Below are positions 1-47,348 of a stretch of 47,348 nt of DNA, piece by piece. Source of the DNA: a virus (lineage: Duplodnaviria > Heunggongvirae > Uroviricota > Caudoviricetes). The stretch lies in the IMG/VR virus record IMGVR_UViG_3300024348_000012. One strand, given 5' to 3'. Position numbers and translations under genes: made by a program. The first letter of the stretch is position 1. Every line of letters starts with the position of its first letter. The notes beneath the pieces were generated by a model that did no database searches, had not been told where the DNA came from, and saw nothing but the letters and a program-made list of their open reading frames with translations.

Positions 1-153
1 ATCGGGTTTCAAGCTGGAGTAAATGCAAAAACACCATATACTACAAATGATTTAAAGAAAGCAGATGAACAAGTTTTAACTGCAGCAAAATTTAAAACAG
101 GTAGAGGTGGTGCTATAACTGAGAAAAAATACTCAGATACGAAACCAAAATAA
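1..153 (+). CDS. 3' end of a hypothetical protein (truncated by window edge)
   Basis: Frame 1 is open from base 1 (IGFQAGVNAKTPY...YSDTKPK) to TAA at 151-153; not in the ORF track. Confidence 0.6.
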   Translation: MGFQAGVNAKTPYTTNDLKKADEQVLTAAKFKTGRGGAITEKKYSDTKPK

Positions 154-162
154 ACCAATTTA

Positions 163-588
163 ATGGCAAAAAAAGTTACAAAAAAGAGCAATCCAAAATG
201 GGTTGCTAAAAAATATGGATTTAAGTCTGGTTTAGAAGAAACCATCTCTCAACAAATAGAATCTTATGGAATTAAAGTAGAGTATGAGACCGAAAAGGTT
301 CCATACATAATTCCTGCATCCACTCACCACTATCATCCCGATTTCAAATTACCCAATGGTATTAGAATAGAGACAAAAGGTAGGTTTGTGGCAGCTGACC
401 GTAAGAAGCACTTATTGGTTAAAGAACAAAACCCAAATATGGACATTAGGTTCGTATTTTCCAATTCAAAGAACAAAATCACCAAAAAGTCCAAAACGAC
501 CTATGGGGATTGGTGTGAAAAGAATGGATATAAGTATGCAGACAAAATCATCCCAAATGAGTGGTTTTTAGAGGAAAATAGACCGTAA
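163..588 (+). CDS. T7 endonuclease I-like Holliday junction resolvase
   Basis: Motifs FKSGLEE, YHPDFKLPNGIRIETKGRF, DRKKHLL, DIRFVFSNS, TTYGDWCEK match the T7 gp3 family (PD-(D/E)xK). Confidence 0.9.
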   Translation: MAKKVTKKSNPKWVAKKYGFKSGLEETISQQIESYGIKVEYETEKVPYIIPASTHHYHPDFKLPNGIRIETKGRFVAADRKKHLLVKEQNPNMDIRFVFSNSKNKITKKSKTTYGDWCEKNGYKYADKIIPNEWFLEENRP

Positions 589-592
589 AATA

Positions 593-624
593 TTTGGTAA
601 TATCAAATATTTGTCGTATATTTA
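593..624 (+). promoter_or_regulatory. Bacteroidota sigma70-type promoter overlapping an inverted repeat, upstream of primase
   Basis: TTTG (593-596), 20 nt, TATATTTA (617-624); inverted repeat AAATATTTG/CAAATATTT at 588-612. Confidence 0.65.
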
Positions 625-628
625 AGTC

Positions 629-1570
629 GTGTTGAAGCAAAATGATAAGAATATAGTCGTATCTACCCTTACTGGTATTTTAGGTAGTTATCTCAATCTG
701 AAAGGAAATGAGTTAGCTTTCTACTGTCCTTTCTGCAATCACCATAAACAAAAATTACAAGTTAATACGGAAACCCAAAAGTGGCATTGTTGGACTTGCA
801 ATAGTGGTGGTAAAAAATTGACATCTTTATTAAAAAAGTTAGATGTTGATAGAAAGGTGATTTCGGTAATTAGAGAGATATATGGGGATAGCAATTATAA
901 CCCACAATTAGAGGATGCCGATACAAAGGTGTTCATTTCCCTACCAAAAGAATTTATAAGTCTAAATGAGACTCCTAAAGGGTTTAATCCCGAATATAAA
1001 CACGCAATACATTACCTTACTCAAAGAGGAATAGGTATGAAAGAAATAATCAAATATAATATTGGTTATTGTAAGGAAGGTTTGTATAGTAGACGAGTAA
1101 TTATACCATCATACAATTCCGATGGTACATTGAATTACTTTGTTTCTCGTTCTTATTATCAGGAGGAAAAAATGAAATACAAAAACCCTCCAATCTCCAA
1201 AAATGTAATATGTTTTGAGTCACAGGTAAATTGGAACGAACCGATTATACTTTGTGAAGGTGTATTTGATGCAATCACAATTAAAAGAAATGCAATACCA
1301 CTTTTAGGTAAGTTTCCATCCAGAATATTGGTTGAGAAAATCTTTATGAGTGGAATAAGTGATATTATTATTTCGTTAGATAATGACGCAATAAATGAGG
1401 CACTTAAAGCTGCCGAATATTTTAGAAAAAATGGTATACATGTAAAAATGATGTACCTTAAAGATAAAGATGCCGCCGATATGGGGTATGAAAAATTCTA
1501 CGAAGAACTAAAGAAAACTAAAGAGTTTTCATCGGAAGAATTATTATTGAACAAAATAAATTCATTATGA
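629..1570 (+). CDS. DNA primase (Zn finger + TOPRIM)
   Basis: CPFC...CWTC zinc-binding domain, RRVIIP, CEGVFDA, SLDNDA TOPRIM motifs; GTG start. Confidence 0.9.
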   Translation: MLKQNDKNIVVSTLTGILGSYLNLKGNELAFYCPFCNHHKQKLQVNTETQKWHCWTCNSGGKKLTSLLKKLDVDRKVISVIREIYGDSNYNPQLEDADTKVFISLPKEFISLNETPKGFNPEYKHAIHYLTQRGIGMKEIIKYNIGYCKEGLYSRRVIIPSYNSDGTLNYFVSRSYYQEEKMKYKNPPISKNVICFESQVNWNEPIILCEGVFDAITIKRNAIPLLGKFPSRILVEKIFMSGISDIIISLDNDAINEALKAAEYFRKNGIHVKMMYLKDKDAADMGYEKFYEELKKTKEFSSEELLLNKINSL

Positions 1571-4500
1571 GTTTAAAGAAGATTTATCATATAGCGGATG
1601 TCCATATCCGTAATGTGAAAAGACACAAAGAGTATAGACAGGTTTTTGAAAAAATGTTTGTAGAAATCCGTAAAAGAGGAACGGAGGATGCAATCATTTA
1701 TTTAGCAGGTGATATTGCTCATGCTAAATTAGAAATGTCACCAGAATTAGTCAACGAAATTAGTTGGTTATTCAAAGAGTGTGCCAAAACTTGTCCTACA
1801 ATTCTTATTACTGGAAATCACGATTGTAATATGAACAATATGGATAGAATGGATGTTCTTACTCCATTGGTTGATGCATTGGAATTGGAAAACTTTTATT
1901 ATTTAAGAGATACGCAGGTTTATTCAATTGGTGGTGTTGATTTTTCAGTATTTAGTATTTTAGATAACAAAGACAATTGGATTACTGCTGACAAAATGTT
2001 TGGTAATAAAAAGATTGCATTATTCCACGGACCTGTTGATAATTCTCAAACTGATATAGGTTATGTGGTAAGTAGTAGACATTTTACAACGGATATATTT
2101 GATGGATTTGATTTAGCACTTTTAGGTGATATTCATAAGCGTCAAGAAATGATAAGTCCGAAAGGTTGTAAGGTAGTTTATGCGGGTTCACTAATTCAAC
2201 AAAACTTTGGTGAGACATTGGATAGACATGGGTTTTTAGCATGGGATTTAGATACAATGACTTACGAAGAAATTGATATCAAAAACGATTATGGTTATTA
2301 TACTATGGATATTGACAATGGTAAGGTTCCAGTTGTAAATGATATGCCAAAACATCCTCGTTTAAGAGTAAGATTGTCAAACACCGATACCGCCGATACT
2401 AAAAAAGTAATTACGGAAATCAAAATGAGATATGGTGTTGAGGACTTTACAATTATTAGAACAGACTCCCTTTCAAAAAAGAAAACAGGAGATAGAGGTA
2501 ATAAATTAGAATTTGAAAACATTTCGGATATAAACTACCAGAACTCACTTATAAATGAGTATGTAGAAAGAATGATGCCATTTGTTGATAAGAAAGATTT
2601 GGCACAATTAGAAAGAATTAATAGAGATGTAAATAGTAGAATTGTACATGAAGATACTTTAAGAAACATTATGTGGAAACCAGTTAGATTTGAGTTTTCA
2701 AATATGTTTAGTTATGGTGAAGATAACAAAATTGACTTTACAAAGTTAAATGGATTGATGGGATTGTTTGCACCAAATGCACAAGGTAAATCATCTATTT
2801 TTGATGCTATATCATTTTGTTTATACGATAAGAGTAGTAGAGCATTCAAAGCAGCAAATATCTTAAACAATCGTAAGACAGAGTTTAGATGTTATTTACA
2901 TTTCCAAGTTAATGGTGTGGATTATCATATTGAAAGAACTGCCAAAACAATCAACAAAGGAAAAAATGTAAAGGTAGATGTAAACTTTTGGTATATTGAC
3001 TTAGATAATCAAAAAGTATCTTTGAATGGAACGGAAAGGAGAGACACAAATACCGTAATTGAACAATATGTTGGTAAGTATGAAGATTTCGTATTGACCG
3101 CATTATCGTTACAAGGTAATAACTCTATATTCATTGATAAGTCACAATCGGAAAGAAAAGACTTACTTGCTCAATTTATGGGATTAAATGTTTTTGACAA
3201 ATTATACGATACGGCTTTGGAAGATATCAAAGAAGTTTCGGTATTGATTAAGAACTTTAAGAAAACCGACTTTACAACTGAACTTGCTGAAAAGGCTAAT
3301 GAGTTAAAGGATAAGAAAGGTGAATTGAAAGAGTTTGAAAAAGAATTGGGTAGATTGAATGGTGACAAAGGTGGATTGGATAGTGTTATATTAGATTTGA
3401 GTAGAAACCTTACTCCTATTGACTCTAATTTGGACTTACCTACTTTGGAAGAAAAAAGAAAGGGTTTGGGTGAAGATATTCAAAACAATACAACTTTAAT
3501 TGGAACAAAAGAAACATTCATTAAAATATTAGAAGGAAAAATTGAAGAAATTTCACAATCAATAGATGAGAAGAAACAATTAAATGGAATTGATATAGAA
3601 GTTGTGTATTCTAACTATAAAGAATATCAAAAGAAATTAGTTGATGAAACCAAAGTATATGATACTGCAAAATTGCATGTAAGTTCTGCAGAAGAAACAA
3701 TTAAAAATTTGGATAATCATAAATACGACCCAAATTGTAAGTTTTGTTGTGATAATACTTTTGTAAAAGATGCAATGAGAGTAAAAGAATTATTACCTCA
3801 ATTGAAAGAAATGCTTAGAGAAGCATTGGTTGATTGTACCGGTATTCAACAAACATTAGATACAATGGAAGGTATTGAGGAACAATATAATGAATTGACC
3901 GACTTAAAAATAAAACTTGGCCAATCCAAAGGTATCTTAAAAACGGCAGAAGCAGAATTAAAGGGTTTAGAAACAAAAGAAGAATTGTTACAAACTCAAT
4001 TGGACAAAGTAGAAGAAGATATTGAAAAATATTTTGAAAACGAAGAAACAATTCAAAGTAATAAAGAGTTGGAAAAACAAATCAAAGAATTAGAAATAGA
4101 GAAAAAGGAAATTGAGTCGGACATTAAGGATATTACTAAACAAGTTGCAACTACAAATGGGTCTATATCATCATTACAGACTTATATAGATGGTATCAAA
4201 CAAAAGATGAGTGATGTTAAGGAATTAGAAGAAAAGAACCGATTATACACCTATTATTTAGATGCAGTTAAGAGAGATGGTATTCCATATGAATTGATTT
4301 CAAAAGCATTACCTGTTATTGAGAATGAGGTAAACAATATCCTTGCACAAGTTGTAGACTTTGGTGTTACAATGGAAATGGATGGTAAATCAATCAATGC
4401 AAAAATAGTTTACGAAGACCAGGAATGGCCATTAGAGATGTGTAGTGGTATGGAGAAGTTTGTTAGTGGACTTGCTATTAGAGTTGCACTTATTAATGTA

Positions 4501-4713
4501 TGTAACTTACCTCGTCCGAATTTCTTAGTAGTAGATGAAGGATTTGGAACATTAGACGCAGATAACTTATCATCTTTATTTATGATGATGCAGTATCTTA
4601 AAACTCAATTTGATTTTATTTGGGTTATTTCTCACTTAGAACAAATGAGAGATATCGTAGATGGATTGATAGAAATAAAAAAAGTAAATGGATTTAGTAA
4701 GATTGATTTCTAA
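1567..4713 (+). CDS. Fused Mre11/SbcD nuclease - Rad50/SbcC ATPase (gp47-gp46-like)
   Basis: Phosphoesterase motifs ADVH, GD, GNHD, FHG, GDIH; Walker A APNAQGKSS; coiled coil with CKFC zinc hook; signature CSGME; Walker B/D-loop VVDEGFGTLD; H-loop VISH. Confidence 0.92.
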   Translation: MSLKKIYHIADVHIRNVKRHKEYRQVFEKMFVEIRKRGTEDAIIYLAGDIAHAKLEMSPELVNEISWLFKECAKTCPTILITGNHDCNMNNMDRMDVLTPLVDALELENFYYLRDTQVYSIGGVDFSVFSILDNKDNWITADKMFGNKKIALFHGPVDNSQTDIGYVVSSRHFTTDIFDGFDLALLGDIHKRQEMISPKGCKVVYAGSLIQQNFGETLDRHGFLAWDLDTMTYEEIDIKNDYGYYTMDIDNGKVPVVNDMPKHPRLRVRLSNTDTADTKKVITEIKMRYGVEDFTIIRTDSLSKKKTGDRGNKLEFENISDINYQNSLINEYVERMMPFVDKKDLAQLERINRDVNSRIVHEDTLRNIMWKPVRFEFSNMFSYGEDNKIDFTKLNGLMGLFAPNAQGKSSIFDAISFCLYDKSSRAFKAANILNNRKTEFRCYLHFQVNGVDYHIERTAKTINKGKNVKVDVNFWYIDLDNQKVSLNGTERRDTNTVIEQYVGKYEDFVLTALSLQGNNSIFIDKSQSERKDLLAQFMGLNVFDKLYDTALEDIKEVSVLIKNFKKTDFTTELAEKANELKDKKGELKEFEKELGRLNGDKGGLDSVILDLSRNLTPIDSNLDLPTLEEKRKGLGEDIQNNTTLIGTKETFIKILEGKIEEISQSIDEKKQLNGIDIEVVYSNYKEYQKKLVDETKVYDTAKLHVSSAEETIKNLDNHKYDPNCKFCCDNTFVKDAMRVKELLPQLKEMLREALVDCTGIQQTLDTMEGIEEQYNELTDLKIKLGQSKGILKTAEAELKGLETKEELLQTQLDKVEEDIEKYFENEETIQSNKELEKQIKELEIEKKEIESDIKDITKQVATTNGSISSLQTYIDGIKQKMSDVKELEEKNRLYTYYLDAVKRDGIPYELISKALPVIENEVNNILAQVVDFGVTMEMDGKSINAKIVYEDQEWPLEMCSGMEKFVSGLAIRVALINVCNLPRPNFLVVDEGFGTLDADNLSSLFMMMQYLKTQFDFIWVISHLEQMRDIVDGLIEIKKVNGFSKIDF

Positions 4714-4879
4714 GAACGACCTTATCAGCCTTCAACACACTAGATTGTGGTTTTGAGACACCGACGTGTTTCTTGATTAGATTTTCAACTAGACTACCCA
4801 TTTTAAACCCGTGTTCTTCACAATACCCTTTGAGAAGTTCATGGGTTTCTTTTTTGATTTGTAACATTGCGTATTTCAT
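4694..4879 (-). CDS. Ribbon-helix-helix (CopG/Arc-like) DNA-binding protein
   Basis: 61 aa with beta strand YAMLQI, helix KKETHELLKGYCEEHG, helix KMGSLVENLIKKH; only credible minus-strand gene, has its own intergenic upstream region. Confidence 0.7.
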   Translation of the reverse strand: MKYAMLQIKKETHELLKGYCEEHGFKMGSLVENLIKKHVGVSKPQSSVLKADKVVLRNQSY

Positions 4880-4887
4880 AACTTATT

Positions 4888-4930
4888 TAGTTTTCTTTAG
4901 TATTATATAATATATGTTAGTTTTCTTTAG
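4888..4930. repeat. Direct repeat TAGTTTTCTTTAG x2 (candidate operator) upstream of the RHH gene
   Basis: Exact 13-mer at 4888-4900 and 4918-4930; same 13-mer at 47070-47082 and, reverse-complemented, at 1508-1520. Confidence 0.7.
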
Positions 4931-4959
4931 ATAAATATGAGATAATTATTTTTTTAGAG

Positions 4960-4967
4960 ATATTTAT
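4960..4967 (+). promoter_or_regulatory. Candidate late-promoter motif ATATTTAT upstream of the tail fibre gene
   Basis: Same motif lies just upstream of structural genes at 34236, 39904, 42884 and 44044. Confidence 0.4.
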
Positions 4968-4980
4968 TTAAAAAGATTAA

Positions 4981-7900
4981 ATGGCTGTTATACAAAAAAC
5001 ATCGTTTGCGAAAGATTTGGATAGATTTAATGTATTAGTAAATGATGTAAATCCCAATAGTAGATATTTTAGAATAAGTGAACTACCTGATACTCTAACC
5101 GGTGGTAAGAATGCATTTTTAATTGCCGGGTCAGAAGAATTAGTTCCTGATACAAAAATACAAATTGAAATTAAAGATTCCATAGGTAATATAATTTATC
5201 ACGAACCGGGTGAAGGGATGATTAATACTAATATAAGTGGTTCTGCAAATACATCAATCATCGCGGAATATTTTGAAGGTGTATCTAAGGTTGTTGCAAT
5301 ATACATTTATCCGGAAACAACATTTGGCCCATGTACTCTCACAATATTAGGTGAGGTAGACAAATATGAAGATGGAAATGGAATATTAACACCTGTTCCT
5401 ATTGATTGGATTGGCAAATATAATGTAAAATGGCAAAAACAATTAAATGTAAATCCATCTTTAGCCAATACTACAAAGATTAGATTTTACCAAAGACCAC
5501 AAGCTAAAATTACCGAAATATTAAATCCAATTTATACAATAGTTAGTGGTAGTAAAGTTGCCAGTGCAGTTACTCAATCTTTTGCCAATATTAAACTTTC
5601 TAGACTAGAAACGTTTGCAGGGGATGTAAAACGAGTAAAAGTATTTAGAACTTCGGATGGTGATATTTCTGATTATGATTTAATACAAGATATATTAGTT
5701 GAATCTAAAGAATTATTAACAAGTTATACTTTAAGTGGTAGTGTTGTTGGGCAGACCGGTATTATAACATCGGAAACACTTAAAAATTATTGGAACACAG
5801 GTTCGTTAAATGCATATCTTACATCCAGTAAAGTTGAAAGTGGGGTTAGATTAACGGGTAGTGGTAATTTTACATATAGTTCATCTTTAGATATAAAAAG
5901 TAAAAATACTTATGAATTGGGTTTAGATGCGTTTTATTCATCGTCTATTTCAAGTAATTTGGGAATATATTTAAGTTGGGTTTCATCATCTACAACATTT
6001 ACAAGTAGTTTAGCAACTTTAACAGGAACACAACCTACAAAAAATTTATTAGATACAATTATTCCTTTTAAAATTGATAGAGATTACCCATCTGCAAGTT
6101 TATATTTTTCTCAATCACAGGGAGAATGGCATTTGGGAAATATTAGTTTAAAACTTTCACAAGATACGGCATTTTCACCAGATGAGATTTCATTTGTTAC
6201 AACAATGCCAACGGATATTAATAATCAAACTTATAATTTTAAATTTGAATTTTATGATGTAAATAATAACTATGTGCCCATTGCGGTAACACAAAGTGCA
6301 GTGTTTACAGGTGGAAATGCCGGAGCAACTGCTAAATTATTAACATTCCAAACTGATAGAAGTGCATTTAGATTTAGTACGGGTTCGTATGGTAATCCTG
6401 TAAATCAAACGGTTAAATTTTCAACACAAAAAACCAATTTAACGGGTTCAGTAACATATGCATCATCTGCATTTGATATTGGTGGAAATTATATTACACC
6501 TGCAAGTTATGCAGGTACTTATCCAGGTACTTTAACAAATGTAAGTGATAATGGAGCATTATTAACTATTGCAAATTTTAGTGGTAGTGTTGCAAGTGTA
6601 TTAGTTGGTTCAATTGTCTATACCGCATCATGTGAAAATTTTACAGAATTTGAAACCATTTATAGATTTGAGGATGGTGATAATGCACCGGGTGTTTTTG
6701 TCACTTCAAATACAAATCAATTTATTTATAAAGCTACCGACTTATCTTTAAACCCAACGGGACAAACAATAACAATAGAAGCTAAACGTAAAAATTTAGC
6801 ATCAGCTACAACCCCATTAACTGTAAATTCTGGAAGTGGAAAACCTGCATTGACATTGGTATCTACGAATGCAACAAATGGAGTAGATACCTACACATTA
6901 TCTGGAACGTCATATCCATATTCAACCGGTGAAACAATTTATTCTATTTCTGGTTCTGACCAATTTGGTAATGTTTTTTCAGATGCAATTAAAATAAGTC
7001 CTGTAAAAATATTAGATGGTTTTTCAGTTGCGGTGAGTAATGAAAACACATCATTTCCTGCACTTTCAATAGGAACGGTAGTTGGTGGATTTGCAGCAAG
7101 TAGTGGTTCTATAACAGTTAAAGTTGGTAATGAACCTATAAATTATTCATCAACATTTGTAACTAATTCATTTAGCGCAAGTATTGACACATTTGCTGGT
7201 TTAACCCCAAATACATTTAACGGAACAAATTATTCAATAAACGCTTTAAGTGCAGATAGTGGTTCTTTGACTTTATTAGTAAAATATAAAGATGGTGGGG
7301 GAACTATAATAAGTTCTTCAAAAGAAATAACGTATTCAAAAGTTAAAAAAGCAGTTCCCAATGTTGTTATATCCGCAACACCACAAGCACAATCAGTTTT
7401 GGCAAACGCAGCTGGAACCCAAACCGGAACTTTATCAAATGTTACAGTTTCCGCATTAGAAGGTACTACGAGTAGATTTACATCTATGGTTGCAACATAT
7501 TCAGGGTTTTCAACAGACCCAACGATTAGTGGTGCAACATTAACAATGACATCTGCAGTTATAACTGCTGCATCTGCAGAAGCTTCTGCAACAATAGTTG
7601 TAACTCACACCGATAGTGAAGGAACTACCGGTCAAACACAGACAATTATAGTAAGATTTACAAAAGTAAGTGTTGGACAAGATGGTAATAATGGTTCAAA
7701 TGGTACAAATGCAAAAGTAGTTGTTATAACTGCTGATAACTATGTAGTGACATATGATGGAAATGGTAGTTTATCTCCAGGCGGACAAAGTGTAATATTA
7801 ACGGCAACATCTCAAAATTTTACTACACCATATTATCAATTTACAAAAAATGGAACAGAAGTTAGAGCATATTCTACAACCGCAACATATACAATAGTAA

Positions 7901-10242
7901 CGTTACCATCATCGGGAACGTCAGATTTATATCAAGTAAATGTTAAAGAAGGAAATGTGGGTTCAGTTATTGCATTTGATAATACTGATATATTTGGTGT
8001 TAAAGCTGGTACGGATTCTTACACAGTATTTTTAACAAATGAAGCACATACATTACCGGCAGCAAATGATGGAACAGTTTCGTCTTATGTGGGTAGTGGT
8101 ACTTCTGTTATAGTTTATAAAGGTGCGACTCAATTAAATGGTGTAACCACAGGAACACCAACAACTGGTGAGTTCAAAGTAACGGCAACACTTACAACTG
8201 GAACGATTACAATTGGAGGACAAACTTCAACAGGAAATCCTGTAATTTTTGCAGACCATAGTGTTATGACAACGGATTTGGCTACAATAACATATAGTAT
8301 AAATGTTGAAAATTTAGTAACCATTACAAAACTTCAAAGTTTATCAAAATCTAAAAAAGGAGATACTGGTTCACCGGGAAATAATGGAAATGATGGTAAA
8401 AGAACAGCGACTGGTTTGTTATATTATCAACTCGCTGCAGCAACTGCTCCCGCAACACCAACTGCAACTTCATATACATTTTCAACGAATGCGTTTGCAG
8501 GTCTTACTACTAATTGGGCATTGGGTGCTCCAACATTTGCAGCAGGAAATTCAAATAAATATTGGTATTCAACATATACCGCAATAGAAACTACGGCGGG
8601 AGGAGATACGGCGGTTCCAACTTTCACTACTGTAACTCAAGCAATTGGTTTTACTGGATTGGTAACATTCACATCACCTGATAATATTAGTGATGGTAGT
8701 GGAAATACTTCGGAAATAATCCCAAAGGGTTCAATTACAAATCACATTGGTGGTGCGAATGTAACAACAATAAATGGTAGTAAAATTTCAACAGGAACTA
8801 TAACATCAACAAAATATACACTACTTGGTTCCGATACTGTTGCAAGTGGTTCGTTTACGGGTGGTGGTACTCTTTTTAATTTAGATAATAGTGGTTCAAT
8901 ACGAAGTAAAAACTTTTATATCACACCTCAAGGAGATGCAATATTTAAGGGTTCAATAACCGGTGGTACAATTGCAATTGGTTCTAACTTTTCAGTTTCT
9001 AATGCAGGTGTTGTAAATGCAACAGGAGCAACAATTACCGGAAATATAACGGCGACAAGTATAACTGCGACTACTGCAGGAAGTATTGCGGGATGGAGTG
9101 TAACGTCCACAACATTAGGAACGGGTAGTTTAAGATTAAACTCTGTAAGGCCTGCAGTAGAAATATATTCTGGTAGTTCATTGGTGGTAGATATAAGTTC
9201 TGCAACAAGTTTATCCACAATTAATGAAGGAGGTGCAAACATTGGAGCTGGTACTATTCCATATACAATAAGTGCATCAATACAACAAGAGGTAAGTGAA
9301 GAAACTACATTATTAACCGCTTATCAAGCAGATTTAGGTGCTGACCCATTGTATTCTACGGGTGGCTCAGTTGTAACATTTACACCGACTTCTACTGGTG
9401 CGTATGAAGCAACAATAGTATTGGGAGGACAGGTTAGTAATGCACTTGGTCAGTTAGAACCCAATGGTGTTAGCCCTGCAGCAGCTTTTTCATTTTTACA
9501 GGCATCTTATACAATTGGTGTTTCAATTAGACAAGGTAGTGCATCAGGAACAGAAGTTGCTAATTTTTCCTATGCACAAGATTGGAGTCAAGCCACGTCT
9601 GGTACGGGCTTTAATAGAACTTCAGAACCAAATCCTACACTAACAGGAACGATAAGTGTAACAAATGGAACAACTTATTATGTGGTTCCATATATTAGTA
9701 CCGGACAAATAGAAAGTGTAACAACTAATGGAAATCTTTCTACACATAGTGTAAGAGCCACATATAAAACACCAACAATAACAAACATTTCCGTTTCAAG
9801 AGGTATATCTAAATCGGAATTGGTTGCGGGTGGTTTTCAAGTAGTATTTAATACGGATAGGTATTTAAGAGTTGAACGTTTAAGTAATGCAGATTTCGTA
9901 AGTATTGGTGGTGGATTAACTTGTACAGGTGATGTAACTGCAAATACTTCATCTGATAAAAGATGGAAAGATAATATTATACCAATTGATAATCCAATAG
10001 AAAAAATAAAAAAATTAACAGGTAACTCTTTTGTTTGGAAGGATGGGTTTGAAGTTTATCATTCAAATAAAGGATTAGATTATGGTGTAATAGCACAAGA
10101 AGTTGAAGAAGTTATGCCTGAAATCGTTATTCAAAGAGATGGTGGTTATAAAGGAGTTAGATATGAAAAAATAATTCCATTATTGATTGAGGCAATTAAA
10201 GAACAACAAAAAGAAATTGAAGAACTAAAAAAGAATAAGTAA
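4981..10242 (+). CDS. Large tail fibre / tail spike with C-terminal intramolecular chaperone (peptidase S74)
   Basis: 1753 aa, Thr/Ser/Gly-rich beta modules, short Gly-X-Y runs (GQDGNNGSNGTN, GDTGSPGNNGNDG), C-terminal SDKRWKDNI...GVIAQEVEEV.PE...VRYEKIIPLLIEAIKEQQKEIEELK. Confidence 0.88.
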   Translation: MAVIQKTSFAKDLDRFNVLVNDVNPNSRYFRISELPDTLTGGKNAFLIAGSEELVPDTKIQIEIKDSIGNIIYHEPGEGMINTNISGSANTSIIAEYFEGVSKVVAIYIYPETTFGPCTLTILGEVDKYEDGNGILTPVPIDWIGKYNVKWQKQLNVNPSLANTTKIRFYQRPQAKITEILNPIYTIVSGSKVASAVTQSFANIKLSRLETFAGDVKRVKVFRTSDGDISDYDLIQDILVESKELLTSYTLSGSVVGQTGIITSETLKNYWNTGSLNAYLTSSKVESGVRLTGSGNFTYSSSLDIKSKNTYELGLDAFYSSSISSNLGIYLSWVSSSTTFTSSLATLTGTQPTKNLLDTIIPFKIDRDYPSASLYFSQSQGEWHLGNISLKLSQDTAFSPDEISFVTTMPTDINNQTYNFKFEFYDVNNNYVPIAVTQSAVFTGGNAGATAKLLTFQTDRSAFRFSTGSYGNPVNQTVKFSTQKTNLTGSVTYASSAFDIGGNYITPASYAGTYPGTLTNVSDNGALLTIANFSGSVASVLVGSIVYTASCENFTEFETIYRFEDGDNAPGVFVTSNTNQFIYKATDLSLNPTGQTITIEAKRKNLASATTPLTVNSGSGKPALTLVSTNATNGVDTYTLSGTSYPYSTGETIYSISGSDQFGNVFSDAIKISPVKILDGFSVAVSNENTSFPALSIGTVVGGFAASSGSITVKVGNEPINYSSTFVTNSFSASIDTFAGLTPNTFNGTNYSINALSADSGSLTLLVKYKDGGGTIISSSKEITYSKVKKAVPNVVISATPQAQSVLANAAGTQTGTLSNVTVSALEGTTSRFTSMVATYSGFSTDPTISGATLTMTSAVITAASAEASATIVVTHTDSEGTTGQTQTIIVRFTKVSVGQDGNNGSNGTNAKVVVITADNYVVTYDGNGSLSPGGQSVILTATSQNFTTPYYQFTKNGTEVRAYSTTATYTIVTLPSSGTSDLYQVNVKEGNVGSVIAFDNTDIFGVKAGTDSYTVFLTNEAHTLPAANDGTVSSYVGSGTSVIVYKGATQLNGVTTGTPTTGEFKVTATLTTGTITIGGQTSTGNPVIFADHSVMTTDLATITYSINVENLVTITKLQSLSKSKKGDTGSPGNNGNDGKRTATGLLYYQLAAATAPATPTATSYTFSTNAFAGLTTNWALGAPTFAAGNSNKYWYSTYTAIETTAGGDTAVPTFTTVTQAIGFTGLVTFTSPDNISDGSGNTSEIIPKGSITNHIGGANVTTINGSKISTGTITSTKYTLLGSDTVASGSFTGGGTLFNLDNSGSIRSKNFYITPQGDAIFKGSITGGTIAIGSNFSVSNAGVVNATGATITGNITATSITATTAGSIAGWSVTSTTLGTGSLRLNSVRPAVEIYSGSSLVVDISSATSLSTINEGGANIGAGTIPYTISASIQQEVSEETTLLTAYQADLGADPLYSTGGSVVTFTPTSTGAYEATIVLGGQVSNALGQLEPNGVSPAAAFSFLQASYTIGVSIRQGSASGTEVANFSYAQDWSQATSGTGFNRTSEPNPTLTGTISVTNGTTYYVVPYISTGQIESVTTNGNLSTHSVRATYKTPTITNISVSRGISKSELVAGGFQVVFNTDRYLRVERLSNADFVSIGGGLTCTGDVTANTSSDKRWKDNIIPIDNPIEKIKKLTGNSFVWKDGFEVYHSNKGLDYGVIAQEVEEVMPEIVIQRDGGYKGVRYEKIIPLLIEAIKEQQKEIEELKKNK

Positions 10243-11219
10243 TGCCACTTTCAGGAACAGGTCCAATTAAGATGTCACAAATAAAAACAGAATTAGGTTC
10301 TACATCCAATTCACTGAGAGCATATTCAGCTGCGGCGGGTAAAAGTGCACCTGATGTTATGTCTGAATTTTTTGGATATAGTTCGGCTACCACTGCGGCA
10401 CCAACCACTGCGGCACCAACCACTGCGGCACCAACAACTGCTGCACCAACAACTGCTGCACCTACTACGGCTGCACCAACAACTGCTGCACCAACAACTA
10501 CAACAACTACAACAACTACATTAGGGCCTTGGACTGTTACAAGATTGAGTACGGTTAGTGCATATGAAGCATGTAATGGAACGGCTGATATGACAAGTAT
10601 ATCTGTTAGTGGTGGAACAAATATAACAAACGCATCTGTAATTACATTCCTATCACAAACTGGAACATTTGAAAGTTTAGTTGGTAATGGTGAATCATTC
10701 TGGATAAATCAAAAAGTTGGGCCAACGTTTTATAGTAGAAGATATACAAGAACGGCTATTAATCAAGGAACGGCTGCGGAAAGTGCAGTTGAGTGTGATG
10801 CACCTATTACTGAAGCACCTACTACGGCAGCACCTACAACTGCAGCACCTACTACGGCAGCACCTACTACGGCAGCACCTACTACGGCAGCACCAACAAC
10901 ATATACTGTTAATATTTGGGGTAGAAAAAGTGGCCCAGCCACCGTTTTATTGTATTATGGTGTAAACGATACTAGCTGTCCTGATGGTGGTACAACTTTA
11001 TCAACTACCGGTGCACTAAAACATACAATCCAAGTTGCATATGGTGGAGTAGTATATGTAAGATGTACAAACTCAACTGATGATGCTGTTGCATTCAATG
11101 CACAAATTGCAACAAATACATATGGAGTTGTAACCTGTCCTAATCCACATTATACCGCATTTACAATAACGGAAAACACAGATATATCCGTAATTGGTGA
11201 TGCTAGAACTTTATGTTAA
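10242..11219 (+). CDS. Tail-fibre-associated (tip/adhesin-like) protein with mucin-like TTAAP repeats
   Basis: N-terminus MPLSGTGPIKMSQIKTELG...MSEFFGYS resembles the short motif of proteins encoded after phage tail fibres; two TTAAP arrays separate Cys-containing beta domains; TAATG coupling to tail fibre. Confidence 0.7.
   Translation: MPLSGTGPIKMSQIKTELGSTSNSLRAYSAAAGKSAPDVMSEFFGYSSATTAAPTTAAPTTAAPTTAAPTTAAPTTAAPTTAAPTTTTTTTTTLGPWTVTRLSTVSAYEACNGTADMTSISVSGGTNITNASVITFLSQTGTFESLVGNGESFWINQKVGPTFYSRRYTRTAINQGTAAESAVECDAPITEAPTTAAPTTAAPTTAAPTTAAPTTAAPTTYTVNIWGRKSGPATVLLYYGVNDTSCPDGGTTLSTTGALKHTIQVAYGGVVYVRCTNSTDDAVAFNAQIATNTYGVVTCPNPHYTAFTITENTDISVIGDARTLC
10389..10520 (+). repeat. 15-bp coding tandem repeat (TTAAP)x7 followed by Thr x9
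   Basis: ACCACTGCGGCACCA-type units read directly in the sequence. Confidence 0.95.
10821..10895 (+). repeat. 15-bp coding tandem repeat (TTAAP)x5
   Basis: ACTACGGCAGCACCT-type units read directly in the sequence. Confidence 0.95.
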
Positions 11220-11237
11220 AAATAACAAAATAGTTAT

Positions 11238-12212
11238 ATGAAAAATTTAAGATTTATTTGTGCACAACCTTCCACTATGTATTACGCATGGCAGGTAGAA
11301 GTAATGATAAATAATTTTATAGAAATGGGTGTAAATCCAAATTTTATTGATGTTGTATCTACAAAAAAAAGTGGGTTTATATCCGATGAATGGTTAAAAC
11401 TATGTGAACATTTTAATAATGTAAGATTTTTCTTTTACGAAGATTTGAGGGAAAATAAAAATTATATTTCTTCTATAAGACCCAATATCTTAAAACAACA
11501 TTTTAAAAAAAATCCGTATCTTAAAGATGAAATTATATTTTATCATGATTGTGATATTTTATTAACAAAACCAATTGATGAATGGATATGTTGTGCAATG
11601 TATTCGGACGATAATTGGTATGGTTCGGATTGTCGTTGGTATATTGGTCACGATTATATATTATCAAAAGGAAATGATATACTTGCAAAAATGTGTGATA
11701 TCATAGGAATAAAAAAAGAAGTTATAAAAGAAAATGAACTTAATTCAATTGGTGCACAATATTTGATGAAAGGAATTACTCATTATTTTTGGGATAAAGT
11801 AGAAAAAGATTCAGAAATTTTATTTAAAGAAATTACAGAATTAAATGATGAAAAAATAATTGAAGATAGGAGAACAATGCCACCCGGTGAAGAAAGAACA
11901 CCATACCACCCATTGCAGATATGGTGTGCAGATATGTGGGCAGTTTTATGGAATGGTTGGAAGATGGGATATAAAACAATTCCAAGTTCAAAATTTAATT
12001 TTACTTGGGCAACTGGAACAAAAACAGAATTTGAAAAAAATAATATATTTCATAATGCCGGTATAGTTAATGGTGATATAAATAGATTTTACAAAGGTAA
12101 ATATACTGATAAACTTCCATATGGTGATGAATTAAACATTATAGAAGATAGTGCTAGTTTAGAATATTGGAAATATATACAATCGGTTGGTAAAAAAAGT
12201 GTTTTAATATAA
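11238..12212 (+). CDS. Peptide O-glycosyltransferase-like protein, GT-A fold, resembling plant HPAT (GT95) / peptidyl-serine galactosyltransferase (GT96)
   Basis: Five colinear motifs: YYAWQVEVM, YISSIRPNILKQH, FYHDCDILLTKP (DxD), IGAQYLM, IWCADMWAVLWNGWKMG, matching recalled HPAT motifs YNTWQCRVM, YVVLNRPWAFVQW, LMSEPDHIIVKP, IGNSPVI, GWVLEMYAY...HG. Confidence 0.7.
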   Translation: MKNLRFICAQPSTMYYAWQVEVMINNFIEMGVNPNFIDVVSTKKSGFISDEWLKLCEHFNNVRFFFYEDLRENKNYISSIRPNILKQHFKKNPYLKDEIIFYHDCDILLTKPIDEWICCAMYSDDNWYGSDCRWYIGHDYILSKGNDILAKMCDIIGIKKEVIKENELNSIGAQYLMKGITHYFWDKVEKDSEILFKEITELNDEKIIEDRRTMPPGEERTPYHPLQIWCADMWAVLWNGWKMGYKTIPSSKFNFTWATGTKTEFEKNNIFHNAGIVNGDINRFYKGKYTDKLPYGDELNIIEDSASLEYWKYIQSVGKKSVLI

Positions 12213-12220
12213 TTATTTTT

Positions 12221-13204
12221 ATGACAGTATTCATTACGACAGGTTACGGAAAAAATGTTATAGGTGGCGCAGACTTATGGTGCAATAACTTTATAGAAAA
12301 TGTTTTACCACTACTCAAAGAAGATTATAAAATAATCATTGATGGTAGACCTTTGATTAAAGAATTTGGTGCAATCTACACTTACGAAAACGAAAAAGAA
12401 GTTGATAGAATATTAAAAGAATGTGATAAGATTATTTTCTTACACCATTCTTATAAACCAAATCCAATTATTAAAAATTATTTACACAAAACCTATCTCA
12501 CATTTGTCCATGCTTTTATTCCTGATATGTTGGGATTAAATAATGATTATGAAAACATAATGACAAAAGTAGATTGGGTATGGCAAAAAAAAATATTAGA
12601 TAATTCCGACAATATAGTTTGGATTGGATATGAAGATGATACAATACACAAAGAATATCCAAAAACAAAAACTATTACAAATTATTATGAGTGGAAACAT
12701 AACAAACCATTTACAGGAATTGTAAGTAATAAAATTGGATATGCAGCAAGATGTGAAACCAGAAAGAATGCACATTATTTAGATTACATTCCGTCAATTA
12801 TATTTTCAAACAAATATGATTACAAAAGAATGTTAGAAGGTTCAAAAACCAATTCTGACTATCATAGATTTATAGAATTTGACTATCATTTTCATAACAA
12901 ATTTTTTGAAGGAAACTTTCAAATATTTCATGGATGTTATACAAAAGAACCATTTGGATATGCAATATTTGATGCAGTGGATAATGGTAAAGTTCCTATT
13001 ATACATACGGATTGGATGAAACATATTGATTACAAATATAGAGCAAATAGTAAAGGAGAATTTCATTCAAGATATTTAGAATTACAAGAAAATAGTTTTG
13101 AAGAAGTAAATAAAGAGTTTTGTAAATTAAGAGAAGGGTTAAATGAATACACTAACAGAAAAAAATGGGTTACACAAATATGCAGTTACTTAATGAAAAA
13201 TTAA
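12221..13204 (+). CDS. GT-B glycosyltransferase (GT4-like)
   Basis: N-terminal IGGADLW and C-terminal EPFGYAIFDAVDNGKVPII (variant of EPFGLVxLEAMAxGxPVI). Confidence 0.75.
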   Translation: MTVFITTGYGKNVIGGADLWCNNFIENVLPLLKEDYKIIIDGRPLIKEFGAIYTYENEKEVDRILKECDKIIFLHHSYKPNPIIKNYLHKTYLTFVHAFIPDMLGLNNDYENIMTKVDWVWQKKILDNSDNIVWIGYEDDTIHKEYPKTKTITNYYEWKHNKPFTGIVSNKIGYAARCETRKNAHYLDYIPSIIFSNKYDYKRMLEGSKTNSDYHRFIEFDYHFHNKFFEGNFQIFHGCYTKEPFGYAIFDAVDNGKVPIIHTDWMKHIDYKYRANSKGEFHSRYLELQENSFEEVNKEFCKLREGLNEYTNRKKWVTQICSYLMKN

Positions 13205-13938
13205 TAAAAGAATATCTTACCAATAATCATAAAATTAATGAAGATGGTAATGTTATTTTAGAACCTGTAAAGTATCGTTGGACACATGGTGCTACTGATT
13301 TACACTTAGGGGATGGCCTTTTGGTATACTCTTTCATTCAATTTATTAGAGCAAAGGTATGTGTCTGTATCGGGTCAGGAGGTGGATTTATACCTCGTCT
13401 TATGACACAAGCTAGAATGGATTTACATTCCCAAAATATATTTGAAGGAAACAATCAACCCGAATGGGGAGACATTGGAACTACTATTATTGTTGATGCT
13501 GCAAATGGTATTGGTGGATTTACTGATTGGACAGAAGAGAATAGTTTTTTAAGACAACATTTTTCTCCACAAGTTATTTTAGAAACATCAGAAAAAGCTT
13601 TTTATGATTATTTTGTAAGACAAGATATTAAAATAGACTACTTACACATTGACGGAGACCATTCATATGAGGGTGTTAAAAAAGATTTTGAATTATATTC
13701 TACAATTATGGCTGAAAATGGGATTATTACCATTCACGACATAGACCAAAATTATCATGATACATTTGTAGTAACTGAAAATGCCAAAGAAGATTTTGTT
13801 CCGTTTGATGGACCAGGCAAATTTATTAAAGAATTAGAAGAAGATAAAAAATGGAATTTGGTAAGTTTAAAAAATTTTCGTATGTTTGATAAAAAAGTTA
13901 CAAGCACTGGTTTAGCATTACTAACTAAAAAAGCTTAA
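13165..13938 (+). CDS. Class I SAM methyltransferase (Methyltransf_24-like, glycan O-methyltransferase type)
   Basis: VCIGSGGGF motif I, IDYLHIDGDHSYEGVKKDF, GIITIHD; true start may be ATG 13180. Confidence 0.82.
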   Translation: MGYTNMQLLNEKLIKEYLTNNHKINEDGNVILEPVKYRWTHGATDLHLGDGLLVYSFIQFIRAKVCVCIGSGGGFIPRLMTQARMDLHSQNIFEGNNQPEWGDIGTTIIVDAANGIGGFTDWTEENSFLRQHFSPQVILETSEKAFYDYFVRQDIKIDYLHIDGDHSYEGVKKDFELYSTIMAENGIITIHDIDQNYHDTFVVTENAKEDFVPFDGPGKFIKELEEDKKWNLVSLKNFRMFDKKVTSTGLALLTKKA

Positions 13939-13946
13939 ATAAAAGA

Positions 13947-14792
13947 ATGAATAAAAAAACTAGATTAGTTACAGTAACAGGTAGTAGAACTAACACTTTG
14001 TGGCATATGTTAAATCATTACAGACACATCGTAGATGAAATTTATGTTGTAGTTTATGAGTGGGAAGGAGTATCTACTTTAAAAGATGTGGGAGAAATTC
14101 TTGTAAATTTTCCAACTGCAAAGGTAGTAAGAGTTGCAAAAAAAGAAAAATTTAATTGGGAATATGTAACACAATTATATAATGAAACTAAATTAATGCA
14201 CCCGGATGACTGGTGGGTGGTTGCAGATGATGATGAACTTCACATATATCCAATGCCGTTACCATTTATGATTGAAGATTGTGAAGATAATGGGTGGGAT
14301 ATTGTTAGAGGAGGATTTATAGATAGAATTGGAGAAGGGGGTATTTTTCCTGAAATCAAACCATATAAAAATATATTTAAACAATTTCCATTAGCAGGAT
14401 TTTTTAGATACCCATTATCAGGAGCATGTCCAAATAAAGTATGTGTAATGAAAGGATATATAGAAATAACATCTGGCCAACATTATGCAAAAATAAATGG
14501 TGAAACATTATGGGGCCCGCAAATTGATAATAAAAATATTGCACCTGTTGATAAATATTACGTGCAAGTCCATCATTTTAAATGGGATAGTACCTGTGTG
14601 GAAAGAATTAAAGCAGTTGCTGATACTAAAAAGGAATATGCATTTTCAAAAGAATATTTAAAAATGTATCAAGCAATTAGAAGTAATAATTTTGAAATTG
14701 ATATAAATGATACAGAGTTTATGATTGAAAATATTGGTGAAAATGAATATACTCAATGGGTTGAACTTTTTCAAAAAATAACTTTAATATAA
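13947..14792 (+). CDS. GT-A glycosyltransferase (GT2/GT92-like)
   Basis: WWVVADDDEL DxD motif, late VHHFKW motif, N-terminal LWHMLNHY typical of the Glyco_tranf_2_4 group. Confidence 0.75.
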   Translation: MNKKTRLVTVTGSRTNTLWHMLNHYRHIVDEIYVVVYEWEGVSTLKDVGEILVNFPTAKVVRVAKKEKFNWEYVTQLYNETKLMHPDDWWVVADDDELHIYPMPLPFMIEDCEDNGWDIVRGGFIDRIGEGGIFPEIKPYKNIFKQFPLAGFFRYPLSGACPNKVCVMKGYIEITSGQHYAKINGETLWGPQIDNKNIAPVDKYYVQVHHFKWDSTCVERIKAVADTKKEYAFSKEYLKMYQAIRSNNFEIDINDTEFMIENIGENEYTQWVELFQKITLI

Positions 14793-14824
14793 TTTGGTAA
14801 TAATAAAAAAATACATTATATTTA
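14793..14824 (+). promoter_or_regulatory. Bacteroidota sigma70-type promoter
   Basis: TTTG (14793-14796), 20 nt, TATATTTA (14817-14824), in a 60-bp intergenic gap. Confidence 0.6.
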
Positions 14825-14852
14825 AATACTTAAACAATTAATAAGTTAAATT

Positions 14853-15062
14853 ATGGCTACAGCTAAAAAAACAGAAACAAACACACAACAAGACGATTTA
14901 CTTTTATTAGAACAAAGAAAAGTAAAAGCATTGGAAAAAATTGCAAATTCTATGGATGCGCTCACTATTTGGTTTGAAGAAATAGATAAAGAAGAGTGGA
15001 GTCAAAGAATACAATACTATTTATCAGAGTTTCATACAAAAGTCGTAAAAGATAGTGAATAA
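14853..15062 (+). CDS. Small helical hypothetical protein
   Basis: 69-aa ORF after a promoter, overlapping the next GTG start. Confidence 0.65.
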   Translation: MATAKKTETNTQQDDLLLLEQRKVKALEKIANSMDALTIWFEEIDKEEWSQRIQYYLSEFHTKVVKDSE

Positions 15063-16467
15063 AGTAGGAATTATAGTTCCGTACCGAAGTAGATATGACC
15101 ATATTCATATATTCAAAAAAGTAATTACTGCTTATCTAAAATCAAAAAATATAGATTATGAATTAATAATCGTTGAACAAGATGATGCCCTATTGTTTAA
15201 TAGAGGAATGTTGTTAAATATTGGATTTAAATATGCTAAAAAATTAAAATGTAATTATGTAGTTTTTCACGACGTTGATATGTTACCGGTTGATGTAGAT
15301 TATAGTTATTCCGACATACCTTTACATTTAGCTACAAATTTTATATCAGAAGAAGGTGAAAAAGAGAGAGTTATATTTGATACATATTTTGGTGGAGTAA
15401 CACTATTTCCTATGAAAGATTTTGAAGAAATTGATGGATATTCTAACAAATATTGGGGTTGGGGTTATGAAGACGACGACTTACTATTTAGATGCAAAGA
15501 AAAATTTATAAAATTAGATACTCTTAAAATTAAAAATTTAGGAAAAAAAGGTAAAGCATTAAAATTCAATGGAATAACTTCACATGTAAAATCTAATAAT
15601 GTATTGGATTTTAATTCTAGTTTTTCAATTTTTATTTCTTTTATGCCGGATGAGTTGGAATTAAATCATAAAAAGAAATCAGATGAATTTGCAGTATTTA
15701 GTATACCTGGATATGATTTTGCAATTTGTTATACTTCATTTCAAAGATACAATTTTTGTGCATTTGATAGTGAATTAAATGCATTATATGTAAACTCTAA
15801 TATAAAACCAAATTATAAAACAAATATGGTAATATCATTAGATGCTATGGATAAAATAATTAAAGTTTATCAAGACGGAGAATTTATTGGTGAAACAAAA
15901 CCTTATAAAAGATTATACAAATATAGAATGGAACCAAATTTTTATTTAGGAGTTGGTAAACCTGATAGAGAAATAATACCTAATTTTTTTAAAGGTTACA
16001 TTGATTCATTTGCTATTTATGATTCACAATTGTCTGATAGAGAAATAAAAGAAATATCAACAACAGATGCCGATTTAAGAACATTCAAATCAGGTTTAAA
16101 CTTAAAAACATATTATGATGCAAATCACATAAAACATTATAAATTAAAAGATTTATCTAAAAATGATAATGAAGGAGAGATAATTGGATGTGAGATTGTT
16201 GATTTAGATTGTGAAGATGAAATTGAAATAAAAATACCACATAGAAAAAAATCATTATTTCAATCACTTAAACATGAAGAAAATGGATTTTTGGGAAATA
16301 AATGGAAAAACGATGCAACAAGATGGAATCAATTAAGATTTCAAAATGAAGTGTATAGGCATGTATCTTTAATAAATAGAGACGGACTTTCTACGTTAAA
16401 ATATAAAACACATGGAATTGTTAGTGATAAAGAAAATAAAATAACACAAATAACAGTTGGGATATAA
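15055..16467 (+). CDS. GT7 (beta-1,4-galactosyltransferase-like) with an inserted LamG/ConA-like lectin domain
   Basis: IIVPYR, FNRGMLLNIGF, VFHDVDMLP, YFGGV, NKYWGWGYEDDDL; then LamG-like block (LKFNG, FYLGVG, FKGYIDSFAIYD); then GT7 tail SLKH...DGLSTLKY...ITQITVGI. Confidence 0.85.
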   Translation: MNKVGIIVPYRSRYDHIHIFKKVITAYLKSKNIDYELIIVEQDDALLFNRGMLLNIGFKYAKKLKCNYVVFHDVDMLPVDVDYSYSDIPLHLATNFISEEGEKERVIFDTYFGGVTLFPMKDFEEIDGYSNKYWGWGYEDDDLLFRCKEKFIKLDTLKIKNLGKKGKALKFNGITSHVKSNNVLDFNSSFSIFISFMPDELELNHKKKSDEFAVFSIPGYDFAICYTSFQRYNFCAFDSELNALYVNSNIKPNYKTNMVISLDAMDKIIKVYQDGEFIGETKPYKRLYKYRMEPNFYLGVGKPDREIIPNFFKGYIDSFAIYDSQLSDREIKEISTTDADLRTFKSGLNLKTYYDANHIKHYKLKDLSKNDNEGEIIGCEIVDLDCEDEIEIKIPHRKKSLFQSLKHEENGFLGNKWKNDATRWNQLRFQNEVYRHVSLINRDGLSTLKYKTHGIVSDKENKITQITVGI

Positions 16468-17873
16468 TGAAATTAGGAGTATGCGTACCATATAGAAATA
16501 GAGAAGAACATATGAATCAGTTTGTTCCTCATGTTACAAAATTCTTAGAAGAAAGAGGAATTGAACATACTATCTATCTTGCTCACCAGTGCGACGATAA
16601 ACTTTTTAATAGAGGTTTAATGAAGAACATTGCAGCTAAATACGCATTTGATGATGGGTGTGATTATATTGTATGGCACGATATTGATATGGTACCTGAA
16701 GATGAGAGTTGTGATTATTCATTTCCAAAAGACAATCCACAACATATCGCAGTTCGTATTTCACAATCGGATTATCAATTAAAATATGAAGAATACTTTG
16801 GTGGTGCTGTTTTATTTTCAAAAGAACAAGTAGAAAGAACCAATGGTTACTCAAATGACTATTGGGATTGGGGAATGGAAGATGATGATTTATTTTGGAG
16901 ATGTGTGATGGAGGGTTACGCAGAAAAAACAAATTTAGATTATGATAAAGAAATGTATGTATCATATTTTAATGGTATAAATTCTAAAATTCAATTTAGA
17001 CCCAGTAGAGAGCAAAGAGATTGTCTTTCTAATTCACATACGATTTCAGTTTTGGTAAAAGCTGACCAACAAATAGAAAAAGTTCCAATTTGGTTAATTG
17101 GAGATGAAGAAAGAAAGTTTGTAGAGTATCCCATATTTAGAAAACCAGGATACGATTGGGGATTATCTTTCAACAATAGTAGAGCATATACAATGCAACT
17201 TTGGGATAGGACTAAACAACATTTATACCAATGGATTAAAAGATATGAAAACCAATGGAGTTGGATTACAATGGCCGTAGATTCTGAAAATAATAAAATT
17301 CATTTTTATTTAAATGGTAGAGAAAGTGACGCAAGATTAGGTACTGGTACACAATCACCATTAAGTTTTTCAGAACCATTAAAGAAATATGGAATGGAAC
17401 CATTTAATGTTGGATATTCCAAATCACCTGTTGAAGAATTTTTTAAAGGCGGTATTGCTAGCATACAAATGTGGGATAGATGCTTAACATCCGATGAGAT
17501 AAAAAATCTACATAAAGAAATGCCTGAAGATAATTTGATATTAGATATATTCACTATGAATTTAGAATTTGGTGAAATGGAAAACATTGAATTAAAAAAA
17601 GAAAAAATAGAAATACCAAATACAATTTTACCTTATAGAAGAAATGGTAAATTTTTATGTCTACCACATCAAACGGAAGGATTGATTAATGTCGGTGGCA
17701 TAGATAAGTGGGCAAAGGGAGAAACAACTGCAAAAAACGAAAGAAGATATGTGTTACAGATGCAGCAAGGGAATATAGATTATAAAAATGACGGAATCAA
17801 TAGTATGAATTATGAATTTATTTCAATTGATACTATTTATAATAGACACAAAATGATAAATGTAAAAGTATAG
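16467..17873 (+). CDS. Second GT7 with inserted LamG/ConA-like domain
   Basis: VCVPYRNR, FNRGLMKN, VWHDIDMVP, YFGGAV, NDYWDWGMEDDDL; LamG block (YFNG, IHFYLNG, FKGGIASIQMWDRCLT); tail CLPH...DGINSMNY. Confidence 0.85.
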   Translation: MKLGVCVPYRNREEHMNQFVPHVTKFLEERGIEHTIYLAHQCDDKLFNRGLMKNIAAKYAFDDGCDYIVWHDIDMVPEDESCDYSFPKDNPQHIAVRISQSDYQLKYEEYFGGAVLFSKEQVERTNGYSNDYWDWGMEDDDLFWRCVMEGYAEKTNLDYDKEMYVSYFNGINSKIQFRPSREQRDCLSNSHTISVLVKADQQIEKVPIWLIGDEERKFVEYPIFRKPGYDWGLSFNNSRAYTMQLWDRTKQHLYQWIKRYENQWSWITMAVDSENNKIHFYLNGRESDARLGTGTQSPLSFSEPLKKYGMEPFNVGYSKSPVEEFFKGGIASIQMWDRCLTSDEIKNLHKEMPEDNLILDIFTMNLEFGEMENIELKKEKIEIPNTILPYRRNGKFLCLPHQTEGLINVGGIDKWAKGETTAKNERRYVLQMQQGNIDYKNDGINSMNYEFISIDTIYNRHKMINVKV

Positions 17874-17875
17874 TT

Positions 17876-19276
17876 ATGGCATATAAAAAACCTCTATATG
17901 AGGAAGTAAAAAATACATTAGATAATGTAGGAAAAGGAATGTGTTTAGCAAAATGGACACAAGTTACAACACATCTCCACACAGGACATAATCATAGTTG
18001 TCACCATCCAAACACACATAAAGTATCAGAAGCGGAGATTGCAAGAAATCCATCCGCACTTCATAATACTCTTTTCAAAAAACAAAAAAGAAAAGAAATG
18101 TTACAAGGTGCAAGACCTACCGAATGTGATTATTGTTGGAATGTTGAAGATAATTCTGATTTATATTCGGATAGAATATTTAAATCTTCCGAAGATTGGA
18201 GTTGGCCATTAGCAGACCAAATTATTAATTCAAATTGGAGAGACGATTTTAATCCACGTTATGTTGAGGTTGCATTTAGTAATGCTTGTAATTTTAAATG
18301 TTCATATTGTTCACCTACATTTTCTACACAATGGATGGAAGAAATTCAACAATATGGGGGATATGATACAACTGATAAATTTAACGACTTAAAACATTTG
18401 GCAGCTGAACAAAAGATGCCAATTCCACATAAAGATTATAATCCATATGTAGATGCATTTTGGAAATGGTGGCCGGATTTATATAGAGATTTACATACTT
18501 TTAGAATTACCGGTGGTGAACCTTTAATGTCAAAGGATACATGGAAGGTGTTAGATTATATAATTGATGAAAAAAATCCAAATAAAAATTTAGATTTTTC
18601 TATTAATTCTAACTTAGGTGTACCAGATGAATTGATTACAAAATTAATTGAAAAATTAAAAAGAATCACCGAAGAAGATAAGGTAAAAGGATTTGTATTA
18701 TTTACATCTTGTGATGCATGGGGTGCACAAGCTGAGTATATTAGACATGGTTTGGAGTTTTCTAGATTTTGGAATAATGTAAATAGAATCCTAAGAGAAG
18801 TTCCAAGAATTACAATTACATTTATGGTAACATATAATATGTTATCGGTATTTAGTTTTGATAAATTAATTAAAGGTGTATATGATTTGAAAAGAGAATA
18901 TGCAGGAGATGATAGATATTGGTTATCACCAGTATTATTAGATACATCTTATTTAAGGCATCCAAAACATCAAACTGTTCAAATACTTCCACATCAATTT
19001 AAACAAAATATTTTTGACCAAGCTCAACTTGCATTTTATTACGGAATTCCGTATTATTCAAAAGGATATGTTGGATATTCTGATTTGGAAATTCAAAAAT
19101 TAAAAAGAACATATGATTGGGCAATTTCTCCAATTAAAGATGATGAGTTACACAAAGCAAGATATAATTTTTATAAATTTTTTAGTGAACACGATAAAAG
19201 AAGAGGAACAAATTTTTGTAAAACTTATCCAGAATTAGAAGAATTTTATAATTTCACAAAAACAATTCAGTTATAA
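17876..19276 (+). CDS. Radical SAM protein with extra Cys-rich (SPASM/twitch-like) N-terminal region
   Basis: CNFKCSYC (CxxxCxxC), ITGGEPL, N-terminal CLAKW...SCHH...CDYCW. Confidence 0.88.
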   Translation: MAYKKPLYEEVKNTLDNVGKGMCLAKWTQVTTHLHTGHNHSCHHPNTHKVSEAEIARNPSALHNTLFKKQKRKEMLQGARPTECDYCWNVEDNSDLYSDRIFKSSEDWSWPLADQIINSNWRDDFNPRYVEVAFSNACNFKCSYCSPTFSTQWMEEIQQYGGYDTTDKFNDLKHLAAEQKMPIPHKDYNPYVDAFWKWWPDLYRDLHTFRITGGEPLMSKDTWKVLDYIIDEKNPNKNLDFSINSNLGVPDELITKLIEKLKRITEEDKVKGFVLFTSCDAWGAQAEYIRHGLEFSRFWNNVNRILREVPRITITFMVTYNMLSVFSFDKLIKGVYDLKREYAGDDRYWLSPVLLDTSYLRHPKHQTVQILPHQFKQNIFDQAQLAFYYGIPYYSKGYVGYSDLEIQKLKRTYDWAISPIKDDELHKARYNFYKFFSEHDKRRGTNFCKTYPELEEFYNFTKTIQL

Positions 19277-19277
19277 T

Positions 19278-20012
19278 ATGTACAAAGTAAAATATAAAGA
19301 ACCATTAATTTTAGCAGATTTACCATGGTGGCCCCACAACGCATATGGTATCATTGATACGGCTGCGTTTTATGTAATGAATGAATCTAGTTGGACAATA
19401 AGTGGAACTTGGAAAAAAACAGATGACGATTCTAAAATAGACGAAATGTCAGGTATTTTTATGAGAAGAGGATTGCATACTGGTATTGTATATAGAAAGC
19501 CGGATATGGTAATGTTGAATTTTTGGTACATTGAAAACGAAGAAGAAAAGTATGCAGATAAAATTATCTTTTATAAAGATGAATCATTTTGGAATGAACC
19601 ACATTTATTTACATTAAATTGGAATGGTGAAACTTTCACTTACGAATTTTGGGTAGACGATGAATTAGTATATTCCGAAACATTACCAGGTAAATTAAGA
19701 GATTATGTAAATGCACCATATTTTATAGGAGCAGCTGATACCAAAGGTGATTTTAGTTGGGCACAAGAATGTTATACCGATTTTTTTATAGTATCTAATA
19801 AAAAATTAGATGGTTCAGTAATAAACGATTTTAGAAAAAATATAGATTCATATGTTATCAAAAACAAACATGGATTTAGATGTTTAAATAAAAACGAATT
19901 AGGATTATTATGTTGTTTTGATTTTAAAACCGAAACAGATTATAAATTTTGGGATATGACCGGAAATAATAATCATTTAATGAAACATTGTAAAGATTTA
20001 GAAAAACTTTAA
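19278..20012 (+). CDS. Stand-alone LamG/ConA-like lectin-domain protein
   Basis: SWTISGTWK, FTLNWNG, FWVDDELV, YFIGA, FWDMTGNNNHL pattern similar to the GT7 inserts. Confidence 0.55.
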   Translation: MYKVKYKEPLILADLPWWPHNAYGIIDTAAFYVMNESSWTISGTWKKTDDDSKIDEMSGIFMRRGLHTGIVYRKPDMVMLNFWYIENEEEKYADKIIFYKDESFWNEPHLFTLNWNGETFTYEFWVDDELVYSETLPGKLRDYVNAPYFIGAADTKGDFSWAQECYTDFFIVSNKKLDGSVINDFRKNIDSYVIKNKHGFRCLNKNELGLLCCFDFKTETDYKFWDMTGNNNHLMKHCKDLEKL

Positions 20013-20015
20013 ATA

Positions 20016-20987
20016 ATGAAAATTTTAATAACAGGTGGAGCTGGGTATTTGGGCTCGGTATTAGTTGGAAAACTATTAGAACAAAGTTATGAGGTTATTG
20101 TTTTGGATAAATTATTATTCAACCAAACTTCTCTATTACAATATACATCAAAATCAAAATTTAAATTTATACATGGTGATGTTCGTAATGAAAAACTATT
20201 AGAAAAACTTTGCAATGAAGCAGATGTAATTGTTCCATTAGCAGCAATTGTAGGATTTCCTGCATGTGCACAAGACCCAAAACTTGCAAAAGAAATTAAC
20301 TTTCAACAAATAGTAAACATAGTTAAATTTACAAACGGAAAGGGTAAAAAGATTTTATATCCAAACACAAATAGTGGTTATGGTTTAAGTACCGGTCAAT
20401 TAGAATGTACCGAAGAATCACCACTCACTCCAATATCAGTTTATGGACAAACAAAATGTGATGCAGAAAACTTTTTAAGAACATCAACAGATACAATCAT
20501 ATTTAGATTAGCAACTGTCTTTGGAGTTTCACCAAGAATGAGAACGGACTTATTAGTAAACGATTTTGTTTATAAAGCAATAACGGACAAATATATAGTT
20601 GTATTTGAAAAACAATTTAAAAGAAACTTTATCCATATTCAGGATGTAGCATTTACGTTTTGTTTTATGATTCAACATTACGACAAATATAAAAGTGAAG
20701 TATTCAATGTGGGATTAAGTAATGCAAATCTTTCAAAACAAGAGTTATTAGAAAAAATACAATCTCATGTAAAGGACTTTGCAGTGGTCTACGATGACTA
20801 TTATGAGGACCCAGATAAGAGGAACTACATTGTATCAAACGAGAAGTTAGAAGCAACAGGATGGGGCCCGCAGTGGGATTTAAATAGAGGTATTAAAGAA
20901 CTTATAATGGCATACCAAATGATAGTTCCAAAAATGGGTTTTGAATTTAGAAACGGGTTTCCTTTAGGTTACGCAAATCAAACATAA
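20016..20987 (+). CDS. NAD-dependent NDP-sugar epimerase/dehydratase (extended SDR)
   Basis: ILITGGAGYLG, LAAIVG, YGQTK (YxxxK), FRLATVFG, RNFIHIQDV. Confidence 0.9.
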   Translation: MKILITGGAGYLGSVLVGKLLEQSYEVIVLDKLLFNQTSLLQYTSKSKFKFIHGDVRNEKLLEKLCNEADVIVPLAAIVGFPACAQDPKLAKEINFQQIVNIVKFTNGKGKKILYPNTNSGYGLSTGQLECTEESPLTPISVYGQTKCDAENFLRTSTDTIIFRLATVFGVSPRMRTDLLVNDFVYKAITDKYIVVFEKQFKRNFIHIQDVAFTFCFMIQHYDKYKSEVFNVGLSNANLSKQELLEKIQSHVKDFAVVYDDYYEDPDKRNYIVSNEKLEATGWGPQWDLNRGIKELIMAYQMIVPKMGFEFRNGFPLGYANQT

Positions 20988-20988
20988 T

Positions 20989-21534
20989 ATGAGCAATAAA
21001 TGGGATGAGTTTCAAATTACTCCATCTAAAAAATTTGGTTACGAAGTACCGACATATACTCCATCAATTTATAGAGAATATAGAGGTGAGATATTTACAA
21101 CTTTCCATTCAGAAGAACATCCTGTAATGACACAAATACATTATGATAAAAGTGAGATTAGTATTCATGGTAGATTCTCAAAATCATACAAAGGTGTATT
21201 AAGAGGATTACATTACGATAATAAGACTTGGAAGTTAGTACAAGCAGTAGTTGGAGATATTTACCTAATTGTTTTGGATATGAGAAAAAATAGTCCTACT
21301 TTTGGAGAGTGGGAATCTTTTATGATAACCGAAAAAGATAGAAATCAAGTATTAGTTCCACCTGGATTTGCAAATGGACACTACGCATTAACCGATTGTA
21401 TGTTTCATTATAACTTATTTTACAAAGATGGTTATGTTGATGCAGACGAGCAAGGTGTAGTTAAGTGGAACGACTCTGAATATCAAATGGAATGGCCAAC
21501 AAATAATCCAATATTACAAAAAAGAGATAGATAA
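20989..21534 (+). CDS. rmlC: dTDP-4-dehydrorhamnose 3,5-epimerase family (cupin)
   Basis: YREYRG, GVLRGLHY, DMRKNSPTFGEW, VPPGFANG, VKWND. Confidence 0.88.
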   Translation: MSNKWDEFQITPSKKFGYEVPTYTPSIYREYRGEIFTTFHSEEHPVMTQIHYDKSEISIHGRFSKSYKGVLRGLHYDNKTWKLVQAVVGDIYLIVLDMRKNSPTFGEWESFMITEKDRNQVLVPPGFANGHYALTDCMFHYNLFYKDGYVDADEQGVVKWNDSEYQMEWPTNNPILQKRDR

Positions 21535-22265
21535 TGAAAAAATATGATTTAATTATAGGATTTGGATGTTCTTTTATGGAAGGAGGTGGATTAGATAATC
21601 AAACAATTCATATGAGAATGCATGGATTGGAAACCCCTATTAGTCTTAATGAAACTGAAGAATTTAGATATAAAAATAATTTTATAGCATACCTTGCAGA
21701 ATTATATAATTGTGAATACATCAATTTTGCAGAATCAAGATGTCCAAATGATTTAATATTTGAAAACATATACAAATATTTTAATAATAATGTTTCAGAC
21801 AAAAAAATATTATTAGTAGGTCAAATCAGTTTATTTAATAGAATTTATGCATATTATGAACCAATTGAAAAATTTGTAAAAGTAAGTGCATTACGATGGG
21901 AAGACCACCCATTTAATTCCGAACCTAAAATGAAAGAATTATATGATTATTTTGAAAGACATTTAAAATATATTTATAATGAAGATGCAGAATATAAAAA
22001 AACTGTAAGAAATATAGAAACATATACTGCTTGGTTAACAGAAAAAAACGTAGATTCCGTATGGTTATCATATGAAGGCCGTCCTGAACAATTTGTAGAA
22101 TCCAAAAATTTTATAAAATTTGATGGTGATAATTTAGGTGCGTATGTAGAAAAAAATAAATTAAGATTAAAAGATGACCCAATTTTAAAAACGGATGATT
22201 TACATATGACAATCAATGCACATAGATTGGTTGCAAATAAAATTTATGAAAAAATCAGAGGATAA
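21534..22265 (+). CDS. SGNH-hydrolase-like protein (GCS variant)
   Basis: N-terminal GFGCSFMEG and C-terminal TDDLHM (DxxH). Confidence 0.6.
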   Translation: MKKYDLIIGFGCSFMEGGGLDNQTIHMRMHGLETPISLNETEEFRYKNNFIAYLAELYNCEYINFAESRCPNDLIFENIYKYFNNNVSDKKILLVGQISLFNRIYAYYEPIEKFVKVSALRWEDHPFNSEPKMKELYDYFERHLKYIYNEDAEYKKTVRNIETYTAWLTEKNVDSVWLSYEGRPEQFVESKNFIKFDGDNLGAYVEKNKLRLKDDPILKTDDLHMTINAHRLVANKIYEKIRG

Positions 22266-23358
22266 ATTAAAAAAATACATTTGCACTATTCCATTTATGC
22301 ATATGGAAATACATCAAGAAAGAAGTTATTTATGTTGTCCTTCTTGGTTGCCACATCCAATATTTCATAATGATAGAGAAATAAAAGAAGTATGGAACGA
22401 CGAACTTGCACAAAAAATACGCCAATCAATTTTAGATGGTGAATATGAATATTGTTCAAAAACATTTTGCCCCTCATTAAATGAACTAATAAACACAGAG
22501 GGCCCACCTCCTTTATTTTCTAATTTTGTTAAAAAAGAAAAATTTCCACATGAAATAAACCATTGGGATATAAAAAATTATGTAGTAGAAAATACACCCA
22601 TTATTTCAAAAACTCCTGGTGAATTAAATTTTACATTTGACAGAAGTTGTAATTTAAAATGTCCATCTTGTAGAAGTTCACAATATATGGCAAATCAAGA
22701 TGAAGTAGAAAGAATAAATGATATATTAGATTATATAGAACAAAATTTTTCAGAAAATGTTAAAAAAATATTTATTACAGGCAGTGGTGACCCATTCGCA
22801 TCAAAATCATTTAGAAGATTTTTAAAAAATTTTGATAAAGAAAAATTTAAAAATTTAAATATATTACATCTTTCTACAAACGGAAATCTTTTTGATGAAA
22901 AAATGTGGGATGAAATAAAAAATAGTAGAGATTATATAAAATATTGTGAAGTAAGTATAGATGCAGCCACTAAATATACTTATGAAAATGTTACAAGGTT
23001 AAATGGTGATTGGGATAAATTGATGAATAATTTAAAATTTATAATATCATTAGATTCTATAACATGTTTAAGATTTTCATTTGTAGTACAGAATAAAAAC
23101 TACAAAGAAATTATTCCATTTATAGAATTAATTTATGAATTAAATAAAGAAAGAATAAAAAAATTTGGAGAATGGTCATCTGTGATATATTTTTCAAAAG
23201 TAGATGATTGGTATGTAATGCCACCTCAAGAATTTGATGAATATGCAGTCTGGAAAGATTCTCATCAAAACTATAACGAATTTTTAGAAGAAATAAAGAA
23301 AATAAAAAATTATAAAAATAAAATAACAATTCAAACAAATTTTAATGAATTAATATGA
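22216..23358 (+). CDS. Radical SAM / SPASM-like protein
   Basis: CNLKCPSC, GSGDPF, N-terminal CTIPF...LCCP...YCSKTFCP; start probably ATG 22246. Confidence 0.85.
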   Translation: MHIDWLQIKFMKKSEDKLKKYICTIPFMHMEIHQERSYLCCPSWLPHPIFHNDREIKEVWNDELAQKIRQSILDGEYEYCSKTFCPSLNELINTEGPPPLFSNFVKKEKFPHEINHWDIKNYVVENTPIISKTPGELNFTFDRSCNLKCPSCRSSQYMANQDEVERINDILDYIEQNFSENVKKIFITGSGDPFASKSFRRFLKNFDKEKFKNLNILHLSTNGNLFDEKMWDEIKNSRDYIKYCEVSIDAATKYTYENVTRLNGDWDKLMNNLKFIISLDSITCLRFSFVVQNKNYKEIIPFIELIYELNKERIKKFGEWSSVIYFSKVDDWYVMPPQEFDEYAVWKDSHQNYNEFLEEIKKIKNYKNKITIQTNFNELI

Positions 23359-23993
23359 TAAAAAATTTAGAACAATATCCAATAGTAAGAACTGAAACGG
23401 AAATTGGATGGACACCGGAAAAACTCATTCGTTTTGAAGAAAGAATTGTTGAACATTGGAGTAATGCAAAAATACGAGGCCCAATTCATCTATCCAATGG
23501 AAACGAAGAACAATTGATTGAAATATTCAAAAGAGTTAAAGAAACCGATTGGGTATTCAGTACATGGCGTTCACACTATCATTGGTTATTAAAAGGCAAT
23601 TCAGCTGATTATGCCGAAGAACTTATCTTACAAGGTAAATCTATCACCCTATGTGACATAGACGATAAATTTTACGCATCTGCAATAGTCGGTGGTACTT
23701 TATCCATTGCATTGGGTGTTGCAATGGGAATCAAACAAAAAGCTAGTGATGAAAAAGTATTTGTATTTATAGGTGATATGTCATTTGAAAGTGGTATATT
23801 TTATGAAGTTCACAAGTATGCAAGAAACTTTGACTTACCAATTGTATTTGTTGTAGAAGATAATGCAGTATCAACTTATACACCAACCGAAGCTACTTGG
23901 AATAAAAAACGAGAAGTACCATCGGATGTAATTTATTATACATACAAATCAAAATTCCCACACTATGGAACTGGAAAGTGGATTGCCTTTTAA
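23355..23993 (+). CDS. TPP-dependent dehydrogenase E1-alpha-like subunit (short)
   Basis: RGPIHLSNG, STWRSHYH, SAIVGG, TPP motif GDMSFESG...VVEDN; 212 aa. Confidence 0.88.
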   Translation: MIKNLEQYPIVRTETEIGWTPEKLIRFEERIVEHWSNAKIRGPIHLSNGNEEQLIEIFKRVKETDWVFSTWRSHYHWLLKGNSADYAEELILQGKSITLCDIDDKFYASAIVGGTLSIALGVAMGIKQKASDEKVFVFIGDMSFESGIFYEVHKYARNFDLPIVFVVEDNAVSTYTPTEATWNKKREVPSDVIYYTYKSKFPHYGTGKWIAF

Positions 23994-25308
23994 ATTTTAT
24001 TTTGAAAACATAGATAAGTTTGGCAGAATTATACCAAATAATTTATCCAAAAATGAATTAGATGAATATAATGCATTATGTTCGGAAAAATATAATTGGA
24101 ATCAATTTGTTATGGATGGAAAAACTAAAAAAACAAATCATACATTTTTTATTTCATATATAGTTCCCAATGAATTGGCAACAACCGATATAAATGAAAA
24201 AAATTTAATATATTTGTGTGAAGCATTTACTCCACCATCTTTTTATGGTAATAAGTTTGTAGAAAATATGTCTGAAAATGTTTATAATAAATTAAAAAAT
24301 AAAGAAATAATTGTTTTATTTAATTGGTTTAGTGAACCACAATATGATGAAATTTTTAATAGTATTATGGAAAAATTATGTAAAGAAAATAATTTTAATC
24401 CATCTAATTTCGTAGTATTTACAAGTGGAAATAATATTGTTAACACATCAAAGTTACACTACATATCAGACCACTTTTTCATTTCTACTTCTGCAAATTT
24501 TTTAAAATATTTTTTACAAAATAAAATATTTAAACCAAATCAATTTGATTATGTTTGTGAAATTGTAAATCAAGATGTTTTTGATAATAAAAAAACAAAA
24601 CATTTTATTTCATTAAATAGACATGTTGATAGACCACATAGATACGGATTGGGATTATTTTTAGAAAAACATAATATGTGGGAAAAAGGAAATTTTACTT
24701 TTTTAGTTTGTGATAAACCTAAAAAAAATGATGAATTAATTGAAGTATTTGATGAAAATACTGCAAATGATTATTCAATATATGGAGATGCATTTCATAA
24801 AAAAATACCATTGGAAATAGATACACAAAAATTAATGAATAATGTTCAATTTGGTAATTTTGGAACATCACACATATATTATAAACCCATTTACGAAAAT
24901 AGTGCATTTAATATTATAACGGAAACCACATTTAAAAACAATACAGTTTTCCTATCAGAAAAAACATTTCATCCAATAATAAATTTACAACCATTTATAA
25001 TGTTTGCATCAAATGGACAATTAAAAGAATTACAAAAATTAGGATTTAAAACATTTGGAGATATTATAGATGAAAGTTATGATAACGAAACCAATTCAAA
25101 GAAACGATTTGAAATGGTATGTAATGAAATAAAAAAACTTTCTGAATTAAATATTGATGAAATAAATGAATTGTTTTTAAAATGTAAAGATGTTTGTATA
25201 TATAATAGAAATCATTTACTATCATTTACAAAATATGATGTTTACGAAAATAGTATAGAAAAATTAAAAAAAATAAAATGGAATTTACAGGAAAAAAAGT
25301 TATTATAA
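23965..25308 (+). CDS. Putative glycosyltransferase (GT10/fucosyltransferase-like C-terminal motif)
   Basis: YENSAFNIITET...FLSEKTFHPIINLQPFIMF...LGFKTF...DESYD; paralog of 32662..34110. Confidence 0.45.
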   Translation: MELESGLPFKFYFENIDKFGRIIPNNLSKNELDEYNALCSEKYNWNQFVMDGKTKKTNHTFFISYIVPNELATTDINEKNLIYLCEAFTPPSFYGNKFVENMSENVYNKLKNKEIIVLFNWFSEPQYDEIFNSIMEKLCKENNFNPSNFVVFTSGNNIVNTSKLHYISDHFFISTSANFLKYFLQNKIFKPNQFDYVCEIVNQDVFDNKKTKHFISLNRHVDRPHRYGLGLFLEKHNMWEKGNFTFLVCDKPKKNDELIEVFDENTANDYSIYGDAFHKKIPLEIDTQKLMNNVQFGNFGTSHIYYKPIYENSAFNIITETTFKNNTVFLSEKTFHPIINLQPFIMFASNGQLKELQKLGFKTFGDIIDESYDNETNSKKRFEMVCNEIKKLSELNIDEINELFLKCKDVCIYNRNHLLSFTKYDVYENSIEKLKKIKWNLQEKKLL

Positions 25309-26276
25309 CCGGAGCAAACGGATTAGTTGGTTTACCGGCAGTTAAAAAATGTTTAGAAGAAGGTGCTGCAAAAGTATACGCAGTAGACCTTAGATTTAGT
25401 GAAAACTTAAACTTTCTAAAAGGACAATATCAGGATAGATTAGTATTGGTTAAAACCGACCTTACATATCTTTCTCATTGTGAAAGTTTATTTGCAGATG
25501 AAAAAATAGATATCGTTCTACACATAGCAGGTGTCAAAGGTTCACCAGCAAGGTCATCAACTCAACCTGCGGATTACCTATTCCCAATGTTGATGTTCAA
25601 TACCAATATGATTAAAGCATCATTTGACGCAAAGGTTGATTGGTTTGTATATCTTTCATCGGTAGGAGTTTATAAACCGGCAGATGTAATGAATGAGGGT
25701 GATACATGGAATCAAGAAGAAACTTGGGCATCCACACCATCTCGTTTAGACTGGCATCCAGGTTGGACAAAAAGAATGGGTGAATTAACTTTGGATTCAT
25801 TAAGAGTTCAATATGGTTGGAAAAATTGGACAGTAATTAGACCTTCAAACATTTATGGTATTAATGATAACTTTGCACAAGATGCAACTGTTATCAGTTC
25901 TAATATTTGGAAATTATTTAATGTGGAAGGTGAAGAAATGGTTTGTTGGGGAGATGGTTCATCACGTAGAGATTTTGTATTTGGTGATGATGTTGCACAA
26001 GCTGCAATTGATGTAGTTAAAAAAGAAGTTAGTGATATCATTAATTTTGGTTGTGCAGAAGCAGTAACTATTAAAGAAACAATTGAAACCATTGTTGAAT
26101 GTTACAAAGAAATTACCGGTAAAATAAAAGTTATTACATGGGATTCTACAAAAACAAATGGTGACCCAATTAGATGTTTAGGAGCTGACAAACAAAAGAA
26201 ATATGGTATTTTACCACAAACCAGTTTAAAAGAAGGATTAACTAAATCAATATTAGAATATAAAAGTAGATTATAA
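25278..26276 (+). CDS. GDP-L-fucose-synthase-like SDR with non-canonical active site
   Basis: ITGANGLVG, PADYLF, LSSVGVY, RPSNIYGINDNF, WGDGSSRRDFVFGDDVA, WDSTKTNG; PGWTK at the YxxxK position. Confidence 0.85.
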   Translation: MEFTGKKVIITGANGLVGLPAVKKCLEEGAAKVYAVDLRFSENLNFLKGQYQDRLVLVKTDLTYLSHCESLFADEKIDIVLHIAGVKGSPARSSTQPADYLFPMLMFNTNMIKASFDAKVDWFVYLSSVGVYKPADVMNEGDTWNQEETWASTPSRLDWHPGWTKRMGELTLDSLRVQYGWKNWTVIRPSNIYGINDNFAQDATVISSNIWKLFNVEGEEMVCWGDGSSRRDFVFGDDVAQAAIDVVKKEVSDIINFGCAEAVTIKETIETIVECYKEITGKIKVITWDSTKTNGDPIRCLGADKQKKYGILPQTSLKEGLTKSILEYKSRL

Positions 26277-27301
26277 TGAAACATTTAATCACATCGGGTT
26301 GTTCTTTTACAAGTTTAACAAAACCAAACATAGATTTTCCTGTTGAAATAGAAATACCATTACAACATAAACGTAGAGATATGTGGACTTGGGTGGATTG
26401 GATTAGACATTATAATGAACAATCTTATTCAGTTTATAATTATGGATGTCCTACAAACGATAATGATACGATAGTTGAGAGTACACTATATGGAATTAAT
26501 AAATTGTTAAAAAGAGGAATTCCTTCAAATGATATTGAAGTTATAATACAATGGACGTGTGCGACTAGAAATTCTTTTTTTATTCCAAATGGATTTATTG
26601 ATAAAAACAAAATAGTAAATGCACATACTAATGATTTTGTAGATGAAAAAAGATTTAAATTTGAAAAAGGATTTAAATATTTAACGGGTGGATATAATAA
26701 AACGGAACAACCCGCAGAACTAAATGATATTACAATGAATTATTTAGCTTTACAATTTTCTCATCACGAACGAATTATAAATTGGTTAAAAAACATAATA
26801 TTAATTTCAAGTTATTGTAAAAGTAAAGGAATAAAATATAAATTTTTTCAGTTAAATAATAATATATCATCTTATTATTATAATAGATTCAAAGGCCTAT
26901 CGCCAAAACAAAATAAAATGAATACTGAACCACATTTGCCAATTAAAGAGGATTTATTAAAAACAAAAGACATTGAATATACTTGGGATGATACTATGTT
27001 TATAGATAATCCATATATAAACTATTTAGTAGAACAAATTGATTTTAATAGTGATTTTTGGTTTTATGAAATAAACAATCACCATAAATTCGGTGGTAGT
27101 TTGGAGTGGACAATAAATGAATGGAATGATAATATTGAAGATGATAGTGGATTTGAATTGAGTAATATTGTTTATTATGAATTAGAAAATAAAACTGAAG
27201 AAGAAATTAAAGAATTTTTCAGAACAAAATCATACGGACATCCATCATCATTAATGTGGAGAAAGTTTTATTTTGAAATTTTAAAACCAAATTTTTTATG
27301 A
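26276..27301 (+). CDS. SGNH-hydrolase-like protein (GCS variant)
   Basis: LITSGCSFT, IIQWT, C-terminal YGHPS. Confidence 0.55.
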   Translation: MKHLITSGCSFTSLTKPNIDFPVEIEIPLQHKRRDMWTWVDWIRHYNEQSYSVYNYGCPTNDNDTIVESTLYGINKLLKRGIPSNDIEVIIQWTCATRNSFFIPNGFIDKNKIVNAHTNDFVDEKRFKFEKGFKYLTGGYNKTEQPAELNDITMNYLALQFSHHERIINWLKNIILISSYCKSKGIKYKFFQLNNNISSYYYNRFKGLSPKQNKMNTEPHLPIKEDLLKTKDIEYTWDDTMFIDNPYINYLVEQIDFNSDFWFYEINNHHKFGGSLEWTINEWNDNIEDDSGFELSNIVYYELENKTEEEIKEFFRTKSYGHPSSLMWRKFYFEILKPNFL

Positions 27302-28386
27302 AACATATAATTTGTAGTGGTTGTTCTTTTACAAGAGCAGGTCGGCTAAATATAAATGTAACTTCTGATAATTTTTTAAAAGAAGATGACCAAACCGGTG
27401 ATTCAAATGAATTTAACTACTATCCACATTGGATTCAAACACTACATCCAGAAACAAACGTAATAAATTTGGGTAGTGTAACTAATGATAATAAAACAAT
27501 AGCTAGAAGTATAATTTATAAAATAGAAAAACTAAAAAAACAAGAAATACCATTAAATGATATATCGGTAATAGTTCAATGGTCATCTTTTTATAGAAAT
27601 TCTTTTTTTGTATCACCATCTAAACAAAAAGAAAATCAAAAGTTAAAATTACCACAAGATAGAGGTAGATGGAGTGATGAAAATTCACATATAAATGATT
27701 TTGTAGAAGAAAAAACAAATTTAGGTGAGCATGGTTATTATTTTTTAACTGGTGGTTTTGGTATGGGACATGTAAAAAACCCAATTAAAGATTTTGCTGA
27801 ATTATATTTAGGCCACCTACATTCATATGAGGAAAGATTACTTTCGTTTTTAGAAACAATTGTTATGTTACAGATGTATTTAAAATCAAATGGAATTAAA
27901 TATAAAATGTTTAATATTGCAAACAATTTTTCAGATACATATGTTTTAAATTGTATAAATGGTGGAGGTTTTCCTGATTTCAAACCAACAGGCGGCAAAC
28001 GTAATCAAATGTATGAAATTATAAAAAATAAATATATTCCAAATACATGGAATGATAAAATGGAATATTTTTCAAATCCATATTTAAAATATTATTATGA
28101 TATGATAGATTGGGATGGTTTTTGGTTTTACGAAGAAGAAAATAATCATAAATATGGTGGAGTTACGGAATGGGCCATTAAAAATTTTAATATAAACGAC
28201 CCGAACAGAGATGTGAATTTTAGAAATGCACTTTTTATGGAACAAATAATAAGAGATAATAAAGAATATACCGAAGATAATTTGATTGATATATATGAGG
28301 ACTGGAGGTGCCCACTTGGACATGTATCTGCTAGAATGTATAAATTATTTACTCAAAATGTAATTTCAAAATGGAATCTTTTTTAA
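27298..28386 (+). CDS. SGNH-hydrolase-like protein (GCS variant), tandem paralog of the previous gene
   Basis: IICSGCSFT, VIVQWS, YYFLTGG, FWFYE...HKYGG..EW, C-terminal LGHVS all shared with 26276..27301. Confidence 0.55.
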   Translation: MKHIICSGCSFTRAGRLNINVTSDNFLKEDDQTGDSNEFNYYPHWIQTLHPETNVINLGSVTNDNKTIARSIIYKIEKLKKQEIPLNDISVIVQWSSFYRNSFFVSPSKQKENQKLKLPQDRGRWSDENSHINDFVEEKTNLGEHGYYFLTGGFGMGHVKNPIKDFAELYLGHLHSYEERLLSFLETIVMLQMYLKSNGIKYKMFNIANNFSDTYVLNCINGGGFPDFKPTGGKRNQMYEIIKNKYIPNTWNDKMEYFSNPYLKYYYDMIDWDGFWFYEEENNHKYGGVTEWAIKNFNINDPNRDVNFRNALFMEQIIRDNKEYTEDNLIDIYEDWRCPLGHVSARMYKLFTQNVISKWNLF

Positions 28387-29057
28387 AAAAACAATTATTT
28401 GAAACCGGATATATTTCATTTAAATTAAAAGAATTTGATGAAAAAATTTATAATTCTTTAAAAGTTTTATTTCCTCCAGGAAGTTTAAATCCAAAACAAT
28501 TTAATAATTTAAAAGCTTCCATAATAAAAAGAAAAAATAATGATATTGACCCCAAATGGCCAAACGTATCAAATGGTAAATTTGAAGAACTTGAAGAAAT
28601 AAAAAAAGAAATAATAAAAAATTGTAACAACGATTCAAACAATTCATACGGATTAGACCAAATATGGTATTTTGATTGGCCATATGACCCCAAATGTTCA
28701 AAAACACCACATTCAGAAATATTAAATCCTATTTTTAAATATTTTTATGATGTTGAGTGTGATTCGGCAAATTCACAAATAACAATGTATAATGATGATT
28801 GTTTTTTAATAAATCATAGAGATGGTGACGGAGGATACACAGGAGACAGAAAGTGTGCAATACTCATATATCTTTCTACGGACTATGAAAATGGTAAAGG
28901 AGGAGAAATGGTTTTAAGTAAAGATAAAAATAATGAAGAGTGGATAGAACCAATATACGGAAATGTTGCTATATTTGATTTTACAAAACACAACATATGG
29001 CATAGAGTAGAAAAAATAAATGGATATAATAGATATTGTTACATAAATTTTTGTTAA
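28371..29057 (+). CDS. 2OG-Fe(II) oxygenase, EGLN/prolyl-4-hydroxylase-like
   Basis: INHRD (HxD), CAILIYLS, GGEM, IEPIYG, WHRVEKI, distal R (NRY). Confidence 0.85.
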   Translation: MESFLKKQLFETGYISFKLKEFDEKIYNSLKVLFPPGSLNPKQFNNLKASIIKRKNNDIDPKWPNVSNGKFEELEEIKKEIIKNCNNDSNNSYGLDQIWYFDWPYDPKCSKTPHSEILNPIFKYFYDVECDSANSQITMYNDDCFLINHRDGDGGYTGDRKCAILIYLSTDYENGKGGEMVLSKDKNNEEWIEPIYGNVAIFDFTKHNIWHRVEKINGYNRYCYINFC

Positions 29058-29081
29058 TTTCAAAAAAAAATCGTATATTGA
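29050..29081 (+). promoter_or_regulatory. Bacteroidota sigma70-type promoter (variant -7 box)
   Basis: TTTG (29050-29053), 20 nt, TATATTGA (29074-29081), preceded by TCG as in the 593 and 41072 copies. Confidence 0.5.
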
Positions 29082-29085
29082 AAAT

Positions 29086-30717
29086 ATGAATCAACCTTTT
29101 AAAATATTTAATTTAGATGATAAGACAAAATCTTATTTAAAATCTTTATTACCCGCAGAACCACAAATAGATAGAATTAGAGCATCTGTTGATGGAATTG
29201 GAAATCCGACATTACAATTTAAACCAAATGAATTTAAATCATTTGAAGAATTTGAAAATAAAAAAAATGAGTTAATAAAAGAATACAAACCATCGTTATT
29301 AGGTGGTAAAAATTCAAAATTATCTCAAATTTGGTATTCTATGAAGTATGATAATACTAGAAATCATATTGCAGATATTCTTAAAAATATAATAAAAGAA
29401 AATTATAACATAGAATATCCAATGGAATTTATGTGGGAATTGACAATGTTTACGGAAGATTGTTACATAGAAGAACATATAGATGGAAATGATTCAAATA
29501 GATTGGCAGGAATATTAATTTATTTAAATGAAGATTACGATAAAGAAAATGGGGGGTTATTAAAAGTAACAGACCCAATTACAAAAGAAATTACCGAAGT
29601 TGTTCCAGAATTTGGACAAGTCGTTATAATTGATTATACAAAACATTCGGTATCACATGAAGTTACACCTATAAAAAAAGGAAAGAGGTTAGCTATCTGT
29701 GCATTCATACACAAATTATCACATATGGCAAAGAGCAAAAAAGTCCTGGTTACAGGCGCGAGTGGATTTATAGGTTCACAATTGGTAAAAACATTAAATG
29801 AAAAAGGATATTGGAATATTAGAACCACATCTTTTGGTAGAGATTTACCTTCTTCTATAAACAATATAAATAATATAGAACATTTTAAGGGAGATTTAAG
29901 AGATGCTGAGTTTTGTGAAATGGTAACAAAAGATGTAGATGTTATATTTCATTTAGCAGCAAATACATCAAACGCATTGGATACAAAATTTAATCCTTTA
30001 TTACATGTTACTCCAAATATTGAAATGAATGTAAATTTGATGGAACAAGCTTGGAGAAATAGTGTGAAAAAATTTGTATTCATTTCTTCTAATACAACTT
30101 ACCCTGATATGGGTAGTGAGTTTTGTACCGAAGATATTAATGTCCATGCAACTCCAATGTTACCAGTTTATAAAGCAGTTGGTGGAATGAAAAGATATGG
30201 TGAAATGTTATGTGATTTCTTTTCAAATCAAATCCATAATCCAATGCAATGTGTAATCATCAGACCTTCAAATGCATTCGGCCCTAATGATAAATTTGAT
30301 TTTGAAAAATGTCACGTTACTCCTGCAAATATCAGAAAAGTAGCAGATGGTTTAAATCCAATCCCAATTTGGGGTGATGGTACGGAAGTAAGAGATTTAT
30401 TACATGTTGAGGATATGGCAGAAGGAATATTGTGGGTTGCAGAATCAACTAATGAATATGGTATATACAATGTATGTTATGGTAGTGGTTATAGTGTTAA
30501 TGAGGTCTTAAATTGGTTAAAAGAAATGGATAATAATACAAACCCAGTTGAATATGTAAATAATAAAGCACCTATGATTCCGGTTCGTTTATTATCATCC
30601 GAAAAGGTAAATAAACTTGGATGGAAACCAAAAAGAGATTTAAAAGAAGCTCTTAAAGAAACTTTAGAATGGTATAAAGTAAATAAACATTTATATAATC
30701 CAAATTCAAAACCATAG
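29086..30717 (+). CDS. In-frame fusion: 2OG-Fe(II) oxygenase (29086-29724) + GDP-fucose-synthase-like SDR (29725-30717)
   Basis: EEHIDG, GILIYLN, GGLL, SHEVTP, KRL; then MAKSKKVLVTGASGFIG, RPSNAFGPNDKF, HVTPA, IWGDGTEVRDLLHVEDMA; VGGMK at the YxxxK position. Confidence 0.85.
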   Translation: MNQPFKIFNLDDKTKSYLKSLLPAEPQIDRIRASVDGIGNPTLQFKPNEFKSFEEFENKKNELIKEYKPSLLGGKNSKLSQIWYSMKYDNTRNHIADILKNIIKENYNIEYPMEFMWELTMFTEDCYIEEHIDGNDSNRLAGILIYLNEDYDKENGGLLKVTDPITKEITEVVPEFGQVVIIDYTKHSVSHEVTPIKKGKRLAICAFIHKLSHMAKSKKVLVTGASGFIGSQLVKTLNEKGYWNIRTTSFGRDLPSSINNINNIEHFKGDLRDAEFCEMVTKDVDVIFHLAANTSNALDTKFNPLLHVTPNIEMNVNLMEQAWRNSVKKFVFISSNTTYPDMGSEFCTEDINVHATPMLPVYKAVGGMKRYGEMLCDFFSNQIHNPMQCVIIRPSNAFGPNDKFDFEKCHVTPANIRKVADGLNPIPIWGDGTEVRDLLHVEDMAEGILWVAESTNEYGIYNVCYGSGYSVNEVLNWLKEMDNNTNPVEYVNNKAPMIPVRLLSSEKVNKLGWKPKRDLKEALKETLEWYKVNKHLYNPNSKP

Positions 30718-31529
30718 TGAAAGATATAATCTTTGCAGGATGTTCTTACACTTGGGGGCAAAGTCTGTGGTACGAAGCAAACTTTCCAAATGATAATCAC
30801 CCAAGAGATGGATTTTTCTACGGAAATAAAGTTTGTGAAGAATGTTATGAATATATTGTAGAAAATAGATTTGCAAATCAAGTTGCAAAATATTTTAAAA
30901 AGAATGCATTAGTAGCGGCTACCAATGGAGGTGACCTGATACAAAGTATTAATTTTGTTAAAAATAGAATTTCAGAAAATACTTTTAATGGTAGAAAAAC
31001 AGAATTAGTAATATTTCAAACTACACAATTTGTTAGACACGATTCTTTAATTGATTATCAAATAGAAATGTTAGAAAATTTAGTTCTAGATTTAGAAAAA
31101 CAAAATGTACCTATTAGATTTGTACATTGGATTTGGCCTGATTTGACACAAAATGAAATTGACTTATATATAAGTGGTGTAAATACAAATTGGGGAAAAC
31201 TGGCTCCAAGGTTTAGTAAAAACAAAATACCAGTAATAAAAGATGCAATGCCACCAAATGATTCTAATAAATTGGCATCGGAAATAATACGAAGTAGAAC
31301 AATAAAATTAAATGGTAATTTTAATTTTCAATATATAACGGAAATCGGTATGGCAACTAAAAGAAATGATTATAATAAAATAAAAGATTATACCATTTAT
31401 GGTAAATTTGGTATGCCAAAAGATGCAGTAGCACCGGATACTCACTTTAGTCAAGAAGGACATAATTTTATAGCGCAAGAAATAATAAAACATTTAGAAA
31501 ATGAACAACCCAGAATATTCTCCATATAA
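30717..31529 (+). CDS. SGNH-hydrolase-like protein (GCS variant)
   Basis: IIFAGCSYTWG, VIFQTT, C-terminal PDTHFSQEGH; GTG start overlapping TAG. Confidence 0.6.
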   Translation: MKDIIFAGCSYTWGQSLWYEANFPNDNHPRDGFFYGNKVCEECYEYIVENRFANQVAKYFKKNALVAATNGGDLIQSINFVKNRISENTFNGRKTELVIFQTTQFVRHDSLIDYQIEMLENLVLDLEKQNVPIRFVHWIWPDLTQNEIDLYISGVNTNWGKLAPRFSKNKIPVIKDAMPPNDSNKLASEIIRSRTIKLNGNFNFQYITEIGMATKRNDYNKIKDYTIYGKFGMPKDAVAPDTHFSQEGHNFIAQEIIKHLENEQPRIFSI

Positions 31530-32040
31530 AGATGCATTAACAAATGCGATGACGGAGTTAGCTAAATTAGAAGATACGATTTTTATAGGACAACAAATAG
31601 TTTATGCCGGTAACCCAATGAGTACAACTTTGACAGAGGTACCAAAGGAAAAAATGATTGAAGTTCCTGTTATGGAAGAAACACAATTAGGAATGAGTTT
31701 GGGAATGGCTATCACTGGAAAAACAGTTGTAACATTCTATCCTCGTTGGGATTTTATAGTATCCGCAACAAATCAGTTAGTAAACCATTTAGATAAGTTT
31801 CAATTAATGACGGAAAAAAAAGTTAATATAATTATTAGATTGGGAAAAGGTTCTGATAAACCATTAGACCCCGGTCATCAACATAAAGGAAATTATTTTG
31901 AAGAATTTAAATCTATTTGTAAAAATATAGAATTTCACGATTTAAAAACTCCCAACGATATTGAATTGGCATACAAATATGCAACCAAAGAGGGTGGTAT
32001 ACATGTATTAGTAGAATATCCTGAATTATATTATAGTTAA
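31501..32040 (+). CDS. TPP-dependent E1-beta / transketolase pyrimidine-binding subunit (short)
   Basis: IFIGQQI, EVPVMEETQLGMSLGMAITG, YPRWDF, DPGHQH; 179 aa, no C-terminal domain. Confidence 0.88.
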   Translation: MNNPEYSPYKDALTNAMTELAKLEDTIFIGQQIVYAGNPMSTTLTEVPKEKMIEVPVMEETQLGMSLGMAITGKTVVTFYPRWDFIVSATNQLVNHLDKFQLMTEKKVNIIIRLGKGSDKPLDPGHQHKGNYFEEFKSICKNIEFHDLKTPNDIELAYKYATKEGGIHVLVEYPELYYS

Positions 32041-32669
32041 TGAAACAATTTATTTTAAAAAAAGGTAAAGTCATTTATGATGAAATATATGATGGTGGTG
32101 GAAGTTCTTTTGGTATTAACGCACTAAAAGACGAAAAAGTAAAATCAGTCATAAAAAAAGGAAACATATTAGAAATGTGTTCAGGTCCAGGCTTTATGGG
32201 ATTTTATTTAAACTTTGAAGGATATGCGGATTATTTAATTTTATCCGATATAAACGATGCACATGATTCATATATTAAAAAAACAATTGAAGAAAATAAT
32301 TTAACAAATACTAAATTTATTCAATCGGACGGATTTAAATCTTTTTACATTCATAATAATTTTGATACAATAATTATGAATGCACCACACTATTCATCAC
32401 CCAGAAATGGTGGATATGTTAATAGAGAAGAGGAACTAATTTGTTTAGATTTAGATTTAGAATTTCATAAACATTTTTTTAAATATGCTAAAAATTATTT
32501 AAAAAAAGATGGAGTAATTATATTAATTGGAAATATGGGTGGAATAAAACCAGAAGAAATAATTGATTTAGCCGGAAATGATTATAATTGTAAATTAATT
32601 GCATGTAACAGATATGGTTGGATTAGAGATTCTAGATTTTATGTTTTAGAAATAAAATTAAATGGATAA
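32040..32669 (+). CDS. Class I SAM methyltransferase (MTS/HemK-like)
   Basis: LEMCSGPGFMG, LSDIN, SDGF, IIMNAPHY (NPPY-like position). Confidence 0.8.
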   Translation: MKQFILKKGKVIYDEIYDGGGSSFGINALKDEKVKSVIKKGNILEMCSGPGFMGFYLNFEGYADYLILSDINDAHDSYIKKTIEENNLTNTKFIQSDGFKSFYIHNNFDTIIMNAPHYSSPRNGGYVNREEELICLDLDLEFHKHFFKYAKNYLKKDGVIILIGNMGGIKPEEIIDLAGNDYNCKLIACNRYGWIRDSRFYVLEIKLNG

Positions 32670-34110
32670 TAAATTAGAAAAATTAATTTTAGGATACGAT
32701 ATTTTGTTTCCTTATTGTGAAGTTCCAAATTGTTTGGACCCGAACGATTTACAATTTGCAAAAGATTGTGATTATTATTATGATAATTCTCAAACATATT
32801 TTAAAGAAAAATTAAATAAAGAATGGTATATTCATAATGGTAGATTTATGGTTCATTTAAACGATGAATCAGGCCACCCTGGATATTTTGCAATAGATAA
32901 AAAATCTACATATGATATTATTAAAGATAGGGAAAGAGGAAAAAATTATGATTGGTATTATTTAATAGAAGCGTATGGTGATTTTGATAATTTTTTAGGT
33001 TTATCAAATTCAAACACACAACCTTTTAGTGAATTTATTCCATCACATACTTTAAATGAATTAAAAAATTATAATGGTAAATTGATTATTAATTTTGCAA
33101 TAGATGGTGGTTTATCTACATTAAAAGTTGACAGATTATATGAATGTCTTTTAAATTTAAATATTCCAAAAGAAAAAATAATAATATTACATAATGATTT
33201 TAATTTAGAAAAATTAATGAAACCAATTTTTGGTGAATATATGCCAATATTAATTCACTATTGTTGGTCATTGAATTCTAAATCAGAAGAGTATTTCAAA
33301 AAAACACATCAAGATGAATTTCATTTTTGGCATACGGCCGATAGAAAAACAAATTATAGTTTTTTAACAAATGACGAATGTAAAGATTTATCCAAAAAAA
33401 CTCATAAATTTTTAAATTTAAATAGAAGATTAAGAATTCATAGAATAGATTTATTGTATTTTTTATGGAAAGAAAATATGTTGGATGATGTGTTAATAAG
33501 TTATGATAGTAAATTATTTACACATGATGGATTAGATATGATAAGAAAAAAGTTATCCATAGAAGAATGGAATGATTTTTATCATTATATCGTACACACA
33601 TCTCCTAGAATTGTTGATTACTATGATATAGAAAGTATTTGGGGATATGGATTTGAAACAAAAGAAATATATGAAAAATCATTGATATCAATATTATCTG
33701 AAACATTTTTTTATGAAGAAAGTGGGTACTTGAGTGAGAAAATTTGGAAACCAATAGCACATGGCCACCCATTTATTTTAATCGGCCCACAAAATTCTTT
33801 AAAATTTATTAAAAAAGAATTTGGTTTTAAAACATTTCATCCGTTTATAAATGAAGCATATGATGCAATTGAAGATGGCAATTTAAGAATGGAAATGATT
33901 CAAAAAGAAATAAAAAGATTAAATAGTTATTCATTAGAAGAATTAAAAAAAATAGTAGAACAAGTTATACCGATTATATTACATAATAAACAAAAATTAC
34001 TAGAATATGGAAAAAAATCTATACCATTAGATTATGTTCATTATTTAAGAATAACTGGAAAAACGGAAGAAGCGGAAAAAATATTCAATAAACAAAATCA
34101 ATTATTATGA
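32662..34110 (+). CDS. Putative glycosyltransferase (GT10-like motif), paralog of 23965..25308
   Basis: FLNLNRRLRIHR, YEKSLISILSET...YLSEKIWKPIAHGHPFILIG...FGFKTF...EAYD. Confidence 0.45.
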   Translation: MDNKLEKLILGYDILFPYCEVPNCLDPNDLQFAKDCDYYYDNSQTYFKEKLNKEWYIHNGRFMVHLNDESGHPGYFAIDKKSTYDIIKDRERGKNYDWYYLIEAYGDFDNFLGLSNSNTQPFSEFIPSHTLNELKNYNGKLIINFAIDGGLSTLKVDRLYECLLNLNIPKEKIIILHNDFNLEKLMKPIFGEYMPILIHYCWSLNSKSEEYFKKTHQDEFHFWHTADRKTNYSFLTNDECKDLSKKTHKFLNLNRRLRIHRIDLLYFLWKENMLDDVLISYDSKLFTHDGLDMIRKKLSIEEWNDFYHYIVHTSPRIVDYYDIESIWGYGFETKEIYEKSLISILSETFFYEESGYLSEKIWKPIAHGHPFILIGPQNSLKFIKKEFGFKTFHPFINEAYDAIEDGNLRMEMIQKEIKRLNSYSLEELKKIVEQVIPIILHNKQKLLEYGKKSIPLDYVHYLRITGKTEEAEKIFNKQNQLL

Positions 34111-34226
34111 AAAATCCAATCAAATTGTTAAAAAAGTGGTATGAAAACTACAAGATGAAAAAACGAATCCAAAAGAAATTAGAAGAATTAAAAAAAAGAG
34201 ACCCATTCGTTTATAAGAATTTCTAA
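34107..34226 (+). CDS. 39-aa basic peptide (not in ORF track)
   Basis: ATGA-coupled ORF MKNPIKLLKKWYENYKMKKRIQKKLEELKKRDPFVYKNF; the KLEELKKRDPF ending is recalled from small ORFs of T4-like phages. Confidence 0.65.
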   Translation: MKNPIKLLKKWYENYKMKKRIQKKLEELKKRDPFVYKNF

Positions 34227-34235
34227 TAATTTAGA

Positions 34236-34244
34236 ATATTTATA
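34236..34244 (+). promoter_or_regulatory. Candidate late-promoter motif ATATTTATA
   Basis: 3 nt upstream of ATG 34248; identical copies at 39904-39912 and 42884-42892. Confidence 0.45.
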
Positions 34245-34247
34245 GTT

Positions 34248-36923
34248 ATGAATTCATTATTAGAAGCAGATAAACCAAAAGTTACACAATCAATAATCAT
34301 TTATGGTGGTCGTTTTCAACCATTTCATAAAGGACATTATGCAGCATACCAAAATTTAGTATCAGAATTTGGAAAGGCAAATGTATATATTGGAACATCT
34401 AACGATACAAGTTCGGACAAATCACCTTTTACATTTAAAGAGAAAAAAGAAATTGCAACTAAGATGTTTGGTATACCAGCATCTAGATTTGTCAAAGTAA
34501 ACAACCCTTACAGACCCGTAGAGATACTTTCTAAATACGATGGTAAGATTACACAATATATTGCAGCAGTAGGAGAAAAGGACGCCAGTAGGTTAAAGAG
34601 TGGATATTTCAAACCATATAAAGGTAAAGCTGGATATGGTTATGATGAGGTTGGTTATTACTATCCAGTACCTGCAGAAGCAAATCCAATTAGTGGTACG
34701 GATGTTAGAAAAAAATTAGGAAGTTCAAATAAAGAGGTAGCTAAAAAGTTTTTCTTAAAAGCATATCCATCATTTGATAAAGATATTTTTAAAATGATTA
34801 CTACAAAATTAAACGAAAATGGAATGCCAGGTGGAATCGGTGTTGGATTGGTTTTGCCAGGTGGATATATCAATGGTGCATCAACAGGTTCTAAAAATGA
34901 AATTATAGGTGAAATTGAAAAAGATGTAAACGAATTTATAACACAATATTTTAATGAAGGTATTTCCGAATCAAAAGAAAATTCAATAAATCATTTTGTA
35001 GAGTATGCAACTAAAAAATTAAAGTTAAACGAAACTCCAAAAATTACTTTATTAAGTGGTAGAGAATATTCAGAAGCAAAAACCAGTTTAGGTGGGTATA
35101 ATCCAATGTCTAAAGAAATATATGTTGCAATAGAAGGTAGATTAACTGCGGACATACTTAGAACTCTTGCGCATGAGATGGTTCATAGAAAGCAAGATGA
35201 GTTGGGTTTAGTAAAAGATGAAATCAAAGATGGTGCAACAGGTTCTCCAATTGAAAACCAAGCACACGCAGTAGCCGGTATCTTAATGAGAAATTATGGT
35301 AAGATAAATAAACAAATCTACAACGAAGATATTAGTATGGATGTGGATAAAGGTGATACCGTATTGATGGGTAAATTCAAAAACAAAAAAGTAGTTGTAA
35401 AAGATATTGATAAGGATGACTACGGAATGCCAACAATTAATGGTAAGAAAGCAGCAACATTTAGATTAGGTGATAAAGGACAAAATATATTCAAAAAAGA
35501 TGAAAATATTGATGAAATGAAATCTACGGATATACATTTTATGAATATGATAAAACTATATAGAGATTCAACCTTCAGAAAAAGAATCAATGCATATCTT
35601 TTTGGTAAACCAAATCAAAATAATCCAAACGCAGTAGCAAAAGCACTTCGTAATATGGGATATGATGAAATAACTCAAATGGAAAAAGAATTAAATCTTA
35701 AACCAGATTTGAATGAATCATTATTATTAGAAGGTGGTGCATACGGACATATGTCACACCCGTTTGATGATATGGATTTAACGTTTGGTGATTTAAAAGA
35801 TATTATTTCAAAAGCACTTAATGGTGATTTAGGTGTAGTTAGAGAAAAAACCGACGGACAAGCATTAGCAATCAGTTGGAAAAATGGTAGATTGATTGCA
35901 GCTAGAAATAAAGGTAATTTAGCAAACGCCGGAGCAAACGCAATGGGTATAGAAGATGTTGCATCTAAATTTGGTGGTAGAGGTGGTTTAACAGATGCAT
36001 ACAATTTTGCAATGAAAGATTTATCTGCAGCAATTAGTGGGTTATCAGAAGCACAAAGAAAAAAGATATTCAACGAAGGTAAATGTTTTATGAATTTAGA
36101 AGTTATATGGCCAAAATCGGTTAATGTGATTCCTTATGGTCAAGCACTTTTAGTTTTTCATAATACAACTTGTTATGATGAAAAGGGTGTGGCAATTGGG
36201 GCGGATGGTGGAGCAGCGGGAACTTTGGCAGGAATGATTAAGCAAGTCAACGCAGACATTCAATCTAAATATACAATACAAGGCCCTCCAATAACATCAA
36301 TACCAAAATCAGATGATTTGAGTTCAAAGCAAGGTAAGTATTTATCAAGACTTAAAAAACTACAATCGGAATTTGGATTAAAAGATTCCGATAATGTTGC
36401 AGACTATCATCAAAGTTGGTGGGATTGGTGGATTACATCAAACGCACCTATTAAGGTTGATAAACTTACAAAAGAAGCATTAATTAGAAGATGGGCATTT
36501 GGTGATAAAGGATTTAGATTAAATACAATATCAAATTTAGAATTACAAAAATGGGCAATTGACCATGATAAAGTAAATGTTGTAAAACAACAAAAAGATA
36601 ATATTAAACCATTTGAAGAAATATTTTTAGGTGTAGGTGCAGATGTATTGGAATTTGTTGGTAGTGTATTAACAGTTCACCCTGAGAAAGCAATTAGAGC
36701 AATGAAACAAAAATTTGCATCAGTTGCATCACAGGTTAGAAGTGGTGGCAATCCTGCACAAATACAAAAATTAAAATCAGAATTAGAAAGATTAAATCAA
36801 TTGGGTGGTATTGAAAAGATAGTAGCAAATGAGGGATTAGTATTTGTTTATAATGGTAAAACATATAAACTCACAGGTACTTTTGCACCATTGAATCAAA
36901 TACTTGGCATTTTTTACTCTTAA
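34248..36923 (+). CDS. Multi-module protein: HIGH nucleotidyltransferase + HExxH module + KxDG ligase-like domain
   Basis: GGRFQPFHKGH and ISGTDVR; LAHEMVHRKQ; GGAYGHMSHPFDD...VREKTDGQ; modules separated by hydrophobic-x-E sites. Confidence 0.75.
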   Translation: MNSLLEADKPKVTQSIIIYGGRFQPFHKGHYAAYQNLVSEFGKANVYIGTSNDTSSDKSPFTFKEKKEIATKMFGIPASRFVKVNNPYRPVEILSKYDGKITQYIAAVGEKDASRLKSGYFKPYKGKAGYGYDEVGYYYPVPAEANPISGTDVRKKLGSSNKEVAKKFFLKAYPSFDKDIFKMITTKLNENGMPGGIGVGLVLPGGYINGASTGSKNEIIGEIEKDVNEFITQYFNEGISESKENSINHFVEYATKKLKLNETPKITLLSGREYSEAKTSLGGYNPMSKEIYVAIEGRLTADILRTLAHEMVHRKQDELGLVKDEIKDGATGSPIENQAHAVAGILMRNYGKINKQIYNEDISMDVDKGDTVLMGKFKNKKVVVKDIDKDDYGMPTINGKKAATFRLGDKGQNIFKKDENIDEMKSTDIHFMNMIKLYRDSTFRKRINAYLFGKPNQNNPNAVAKALRNMGYDEITQMEKELNLKPDLNESLLLEGGAYGHMSHPFDDMDLTFGDLKDIISKALNGDLGVVREKTDGQALAISWKNGRLIAARNKGNLANAGANAMGIEDVASKFGGRGGLTDAYNFAMKDLSAAISGLSEAQRKKIFNEGKCFMNLEVIWPKSVNVIPYGQALLVFHNTTCYDEKGVAIGADGGAAGTLAGMIKQVNADIQSKYTIQGPPITSIPKSDDLSSKQGKYLSRLKKLQSEFGLKDSDNVADYHQSWWDWWITSNAPIKVDKLTKEALIRRWAFGDKGFRLNTISNLELQKWAIDHDKVNVVKQQKDNIKPFEEIFLGVGADVLEFVGSVLTVHPEKAIRAMKQKFASVASQVRSGGNPAQIQKLKSELERLNQLGGIEKIVANEGLVFVYNGKTYKLTGTFAPLNQILGIFYS

Positions 36924-36970
36924 TTTGATATATATTATAATAATAAACAGTTACAAAAAGGAAGATTAGT

Positions 36971-37639
36971 ATGGCAAAAAGAAAAAGTTTTGATGAAAAA
37001 TCAAAAGGAATGCACAAAACCCGTAAATTAATTATAGATACGGTATTTGGCAGAGAGGACACTACTCAAAAAGTTTTTGGTTATGAAAAAGAAACCGAAC
37101 AAAAAAGAGAAGTTGGTGAAACGTGGACGGATAGTGATGGTAAAGAATGGAGACAAGAGAAGGGATTTAAGACAGTCGTTACTGAAATGGACGATGTTAG
37201 AGATTTCTTACATAAATTAAGTCATTGTTCTTCGGAAGATTGCAAAACCGTTCCATATAGTTGGGCAGATAAAAAGTTAATTAGTAAAACTGGAATGTGT
37301 GCAACTTGTTTGGCAAAATTTGAAATGAACTTGAGAGCAGACGGAACATTTCCTTTTTATGAAGATTATAAAATAACAAATAATAAACTTGCATATGTAA
37401 GGGATTATAAGGATAAAATGGAAGAGGCTTTGGGGGGTGTAAAACAACAAATGGAAATAATTACCGAAGATGGTAAAGTTGAAAAGTGGGAATGGCAAGT
37501 AGATATTGAAAAAGTAAAAGAGGATTTAAAAAAAGATATTGATGGTGCATTCGAGGCCATTGAATTATTAATAGAAAGAAAACGATTATTAGAAGAAAAA
37601 TTGGTTGAATTAAATCATCCAGAATTAATTAAAAAATAA
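36971..37639 (+). CDS. Hypothetical protein with Cys cluster and coiled coil
   Basis: HCSSEDC...MCATC; REVGETWTDSDGKEW motif; SD-like AAGGA upstream. Confidence 0.7.
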   Translation: MAKRKSFDEKSKGMHKTRKLIIDTVFGREDTTQKVFGYEKETEQKREVGETWTDSDGKEWRQEKGFKTVVTEMDDVRDFLHKLSHCSSEDCKTVPYSWADKKLISKTGMCATCLAKFEMNLRADGTFPFYEDYKITNNKLAYVRDYKDKMEEALGGVKQQMEIITEDGKVEKWEWQVDIEKVKEDLKKDIDGAFEAIELLIERKRLLEEKLVELNHPELIKK

Positions 37640-37644
37640 AAAAT

Positions 37645-38292
37645 ATGAAAAAATTATTAAATTTAAAAAACATTGCAATCGCATTATTGATTGTAGTAGT
37701 AGTTTTCCAACAATGCGGTGGAAACAAAAAAGGAACTGGCGAAATTGTAAAAGTTGATGGTAAAAAGTATGAACTTATTAAACATGAAATTGATACAGTT
37801 GAAGTGGTTAAGACAAAAGTAGTAACTAAAAAAGGTGAAGATATTTACCATGAAACAATTGTAGAGAAGGAAGTAATTATTCCTACAATTGTTGATACCG
37901 CAGCATTACTAAAAGATTTTTTTGCAAAAAACATTTACAAAGATACATTAAATTTACCAGATAGTTTAGGAATTGTATCTTTAATTGATACTATTACTCA
38001 AAACAAAATATTTGGTAGAACTTTTAACGCAAGTGTTAAACAAAGAACTATTAAAGAAACAACAATTGTAAAAGAATTACCAAAGACCAAAGTATTTTAT
38101 GGTTTGGAAGGTGGATTCAATAAAGCGGATGTTGTATCTCATTTGGGATTGGGTGTTTTAATTAATACAAAGCAAGATAAGATATTCCATTTAGGTATTG
38201 GTGCAGCAAATAGAACAACCGATGGTACAAGTGGAGCATTGTCACCTTACATTGGTGGTGGTGTATATTGGAAGATTAAATTCAAAAAATAA
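37645..38292 (+). CDS. Membrane-anchored/lipoprotein-like protein, possible lysis accessory (spanin-like)
   Basis: Basic N-terminus, hydrophobic IAIALLIVVVVF then QQC; C-terminal amphipathic beta strands ending YIGGGVYWKIKF. Confidence 0.45.
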   Translation: MKKLLNLKNIAIALLIVVVVFQQCGGNKKGTGEIVKVDGKKYELIKHEIDTVEVVKTKVVTKKGEDIYHETIVEKEVIIPTIVDTAALLKDFFAKNIYKDTLNLPDSLGIVSLIDTITQNKIFGRTFNASVKQRTIKETTIVKELPKTKVFYGLEGGFNKADVVSHLGLGVLINTKQDKIFHLGIGAANRTTDGTSGALSPYIGGGVYWKIKFKK

Positions 38293-39899
38293 TGGGAGTT
38301 CAAGGGCAACCTAAGAAATCATTAAAAGAAATAATAGCTGAAGAATATCGTAAATGTGCATTAGACCCCATTTACTTTATGAAGAAGTATTGTGTTATTC
38401 AGCACCCGGTGAGAGGAAAAATACCCTTTCACCTTTATCCTTTCCAGGAAGAGTGTTTAACGGATTTTAAAGAAAATAGATTAAATATCATTCTTAAATC
38501 CCGTCAGTTGGGTTTATCAACATTATCTGCAGGATTTATTCTTTGGAAAATGTTATTCAACCAAGACTTCAATGCTTTGGTAATTGCAACGAAAGTAACT
38601 GTTGCTAAGAATCTGGTGGAGAAGGTAAGAGTTATGCACGACTTACTTCCTGTATGGTTAAGAGATGGTGGTAACAGTTCGGTAGAAGATAATAAACTTT
38701 CCCTTAAATTAAAAAATGGTTCACAAGTAAAAGCAATTGCAAGTTCTCCAGACGCAGGTCGTTCGGAAGCATTGTCATTGTTAGTTGTGGATGAAGCTGC
38801 ATTCATTAGAGATATTGATGAAATTTGGTTGTCAGCACAATCTACATTATCAACGGGTGGTTCTGCAATTGTATTATCTACTCCGAATGGTGTGGGTAAC
38901 TGGTTCCATAAAATGTGGGTTGATGGTGAGAGTGGTGCAAACGGATTTAATAATATAAATTTACATTGGACTGTTCATCCTGAAAGAAATCAATCATGGA
39001 GAGATGAACAAACTCGTATATTGGGAGTAAAGGGTGCTGCACAGGAATGTGATTGTGACTTTGTGGGTTCAGGTGATACTGTAATTGACCCGGCATTATT
39101 AACATGGTATAAAGACACATATGTAATGGACCCGATTGAAAAAAGTGGGTTTGACGGAAATTATTGGAAATGGGAACATCCTAATTACAATAGAGCATAT
39201 ATGGTAGTTGCCGATGTCGCTAGAGGTGATGGTTCGGATTATTCTACATTCCAAGTTATTGATATTGAAGATAGTTCACAGGTTGCAGAATATAGAGGTA
39301 AAATTGAAACAAAAGATTTTGGAAACTTTTTAGTAGCAGTATCCACAGAATGGAATAATTCACTATTAATTATAGAAAACTCAAATGTAGGATGGGCAAC
39401 TATCCAACAGGCGATTGATAGAGGATATGGTAATTTATTCTATATGAGTAATGACCTAAAATATATTGATGTTGAAAAACAAATGTCTAATAAGTTTTAT
39501 AGAGACGAAAAGAAATTGGTTGCAGGATTTGGAACAACGATAAAAACAAGGCCACTTATAATTTCTACATTAGACACATACATAAATGGTAAAGATATTT
39601 TAATTCGTTCTCAAAGACTTATAGATGAATTATTTACATTTATTTGGAGTGGTGGCAGAGCCGAAGCAATGAAGGGATATAATGATGACTTAACAATGGC
39701 AATGGCAATTGGACTTTGGGTTCGTAATACAGCACTTCGTTTAAAACAAGAAGGTATTGATTTAACAAAAACAATGTTAAATTCAACACAGGTAAGTCAA
39801 TATACTGGTTTTGTTTCATCGGGACATCTTAAACAAAATCCTTATGAAATGGATATGGGTAAAAAGGGAGTAGAAAATTTAACTTGGTTATTGGGATAA
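38292..39899 (+). CDS. terL: Terminase large subunit (T4 gp17-like)
   Basis: LKSRQLGLST (Walker A), LVVDEAAF (Walker B), LSTPNG, QECDCDF, ADVARGDGSDYS, NDDLTMA. Confidence 0.95.
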   Translation: MGVQGQPKKSLKEIIAEEYRKCALDPIYFMKKYCVIQHPVRGKIPFHLYPFQEECLTDFKENRLNIILKSRQLGLSTLSAGFILWKMLFNQDFNALVIATKVTVAKNLVEKVRVMHDLLPVWLRDGGNSSVEDNKLSLKLKNGSQVKAIASSPDAGRSEALSLLVVDEAAFIRDIDEIWLSAQSTLSTGGSAIVLSTPNGVGNWFHKMWVDGESGANGFNNINLHWTVHPERNQSWRDEQTRILGVKGAAQECDCDFVGSGDTVIDPALLTWYKDTYVMDPIEKSGFDGNYWKWEHPNYNRAYMVVADVARGDGSDYSTFQVIDIEDSSQVAEYRGKIETKDFGNFLVAVSTEWNNSLLIIENSNVGWATIQQAIDRGYGNLFYMSNDLKYIDVEKQMSNKFYRDEKKLVAGFGTTIKTRPLIISTLDTYINGKDILIRSQRLIDELFTFIWSGGRAEAMKGYNDDLTMAMAIGLWVRNTALRLKQEGIDLTKTMLNSTQVSQYTGFVSSGHLKQNPYEMDMGKKGVENLTWLLG

Positions 39900-39903
39900 T
39901 TAT

Positions 39904-39912
39904 ATATTTATA
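39904..39912 (+). promoter_or_regulatory. Candidate late-promoter motif ATATTTATA
   Basis: In the 30-bp gap between terL and ORF 39930. Confidence 0.45.
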
Positions 39913-39929
39913 TAGTGAAACTATTCTAA

Positions 39930-41069
39930 ATGAACGAAGACTTAAATAATTGGTTTAAAGAAAAATGGGTAAACATCGGCAAAAAAGTTGATGGCAAACA
40001 CCCGCCATGTGGAACTTCGGGAGAAAAAAGGGGTTATGCAAAATGTGTTCCTGCAGCAAAAGCAGCCGGAATGAGTAAAAAAGAAAAAGAAAGTGCCACT
40101 CAAAGAAAAAGAGCTGCACAAAATGATGCAGGGAGAGGTGGTAAGGATAGTAGTGGACAAGGTAAGAAACCAATATATGTTTCAACAAAACCAAAAAATG
40201 AAACTATGAATATAGAAGAAAGACTAAATTTATTTTTAGAAAAGAATTGCCCAACAGACCCAGGTAAATGGTCGGCAAGTAAATCAGCTGCAAAATCTAA
40301 GTTTGATGTTTATCCATCTGCATATGCAAACGGATGGGCAGCAAAAAATTATAAATCAAAAGGTGGTAGTTGGAAAACCTGCAGCGAAAATGTAGTAAAC
40401 GAAGTAACGGGTAGAGAAGCAAAAGAAATTGCTAAATTGACGGGTACGCGTGATAGTATAGTACAAAAATTTATAGATGATTTTAATTTGAATGCTAAAA
40501 ACCTTTTTAACTTTATAGCTAAAGGAAAAGAAAAAGTTAGAAAAGATTTCGCAACTGCAATGTCAGGTAGACCTGGTAATAGATATCAAGGTGATTTCGT
40601 AGGTATGTTTGGTGAAGGTATATTAAACGAAGCTTGTTGGGAAGGATATAAACAAGTAGGTGGTAAAATGAAAAATGGTAGAATGGTTCCAAATTGTGTT
40701 CCAATAAGTGAAGAGGTTGATACTGATTACGATGAATTGGATGTAGAGCCTGAAGAGATTGAAGATTTTATTGAATTTTTAAAAGCATATAAAAACACTT
40801 TAGCTGAAGCCAATTGTGGTTGTGTTTATGAAGCTGAATATCAAGGTAGAGAAGTTAAGTTGGGTAAACCAATGCAAGGTGATGTTAAGAAATTCAAAGT
40901 GTATGTAAAAAATCCTGCAGGGAATATAGTTAAGGTAAACTTCGGCCAAAAAGGAATGAAAATTAGAAAATCAAATCCCGCAGCTAGAAAATCATTTAGA
41001 GCAAGAATGAATTGTGATAATCCAGGCCCAAGACATAAAGCAAATTATTGGAGTTGTAGAAAATGGTAA
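39930..41069 (+). CDS. Multi-module basic Cys/Trp-rich protein, putative head-associated
   Basis: Modules WFKEKWVNI...HPPCG, NCPTDPGKWSA...YPSAYANGW, CWEGYKQVG...VPNCVP, EAEYQGREVKLGKP...YWSCRKW, separated by xNE/xEE sites. Confidence 0.75.
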   Translation: MNEDLNNWFKEKWVNIGKKVDGKHPPCGTSGEKRGYAKCVPAAKAAGMSKKEKESATQRKRAAQNDAGRGGKDSSGQGKKPIYVSTKPKNETMNIEERLNLFLEKNCPTDPGKWSASKSAAKSKFDVYPSAYANGWAAKNYKSKGGSWKTCSENVVNEVTGREAKEIAKLTGTRDSIVQKFIDDFNLNAKNLFNFIAKGKEKVRKDFATAMSGRPGNRYQGDFVGMFGEGILNEACWEGYKQVGGKMKNGRMVPNCVPISEEVDTDYDELDVEPEEIEDFIEFLKAYKNTLAEANCGCVYEAEYQGREVKLGKPMQGDVKKFKVYVKNPAGNIVKVNFGQKGMKIRKSNPAARKSFRARMNCDNPGPRHKANYWSCRKW

Positions 41070-41071
41070 TA

Positions 41072-41103
41072 TTTGGAAATACCAAATATTTTTCGTATAT
41101 TTA
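41072..41103 (+). promoter_or_regulatory. Bacteroidota sigma70-type promoter overlapping a perfect inverted repeat, upstream of portal
   Basis: TTTG (41072-41075), 20 nt, TATATTTA (41096-41103); AATATTTGG-aaata-CCAAATATT at 41068-41090. Confidence 0.65.
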
Positions 41104-41123
41104 GAAAAATAGAATTATATAAA

Positions 41124-42863
41124 ATGGCAGACAAATCAATATTTAGTAGGTTACAGAAATTATTTTCAACAAACACTATTGTCCGTAAAACGGCCGACGG
41201 TGTAAAAGTTATAGATACGGATGAGTATCAAAATATGACTACAAACTTAGTTGACCGCTTTATGAAAATGAAAGTGTCAAACTATGGTGCAGGAGCAACT
41301 CAATCTTCAATGGCATATCAACAAGTTAGAATTGATTTGTTTAGAGATTACGATTCAATGGATATGGACCCGATTTTGTCATCCGCATTAGATGTTTATT
41401 CGGATGAGTGTACGGCTAGAAATGAAATGGGTAATGTATTAAAGATACATCATGAAGATGACCAAATTAAACAAATATTAGAAAATTTATTTTACGATAT
41501 ATTAAATGTAGAATTTAACTTATGGCCATGGACTAGAAACTTAGTTAAATATGGTGATTTCTTTTTACAATTAGAAATAGCAGATAAATTAGGTATTGTA
41601 AATGTAATGGCGTTATCAACATACGAAGTTAGTAGAGTAGAAGGATTTGATCCAGAAAATCCACAAAGAGTTAAATTTATATATGCACCATACCAAAACC
41701 CATCGAGTGGATATGGTCAAACTCCAAAGAAAGAATTTGAGAACTATGAAATGGCACACTTCCGTTTAAATTCGGATTCAAACTTTTTACCTTACGGAAA
41801 ATCAATGATTGAAGGTGGTAGAAGAGTTTGGAAACAATTGATGTTAATGGAAGATGCTATGTTAATTCATAGAGTAATGAGAGCTCCTGAAAAGAGAATA
41901 TTCAAAATTGATGTGGGTAATATTCCACCAAATGAGGTTGATAACTATATGCAGAAGATTATCAATGGTTCAAAGAAAGTTCCATTTGTAGACGAAAGAA
42001 CTGGAGATTACAATTTGAAATACAATATGCAAAATCTTGTTGAAGATTATTATATGCCAGTTCGTGGTAATGATAATGGTACTTCAATTGATACCCTAAA
42101 AGGTTTGGAGTACAATATGATTGATGACATTAACTACTTAAAAGGTAAGTTAATGGCAGCATTGAAAATTCCAAAAGCATTCTTAGGATATGAAGAAGAT
42201 GTAAATGGTAAAGCAACTCTTGCAGCACAAGATGTTAGGTTTGCAAAAACAATTGAAAGAATACAAAGAGTGTTGATTTCAGAATTAACTAAAGTGGCAA
42301 TTATTCATTTATATGCACAAGGTATTACCGATGATAAATTAACAGACTTCTCATTGGAACTTACAATACCATCTAAAATATACGAACAAGAACAAGTTGA
42401 ATTATATACTTCTAAAGTAGCATTGATTACACAAATGCAAGCAACTAAAATGTTCTCTAAAGAGTGGATGTATGAAGCAGTAATGAAACTTGCAAAAGAT
42501 GAACAGGATACAATGACATTACAGGTATTGGAAGATACAAAACAAACATTCCGTTTAACCTCAATTGAAACACAAGGTGTAGACCCAGCAAAAGAAACAG
42601 GTACCGATGAACCAACTAATGTAGAAGAAGAATTAAATAGACTTAAATCGGAACTAGAAGAAGAAGATAAAGGTGGTAGACCAAAAGACCCCGTTAGATA
42701 TGGTAAAGATGACCACCCACAAGGTAGAGACCCATTGGGTATTAAGACTCTTAAACAAAAAGAAGGGTCTGTAAAATATAAGGCAAGAGATTCATATTTA
42801 GAGATATTTAAAGATATGGACGGAAATAAAAAGACTATTTTAACAGAAGATAACATAAAATAG
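41124..42863 (+). CDS. Portal protein (T4 gp20-like)
   Basis: RNLVKYGDFF, EGGRRVWKQLMLMEDAMLIHRVMRAPEKRIFKIDVGNIPP, EDYYMPVRG, IDTLKG, ALKIPKAFL, QDVRFAKTI; start moved from 41073 to ATG 41124 because the promoter overlaps the longer start. Confidence 0.93.
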   Translation: MADKSIFSRLQKLFSTNTIVRKTADGVKVIDTDEYQNMTTNLVDRFMKMKVSNYGAGATQSSMAYQQVRIDLFRDYDSMDMDPILSSALDVYSDECTARNEMGNVLKIHHEDDQIKQILENLFYDILNVEFNLWPWTRNLVKYGDFFLQLEIADKLGIVNVMALSTYEVSRVEGFDPENPQRVKFIYAPYQNPSSGYGQTPKKEFENYEMAHFRLNSDSNFLPYGKSMIEGGRRVWKQLMLMEDAMLIHRVMRAPEKRIFKIDVGNIPPNEVDNYMQKIINGSKKVPFVDERTGDYNLKYNMQNLVEDYYMPVRGNDNGTSIDTLKGLEYNMIDDINYLKGKLMAALKIPKAFLGYEEDVNGKATLAAQDVRFAKTIERIQRVLISELTKVAIIHLYAQGITDDKLTDFSLELTIPSKIYEQEQVELYTSKVALITQMQATKMFSKEWMYEAVMKLAKDEQDTMTLQVLEDTKQTFRLTSIETQGVDPAKETGTDEPTNVEEELNRLKSELEEEDKGGRPKDPVRYGKDDHPQGRDPLGIKTLKQKEGSVKYKARDSYLEIFKDMDGNKKTILTEDNIK

Positions 42864-42883
42864 TAATAAACCAATAATAAAAT

Positions 42884-42892
42884 ATATTTATA
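42884..42892 (+). promoter_or_regulatory. Candidate late-promoter motif ATATTTATA
   Basis: In the gap after portal, 21 nt before ATG 42914. Confidence 0.45.
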
Positions 42893-42913
42893 TCAGAATA
42901 ATTGTATAATTTA

Positions 42914-43786
42914 ATGAAAAAAATAAAACATTCAAAGTTTAAAAATACGGGATTCTTATTTGAATTATTAGTAAGACAAATTACCTCAGAGGTTATGTCA
43001 TCTAGTAAGTCGGTGGCTGAAAAACTTTTGAAAGAACACTTTAATTCTAAACAAGAATTATCAAAAGAATTGAAATTATATCAATATCTTATTAATGAAA
43101 AATATAATTCAGAATCAAAGGCTGAACAATTCATCAATACGATATTAGAAGCTCGTAAAAAAATAGATGAGAAAAAACTTACAAAGGAAAAATACAATCT
43201 TATTAAAGAGATTAAAGAAACTTATAATTTAGATGAGTTTATTAAATCTCCAATTTCTAATTATAAAACATTAGCATCTATTTATAAAATATTTGAAACT
43301 GTTATTAATAATGAAGAATATGAACCAACCGACATAGTATCAGCGAGATTTACAATCGCAGAAAATATTATTAATTCTTCTATTCAAAATAAAGATATAA
43401 AAATCAAAGATGCGGTTTTAGAAGAATATAGAAAACAAGATGATGATTTAAGAGCAGTTTCTTATAAATTATTGGTTGAATCATTTAATAACAAATATAG
43501 TAATCTTACAAATGACCAAAAGGGTTTATTAAGAGAATACATTAATAATATCAATAATACTGGTAAGTTAAATGAATATGTTTCAAATGAGGTAACTAAA
43601 TTAGTAGACGGATTAAAAGAAGTTGGTTCTAAAATTTCTGACAAAGTTACAAAAATCAAATTAGCAGAAACAATTGCAAACATTAAAAAAATTAAATCTG
43701 TTAAAAAGATTAAAGAACAACATTTATCTGCAATGATGATGACGTATGAATTATTAAAAGAATTAAAAGAATCAATTAAAAAATAA
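42914..43786 (+). CDS. Helical head-module protein (possible prohead core component)
   Basis: MKKIKHSKFKNTGFLFELLVRQIT; position between portal and protease; ATG 42914 preferred to TTG 42902. Confidence 0.7.
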   Translation: MKKIKHSKFKNTGFLFELLVRQITSEVMSSSKSVAEKLLKEHFNSKQELSKELKLYQYLINEKYNSESKAEQFINTILEARKKIDEKKLTKEKYNLIKEIKETYNLDEFIKSPISNYKTLASIYKIFETVINNEEYEPTDIVSARFTIAENIINSSIQNKDIKIKDAVLEEYRKQDDDLRAVSYKLLVESFNNKYSNLTNDQKGLLREYINNINNTGKLNEYVSNEVTKLVDGLKEVGSKISDKVTKIKLAETIANIKKIKSVKKIKEQHLSAMMMTYELLKELKESIKK

Positions 43787-43789
43787 AAA

Positions 43790-44059
43790 ATGACAAATTA
43801 TAGAATTTTTAACGCAAAAGAATATACAGCAGGCCAATCAGGTTCTTTGGAAAGAGCATGGGGTGTAATGAGAGGTTCGGCAGTTTGTTCAGGTTCAATA
43901 ACATTAGAAGGTATTGTTGATAATAACCTAAGTGGTACAATTGCACAAACTAATAATCACTCTACTATGAAATTAGAACATTTAGCAATCGGAGAGCCAG
44001 TTCCTTGTTATGTTAGAAGTATTGTAGTAACATCTGGTAATGCATATTTATTAGCTTAA
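43790..44059 (+). CDS. Hypothetical small beta-rich virion protein
   Basis: 89-aa ORF in the head operon. Confidence 0.65.
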   Translation: MTNYRIFNAKEYTAGQSGSLERAWGVMRGSAVCSGSITLEGIVDNNLSGTIAQTNNHSTMKLEHLAIGEPVPCYVRSIVVTSGNAYLLA

Positions 44060-44077
44060 AATTAAACGGAGAATAAA

Positions 44078-44521
44078 ATGCCAGAAACATTAAAAACAGA
44101 ACAACTTAATAAAATAAGAGAAATTGTTCGTAAGATGGTGAGAGAAAGAATGATTGACGAAATGAACACCACAGGTAATATTGAAGGGTATAATACTCCA
44201 TATGCATTTAGTGGTAAAGATGGTGAAAAGAAAAAAGCTAAAAGACAAGCAGACCTTACAGGATACACACCGGTTAATGAAAATAGATGGTTGGCATTGA
44301 AACAAGATGAATCAACTGCTCAAGCTAAAATAGGTAGAGGTATATCTAATATCAATAAACAATTAAAAGAAATGGAAAGATTTCTTAATTGGTATGGTAA
44401 GATTAAAAATGAAAGTGGTGTAGATAACAAATCTTATTGGAAAAGGACAAATAGTCATATTTATAGTATACAAGAGAGATTATTAAAATTAGACCAAAAA
44501 ATCAGACAAATATCAGAATAA
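44078..44521 (+). CDS. Hypothetical head-module protein
   Basis: 147 aa; MIDEMNTTGNIEGYNTPYAF; GGAG SD 6 nt upstream. Confidence 0.7.
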   Translation: MPETLKTEQLNKIREIVRKMVRERMIDEMNTTGNIEGYNTPYAFSGKDGEKKKAKRQADLTGYTPVNENRWLALKQDESTAQAKIGRGISNINKQLKEMERFLNWYGKIKNESGVDNKSYWKRTNSHIYSIQERLLKLDQKIRQISE

Positions 44522-44814
44522 TGAAACATACAGAATTAAAAGAACTTATTAGACAAGTTGTAAAAGAAGAAAGTGATTACCAACAACTATTCAAACATAT
44601 GTTAGATAGAACAGGTAAATCTATTCCTGATATGTCCGATGCAGAAAAAGTTAAATTCTTTACCGCAGTAGATAAAGCAAATAAAGCAAAATCAGAAGGT
44701 AAATTAACAGGATACAACGAAGCCGAATTATCAGCAGGTCAAAAGAAAATTGATGTTGATGGTGATGGTGAGATTGAAGGTTCTGATTTAGCAGCATTAA
44801 GAAATAAAAAATAA
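44521..44814 (+). CDS. Small head-module protein with EF-hand/dockerin-like Ca-binding loop
   Basis: IDVDGDGEIEGSDL (DxDxDG); N-terminus MKHTELKELIRQVVKEE. Confidence 0.7.
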   Translation: MKHTELKELIRQVVKEESDYQQLFKHMLDRTGKSIPDMSDAEKVKFFTAVDKANKAKSEGKLTGYNEAELSAGQKKIDVDGDGEIEGSDLAALRNKK

Positions 44815-45404
44815 TGAGTAAAGGATTATTAATTGAAACACATTTGTTTGAGGCAAAACTTCAACAAGAAGAAAATGGAACTTATTTAGTTAAGGGAATC
44901 CTACAAAGAGCAGGTGCTCCAAATCAAAATAATAGAAGATATCCTAAAGAAATATTAGAAAGAGAGTGTCAAAAGTATCAACAACTTATTAAAGAACGTA
45001 GAGCATTGGGTGAATTAGACCATCCTGAGTCTCCGGTTATTAATTTAAAGAATGTATCACATAACATTAGAGAAATCTATTGGGAAGGTGATGATGTATG
45101 TGGAGTGGTAGAAATACTTTCAACACCATCTGGAAACATCTTAAAAGAATTGTTAAAAAACAATATTCGTTTAGGTATTTCATCTAGAGGATTGGGTTCA
45201 GTAAAAGAATTAAGAGATGGTACTGTAATGGTAGCAGAAGATTTTGAATTGGTAGGTTGGGACTTTGTATCTAACCCATCAACACATGGAGCATTTATGG
45301 CACCATTACAAGAATCAAAACAATGGGCAAAGATAGCAGAAGAATGTGGTAAGTGGTGTAAGTCACAAGATTTAATGAGAGAAATTATAATAGAACTTAA
45401 TTAA
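44814..45404 (+). CDS. Prohead core protease (T4 gp21-like)
   Basis: GILQRAGAPNQNNRRYP, GELDHP, VSHNI, LGISSRGLGSV, DFVSNPSTHGA. Confidence 0.95.
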   Translation: MSKGLLIETHLFEAKLQQEENGTYLVKGILQRAGAPNQNNRRYPKEILERECQKYQQLIKERRALGELDHPESPVINLKNVSHNIREIYWEGDDVCGVVEILSTPSGNILKELLKNNIRLGISSRGLGSVKELRDGTVMVAEDFELVGWDFVSNPSTHGAFMAPLQESKQWAKIAEECGKWCKSQDLMREIIIELN

Positions 45405-45408
45405 TAAA

Positions 45409-45657
45409 ATGAAATTAGTAAATTTAATACCTGGTAAAGAATTGAAAAGTGAGGCCATAGAAGATATGGATACAAACTTACCTGCACAGATGCAAAAATT
45501 TTTGGATAGAACTATTAATATTATTAAAAGTTATAATTTACCAAGAAAAAAAGAACAATTGGTAATAGCAAGAATAATTGACTCATTAGGAATGGATAAA
45601 CAACAATTAATGCAAGCAATTAATAAAATTAAGAAAAACGATATTTTAAAGAAATAA
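45409..45657 (+). CDS. Small helical head-module protein
   Basis: 82 aa, MKLVNLIPGKELKSE. Confidence 0.65.
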   Translation: MKLVNLIPGKELKSEAIEDMDTNLPAQMQKFLDRTINIIKSYNLPRKKEQLVIARIIDSLGMDKQQLMQAINKIKKNDILKK

Positions 45658-45659
45658 TA

Positions 45660-46091
45660 ATGATAAAGTTAAAAGATATATTAAAAGAAACCGAAGAGTT
45701 TCAACAACTTCCAACAGAACTAAAAAGACATTTTTTAGAAATTATATCTACATACAACCAACATAGAGAAGGTATGAGTAGAAAATCGGATATTAGACAA
45801 GTTGCAGAATCATTGGGTGGTATTGCAGATGCAGCACAAGAATATACTTTGAGAGAAGGTGGTGACTGGTTTGATAGAGTTACTATTAAAAGAAATATGA
45901 CTGAATTAAAAAAGTTTCAAGCTGCATTTGAAAAAGAAGCACAAGAAGCTACCGCACAAGAACAAAGATTAGAAGCATTATACGAAGATATGGGACATGT
46001 ATTAGGAAGATATTTTGAAATAGCAGATATTACCGAACAACAAATGGCCGAAAGATTGGGTATTAATGAGTGTAAAACTTGTAAAAAATAA
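45660..46091 (+). CDS. Helical head-module protein
   Basis: 143 aa, MIKLKDILKETEE N-terminus. Confidence 0.7.
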   Translation: MIKLKDILKETEEFQQLPTELKRHFLEIISTYNQHREGMSRKSDIRQVAESLGGIADAAQEYTLREGGDWFDRVTIKRNMTELKKFQAAFEKEAQEATAQEQRLEALYEDMGHVLGRYFEIADITEQQMAERLGINECKTCKK

Positions 46092-46529
46092 ATGGAAACC
46101 AAAGAAAAAATAAACGAATCATCATTGGTCGTTATTTTGGGTGGAATTGCCTTATTTGCATTTTTCCAAATGTTCTTTAATAATTTAGCAGATAAAGTTG
46201 ATGCATATTATTCAGGACATAGTGTTCCTATTAGTAAAGCTTTAAAACAAATTCTAAAAGGTTTAAGAAATAACAAATCTCTTATTGGAAAAATAGATGA
46301 TTATGTACAAGAAAAAGGTCCAGGTGATACATTAGTTTATGCATTGATGGGTTGGCCGGAAGTAAAATCAGAATTAAATAAATTTAAAAGTGATAAAGAA
46401 ATAAATTTAGAAGAATTGAATATAGAATTAACTAAATTGTTACAAAAAGCTTTTCAAGATGAAGCAGAAGAACAGGGTTTGACATATAAATTCAAAAAGA
46501 AAATAAGAAATCAAAAATGGAGCAATTAG
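46092..46529 (+). CDS. Protein with N-terminal transmembrane segment
   Basis: KINES then hydrophobic LVVILGGIALFAFFQMFF. Confidence 0.65.
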   Translation: METKEKINESSLVVILGGIALFAFFQMFFNNLADKVDAYYSGHSVPISKALKQILKGLRNNKSLIGKIDDYVQEKGPGDTLVYALMGWPEVKSELNKFKSDKEINLEELNIELTKLLQKAFQDEAEEQGLTYKFKKKIRNQKWSN

Positions 46530-46888
46530 CATCATTGTTATTACATAGTAGAACACAAGCACATTCATTTCATTTAGGAGTTAAAGGTGTTGGTGCATTT
46601 TCTACACATTCTGCATTACAATTATACTATCTTAATATTGCAGGCTTAGTTGATGGTTTAGTTGAAGCATATCAAGGACAATACGGATTAATTAAATTAC
46701 AACCTGTTAGTGGATTGGATACAAATAATGATATCAAAAATGTTATTTCATATTTTGATAAATTGATTGCAGCAGTTGCAAAATTAAGAAAAGACGAAAA
46801 ATTACAAATGAGTTGGTTACAAAACGATATAGATACGATTGTAACTTTATTATACTCAACAAAATACAAGTTGACAAATTTACAATAG
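46517..46888 (+). CDS. Ferritin/Dps-like four-helix protein (DUF5856-like)
   Basis: LLHSRTQAHSFHL...HSALQLYY...VDGLVEAYQGQYG...LYSTKYKL. Confidence 0.65.
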   Translation: MEQLASLLLHSRTQAHSFHLGVKGVGAFSTHSALQLYYLNIAGLVDGLVEAYQGQYGLIKLQPVSGLDTNNDIKNVISYFDKLIAAVAKLRKDEKLQMSWLQNDIDTIVTLLYSTKYKLTNLQ

Positions 46889-46892
46889 AAGA

Positions 46893-47069
46893 ATGTTAGT
46901 AGTAAGTGTTAAGGGTGGAAATATAGAGTGGGCAATAAAAGATTACAAAAAGAGAATTCAGTCCATAAAACAAATAGAAGAACTTAGAGAAAGGAAGAAT
47001 TTTATTAAACCTTCCAAAAGAAAGAGGTTACAAAGAGAAGAAACTATAAGAAAAAACAAACTATTTTAG
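46893..47069 (+). CDS. rpsU: Phage-encoded ribosomal protein bS21 (not in ORF track)
   Basis: 58 aa MLVVSVKGGNIEWAIKDYKKRIQSIKQIEELRERKNFIKPSKRKRLQREETIRKNKLF; NIE.A.K.YK, LR.R..F.KPS signature. Confidence 0.9.
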   Translation: MLVVSVKGGNIEWAIKDYKKRIQSIKQIEELRERKNFIKPSKRKRLQREETIRKNKLF

Positions 47070-47256
47070 TAGTTTTCTTTAGTTTTCTAAAAAATTTACA
47101 TATATATTATCAAATATCTTATTTTTTATTATAAGATTACAAGACAGAGTTGATTAATGAATACCCTTCTTATAAGGTGTGACCGAACAATCAACATAAT
47201 TACATTGGAGTTCCCTACAAGAATAACTTCACAAACAAATTTAAGGAAAAAACAAG
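47070..47256 (+). promoter_or_regulatory. 187-bp intergenic leader: operator-like 13-mer, hairpins and an SD before the scaffold gene
   Basis: TAGTTTTCTTTAG 47070-47082; ATCTTAT/ATAAGAT 47116-47137; GTTGATT/AATCAAC 47149-47195 enclosing a hairpin at 47161-47180; TAAGGA 47242-47247. Confidence 0.55.
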
Positions 47257-47348
47257 ATGGCAAATTCAAAATTATTGAAAGAAGCAATCGCTGATGCCAA
47301 AGCCGTTAAAGAAACTGCTTTAGCAAACGCTAAAATCGCACTTGAAGA
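47257..47348 (+). CDS. 5' end of prohead scaffold-like protein (truncated by window edge)
   Basis: MANSKLLKEAIADAKAVKETALANAKIALE; position after protease and bS21 is where scaffold and major capsid genes are expected. Confidence 0.7.
   Translation, partial: MANSKLLKEAIADAKAVKETALANAKIALE

What the first reader, a model, noticed from the sequence alone, without database searches (positions are those of the whole stretch)
10242..12212. Plant-type peptide O-glycosyltransferase placed directly behind a mucin-like TTAAP tail protein: candidate phage tail-tip O-glycosylation system
Seen: the gene coupled to the tail fibre carries 12 TTAAP units plus a 9-Thr run, and the next gene (11238..12212) is a DxD GT-A protein. 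Five of its motifs are colinear with recalled plant hydroxyproline O-arabinosyltransferase (GT95) motifs: WQxxVM, YxxxxRPxxxxQ, (D/E)xDxxxxKP, IG, Wxx(D/E)M(W/Y)A...G. Established: GT95/GT96 enzymes transfer sugar onto Hyp or Ser of Pro/Thr/Ser-rich repeats in extensins and related plant proteins. Inference: this enzyme starts glycans on Thr or Hyp of the TTAAP linkers, and downstream GTs extend them, giving a glycosylated stalk for stiffness, protease/antibody shielding or host-glycan mimicry. Virion glycosylation is known in some actinophages and giant viruses; I do not know of a GT95/96-type pathway described in phages.
Basis: partly seen in the sequence, partly recalled or inferred. Interest (0 to 1): 0.92.

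Follow-up and report, generated by a model that had tools for sequence, protein, structure and literature searches.

The report
Phage sugar-transferase beside threonine-repeat fibre protein
An uncultured tailed phage encodes, right after its tail-fibre gene, a beads-on-a-string protein with Thr-Thr-Ala-Ala-Pro linkers and then an unannotated enzyme shaped most like the plant enzymes that put the first sugar on cell-wall proteins; the same enzyme and threonine-tract pairing recurs in many unrelated phages, so these phages probably sugar-coat their particles, though no sugar has been measured.

Summary
ORF 10242-11219 has 7+5 TTAAP units and a T9 run. ORF 11238-12212 is a soluble GT-A enzyme with an invariant DxD.

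It has no Pfam match and belongs to the unannotated phage family phrog_4417. Its model (pLDDT 95.8) matches plant and algal GT96 (SGT1) and GT95 (HPAT) enzymes best, in three structure libraries. The Pfam HPAT model does not detect it, so it is a look-alike by fold, not a sequence member.

The link to threonine tracts is strong:
- A same-strand Thr-rich ORF lies within 3 kb upstream in 46 of 64 viral loci, and within 3 kb downstream in 0 of 62.
- All seven cultured phage lineages I checked have a poly-Thr tail on the capsid, tail-tube or small protein just upstream.
- Four phages with orthologous tail-tube proteins but no transferase also lack the tail.

Most likely it starts O-glycans on Thr of virion proteins in the host cytoplasm (about 0.65). 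Hydroxyproline is unlikely (about 0.07). The 22-kb sugar island downstream is specific to this phage.

Virion glycosylation is known in mycobacteriophages, but with unrelated enzymes, so this is a new variant of a known kind. No glycan has been measured. This scan reached the same reading earlier on at least 12 other genomes.

The parts
4981..10242 (+). Tail-fibre gene (1753 aa) with a C-terminal Peptidase_S74 intramolecular chaperone domain. Its stop codon overlaps the start of the next gene.
   Evidence: Pfam PF13884 E 1.4e-15; PHROG tail fibre and baseplate families; TAATG overlap
10242..11219 (+). Candidate acceptor, a 325-aa beads-on-a-string protein. It has a conserved 47-aa N-terminal module, Thr-rich linker 1, a small Cys-containing domain, Thr-rich linker 2 and a beta-rich C-terminal domain.
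   Evidence: Only about 10 close homologues exist. The repeat number varies between them (4-7 and 3-8 units), and domains are inserted or swapped.
10392..10520 (+). Linker 1: TTAAP x7 plus nine Thr (15-nt and 9-nt tandem arrays).
10800..10894 (+). Linker 2: TTAAP x5 (15-nt tandem array).
11238..12212 (+). Soluble GT-A glycosyltransferase of family phrog_4417. It has D104-x-D106 and a C-terminal H272-x-x-G275...K286 motif. Its fold is closest to GT95/GT96 peptide O-glycosyltransferases. Proposed initiating Thr O-glycosyltransferase.
12221..13204 (+). Second putative glycosyltransferase (GT-B-like). This is only a language-model lead.
   Evidence: No Pfam match. Atlas feature score 0.96 to viral Glyco_transf_4, Glycos_transf_1 and AGT clusters.
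13165..13938 (+). Methyltransf_24 (TylF-like) methyltransferase. The same family is fused to Che8 gp108 and to members of the transferase family.
13947..14792 (+). Weak GT2-like protein.
   Evidence: Pfam E 0.017-0.019, below the curated cut-off
15055..17873 (+). Two tandem GT7 (B4GalT-like) transferases, each with a Laminin_G_3 domain.
17876..34110 (+). Sugar-nucleotide and tailoring island. It holds two radical SAM enzymes, three SDR epimerase/dehydratases, RmlC, a split TPP E1-like enzyme, two 2OG-Fe(II) oxygenases (one fused to an SDR), a methyltransferase and unknowns. It is specific to this phage.
   Evidence: It is absent beside the homologue in relatives.

Best explanation
ORF 11238-12212 is a cytoplasmic, metal-dependent GT-A glycosyltransferase, probably retaining, of a large unannotated phage family (phrog_4417). 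I propose that it transfers the first sugar from an NDP-sugar onto Thr (and Ser) hydroxyls in the low-complexity Thr-rich tracts of phage structural proteins before or during assembly. In this window the target would be the two TTAAP/poly-Thr linkers of the fibre-associated protein encoded just upstream. The other transferases, methyltransferases and sugar-nucleotide enzymes of the 22-kb island downstream would then elongate and decorate the glycan. The result would be a mucin-like, stiffened and shielded stalk. Shown here: the fold, the catalytic motifs, the gene order and the cross-phage association. Inferred: the acceptor residue, the donor sugar, the anomeric outcome, the role of the island, and that the protein is part of the virion.
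For: Fold and motifs:
- The AF2 model has pLDDT 95.8 and a GT-A fold.
- The best solved matches are retaining GT-A enzymes: WbbM, glycogenin, UGGT, LgtC and XXT1.
- The best Swiss-Prot models are SGT1 and HPAT, covering residues 2-320. They align to the plant catalytic domains only, so there is no membrane anchor. AFDB clusters and the ESM Atlas agree.
- D104, D106, H272, G275 and K286 are invariant or nearly so.

Links to glycan assembly:
- Family members are fused to GT7C/GT2, GT6, GT2, Gly_transf_sug, radical SAM-SPASM and Methyltransf_24 domains.

Association with Thr tracts:
- A same-strand Thr-rich ORF lies within 3 kb upstream in 46 of 64 IMG/VR loci, and within 3 kb downstream in 0 of 62 (Fisher p 6e-20).
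- After clustering the transferases at 70% identity the counts are 21 of 29 against 0 of 32. At 60% they are 8 of 10 against 0 of 11.
- All seven cultured lineages checked have a poly-Thr tract on the ORF immediately upstream: phiFL1A MTP, Iacchus, MA9V-3, phiCTP1 gp18, PT94, Planchet and TPWB06.
- The upstream proteins include major tail protein and virion structural families.
- MTP orthologues in four phages without the transferase lack the poly-Thr tail.
- phiFL1A has no other annotated transferase.
Against: - No glycan has been measured on any of these proteins, and all the evidence is comparative.
- 16 of 64 loci have no Thr tract in the adjacent genes.
- The Pfam HPAT model does not recognise the family, so the analogy to peptide O-glycosyltransferases rests on fold ranking. 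The same clan also contains LPS and polysaccharide transferases.
- The TTAAP protein has no detectable virion-protein family, and its model is poor (pLDDT 48).
- The island genes are not conserved beside the transferase, so their link to it is only adjacency.
Confidence: 0.65

Rival explanations
1. The transferase acts on a non-protein acceptor, such as a host envelope glycopolymer (teichoic acid, LPS, capsule) or phage DNA. Its position next to Thr-rich proteins would then reflect only shared late expression or a common insertion hot spot.
For: The structural neighbours include LPS glucosyltransferases (WaaO, RfaJ-type), LgtC and polysaccharide synthases. Phage transferases are classically known for modifying DNA and O-antigen (reviewed in PMC12619734).
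Against: The upstream-only association is directional: 46 of 64 against 0 of 62. The poly-Thr tail and the transferase are lost together at an orthologous tail-tube locus. The gene lies inside head and tail modules of both lytic and temperate phages. The best fold matches are peptide O-glycosyltransferases, ahead of the others by 2-3 orders of magnitude in E-value.
Confidence: 0.12
2. The family extends a glycan that another enzyme starts, such as a host O-glycosyltransferase or the GT-B-like neighbour 12221-13204. This would resemble the GT8-type enzymes that elongate GlcNAc on serine-rich repeat adhesins.
For: S. pneumoniae GlyD appears among the fold matches. The window has a second putative transferase immediately downstream. 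Many family members are fused to a second transferase domain.
Against: In phiFL1A, and in the neighbourhoods of phiCTP1, PT94, TPWB06 and Planchet, it is the only transferase seen. Its closest fold relatives are initiating enzymes.
Confidence: 0.1
3. An extensin-like route operates. The P4H-like 2OG oxygenases of the island hydroxylate the Pro of TTAAP, and the HPAT-like enzyme glycosylates the hydroxyproline.
For: Two 2OG-FeII_Oxy_3 proteins lie in the island. A 2OG-FeII_Oxy_3 gene directly follows the transferase in L069 and probably its near-twin L068; only L069 was scanned. Pro makes up 9% of tract residues and occurs in nearly every tract of the uncultured loci. HPAT is among the nearest folds.
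Against: The phiFL1A MTP and PT94 tails contain no Pro. Thr makes up 63% of tract residues. No homologue of the window's 2OG proteins lies near the transferase in 80 loci. One of the 2OG domains is fused to a sugar-nucleotide SDR. The stand-alone 2OG protein (28371-29057) has no sequence match to any solved structure, prolyl hydroxylases included; for the fused one the listed matches all fall on its SDR part.
Confidence: 0.07

Closest known systems
Plant and algal peptidyl-serine alpha-galactosyltransferase SGT1/SERGT1 (CAZy GT96) and hydroxyproline O-arabinosyltransferases HPAT1-3, RDN1/2, PLENTY, NOD3 (CAZy GT95; Pfam PF23452)
   Same: They are the best structural matches over the whole catalytic domain: TM by query 0.52-0.66, E 7.6e-11 to 4.8e-8. 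Algal HPAT-like clusters give TM 0.54-0.73. From established knowledge of these families, they are GT-A enzymes with DxD that start O-glycans on Ser/Hyp-rich low-complexity repeats. The phage enzyme likewise has a GT-A fold and an invariant D104-x-D106.
   Different: Sequence identity is only 11-15%, and the Pfam HPAT model does not detect the family. The phage enzyme has no membrane anchor, so it is cytoplasmic rather than Golgi-located. The likely acceptor is Thr. The donor sugar is unknown.
Mycobacteriophage virion glycosylation (Che8, Corndog, Myrna; Freeman et al. 2023, Cell Host Microbe, as summarised in PMC12363180 and PMC12619734)
   Same: Phage-encoded transferases modify the C-terminal regions of capsid and tail-tube subunits. 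phiFL1A shows the same layout, with poly-Thr tails on the putative capsid protein gp45 and on the MTP gp50. A Methyltransf_24 accessory enzyme is shared.
   Different: Che8 gp108-110 are GT2+Methyltransf_24, GT2-like and GT25 proteins. hhalign probability of gp109 and gp110 against this family is 0.1%. None of the 77 phage records holding this family is a Mycobacterium phage. In the window the tracts are internal linkers of a fibre-associated protein, not C-terminal tags.
GT8-clan retaining GT-A enzymes (glycogenin, LgtC, WaaO/RfaJ, UGGT catalytic domain, WbbM C-domain)
   Same: They are the best solved-structure matches (TM by query 0.43-0.50). The DxD plus C-terminal HxxG...K arrangement resembles the GT8 metal and diphosphate site; that comparison is from my own knowledge of LgtC and glycogenin.
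   Different: There is no match to the Pfam Glyco_transf_8 model. They score lower than the GT95/96 models.

Membership tests
PHROG phrog_4417 (unknown function) | Full-length match to the family profile | tested here: met
   E 9.3e-62, residues 5-317 on profile positions 2-291 of 293
CAZy GT95 / Pfam PF23452 (HPAT) | Sequence match to the PF23452 model above its 23.9-bit cut-off | tested here: not met
   No hit for the window protein at E <= 1. Only 1 of 41 family members hits, at E 0.23. There is no match at the homologue's position in 5 phage records. The Atlas reports PF23452 on about 10% of members of two sibling viral clusters.
CAZy GT95 / GT96 | GT-A catalytic domain structurally closest to HPAT and SGT1 | tested here: met
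   The top 9 Swiss-Prot AFDB hits are all GT96 or GT95. HPAT-like domain clusters dominate AFDB-cluster ranks 5-26. Atlas TM is 0.70-0.73.
CAZy GT95 / GT96 | DxD metal-binding motif | tested here: met
   H103-D104-C-D106. D106 is invariant and D104 is at least 90% conserved in 41 sequences.
CAZy GT95 / GT96 | Type II membrane anchor and secretory-pathway location | tested here: not met
   The model starts with beta-strand 4-10. The alignment begins at query residue 2 against HPAT1 residue 68.
CAZy GT95 / GT96 | Transfer of L-Araf to Hyp, or of Gal to Ser, of repeat proteins | not testable with these tools
   This needs an enzyme assay or glycoproteomics.
Mycobacteriophage virion glycosylation system (Che8-type) | Transferases homologous to Che8 gp108-110 | tested here: not met
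   hhalign probability of gp109 and gp110 is 0.1%. By Pfam, the three Che8 proteins are GT2+MT24, GT2 and GT25.
Mycobacteriophage virion glycosylation system (Che8-type) | Acceptor tags on capsid and tail-tube subunits | tested here: inconclusive
   Poly-Thr tails are present on capsid or tail-tube proteins of cultured carriers and absent from orthologues without the transferase. Glycosylation itself was not observed. In the window the tracts lie in a fibre-associated protein.
CAZy GT8 / Pfam PF01501 | Sequence match to Glyco_transf_8 | tested here: not met
   No hit. There is only structural similarity, TM 0.43-0.50.

The most novel reading that the evidence does not exclude
The phage reproduces the plant extensin route. 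Its P4H-like 2OG oxygenases would hydroxylate the Pro of each TTAAP unit, and the HPAT-like enzyme would glycosylate the hydroxyproline, alongside or instead of Thr. That would be the first Hyp-O-glycosylation pathway outside eukaryotes, and it would place the origin or a sister lineage of GT95/GT96 among phages.
Probability: 0.07. Interest if true: 0.9.

Novelty: new variant of a known kind. Interest (0 to 1): 0.72.

Why it matters
In mycobacteriophages, virion glycosylation shields particles from antibodies (Freeman 2023, as cited in PMC12363180). If this family does the same, there is a simple sequence signature for predicting sugar-coated virions: a phrog_4417 gene directly after a poly-Thr-tailed capsid, tail-tube or fibre protein. 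The signature occurs in phages of Enterococcus, Staphylococcus, Lactobacillus, Lactococcus, Clostridium, Arcanobacterium and Chryseobacterium, and in hundreds of uncultured aquatic phages. That bears on phage-therapy pharmacology, on interpreting cryo-EM and mass data for virions, and on host recognition. It would also provide a soluble bacterial-cytoplasm enzyme for tagging proteins with O-glycans on short Thr tags. It gives plant GT95/GT96 enzymes a large viral sister group by fold. In this phage, the 22-kb island of rare-sugar enzymes placed directly behind the pair suggests an unusually elaborate glycan.

Tried and rejected
- Megablast of 16 kb of the window against GenBank phages found nothing.
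- The window's own assembly is not held, and the nearest record (G001) is a 19-kb fragment without the gene.
- A profile search of PDB sequences gave only TALE-repeat hits, which come from summed weak repeat matches and are spurious.
- Direct Pfam HPAT searches were negative.
- The AF2 model of the TTAAP protein was too poor to search with (pLDDT 48). The Atlas has no usable hit for it.
- BLAST of its two globular domains against the ORFs of 80 related loci found nothing. Only the N-terminal 47 aa recur, in L018.
- The 2OG oxygenase 28371-29057 has no sequence match to any solved structure.
- The promoter and terminator scan showed no enrichment over shuffles.
- The Freeman 2023 paper is not held, so it is cited through secondary papers.
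- Seven literature searches found no paper on this family or on HPAT-like enzymes in phages.
- I did not run complex prediction, because an enzyme-substrate pair is a poor case for it.
- I rejected the idea that the downstream island is a conserved part of the system.
Full report
**What is in the sequence**

The window is part of a large tailed phage with about 30% G+C. It encodes T7-type endonuclease I, a primase, an SbcCD-like nuclease, a 1753-aa tail fibre with a Peptidase_S74 C-terminus, a large terminase, a T4-type portal and a prohead protease.

ORF 10242-11219 starts on the last base of the fibre gene's stop codon (TAATG). It encodes 325 aa with this layout:
- a 47-aa N-terminal module;
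- TTAAP x7 followed by nine Thr;
- a small Cys-containing domain;
- TTAAP x5;
- a beta-rich C-terminal domain.

ORF 11238-12212 follows after 18 nt.

**The enzyme**

The 324-aa protein has no Pfam match. It matches PHROG family phrog_4417 (function unknown) at E 9e-62. Its relatives:
- 2617 proteins pass E <= 1e-3 in the word-indexed search; none of the 120 listed carries a functional name or a Pfam domain.
- 838 cluster representatives pass E <= 1e-3 in the exhaustive search.
- 77 GenBank phage records hold a homologue at 30-38% identity. Their hosts are Lactobacillus, Enterococcus, Staphylococcus, Lactococcus, Clostridium, Arcanobacterium and Chryseobacterium.

An AF2 model from a 41-sequence alignment is very confident, with pLDDT 95.8 and pTM 0.92.
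- Against the PDB, the best matches are retaining GT-A enzymes: WbbM, glycogenin, the UGGT catalytic domain, LgtC and XXT1, at TM 0.43-0.50.
- Against AlphaFold models of Swiss-Prot, the first nine hits are Arabidopsis and Chlamydomonas peptidyl-serine alpha-galactosyltransferase (GT96) and seven hydroxyproline O-arabinosyltransferases (GT95). E runs from 7.6e-11 to 4.8e-8, and TM by query is 0.62-0.66 for the HPATs, over residues 2-320. The next families start at E 6e-7.
- After three true family members, AFDB fold clusters are dominated by 'Hydroxyproline O-arabinosyltransferase-like domain' proteins of algae and protists.
- The ESM Atlas gives TM 0.70-0.73 to eukaryotic HPAT-domain clusters. 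It also matches a bacterial PqqD+HPAT cluster.

It does not survive at the level of sequence-family membership. The Pfam HPAT model (PF23452) hits 1 of 41 members, at E 0.23. It finds nothing at the homologue's position in five phage records.

The plant enzymes align only from about residue 60 onward. The phage protein is therefore the bare catalytic domain without a membrane anchor, which makes it a cytoplasmic enzyme.

The conserved residues are D104-x-D106, H272-x-x-G275 and K286. From my own knowledge of LgtC and glycogenin, these resemble the metal and diphosphate site of GT8-clan retaining enzymes. I could not superpose coordinates to check this.

**Is it tied to Thr-rich proteins?**

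This is the key question, and I tested it in four ways.

1. Uncultured relatives. I analysed 80 IMG/VR loci whose homologue is 48-62% identical. I defined a tract as at least 7 Thr, and at least 18 residues of T/S/P/A, in a 20-residue window.
   - A same-strand ORF with such a tract lies within 3 kb upstream in 46 of 64 informative loci.
   - One lies within 3 kb downstream in 0 of 62.
   - No minus-strand ORF has one (Fisher p 6e-20).
   - In two further loci the adjacent 1654-aa gene carries the tract just beyond 3 kb.
   - Because the loci are related, I collapsed them by transferase identity. At 70% the counts are 21 of 29 against 0 of 32 clusters. At 60% they are 8 of 10 against 0 of 11.

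2. Seven cultured phage lineages. All seven have a poly-Thr tract on the ORF immediately upstream:
   - phiFL1A: the major tail protein gp50 ends in a 28-residue Thr/Ser tail, and the putative capsid protein gp45 also has one.
   - Lactobacillus phage Iacchus: a 130-aa protein with TTTTTSTTTVKP repeats.
   - Chryseobacterium phage MA9V-3: two proteins with long Thr/Ser runs.
   - Clostridium phage phiCTP1: gp18.
   - Staphylococcus phage PT94: a 110-aa protein with a T14 run.
   - Enterococcus phage Planchet and Arcanobacterium phage TPWB06: poly-Thr ORFs at the ends of the capsid gene and the tail-tube gene respectively.

3. Identity of the upstream proteins. Where they can be recognised, they are major tail protein (phrog_1407) or virion structural protein (phrog_14478).

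4. A natural control. Orthologues of phiFL1A gp50 (50-60% identical) occur in Streptococcus prophages Javan47 and Javan505 and in Lactobacillus phages Bassarid and phiJL-1. In these the tail-tube gene is followed directly by the chaperone genes. They have no transferase, and the protein ends just after the shared PGETTGDY motif with no poly-Thr tail.

The tail and the enzyme therefore come and go together at one locus.

Further support:
- Family members are fused to second transferase domains (GT7C/GT2, GT6, GT2, Gly_transf_sug), to radical SAM-SPASM and to Methyltransf_24.
- phiFL1A has no other annotated transferase in its 38.8 kb. This argues that the family starts the glycan rather than extends it.

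**Thr or hydroxyproline?**

Thr makes up 63% of tract residues and Pro 9%. Pro is present in nearly every tract of the uncultured loci, so it cannot be excluded there. The tails of phiFL1A gp50 and the PT94 protein contain no Pro at all.

The evidence on the oxygenases is mixed:
- The window's two 2OG-FeII_Oxy_3 proteins lie 16-17 kb downstream.
- One is fused to a sugar-nucleotide SDR.
- The stand-alone one has no sequence match to any solved structure, prolyl hydroxylases included; for the fused one the listed matches all fall on its SDR part.
- Neither has a homologue near the transferase in 80 loci.
- In L069, however, a 2OG-FeII_Oxy_3 gene directly follows the transferase. L068 has the same ORF layout but was not scanned.

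I put the Hyp route at about 7%.

**The island**

Genes 12221-34110 encode:
- a GT-B-like protein, known only from a language-model lead;
- Methyltransf_24;
- a weak GT2-like protein;
- two GT7+LamG transferases;
- two radical SAM enzymes;
- three SDRs and RmlC;
- a split TPP E1-like enzyme;
- the two oxygenases;
- a further methyltransferase.

None of these occurs beside the homologue in the 80 related loci. In the nearest relatives (L004, L005, L006, L018; TerL up to 95% identical) the order is fibre, Thr-rich protein, transferase. Then, in L004, L006 and L018, comes a radical SAM-SPASM gene; L005 was not scanned. The homologue of 34248-36923 and the terminase module follow.

The conserved core is therefore the acceptor-transferase pair. 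The island is a variable, phage-specific cassette inserted behind it. That it elaborates the same glycan is plausible, but the only evidence is adjacency.

**The acceptor protein**

It has only about ten close homologues. In these the unit numbers vary (4-7 in linker 1, 3-8 in linker 2), and a domain is inserted or replaced. This is typical of length-variable linkers between shuffled beads.

Its 47-aa N-terminus recurs in L018 in the same position, after an 8.8-kb fibre ORF. That fits an anchoring module. 'Tail tip' is not shown.

**Comparison with what is known**

Phage virion glycosylation is established for mycobacteriophages Che8, Corndog and Myrna, on the C-termini of capsid and tail-tube subunits, where it shields against antibodies. 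This is Freeman et al. 2023, read through PMC12363180 and PMC12619734, because the paper itself is not held.

The Che8 enzymes are GT2+Methyltransf_24, GT2-like and GT25 proteins. gp109 and gp110 give hhalign probability 0.1% against this family.

Seven full-text searches found no paper on phrog_4417, on poly-Thr tags in phages as glycosylation sites, or on HPAT-like enzymes in phages. The library is incomplete, so this is not proof of absence.

I class the finding as a new variant of a known kind. The logic is the same: a phage-encoded enzyme sugar-coats its own structural proteins. The initiating enzyme family, the tag and the host range differ.

**Earlier notes of this scan**

After reaching this reading I found that follow-up agents had come to the same conclusion on at least 12 other genomes. 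Those are not independent evidence.

**Verdict**

The gene pair is real. The enzyme is a GT-A transferase whose nearest structural relatives are plant peptide O-glycosyltransferases, and its association with Thr-rich virion proteins is strong and directional.
- That it O-glycosylates those tracts: about 0.65, inferred.
- A non-protein acceptor: about 0.12.
- An extender role: about 0.10.
- The Hyp route: about 0.07.

No biochemical observation exists yet.

Noticed in passing
L086:3742-3885 (Enterococcus phage Planchet) and L087:3720-3926 (Arcanobacterium phage TPWB06): Alternative-frame ORFs that are almost pure Thr/Ser overlap the 3' end of the major capsid gene (Planchet) and of the major tail gene (TPWB06). 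Each runs up to the transferase homologue. They could be programmed frameshifts that give a fraction of subunits a long poly-Thr extension.
   Followed up: no
window 12221-34110: The 22-kb island of transferases and rare-sugar enzymes is absent from the nearest relatives. In L004, L006 and L018 the transferase is instead followed by a radical SAM-SPASM gene and then the homologue of 34248-36923. The island looks like a variable cassette inserted at this spot.
   Followed up: partly
P0127; L004:10885-12000, L006:11998-13032, L018:10956-11984: Radical SAM-SPASM enzymes, typical peptide maturases, are fused to or directly follow the transferase in several relatives. This hints at a second modification of the same protein or glycan.
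   Followed up: no
L069:10926-11504 (L068 has the same ORF layout): A 2OG-FeII_Oxy_3 (P4H-like) gene directly follows the transferase in L069. The upstream tract in L068 is TP/AP-rich (TPAPTPAP...). This is the only comparative hint for a proline-hydroxylation step.
   Followed up: partly
window 10242-11219 and homologues P0271-P0280: Near-identical homologues differ in TTAAP copy number (4-7 and 3-8 units), and by insertion or replacement of a whole small domain between the linkers.
   Followed up: yes
window 12221-13204: This unannotated 327-aa protein has no Pfam hit. Its language-model features are closest to viral GT4, GT1 and DNA alpha-glucosyltransferase clusters (score 0.96). It is probably a GT-B transferase.
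   Followed up: partly
window 29086-30717: A 2OG-Fe(II) oxygenase domain (residues about 119-209) is fused to an SDR sugar-nucleotide epimerase/reductase (220-530). This suggests hydroxylation of a sugar nucleotide rather than of a protein.
   Followed up: partly
ESM Atlas cluster: A bacterial cluster, mainly Pseudomonadota, has PqqD on 95% of its members and an HPAT domain on 55%. PqqD is a peptide-recognition element of RiPP pathways. The combination may be a peptide-glycosylating RiPP enzyme related to this fold.
   Followed up: no
L088:4172-5347 (Che8 gp108); window 13165-13938; P0139; L069:11808-14009: Methyltransf_24 recurs with virion-glycosylation transferases in unrelated systems: fused to GT2 in Che8, to GT1 in L069 and to this family in P0139. 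It may be a common sugar O-methylation step.
   Followed up: partly

What the first reader, a model, noticed from the sequence alone, without database searches (positions are those of the whole stretch)
11238..34110. A 23-kb glycan-building island embedded in the late structural region
Seen: about 24 co-oriented, mostly overlapping or abutting genes between tail fibre and head/packaging genes: HPAT-like, GT4-like, GT2/92-like, two GT7, two GT10-like, RmlC, three SDRs, TPP alpha and beta, two methyltransferases, four SGNH-like, two radical SAM, two 2OG oxygenases, one LamG. No flippase, polymerase, undecaprenyl-phosphate transferase or obvious transmembrane GT is visible, so this does not look like an O-antigen seroconversion cassette. 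Inference: soluble enzymes assemble a complex, decorated glycan in the cytoplasm on virion proteins, as Mimiviridae and chloroviruses do.
Basis: partly seen in the sequence, partly recalled or inferred. Interest (0 to 1): 0.75.

Follow-up and report, generated by a model that had tools for sequence, protein, structure and literature searches.

The report
Variable sugar-coating island beside tail fibre
A large uncultured T4-like lake phage has 24 tightly packed genes right behind its tail-fibre gene for making and attaching unusual sugars; at least the first of them very probably sugar-coats a threonine/proline-rich fibre-linked protein, and related phages fill the same slot with differently stocked cassettes.

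Summary
Positions 11238-34110 hold 24 co-oriented, abutting ORFs, none with a transmembrane segment.

New here:
- The ORF between fibre and island (10242-11219) carries two (APTTA)n tracts and a run of nine threonines.
- The next gene (11238) is a GT-A enzyme of phrog_4417. In 9/10 cultured phages and 51/75 metagenomic loci this family lies directly downstream of a poly-threonine structural-module protein.
- In related phages, Pro-rich versions of that protein always come with prolyl-hydroxylase-type oxygenases and/or HPAT-family transferases.

Protein O-glycosylation at the left edge is therefore well supported.

The other 22 genes comprise six more soluble glycosyltransferases and a probably GDP-linked, two-carbon-branched deoxysugar pathway. 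They form a conserved but mosaic core in over 200 contigs, always behind the fibre gene. Their acceptor is unresolved: one complete relative has the core but no mucin-like protein.

No lipid-carrier transferase or Wzx-type flippase occurs in four complete relatives. Hydroxymethyl-pyrimidine DNA glycosylation is unlikely. Host-surface remodelling is not excluded.

The closest known systems are cyanomyovirus 'LPS' clusters and the virion glycosylation of mycobacteriophages and giant viruses. Earlier notes of this scan describe the poly-Thr/transferase pair on other DNA. I class it as a new variant of a known kind.

The parts
4981..10242 (+). Tail fibre, 1753 aa (context; left anchor of the slot)
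   Evidence: Peptidase_S74 C-terminus at E 1.4e-15; tail-fibre PHROGs; its homologue precedes the island in relatives.
10242..11219 (+). Fibre-coupled 325-aa protein with two (A-P-T-T-A)n tracts and a T9 run: the proposed O-glycan acceptor ('NT family')
   Evidence: Translation. Its start overlaps the fibre stop by 1 nt, here and in relatives. The N-terminal ~50 aa are conserved in 25 ORFs of relatives.
10392..10520 (+). DNA tandem repeat (15 bp x 7.2, then 9 bp x 3.2) encoding the first APTTA tract and the poly-Thr run
   Evidence: Tandem Repeats Finder.
10800..10894 (+). DNA tandem repeat (15 bp x 6.3) encoding the second APTTA tract
   Evidence: Tandem Repeats Finder.
11238..12212 (+). GT-A glycosyltransferase of phrog_4417 (GT95/HPAT-like); proposed initiating peptide O-glycosyltransferase
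   Evidence: phrog_4417 at E 9e-62. Atlas structure TM 0.73 to an algal HPAT cluster and 0.91 to a GT7C cluster. Adjacent to poly-Thr proteins across phages.
12221..13204 (+). GT-B, GT4-like glycosyltransferase; first gene of the conserved core
   Evidence: AlphaFold pLDDT 85; Foldseek E 1e-10 to GlgM, PimA, BshA and WbnH; conserved E-P-F-G motif.
13165..13938 (+). Class I SAM methyltransferase (Methyltransf_24)
   Evidence: Pfam E 2.3e-11.
13947..14792 (+). GT-A, GT2-like glycosyltransferase
   Evidence: 9 of 10 homologues hit PF13704, best E 7.7e-7; invariant DDDE.
14853..15062 (+). Small conserved protein of 69 aa, function unknown
   Evidence: Conserved in 47 relatives; invariant R, K, W and Y positions.
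15055..16467 (+). GT7 (beta-1,4-galactosyltransferase family) enzyme with a LamG lectin-type domain inserted in the catalytic domain (about 15577-16050)
   Evidence: GT7N 6.7e-20, GT7C 5.7e-17, Laminin_G_3 2.5e-7. DVD and WGYEDDD motifs lie before the insert and DGLSTLKY after it.
16467..17873 (+). Second GT7-LamG enzyme, paralogue of 15055 (LamG at about 17022-17504); the most widely retained island gene
   Evidence: Pfam. Paralogy E 3e-51. 207 IMG/VR stretches. It is the only island gene kept in the complete relative G002.
17876..19276 (+). Radical SAM enzyme with an N-terminal twitch-type cysteine cluster
   Evidence: NF033640 N_Twi_rSAM at 353 bits (cut-off 170); CxxxCxxC at residue 138.
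19278..20012 (+). Unassigned 244-aa protein
   Evidence: No Pfam, PHROG or NCBIfam hit; present in 13 relatives.
20016..20987 (+). Extended SDR with a canonical YxxxK; candidate NDP-hexose 4,6-dehydratase or epimerase
   Evidence: Epimerase 1.5e-33, GDP_Man_Dehyd 2.3e-24; YGQTK at residue 143.
20989..21534 (+). RmlC-type 3,5-epimerase
   Evidence: PF00908 at E 2.8e-32.
21534..22265 (+). Short DUF6071/SGNH-like protein (GCSF motif)
   Evidence: Aligns with 26276 and 27298; invariant G-C-S, N and G-H.
22216..23358 (+). Second radical SAM enzyme
   Evidence: PF04055 at 7.8e-13; weak N_Twi_rSAM match.
23355..23993 (+). Minimal TPP enzyme, alpha (PP-domain) half
   Evidence: E1_dh at 1.2e-16. In cells it lies next to the beta half.
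23965..25308 (+). GT-B glycosyltransferase, paralogue of 32662
   Evidence: BLASTP E 5e-22 to 32662; the family model is GT-B.
25278..26276 (+). GDP-fucose-synthase-like SDR lacking YxxxK
   Evidence: Best NCBIfam match Fcl at 2.2e-34; no YxxxK anywhere in the protein.
26276..27301 (+). DUF6071/SGNH-like protein
   Evidence: Atlas feature score 0.97 to DUF6071 clusters; alignment.
27298..28386 (+). DUF6071/SGNH-like protein
   Evidence: PF19547 at E 1.3e-6.
28371..29057 (+). 2OG-Fe(II) oxygenase of the P4H-type superfamily
   Evidence: PF13640 at 1.1e-10; HRD at residue 149.
29086..30717 (+). Fusion of a 2OG oxygenase (about 29440-29712) with a GDP-fucose-synthase-like SDR (about 29734-30696)
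   Evidence: Pfam; NCBIfam Fcl at 1.7e-38. Most relatives keep only the SDR part.
30717..31529 (+). Short DUF6071/SGNH-like protein (GCSY motif)
   Evidence: Alignment.
31501..32040 (+). Minimal TPP enzyme, beta (Pyr-domain) half
   Evidence: Transket_pyr at 3.4e-7; adjacent to the alpha half in cellular genomes.
32040..32669 (+). Class I methyltransferase (MTS type)
   Evidence: PF05175 at 3.6e-9.
32662..34110 (+). GT-B glycosyltransferase; last island gene
   Evidence: AlphaFold pLDDT 79. VIA Z 10-11.5 to T4 BGT, alpha-1,3-fucosyltransferases and Gtf3. Foldseek top hits SdgB, TarM and GtfA.
34248..36923 (+). Right boundary: 891-aa backbone protein with an N-terminal HIGH-type nucleotidyltransferase domain; not part of the island
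   Evidence: Homologues occur in Flavobacterium phage immuto and Microcystis phage Mel-JY01, which lack the island. Best NCBIfam match NMN adenylyltransferase, below cut-off.

Best explanation
The island is an operon-like, strain-variable glycosylation cassette. It occupies a fixed slot directly downstream of the tail-fibre gene in a clade of 209-287-kb T4-like phages. It has two parts.

(A) An acceptor/initiator pair. The fibre-coupled protein 10242-11219 carries mucin-like (APTTA)n and T9 linkers. The soluble GT-A enzyme 11238 (phrog_4417, GT95/96-like) is proposed to add the first sugar to Thr, or possibly to hydroxylated Pro, in those linkers. This would happen in the cytoplasm before virion assembly.

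(B) A 22-gene module. It is proposed to convert a host nucleotide-sugar, most likely GDP-mannose-type, into a 6-deoxy sugar. The proposed order is SDR 20016, then RmlC 20989, then the split TPP enzyme 23355+31501, which would add a two-carbon branch, then the Fcl-like SDRs 25278 and 29086. Further tailoring would come from 2OG oxygenases, two radical SAM enzymes, two methyltransferases and four DUF6071/SGNH-like proteins. Six more soluble glycosyltransferases would assemble an oligosaccharide on phage particle proteins: GT4-like 12221, GT2-like 13947, two GT7-LamG enzymes, and the GT-B pair 23965/32662. The candidate acceptors are the mucin-like protein and/or the fibre.

Shown: gene content, folds and families, solubility, synteny, and the co-occurrence statistics. 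Inferred: the acceptor, the sugar identity, the order of steps, and that part B acts on virion proteins.
For: 1. All 24 ORFs are tightly packed, co-oriented and lack membrane segments.
2. The ORF after the fibre has Thr/Pro-rich tandem repeats.
3. In the clade, 15 NT-family proteins with Pro/Thr-rich tracts all have a P4H-type oxygenase and/or an HPAT-like transferase in the slot, directly adjacent in most. Eight NT-family proteins without such tracts have neither.
4. Of 2334 ORFs in the clade loci, only 4 have a run of six or more Thr, and all 4 abut an 11238-type transferase.
5. In 9 of 10 cultured-phage contexts, covering Lactobacillus, Lactococcus, Enterococcus, Staphylococcus, Clostridium and Chryseobacterium phages, the phrog_4417 gene lies directly after a capsid, tail or other structural-module protein with a poly-Thr tract. 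In the tenth the tract is on the major tail protein 1.7 kb away.
6. In 51 of 75 IMG/VR loci the upstream ORF has such a tract, against 24 of 436 control ORFs.
7. Alternative cassettes in the same slot hold PF11397 (Skp1/mucin-type peptide GlcNAc-transferase family), GT2s and P4H-type oxygenases next to PT-repeat proteins.
8. PF02397, PF01943 and PF00953 are absent from four complete relatives.
9. The core always follows the fibre gene, in more than 200 contigs.
10. TPP alpha/beta pairs have a published role in two-carbon sugar branching: AviB1/B2 and Pau11/12 (PMC4425429).
Against: - The complete relative G003 has the syntenic core but no Thr/Pro-rich protein anywhere in 237 kb, so part B does not need a mucin-like acceptor.
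- The complete relative G002 (TerL 90% identical) keeps only one GT7-LamG gene, so the island is dispensable.
- Known GT7 enzymes act on sugar acceptors, not directly on protein (family knowledge).
- The NDP-sugar module has homologues in Pelagibacter, CPR and DPANN genomes. In the one locus examined, Pelagibacter HIMB1412, it lies in a surface-glycan locus with an ABC transporter.
- Nothing shows that 10242 is in the virion (weak phrog_2300 hit only).
- No timing information could be obtained.
- No glycan has been measured on any member of this clade.
Confidence: 0.55

Rival explanations
1. Host-surface remodelling. The soluble transferases and the sugar pathway act on the host's own lipid-linked LPS, capsule or glycoprotein intermediates and use the host's initiating transferase and exporter. 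This would change the cell surface during infection, for example to exclude superinfecting phages or to stop progeny re-adsorbing. This is how the 'LPS/cell-wall' clusters of T4-like cyanophages are usually read.
For: - The NDP-sugar module (20016, 20989, 23355, 31501, 25278, 29086C) recurs in SAR11, CPR, DPANN and Omnitrophota genomes. In Pelagibacter HIMB1412 it sits with GT2s and an ABC exporter.
- The core exists without any mucin-like phage protein.
- Slot content is hypervariable, as in host surface-glycan islands.
- Cultured cyanomyoviruses S-SM2 and P-TIM68 carry a homologous TPP gene. In S-SM2 it lies inside a glycan cluster of 18 kb or more. PMC12801897 reads comparable clusters in other cyanomyoviruses (S-SCSM2R, S-SCSM1, P-SSM2) as host-surface modification.
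- O-antigen transferases are commonly soluble or peripheral (family knowledge).
Against: - No initiating transferase or Wzx-type flippase is present in four complete genomes; polymerase and ligase families were not searched there.
- The position is fixed next to the fibre gene and the acceptor-like proteins.
- The leftmost gene clearly belongs to a protein-directed pairing.
- Same-slot alternative cassettes use cytoplasmic protein-glycosylation families: PF11397, P4H-type and HPAT.
Confidence: 0.25
2. DNA hypermodification. The transferases glycosylate hydroxymethylated bases in phage DNA, as T4 alpha- and beta-glucosyltransferases do, and the sugar pathway supplies exotic donors.
For: Both GT-B families resemble T4 AGT and BGT in fold. 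BGT is the top VIA hit for the 32662 family at Z 11.5, though tied with others. The phage is T4-like, and replication genes lie just left of the fibre.
Against: - The thymidylate-synthase/hydroxymethylase family PF00303 is absent from two CheckV-complete relatives, one of which has the full core.
- LamG lectin inserts, P4H/HPAT/PF11397 cassettes and Thr/Pro-rich partner proteins make no sense for DNA.
- The similarity to AGT and BGT is at the level of the generic GT-B fold.
Confidence: 0.04
3. Mixed or other product. Part A glycosylates the fibre-linked protein, while part B makes a separate soluble or lipid-bound glycoconjugate, for example a decoy, signalling or storage glycan, unrelated to the virion.
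For: Parts A and B occur independently in relatives. L023 and L066 have A-type cassettes without the core, while G003 has the core without A. The tailoring set is rich (radical SAM, 2OG, methyltransferases, acyl-type hydrolases), as in natural-product sugar pathways.
Against: There is no carrier, aglycone-forming or export gene in the island. Both parts keep the same fibre-adjacent slot and orientation.
Confidence: 0.12

Closest known systems
Mycobacteriophage virion glycosylation (Freeman et al. 2023, Cell Host Microbe; known here only through PMC12619734, as the paper itself is not held)
   Same: Phage-encoded soluble glycosyltransferase genes sit in or next to structural genes. Glycans are attached to C-terminal tracts of capsid and tail-tube subunits. 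The phrog_4417/poly-Thr pairing seen here follows the same logic.
   Different: Mycobacteriophages carry only one to a few transferases and no sugar-nucleotide pathway. The transferase families differ. Here there are 7 transferases and about 15 sugar-tailoring genes, the acceptor is a fibre-coupled protein, and nothing has been measured.
'LPS / cell-wall synthesis and modification' clusters of T4-like cyanomyoviruses (S-SM2, P-TIM68, P-SSM2, S-SCSM1, S-SCSM2R)
   Same: Large co-oriented clusters of transferases, NDP-sugar epimerases and RmlC in T4-like phages of about 200 kb. S-SM2 and P-TIM68 carry a homologue (42-44% identity) of the TPP alpha half, which in S-SM2 is fused to the beta half (PMC12801897).
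   Different: - The phage clade differs (TerL at most 34% identical to cyanophage TerL).
- The gene set differs: GT7-LamG and the 32662 family have no match in 50,697 GenBank phage records.
- This island is fibre-adjacent with an acceptor-like protein.
- The cyanophage clusters are read as host-surface modifiers, which is untested.
Giant-virus glycosylation clusters (Megavirinae fibril glycans; chlorovirus capsid glycans)
   Same: Virus-encoded pathways for rare bacterial-type sugars, together with cytoplasmic transferases, are clustered and differ between clades. They decorate surface fibrils or capsid (PMC10117803, PMC9614988).
   Different: Those are eukaryotic viruses with experimentally solved glycans and no gene-level homology to this island was shown. 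Here the virus is a bacteriophage and the acceptor is only inferred.
Plant/algal peptide O-glycosylation (P4H + HPAT GT95; SGT1 GT96) and the Skp1 pathway (P4H1 + Gnt1, PF11397/GT60)
   Same: Pro/Thr/Ser-rich repeat acceptors are combined with a P4H-type 2OG oxygenase and a GT-A initiating transferase. Relatives carry true PF23452 and PF11397 hits next to Pro-rich proteins. 11238 is structurally nearest to HPAT-type clusters.
   Different: 11238 itself does not reach the PF23452 threshold. Its partners are Thr-rich rather than Pro-rich and have no adjacent P4H, so Thr is the more likely acceptor residue. The window's own 2OG domains are distant from the slot P4H family (E 2e-7 or no hit).
PDH-E1-like alpha/beta pairs for two-carbon branched sugars (AviB1/AviB2 + AviO2 in avilamycin; Pau11/Pau12 in paulomycin) and YerE (yersiniose)
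   Same: A split TPP enzyme sits among NDP-sugar dehydratase, epimerase and reductase genes, with non-haem-iron oxygenases in the same cluster.
   Different: The phage halves are minimal (212 + 179 aa, against 325 + 345 aa for Pau11/12) and are separated by 7.5 kb. The context is a virus or a cell-surface locus, not an antibiotic cluster. No activity is known.
O-antigen seroconversion cassettes of temperate phages (gtrABC, oac)
   Same: Phage-borne sugar-modifying genes.
   Different: Those rely on membrane proteins (GtrA flippase, GtrB, the multi-span Gtr(type) transferase, Oac). None is present here.

Membership tests
Wzx/Wzy- or ABC-dependent surface polysaccharide cassette | Initiating phosphoglycosyl transferase (Bac_transf PF02397 or WecA-type PF00953) | tested here: not met
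   No Pfam hit in the island. There were 0 matches in four CheckV-complete relatives, and the control genomes gave positives.
Wzx/Wzy- or ABC-dependent surface polysaccharide cassette | Flippase or exporter and membrane-embedded polymerase/ligase | tested here: not met
   No island ORF has a membrane-helix-like segment. PF01943 is absent from four complete relatives. Wzy and ABC exporter families were not searched separately.
Phage virion-protein glycosylation system (mycobacteriophage type) | Soluble transferase gene(s) inside or beside structural genes | tested here: met
   The island abuts the tail-fibre gene. phrog_4417 homologues lie within capsid/tail modules in 10 of 10 cultured phages.
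Phage virion-protein glycosylation system (mycobacteriophage type) | Structural protein with a Ser/Thr-rich acceptor tract | tested here: inconclusive
   10242-11219 has (APTTA)n and T9 tracts, and the association statistics are strong. Its presence in the virion is not shown. The complete relative G003 has the core but no such tract.
Phage virion-protein glycosylation system (mycobacteriophage type) | Glycan demonstrated on virion proteins | not testable with these tools
   This needs purified particles, glycoprotein staining and MS.
CAZy GT7 (beta-1,4-Gal/GalNAc-transferase family) | GT7N + GT7C domains above Pfam thresholds, with DxD and WGxEDDD motifs and the C-terminal DG(L/I)(S/N) motif | tested here: met
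   Both 15055 and 16467 score 61-71 bits against cut-offs of 23-27. Motifs were found. The LamG insert is atypical for the family.
CAZy GT95 / Pfam PF23452 (HPAT) | Match to the HPAT profile above threshold | tested here: not met
   11238 has no Pfam hit at E <= 0.01. There is only a structural TM of 0.73 to an HPAT cluster, and 10% HPAT membership in its neighbour clusters. A relative's different gene (L125:3775-4608) does match, at E 5.8e-10.
CAZy GT95 / Pfam PF23452 (HPAT) | Hydroxyproline acceptor supplied by a P4H | tested here: inconclusive
   Partners of 11238-type genes are Thr-rich and lack an adjacent P4H. The window's 2OG genes lie 17 kb away and are distant from the slot P4H family.
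CAZy GT10 (alpha-1,3-fucosyltransferase) | Fold and sequence closest to GT10 | tested here: inconclusive
   The GT-B fold is confirmed. H. pylori FucT and FUT9 score Z 10.0-10.7, tied with T4 BGT at 11.5 and Gtf3 at 10.3. There is no Pfam or PDB sequence hit.
SGNH hydrolase superfamily | Conserved Ser (block I), Gly, Asn and His (block V) catalytic blocks and the SGNH fold | tested here: inconclusive
   Invariant G-C-S, two Asn and G-H in 16 sequences. Pfam and Atlas place them in DUF6071. The profile found no PDB sequence match. No structure was predicted.
PDH-E1-like two-carbon sugar-branching system (AviB1/B2 type) | Separate TPP-binding alpha and Pyr-domain beta subunits encoded among NDP-sugar genes | tested here: met
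   E1_dh at 1.2e-16 and Transket_pyr at 3.4e-7. The two genes are adjacent in 19 of 22 cellular loci and lie with dehydratase, epimerase and reductase homologues in most of the longer ones.
PDH-E1-like two-carbon sugar-branching system (AviB1/B2 type) | Transfer of a C2 unit from pyruvate to a keto-sugar | not testable with these tools
   This needs an enzyme assay.
T4-type DNA glucosylation | dCMP/dUMP hydroxymethylase that supplies the acceptor base | tested here: not met
   PF00303 is absent from G002 and G003, both 100% complete by CheckV. It is present in G004 and G005, where it could not be told apart from ThyA.

The most novel reading that the evidence does not exclude
Tailed phages run a self-contained, cytoplasmic, mucin/extensin-like O-glycosylation system. 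A fibre-tip protein with Thr/Pro repeat linkers is primed by a GT95/96-like transferase; in sister phages this follows P4H-type hydroxylation, or a Skp1-type GlcNAc-transferase is used instead. The chain is then extended by a hypervariable set of soluble transferases with a phage-made two-carbon-branched, methylated or acylated deoxysugar. This would give each strain its own glycan coat on the host-recognition apparatus. The phrog_4417/poly-Thr rule would extend the priming step to capsid and tail-tube proteins of phages infecting Bacillota and Bacteroidota.
Probability: 0.4. Interest if true: 0.85.

Novelty: new variant of a known kind. Interest (0 to 1): 0.7.

Why it matters
If virions of this abundant freshwater phage clade carry strain-specific complex glycans on or near the tail fibre, glycosylation becomes a variable layer of phage host recognition, particle stability or evasion. 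This is known for giant viruses and a few mycobacteriophages but not for T4-like phages.

The island also gives concrete, testable enzyme-substrate pairs:
- 11238 with poly-Thr/APTTA peptides
- P4H-type oxygenases with poly-Pro proteins in sister phages

It further points to a probable biosynthetic route to a branched-chain sugar that also occurs in SAR11, CPR and DPANN genomes, in a surface-glycan locus in the one case examined (Pelagibacter HIMB1412), and that appears uncharacterised there.

It also bears on the long-standing question of what the large 'LPS' clusters of T4-like cyanophages are for.

Tried and rejected
- Expression timing. The T4 late-promoter motif TATAAATA gave 11 matches against 15 expected, none usefully placed. 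Sigma-70-like and terminator scans were at or below shuffle level. No timing inference is possible.
- Profile searches of the 12221, 13947, 32662/23965 and DUF6071 families against PDB sequences gave nothing below E 0.1. Folds had to come from AlphaFold with Foldseek/VIA, or from member-wise Pfam scans.
- PHROGs and NCBIfam left 9 of the 10 Pfam-negative ORFs unnamed.
- The 891-aa protein as the island's sugar-activating nucleotidyltransferase: rejected. It is a backbone gene, present in relatives that lack the island, and its best match is NMN adenylyltransferase.
- The window's two 2OG domains as the P4H for the APTTA prolines: left open. They are only distantly related to the slot P4H family, and one is fused to a sugar SDR, which favours a sugar-tailoring role of the AviO2 type.
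- A mucin-like tract as the universal acceptor of the core: rejected by G003.
- The small protein 14853 as a carrier or acceptor peptide: its conserved positions hold no Ser or Thr.
- Cultured relatives of the core: GT7-LamG and 32662 have no match in 50,697 GenBank phage records. 10242 also has none.
- Host identity is unresolved. TerL is nearest to Flavobacterium phage immuto at 53% and the genes lack SD sites, which points to Bacteroidota. Against that, one clade contig is binned in a Pelagibacterales MAG and the sugar genes are nearest to SAR11 genes.

Full report
WHAT THE WINDOW IS

The window is a fragment of an uncultured T4-like myovirus.
- It encodes T7-type endonuclease I, a DnaG-type primase and a fused Mre11/Rad50-like nuclease-ATPase.
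- Next come a 1753-aa tail fibre with a Peptidase_S74 chaperone end, the island, and an 891-aa protein with a HIGH-type nucleotidyltransferase N-terminus.
- TerL, a T4-type portal and the prohead protease follow.
- TerL is at most 53% identical to any GenBank phage. The nearest are Flavobacterium phage immuto and Microcystis phage Mel-JY01.
- Four relatives in IMG/VR are 209-287 kb and CheckV-complete.
- Genes lack Shine-Dalgarno sites.
- In immuto, the primase, exonuclease and the 891-aa homologue lie within about 3 kb of each other, with one hypothetical gene between them. The fibre plus island therefore fills a slot that immuto lacks.

CHECKING THE OBSERVATION

Twenty-four + strand ORFs occupy 11238-34110, with junctions from -50 to +60 bp. 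GC is about 0.24-0.30, against 0.30-0.34 in the flanks.

Pfam and NCBIfam confirm:
- two GT7 enzymes
- RmlC
- three extended SDRs
- TPP alpha and beta halves
- two methyltransferases
- two radical SAM enzymes, with 17876 a strong N_Twi_rSAM match at 353 bits
- two 2OG-FeII_Oxy_3 domains

The ten ORFs without a Pfam hit were followed up:
- 11238 is phrog_4417 (E 9e-62). The Atlas model (pTM 0.91) aligns with a chlorophyte HPAT cluster (TM 0.73) and a Bacteroidota GT7C cluster (TM 0.91).
- 12221 folds as a GT4-like GT-B enzyme (pLDDT 85; Foldseek E 1e-10).
- 13947 is GT2-like. Nine of 10 homologues hit PF13704, and DDDE is invariant.
- 23965 and 32662 are paralogues with a GT-B fold. Fucosyltransferases tie with T4 BGT and adhesin transferases.
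- 21534, 26276, 27298 and 30717 are DUF6071-type proteins with SGNH-like invariant Ser, Asn and His.
- 14853 and 19278 remain unknown.

Further details:
- The LamG domains are not a separate gene. They are inserted in both GT7 enzymes, between WGxEDDD and the C-terminal DG(L/I)(S/N) motif.
- SDR 20016 has YGQTK. SDR 25278 and the SDR part of 29086 lack a canonical YxxxK.
- No island ORF has a membrane-type segment.

THE GENE BETWEEN FIBRE AND ISLAND

ORF 10242-11219 starts on the last base of the fibre's stop codon. It encodes a 325-aa protein with a conserved N-terminus, two small globular regions, and two (A-P-T-T-A)n tracts plus a T9 run. The tracts are encoded by 15-bp and 9-bp tandem repeats. 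This is a mucin-like candidate acceptor placed directly before the first transferase.

COMPARATIVE GENOMICS OF THE SLOT

The 891-aa protein retrieved 72 related IMG/VR loci, and GT7-LamG (16467) matched 207 stretches.

Most relatives share this order: fibre, a variable left segment, then 12221, methyltransferase, 13947, 14853, GT7-LamG x2 and radical SAM. After that come SDR 20016, RmlC, TPP alpha, a 23965-type transferase, SDR 25278, DUF6071 genes, the 29086 SDR, TPP beta, a 32662-type transferase and the 891-aa gene.

The right half is mosaic, and in some contigs partly inverted. Content varies widely between relatives:
- G003 (237 kb, TerL 64%) has a syntenic 20.6-kb island.
- G002 (209 kb, TerL 90%) keeps only one GT7-LamG gene and has no other island gene anywhere.
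- L023 and L066 (TerL 95-96%) instead carry a PT-repeat protein, a PF11397 transferase, GT2s and a P4H-type oxygenase.

The slot is therefore a hypervariable glycosylation locus, not a one-off insertion.

THE ACCEPTOR-ENZYME RULE

Local HMMs for the NT-family N-terminus, the slot P4H family and the 11238/HPAT family gave a clean split.
- All 15 NT proteins with Pro/Thr-rich tracts (maximum P+T of 0.60-1.00 in 20 residues) have a P4H-type oxygenase and/or an HPAT-like transferase in the slot, directly adjacent in most.
- All 8 NT proteins without such tracts (0.20-0.50) have neither.
- Pfam confirmed 7 of 7 tested oxygenases as 2OG-FeII_Oxy_3 and one transferase as PF23452 HPAT.
- Poly-Pro and (PT)n proteins pair with P4H.
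- Poly-Thr/APTTA proteins pair with 11238-type transferases without an adjacent P4H.
- (TPAP)n proteins pair with both.

Among 2334 ORFs in these loci, only four have a run of six or more Thr, and all four abut an 11238-type gene.

Outside the clade, tblastn found the family in 77 GenBank phages. In 9 of the 10 contexts examined, the gene lies directly after a structural-module protein with a poly-Thr tract, which is C-terminal in several of them:
- Lactobacillus phage Semele gp075
- Chryseobacterium phage MA9V-3
- Staphylococcus phage PT94
- Clostridium phage phiCTP1 gp18
- Enterococcus phage phiFL1A gp50
- Lactobacillus phage iLp84 gp8, where the capsid and tail proteins also carry such tracts
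- Lactococcus phage CHPC836 capsid
- Lactococcus phage 1706 gp13
- Lactobacillus phage 521B gp116

In the tenth, Enterococcus phage Planchet, the tract is on the major tail protein 1.7 kb away.

A profile scan of IMG/VR found at least 592 further stretches. In the best 80 loci, 51 of 75 captured upstream ORFs carry such a tract, against 24 of 436 other ORFs. The negatives are mostly one or two clonal groups. Lineages are not independent, but the pairing recurs across unrelated phage families. Earlier notes and follow-ups of this scan describe the same pairing on other genomes. I reached the lead independently and tested it here.

THE SUGAR PATHWAY

The TPP alpha half has cellular homologues at 45-57% identity in SAR11 Pelagibacter, CPR bacteria, DPANN archaea and Omnitrophota. 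In 19 of the 22 cellular loci the two halves lie next to each other, and in most of the longer ones they lie with homologues of 20016, RmlC, 25278 and the 29086 SDR.

In Pelagibacter HIMB1412 the locus also holds two GT2s, an ABC transporter, a GDP-mannose-4,6-dehydratase-family gene directly upstream of TPP alpha, an acetolactate-synthase-type (YerE-like) TPP enzyme and a split transketolase.

Both odd SDRs match GDP-fucose synthase best. PDH-E1-like pairs, together with a non-haem-iron enzyme, install two-carbon branches in eurekanate and paulomycose (PMC4425429).

I therefore infer a GDP-linked 6-deoxy, C2-branched, further tailored sugar. This is inference, not demonstration.

Cultured cyanomyoviruses S-SM2 and P-TIM68 carry a homologue of the TPP alpha half; in S-SM2 it is part of a single fused 402-aa protein and lies inside a glycan cluster of 18 kb or more.

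RIVALS

- Host-surface remodelling stays viable. The core does not need a mucin-like protein. Its sugar module is of cellular surface-glycan type. Soluble transferases are normal in O-antigen assembly. Against it, four complete relatives lack Bac_transf, WecA-type and Wzx families, the slot is tied to the fibre, and sister cassettes use cytoplasmic protein-glycosylation families.
- DNA glycosylation is unlikely, because PF00303 is absent from two complete relatives, one of which has the full core.
- Timing could not be inferred.

VERDICT

The virion-glycosylation reading is well supported for the acceptor/initiator pair at the left edge, at about 0.8. For the remaining 22 genes it is plausible but unproven, at about 0.5.

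Large glycan clusters in T4-like phages and virion glycosylation in other viruses are known. The following appear new:
- the fibre-adjacent hypervariable slot
- the LamG-inserted GT7 pair
- the P4H/HPAT/PF11397 cassettes beside Pro/Thr-repeat proteins
- the branched-sugar module in a phage

Noticed in passing
window 34248-36923 and homologues (e.g. L043:8120-12202, L051:7970-12244): Homologues of the 891-aa backbone protein range from 891 to 1424 aa. They differ through internal duplication of modules, and the N-terminal nucleotidyltransferase part is replaced in many relatives (only residues ~235-891 are conserved).
   Followed up: partly
window 1567-4713: A single 1048-aa ORF fuses a calcineurin-like phosphoesterase (Mre11/SbcD-type) domain to an AAA_23/SMC_N (Rad50/SbcC-type) ATPase. 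In T4 the two are separate genes (gp47/gp46).
   Followed up: no
L180, L181, L182 (GTDB genome contigs VHCC01000006.1, CAIMCP010000084.1, NZWA01000006.1): Contigs carrying this phage clade's island (63-74% identity, same gene order) are binned in MAGs labelled Pelagibacterales, Saccharibacteria and Flavobacteriales. These are probably mis-binned phage contigs. The Pelagibacterales one is a weak host hint.
   Followed up: partly
L184 (Pelagibacter sp. HIMB1412, NZ_JBNAKG010000001.1, 11.9-30.5 kb): A SAR11 surface-glycan locus holds three different TPP enzyme systems: the minimal alpha/beta pair, a YerE-like 559-aa enzyme and a split transketolase. It also has a GDP-mannose-dehydratase-family gene, two GT2s and an ABC exporter. 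It looks like an uncharacterised branched or higher-carbon sugar pathway.
   Followed up: partly
L118:4393-5463: In one relative a radical SAM/SPASM enzyme follows the poly-Thr protein and the 11238-type transferase. This suggests additional modification of the acceptor or the sugar.
   Followed up: no
G002 25698-27212 (- strand): The complete relative that keeps only one GT7-LamG gene encodes a 504-aa protein with long poly-Ser/Ala tracts, far from the fibre slot. It could be an alternative O-glycan acceptor.
   Followed up: no
L043:5905-6597: This NT-family protein, in a minimal-island relative, has a poly-Gly run instead of Thr/Pro repeats. That recalls the glycine-rich motifs of T2-type gp38 fibre-tip adhesins.
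   Followed up: no
MG752970.1 (Ralstonia phage RsoM2USA) 217357-218691: Among 50,697 GenBank phage records, the only homologue of the N_Twi radical SAM enzyme 17876 (39% identity, E 1e-106) is in this 344-kb jumbo phage. The record has two matching places.
   Followed up: no
same genome, 12-26 kb before the window start (earlier notes of this scan): Unchecked notes report further glycan-type genes upstream in this genome: fucosyltransferase-like transferases and an O-carbamoyltransferase plus an SGNH hydrolase. They also report the baseplate module there. If correct, the phage's sugar machinery extends beyond this island.
   Followed up: no
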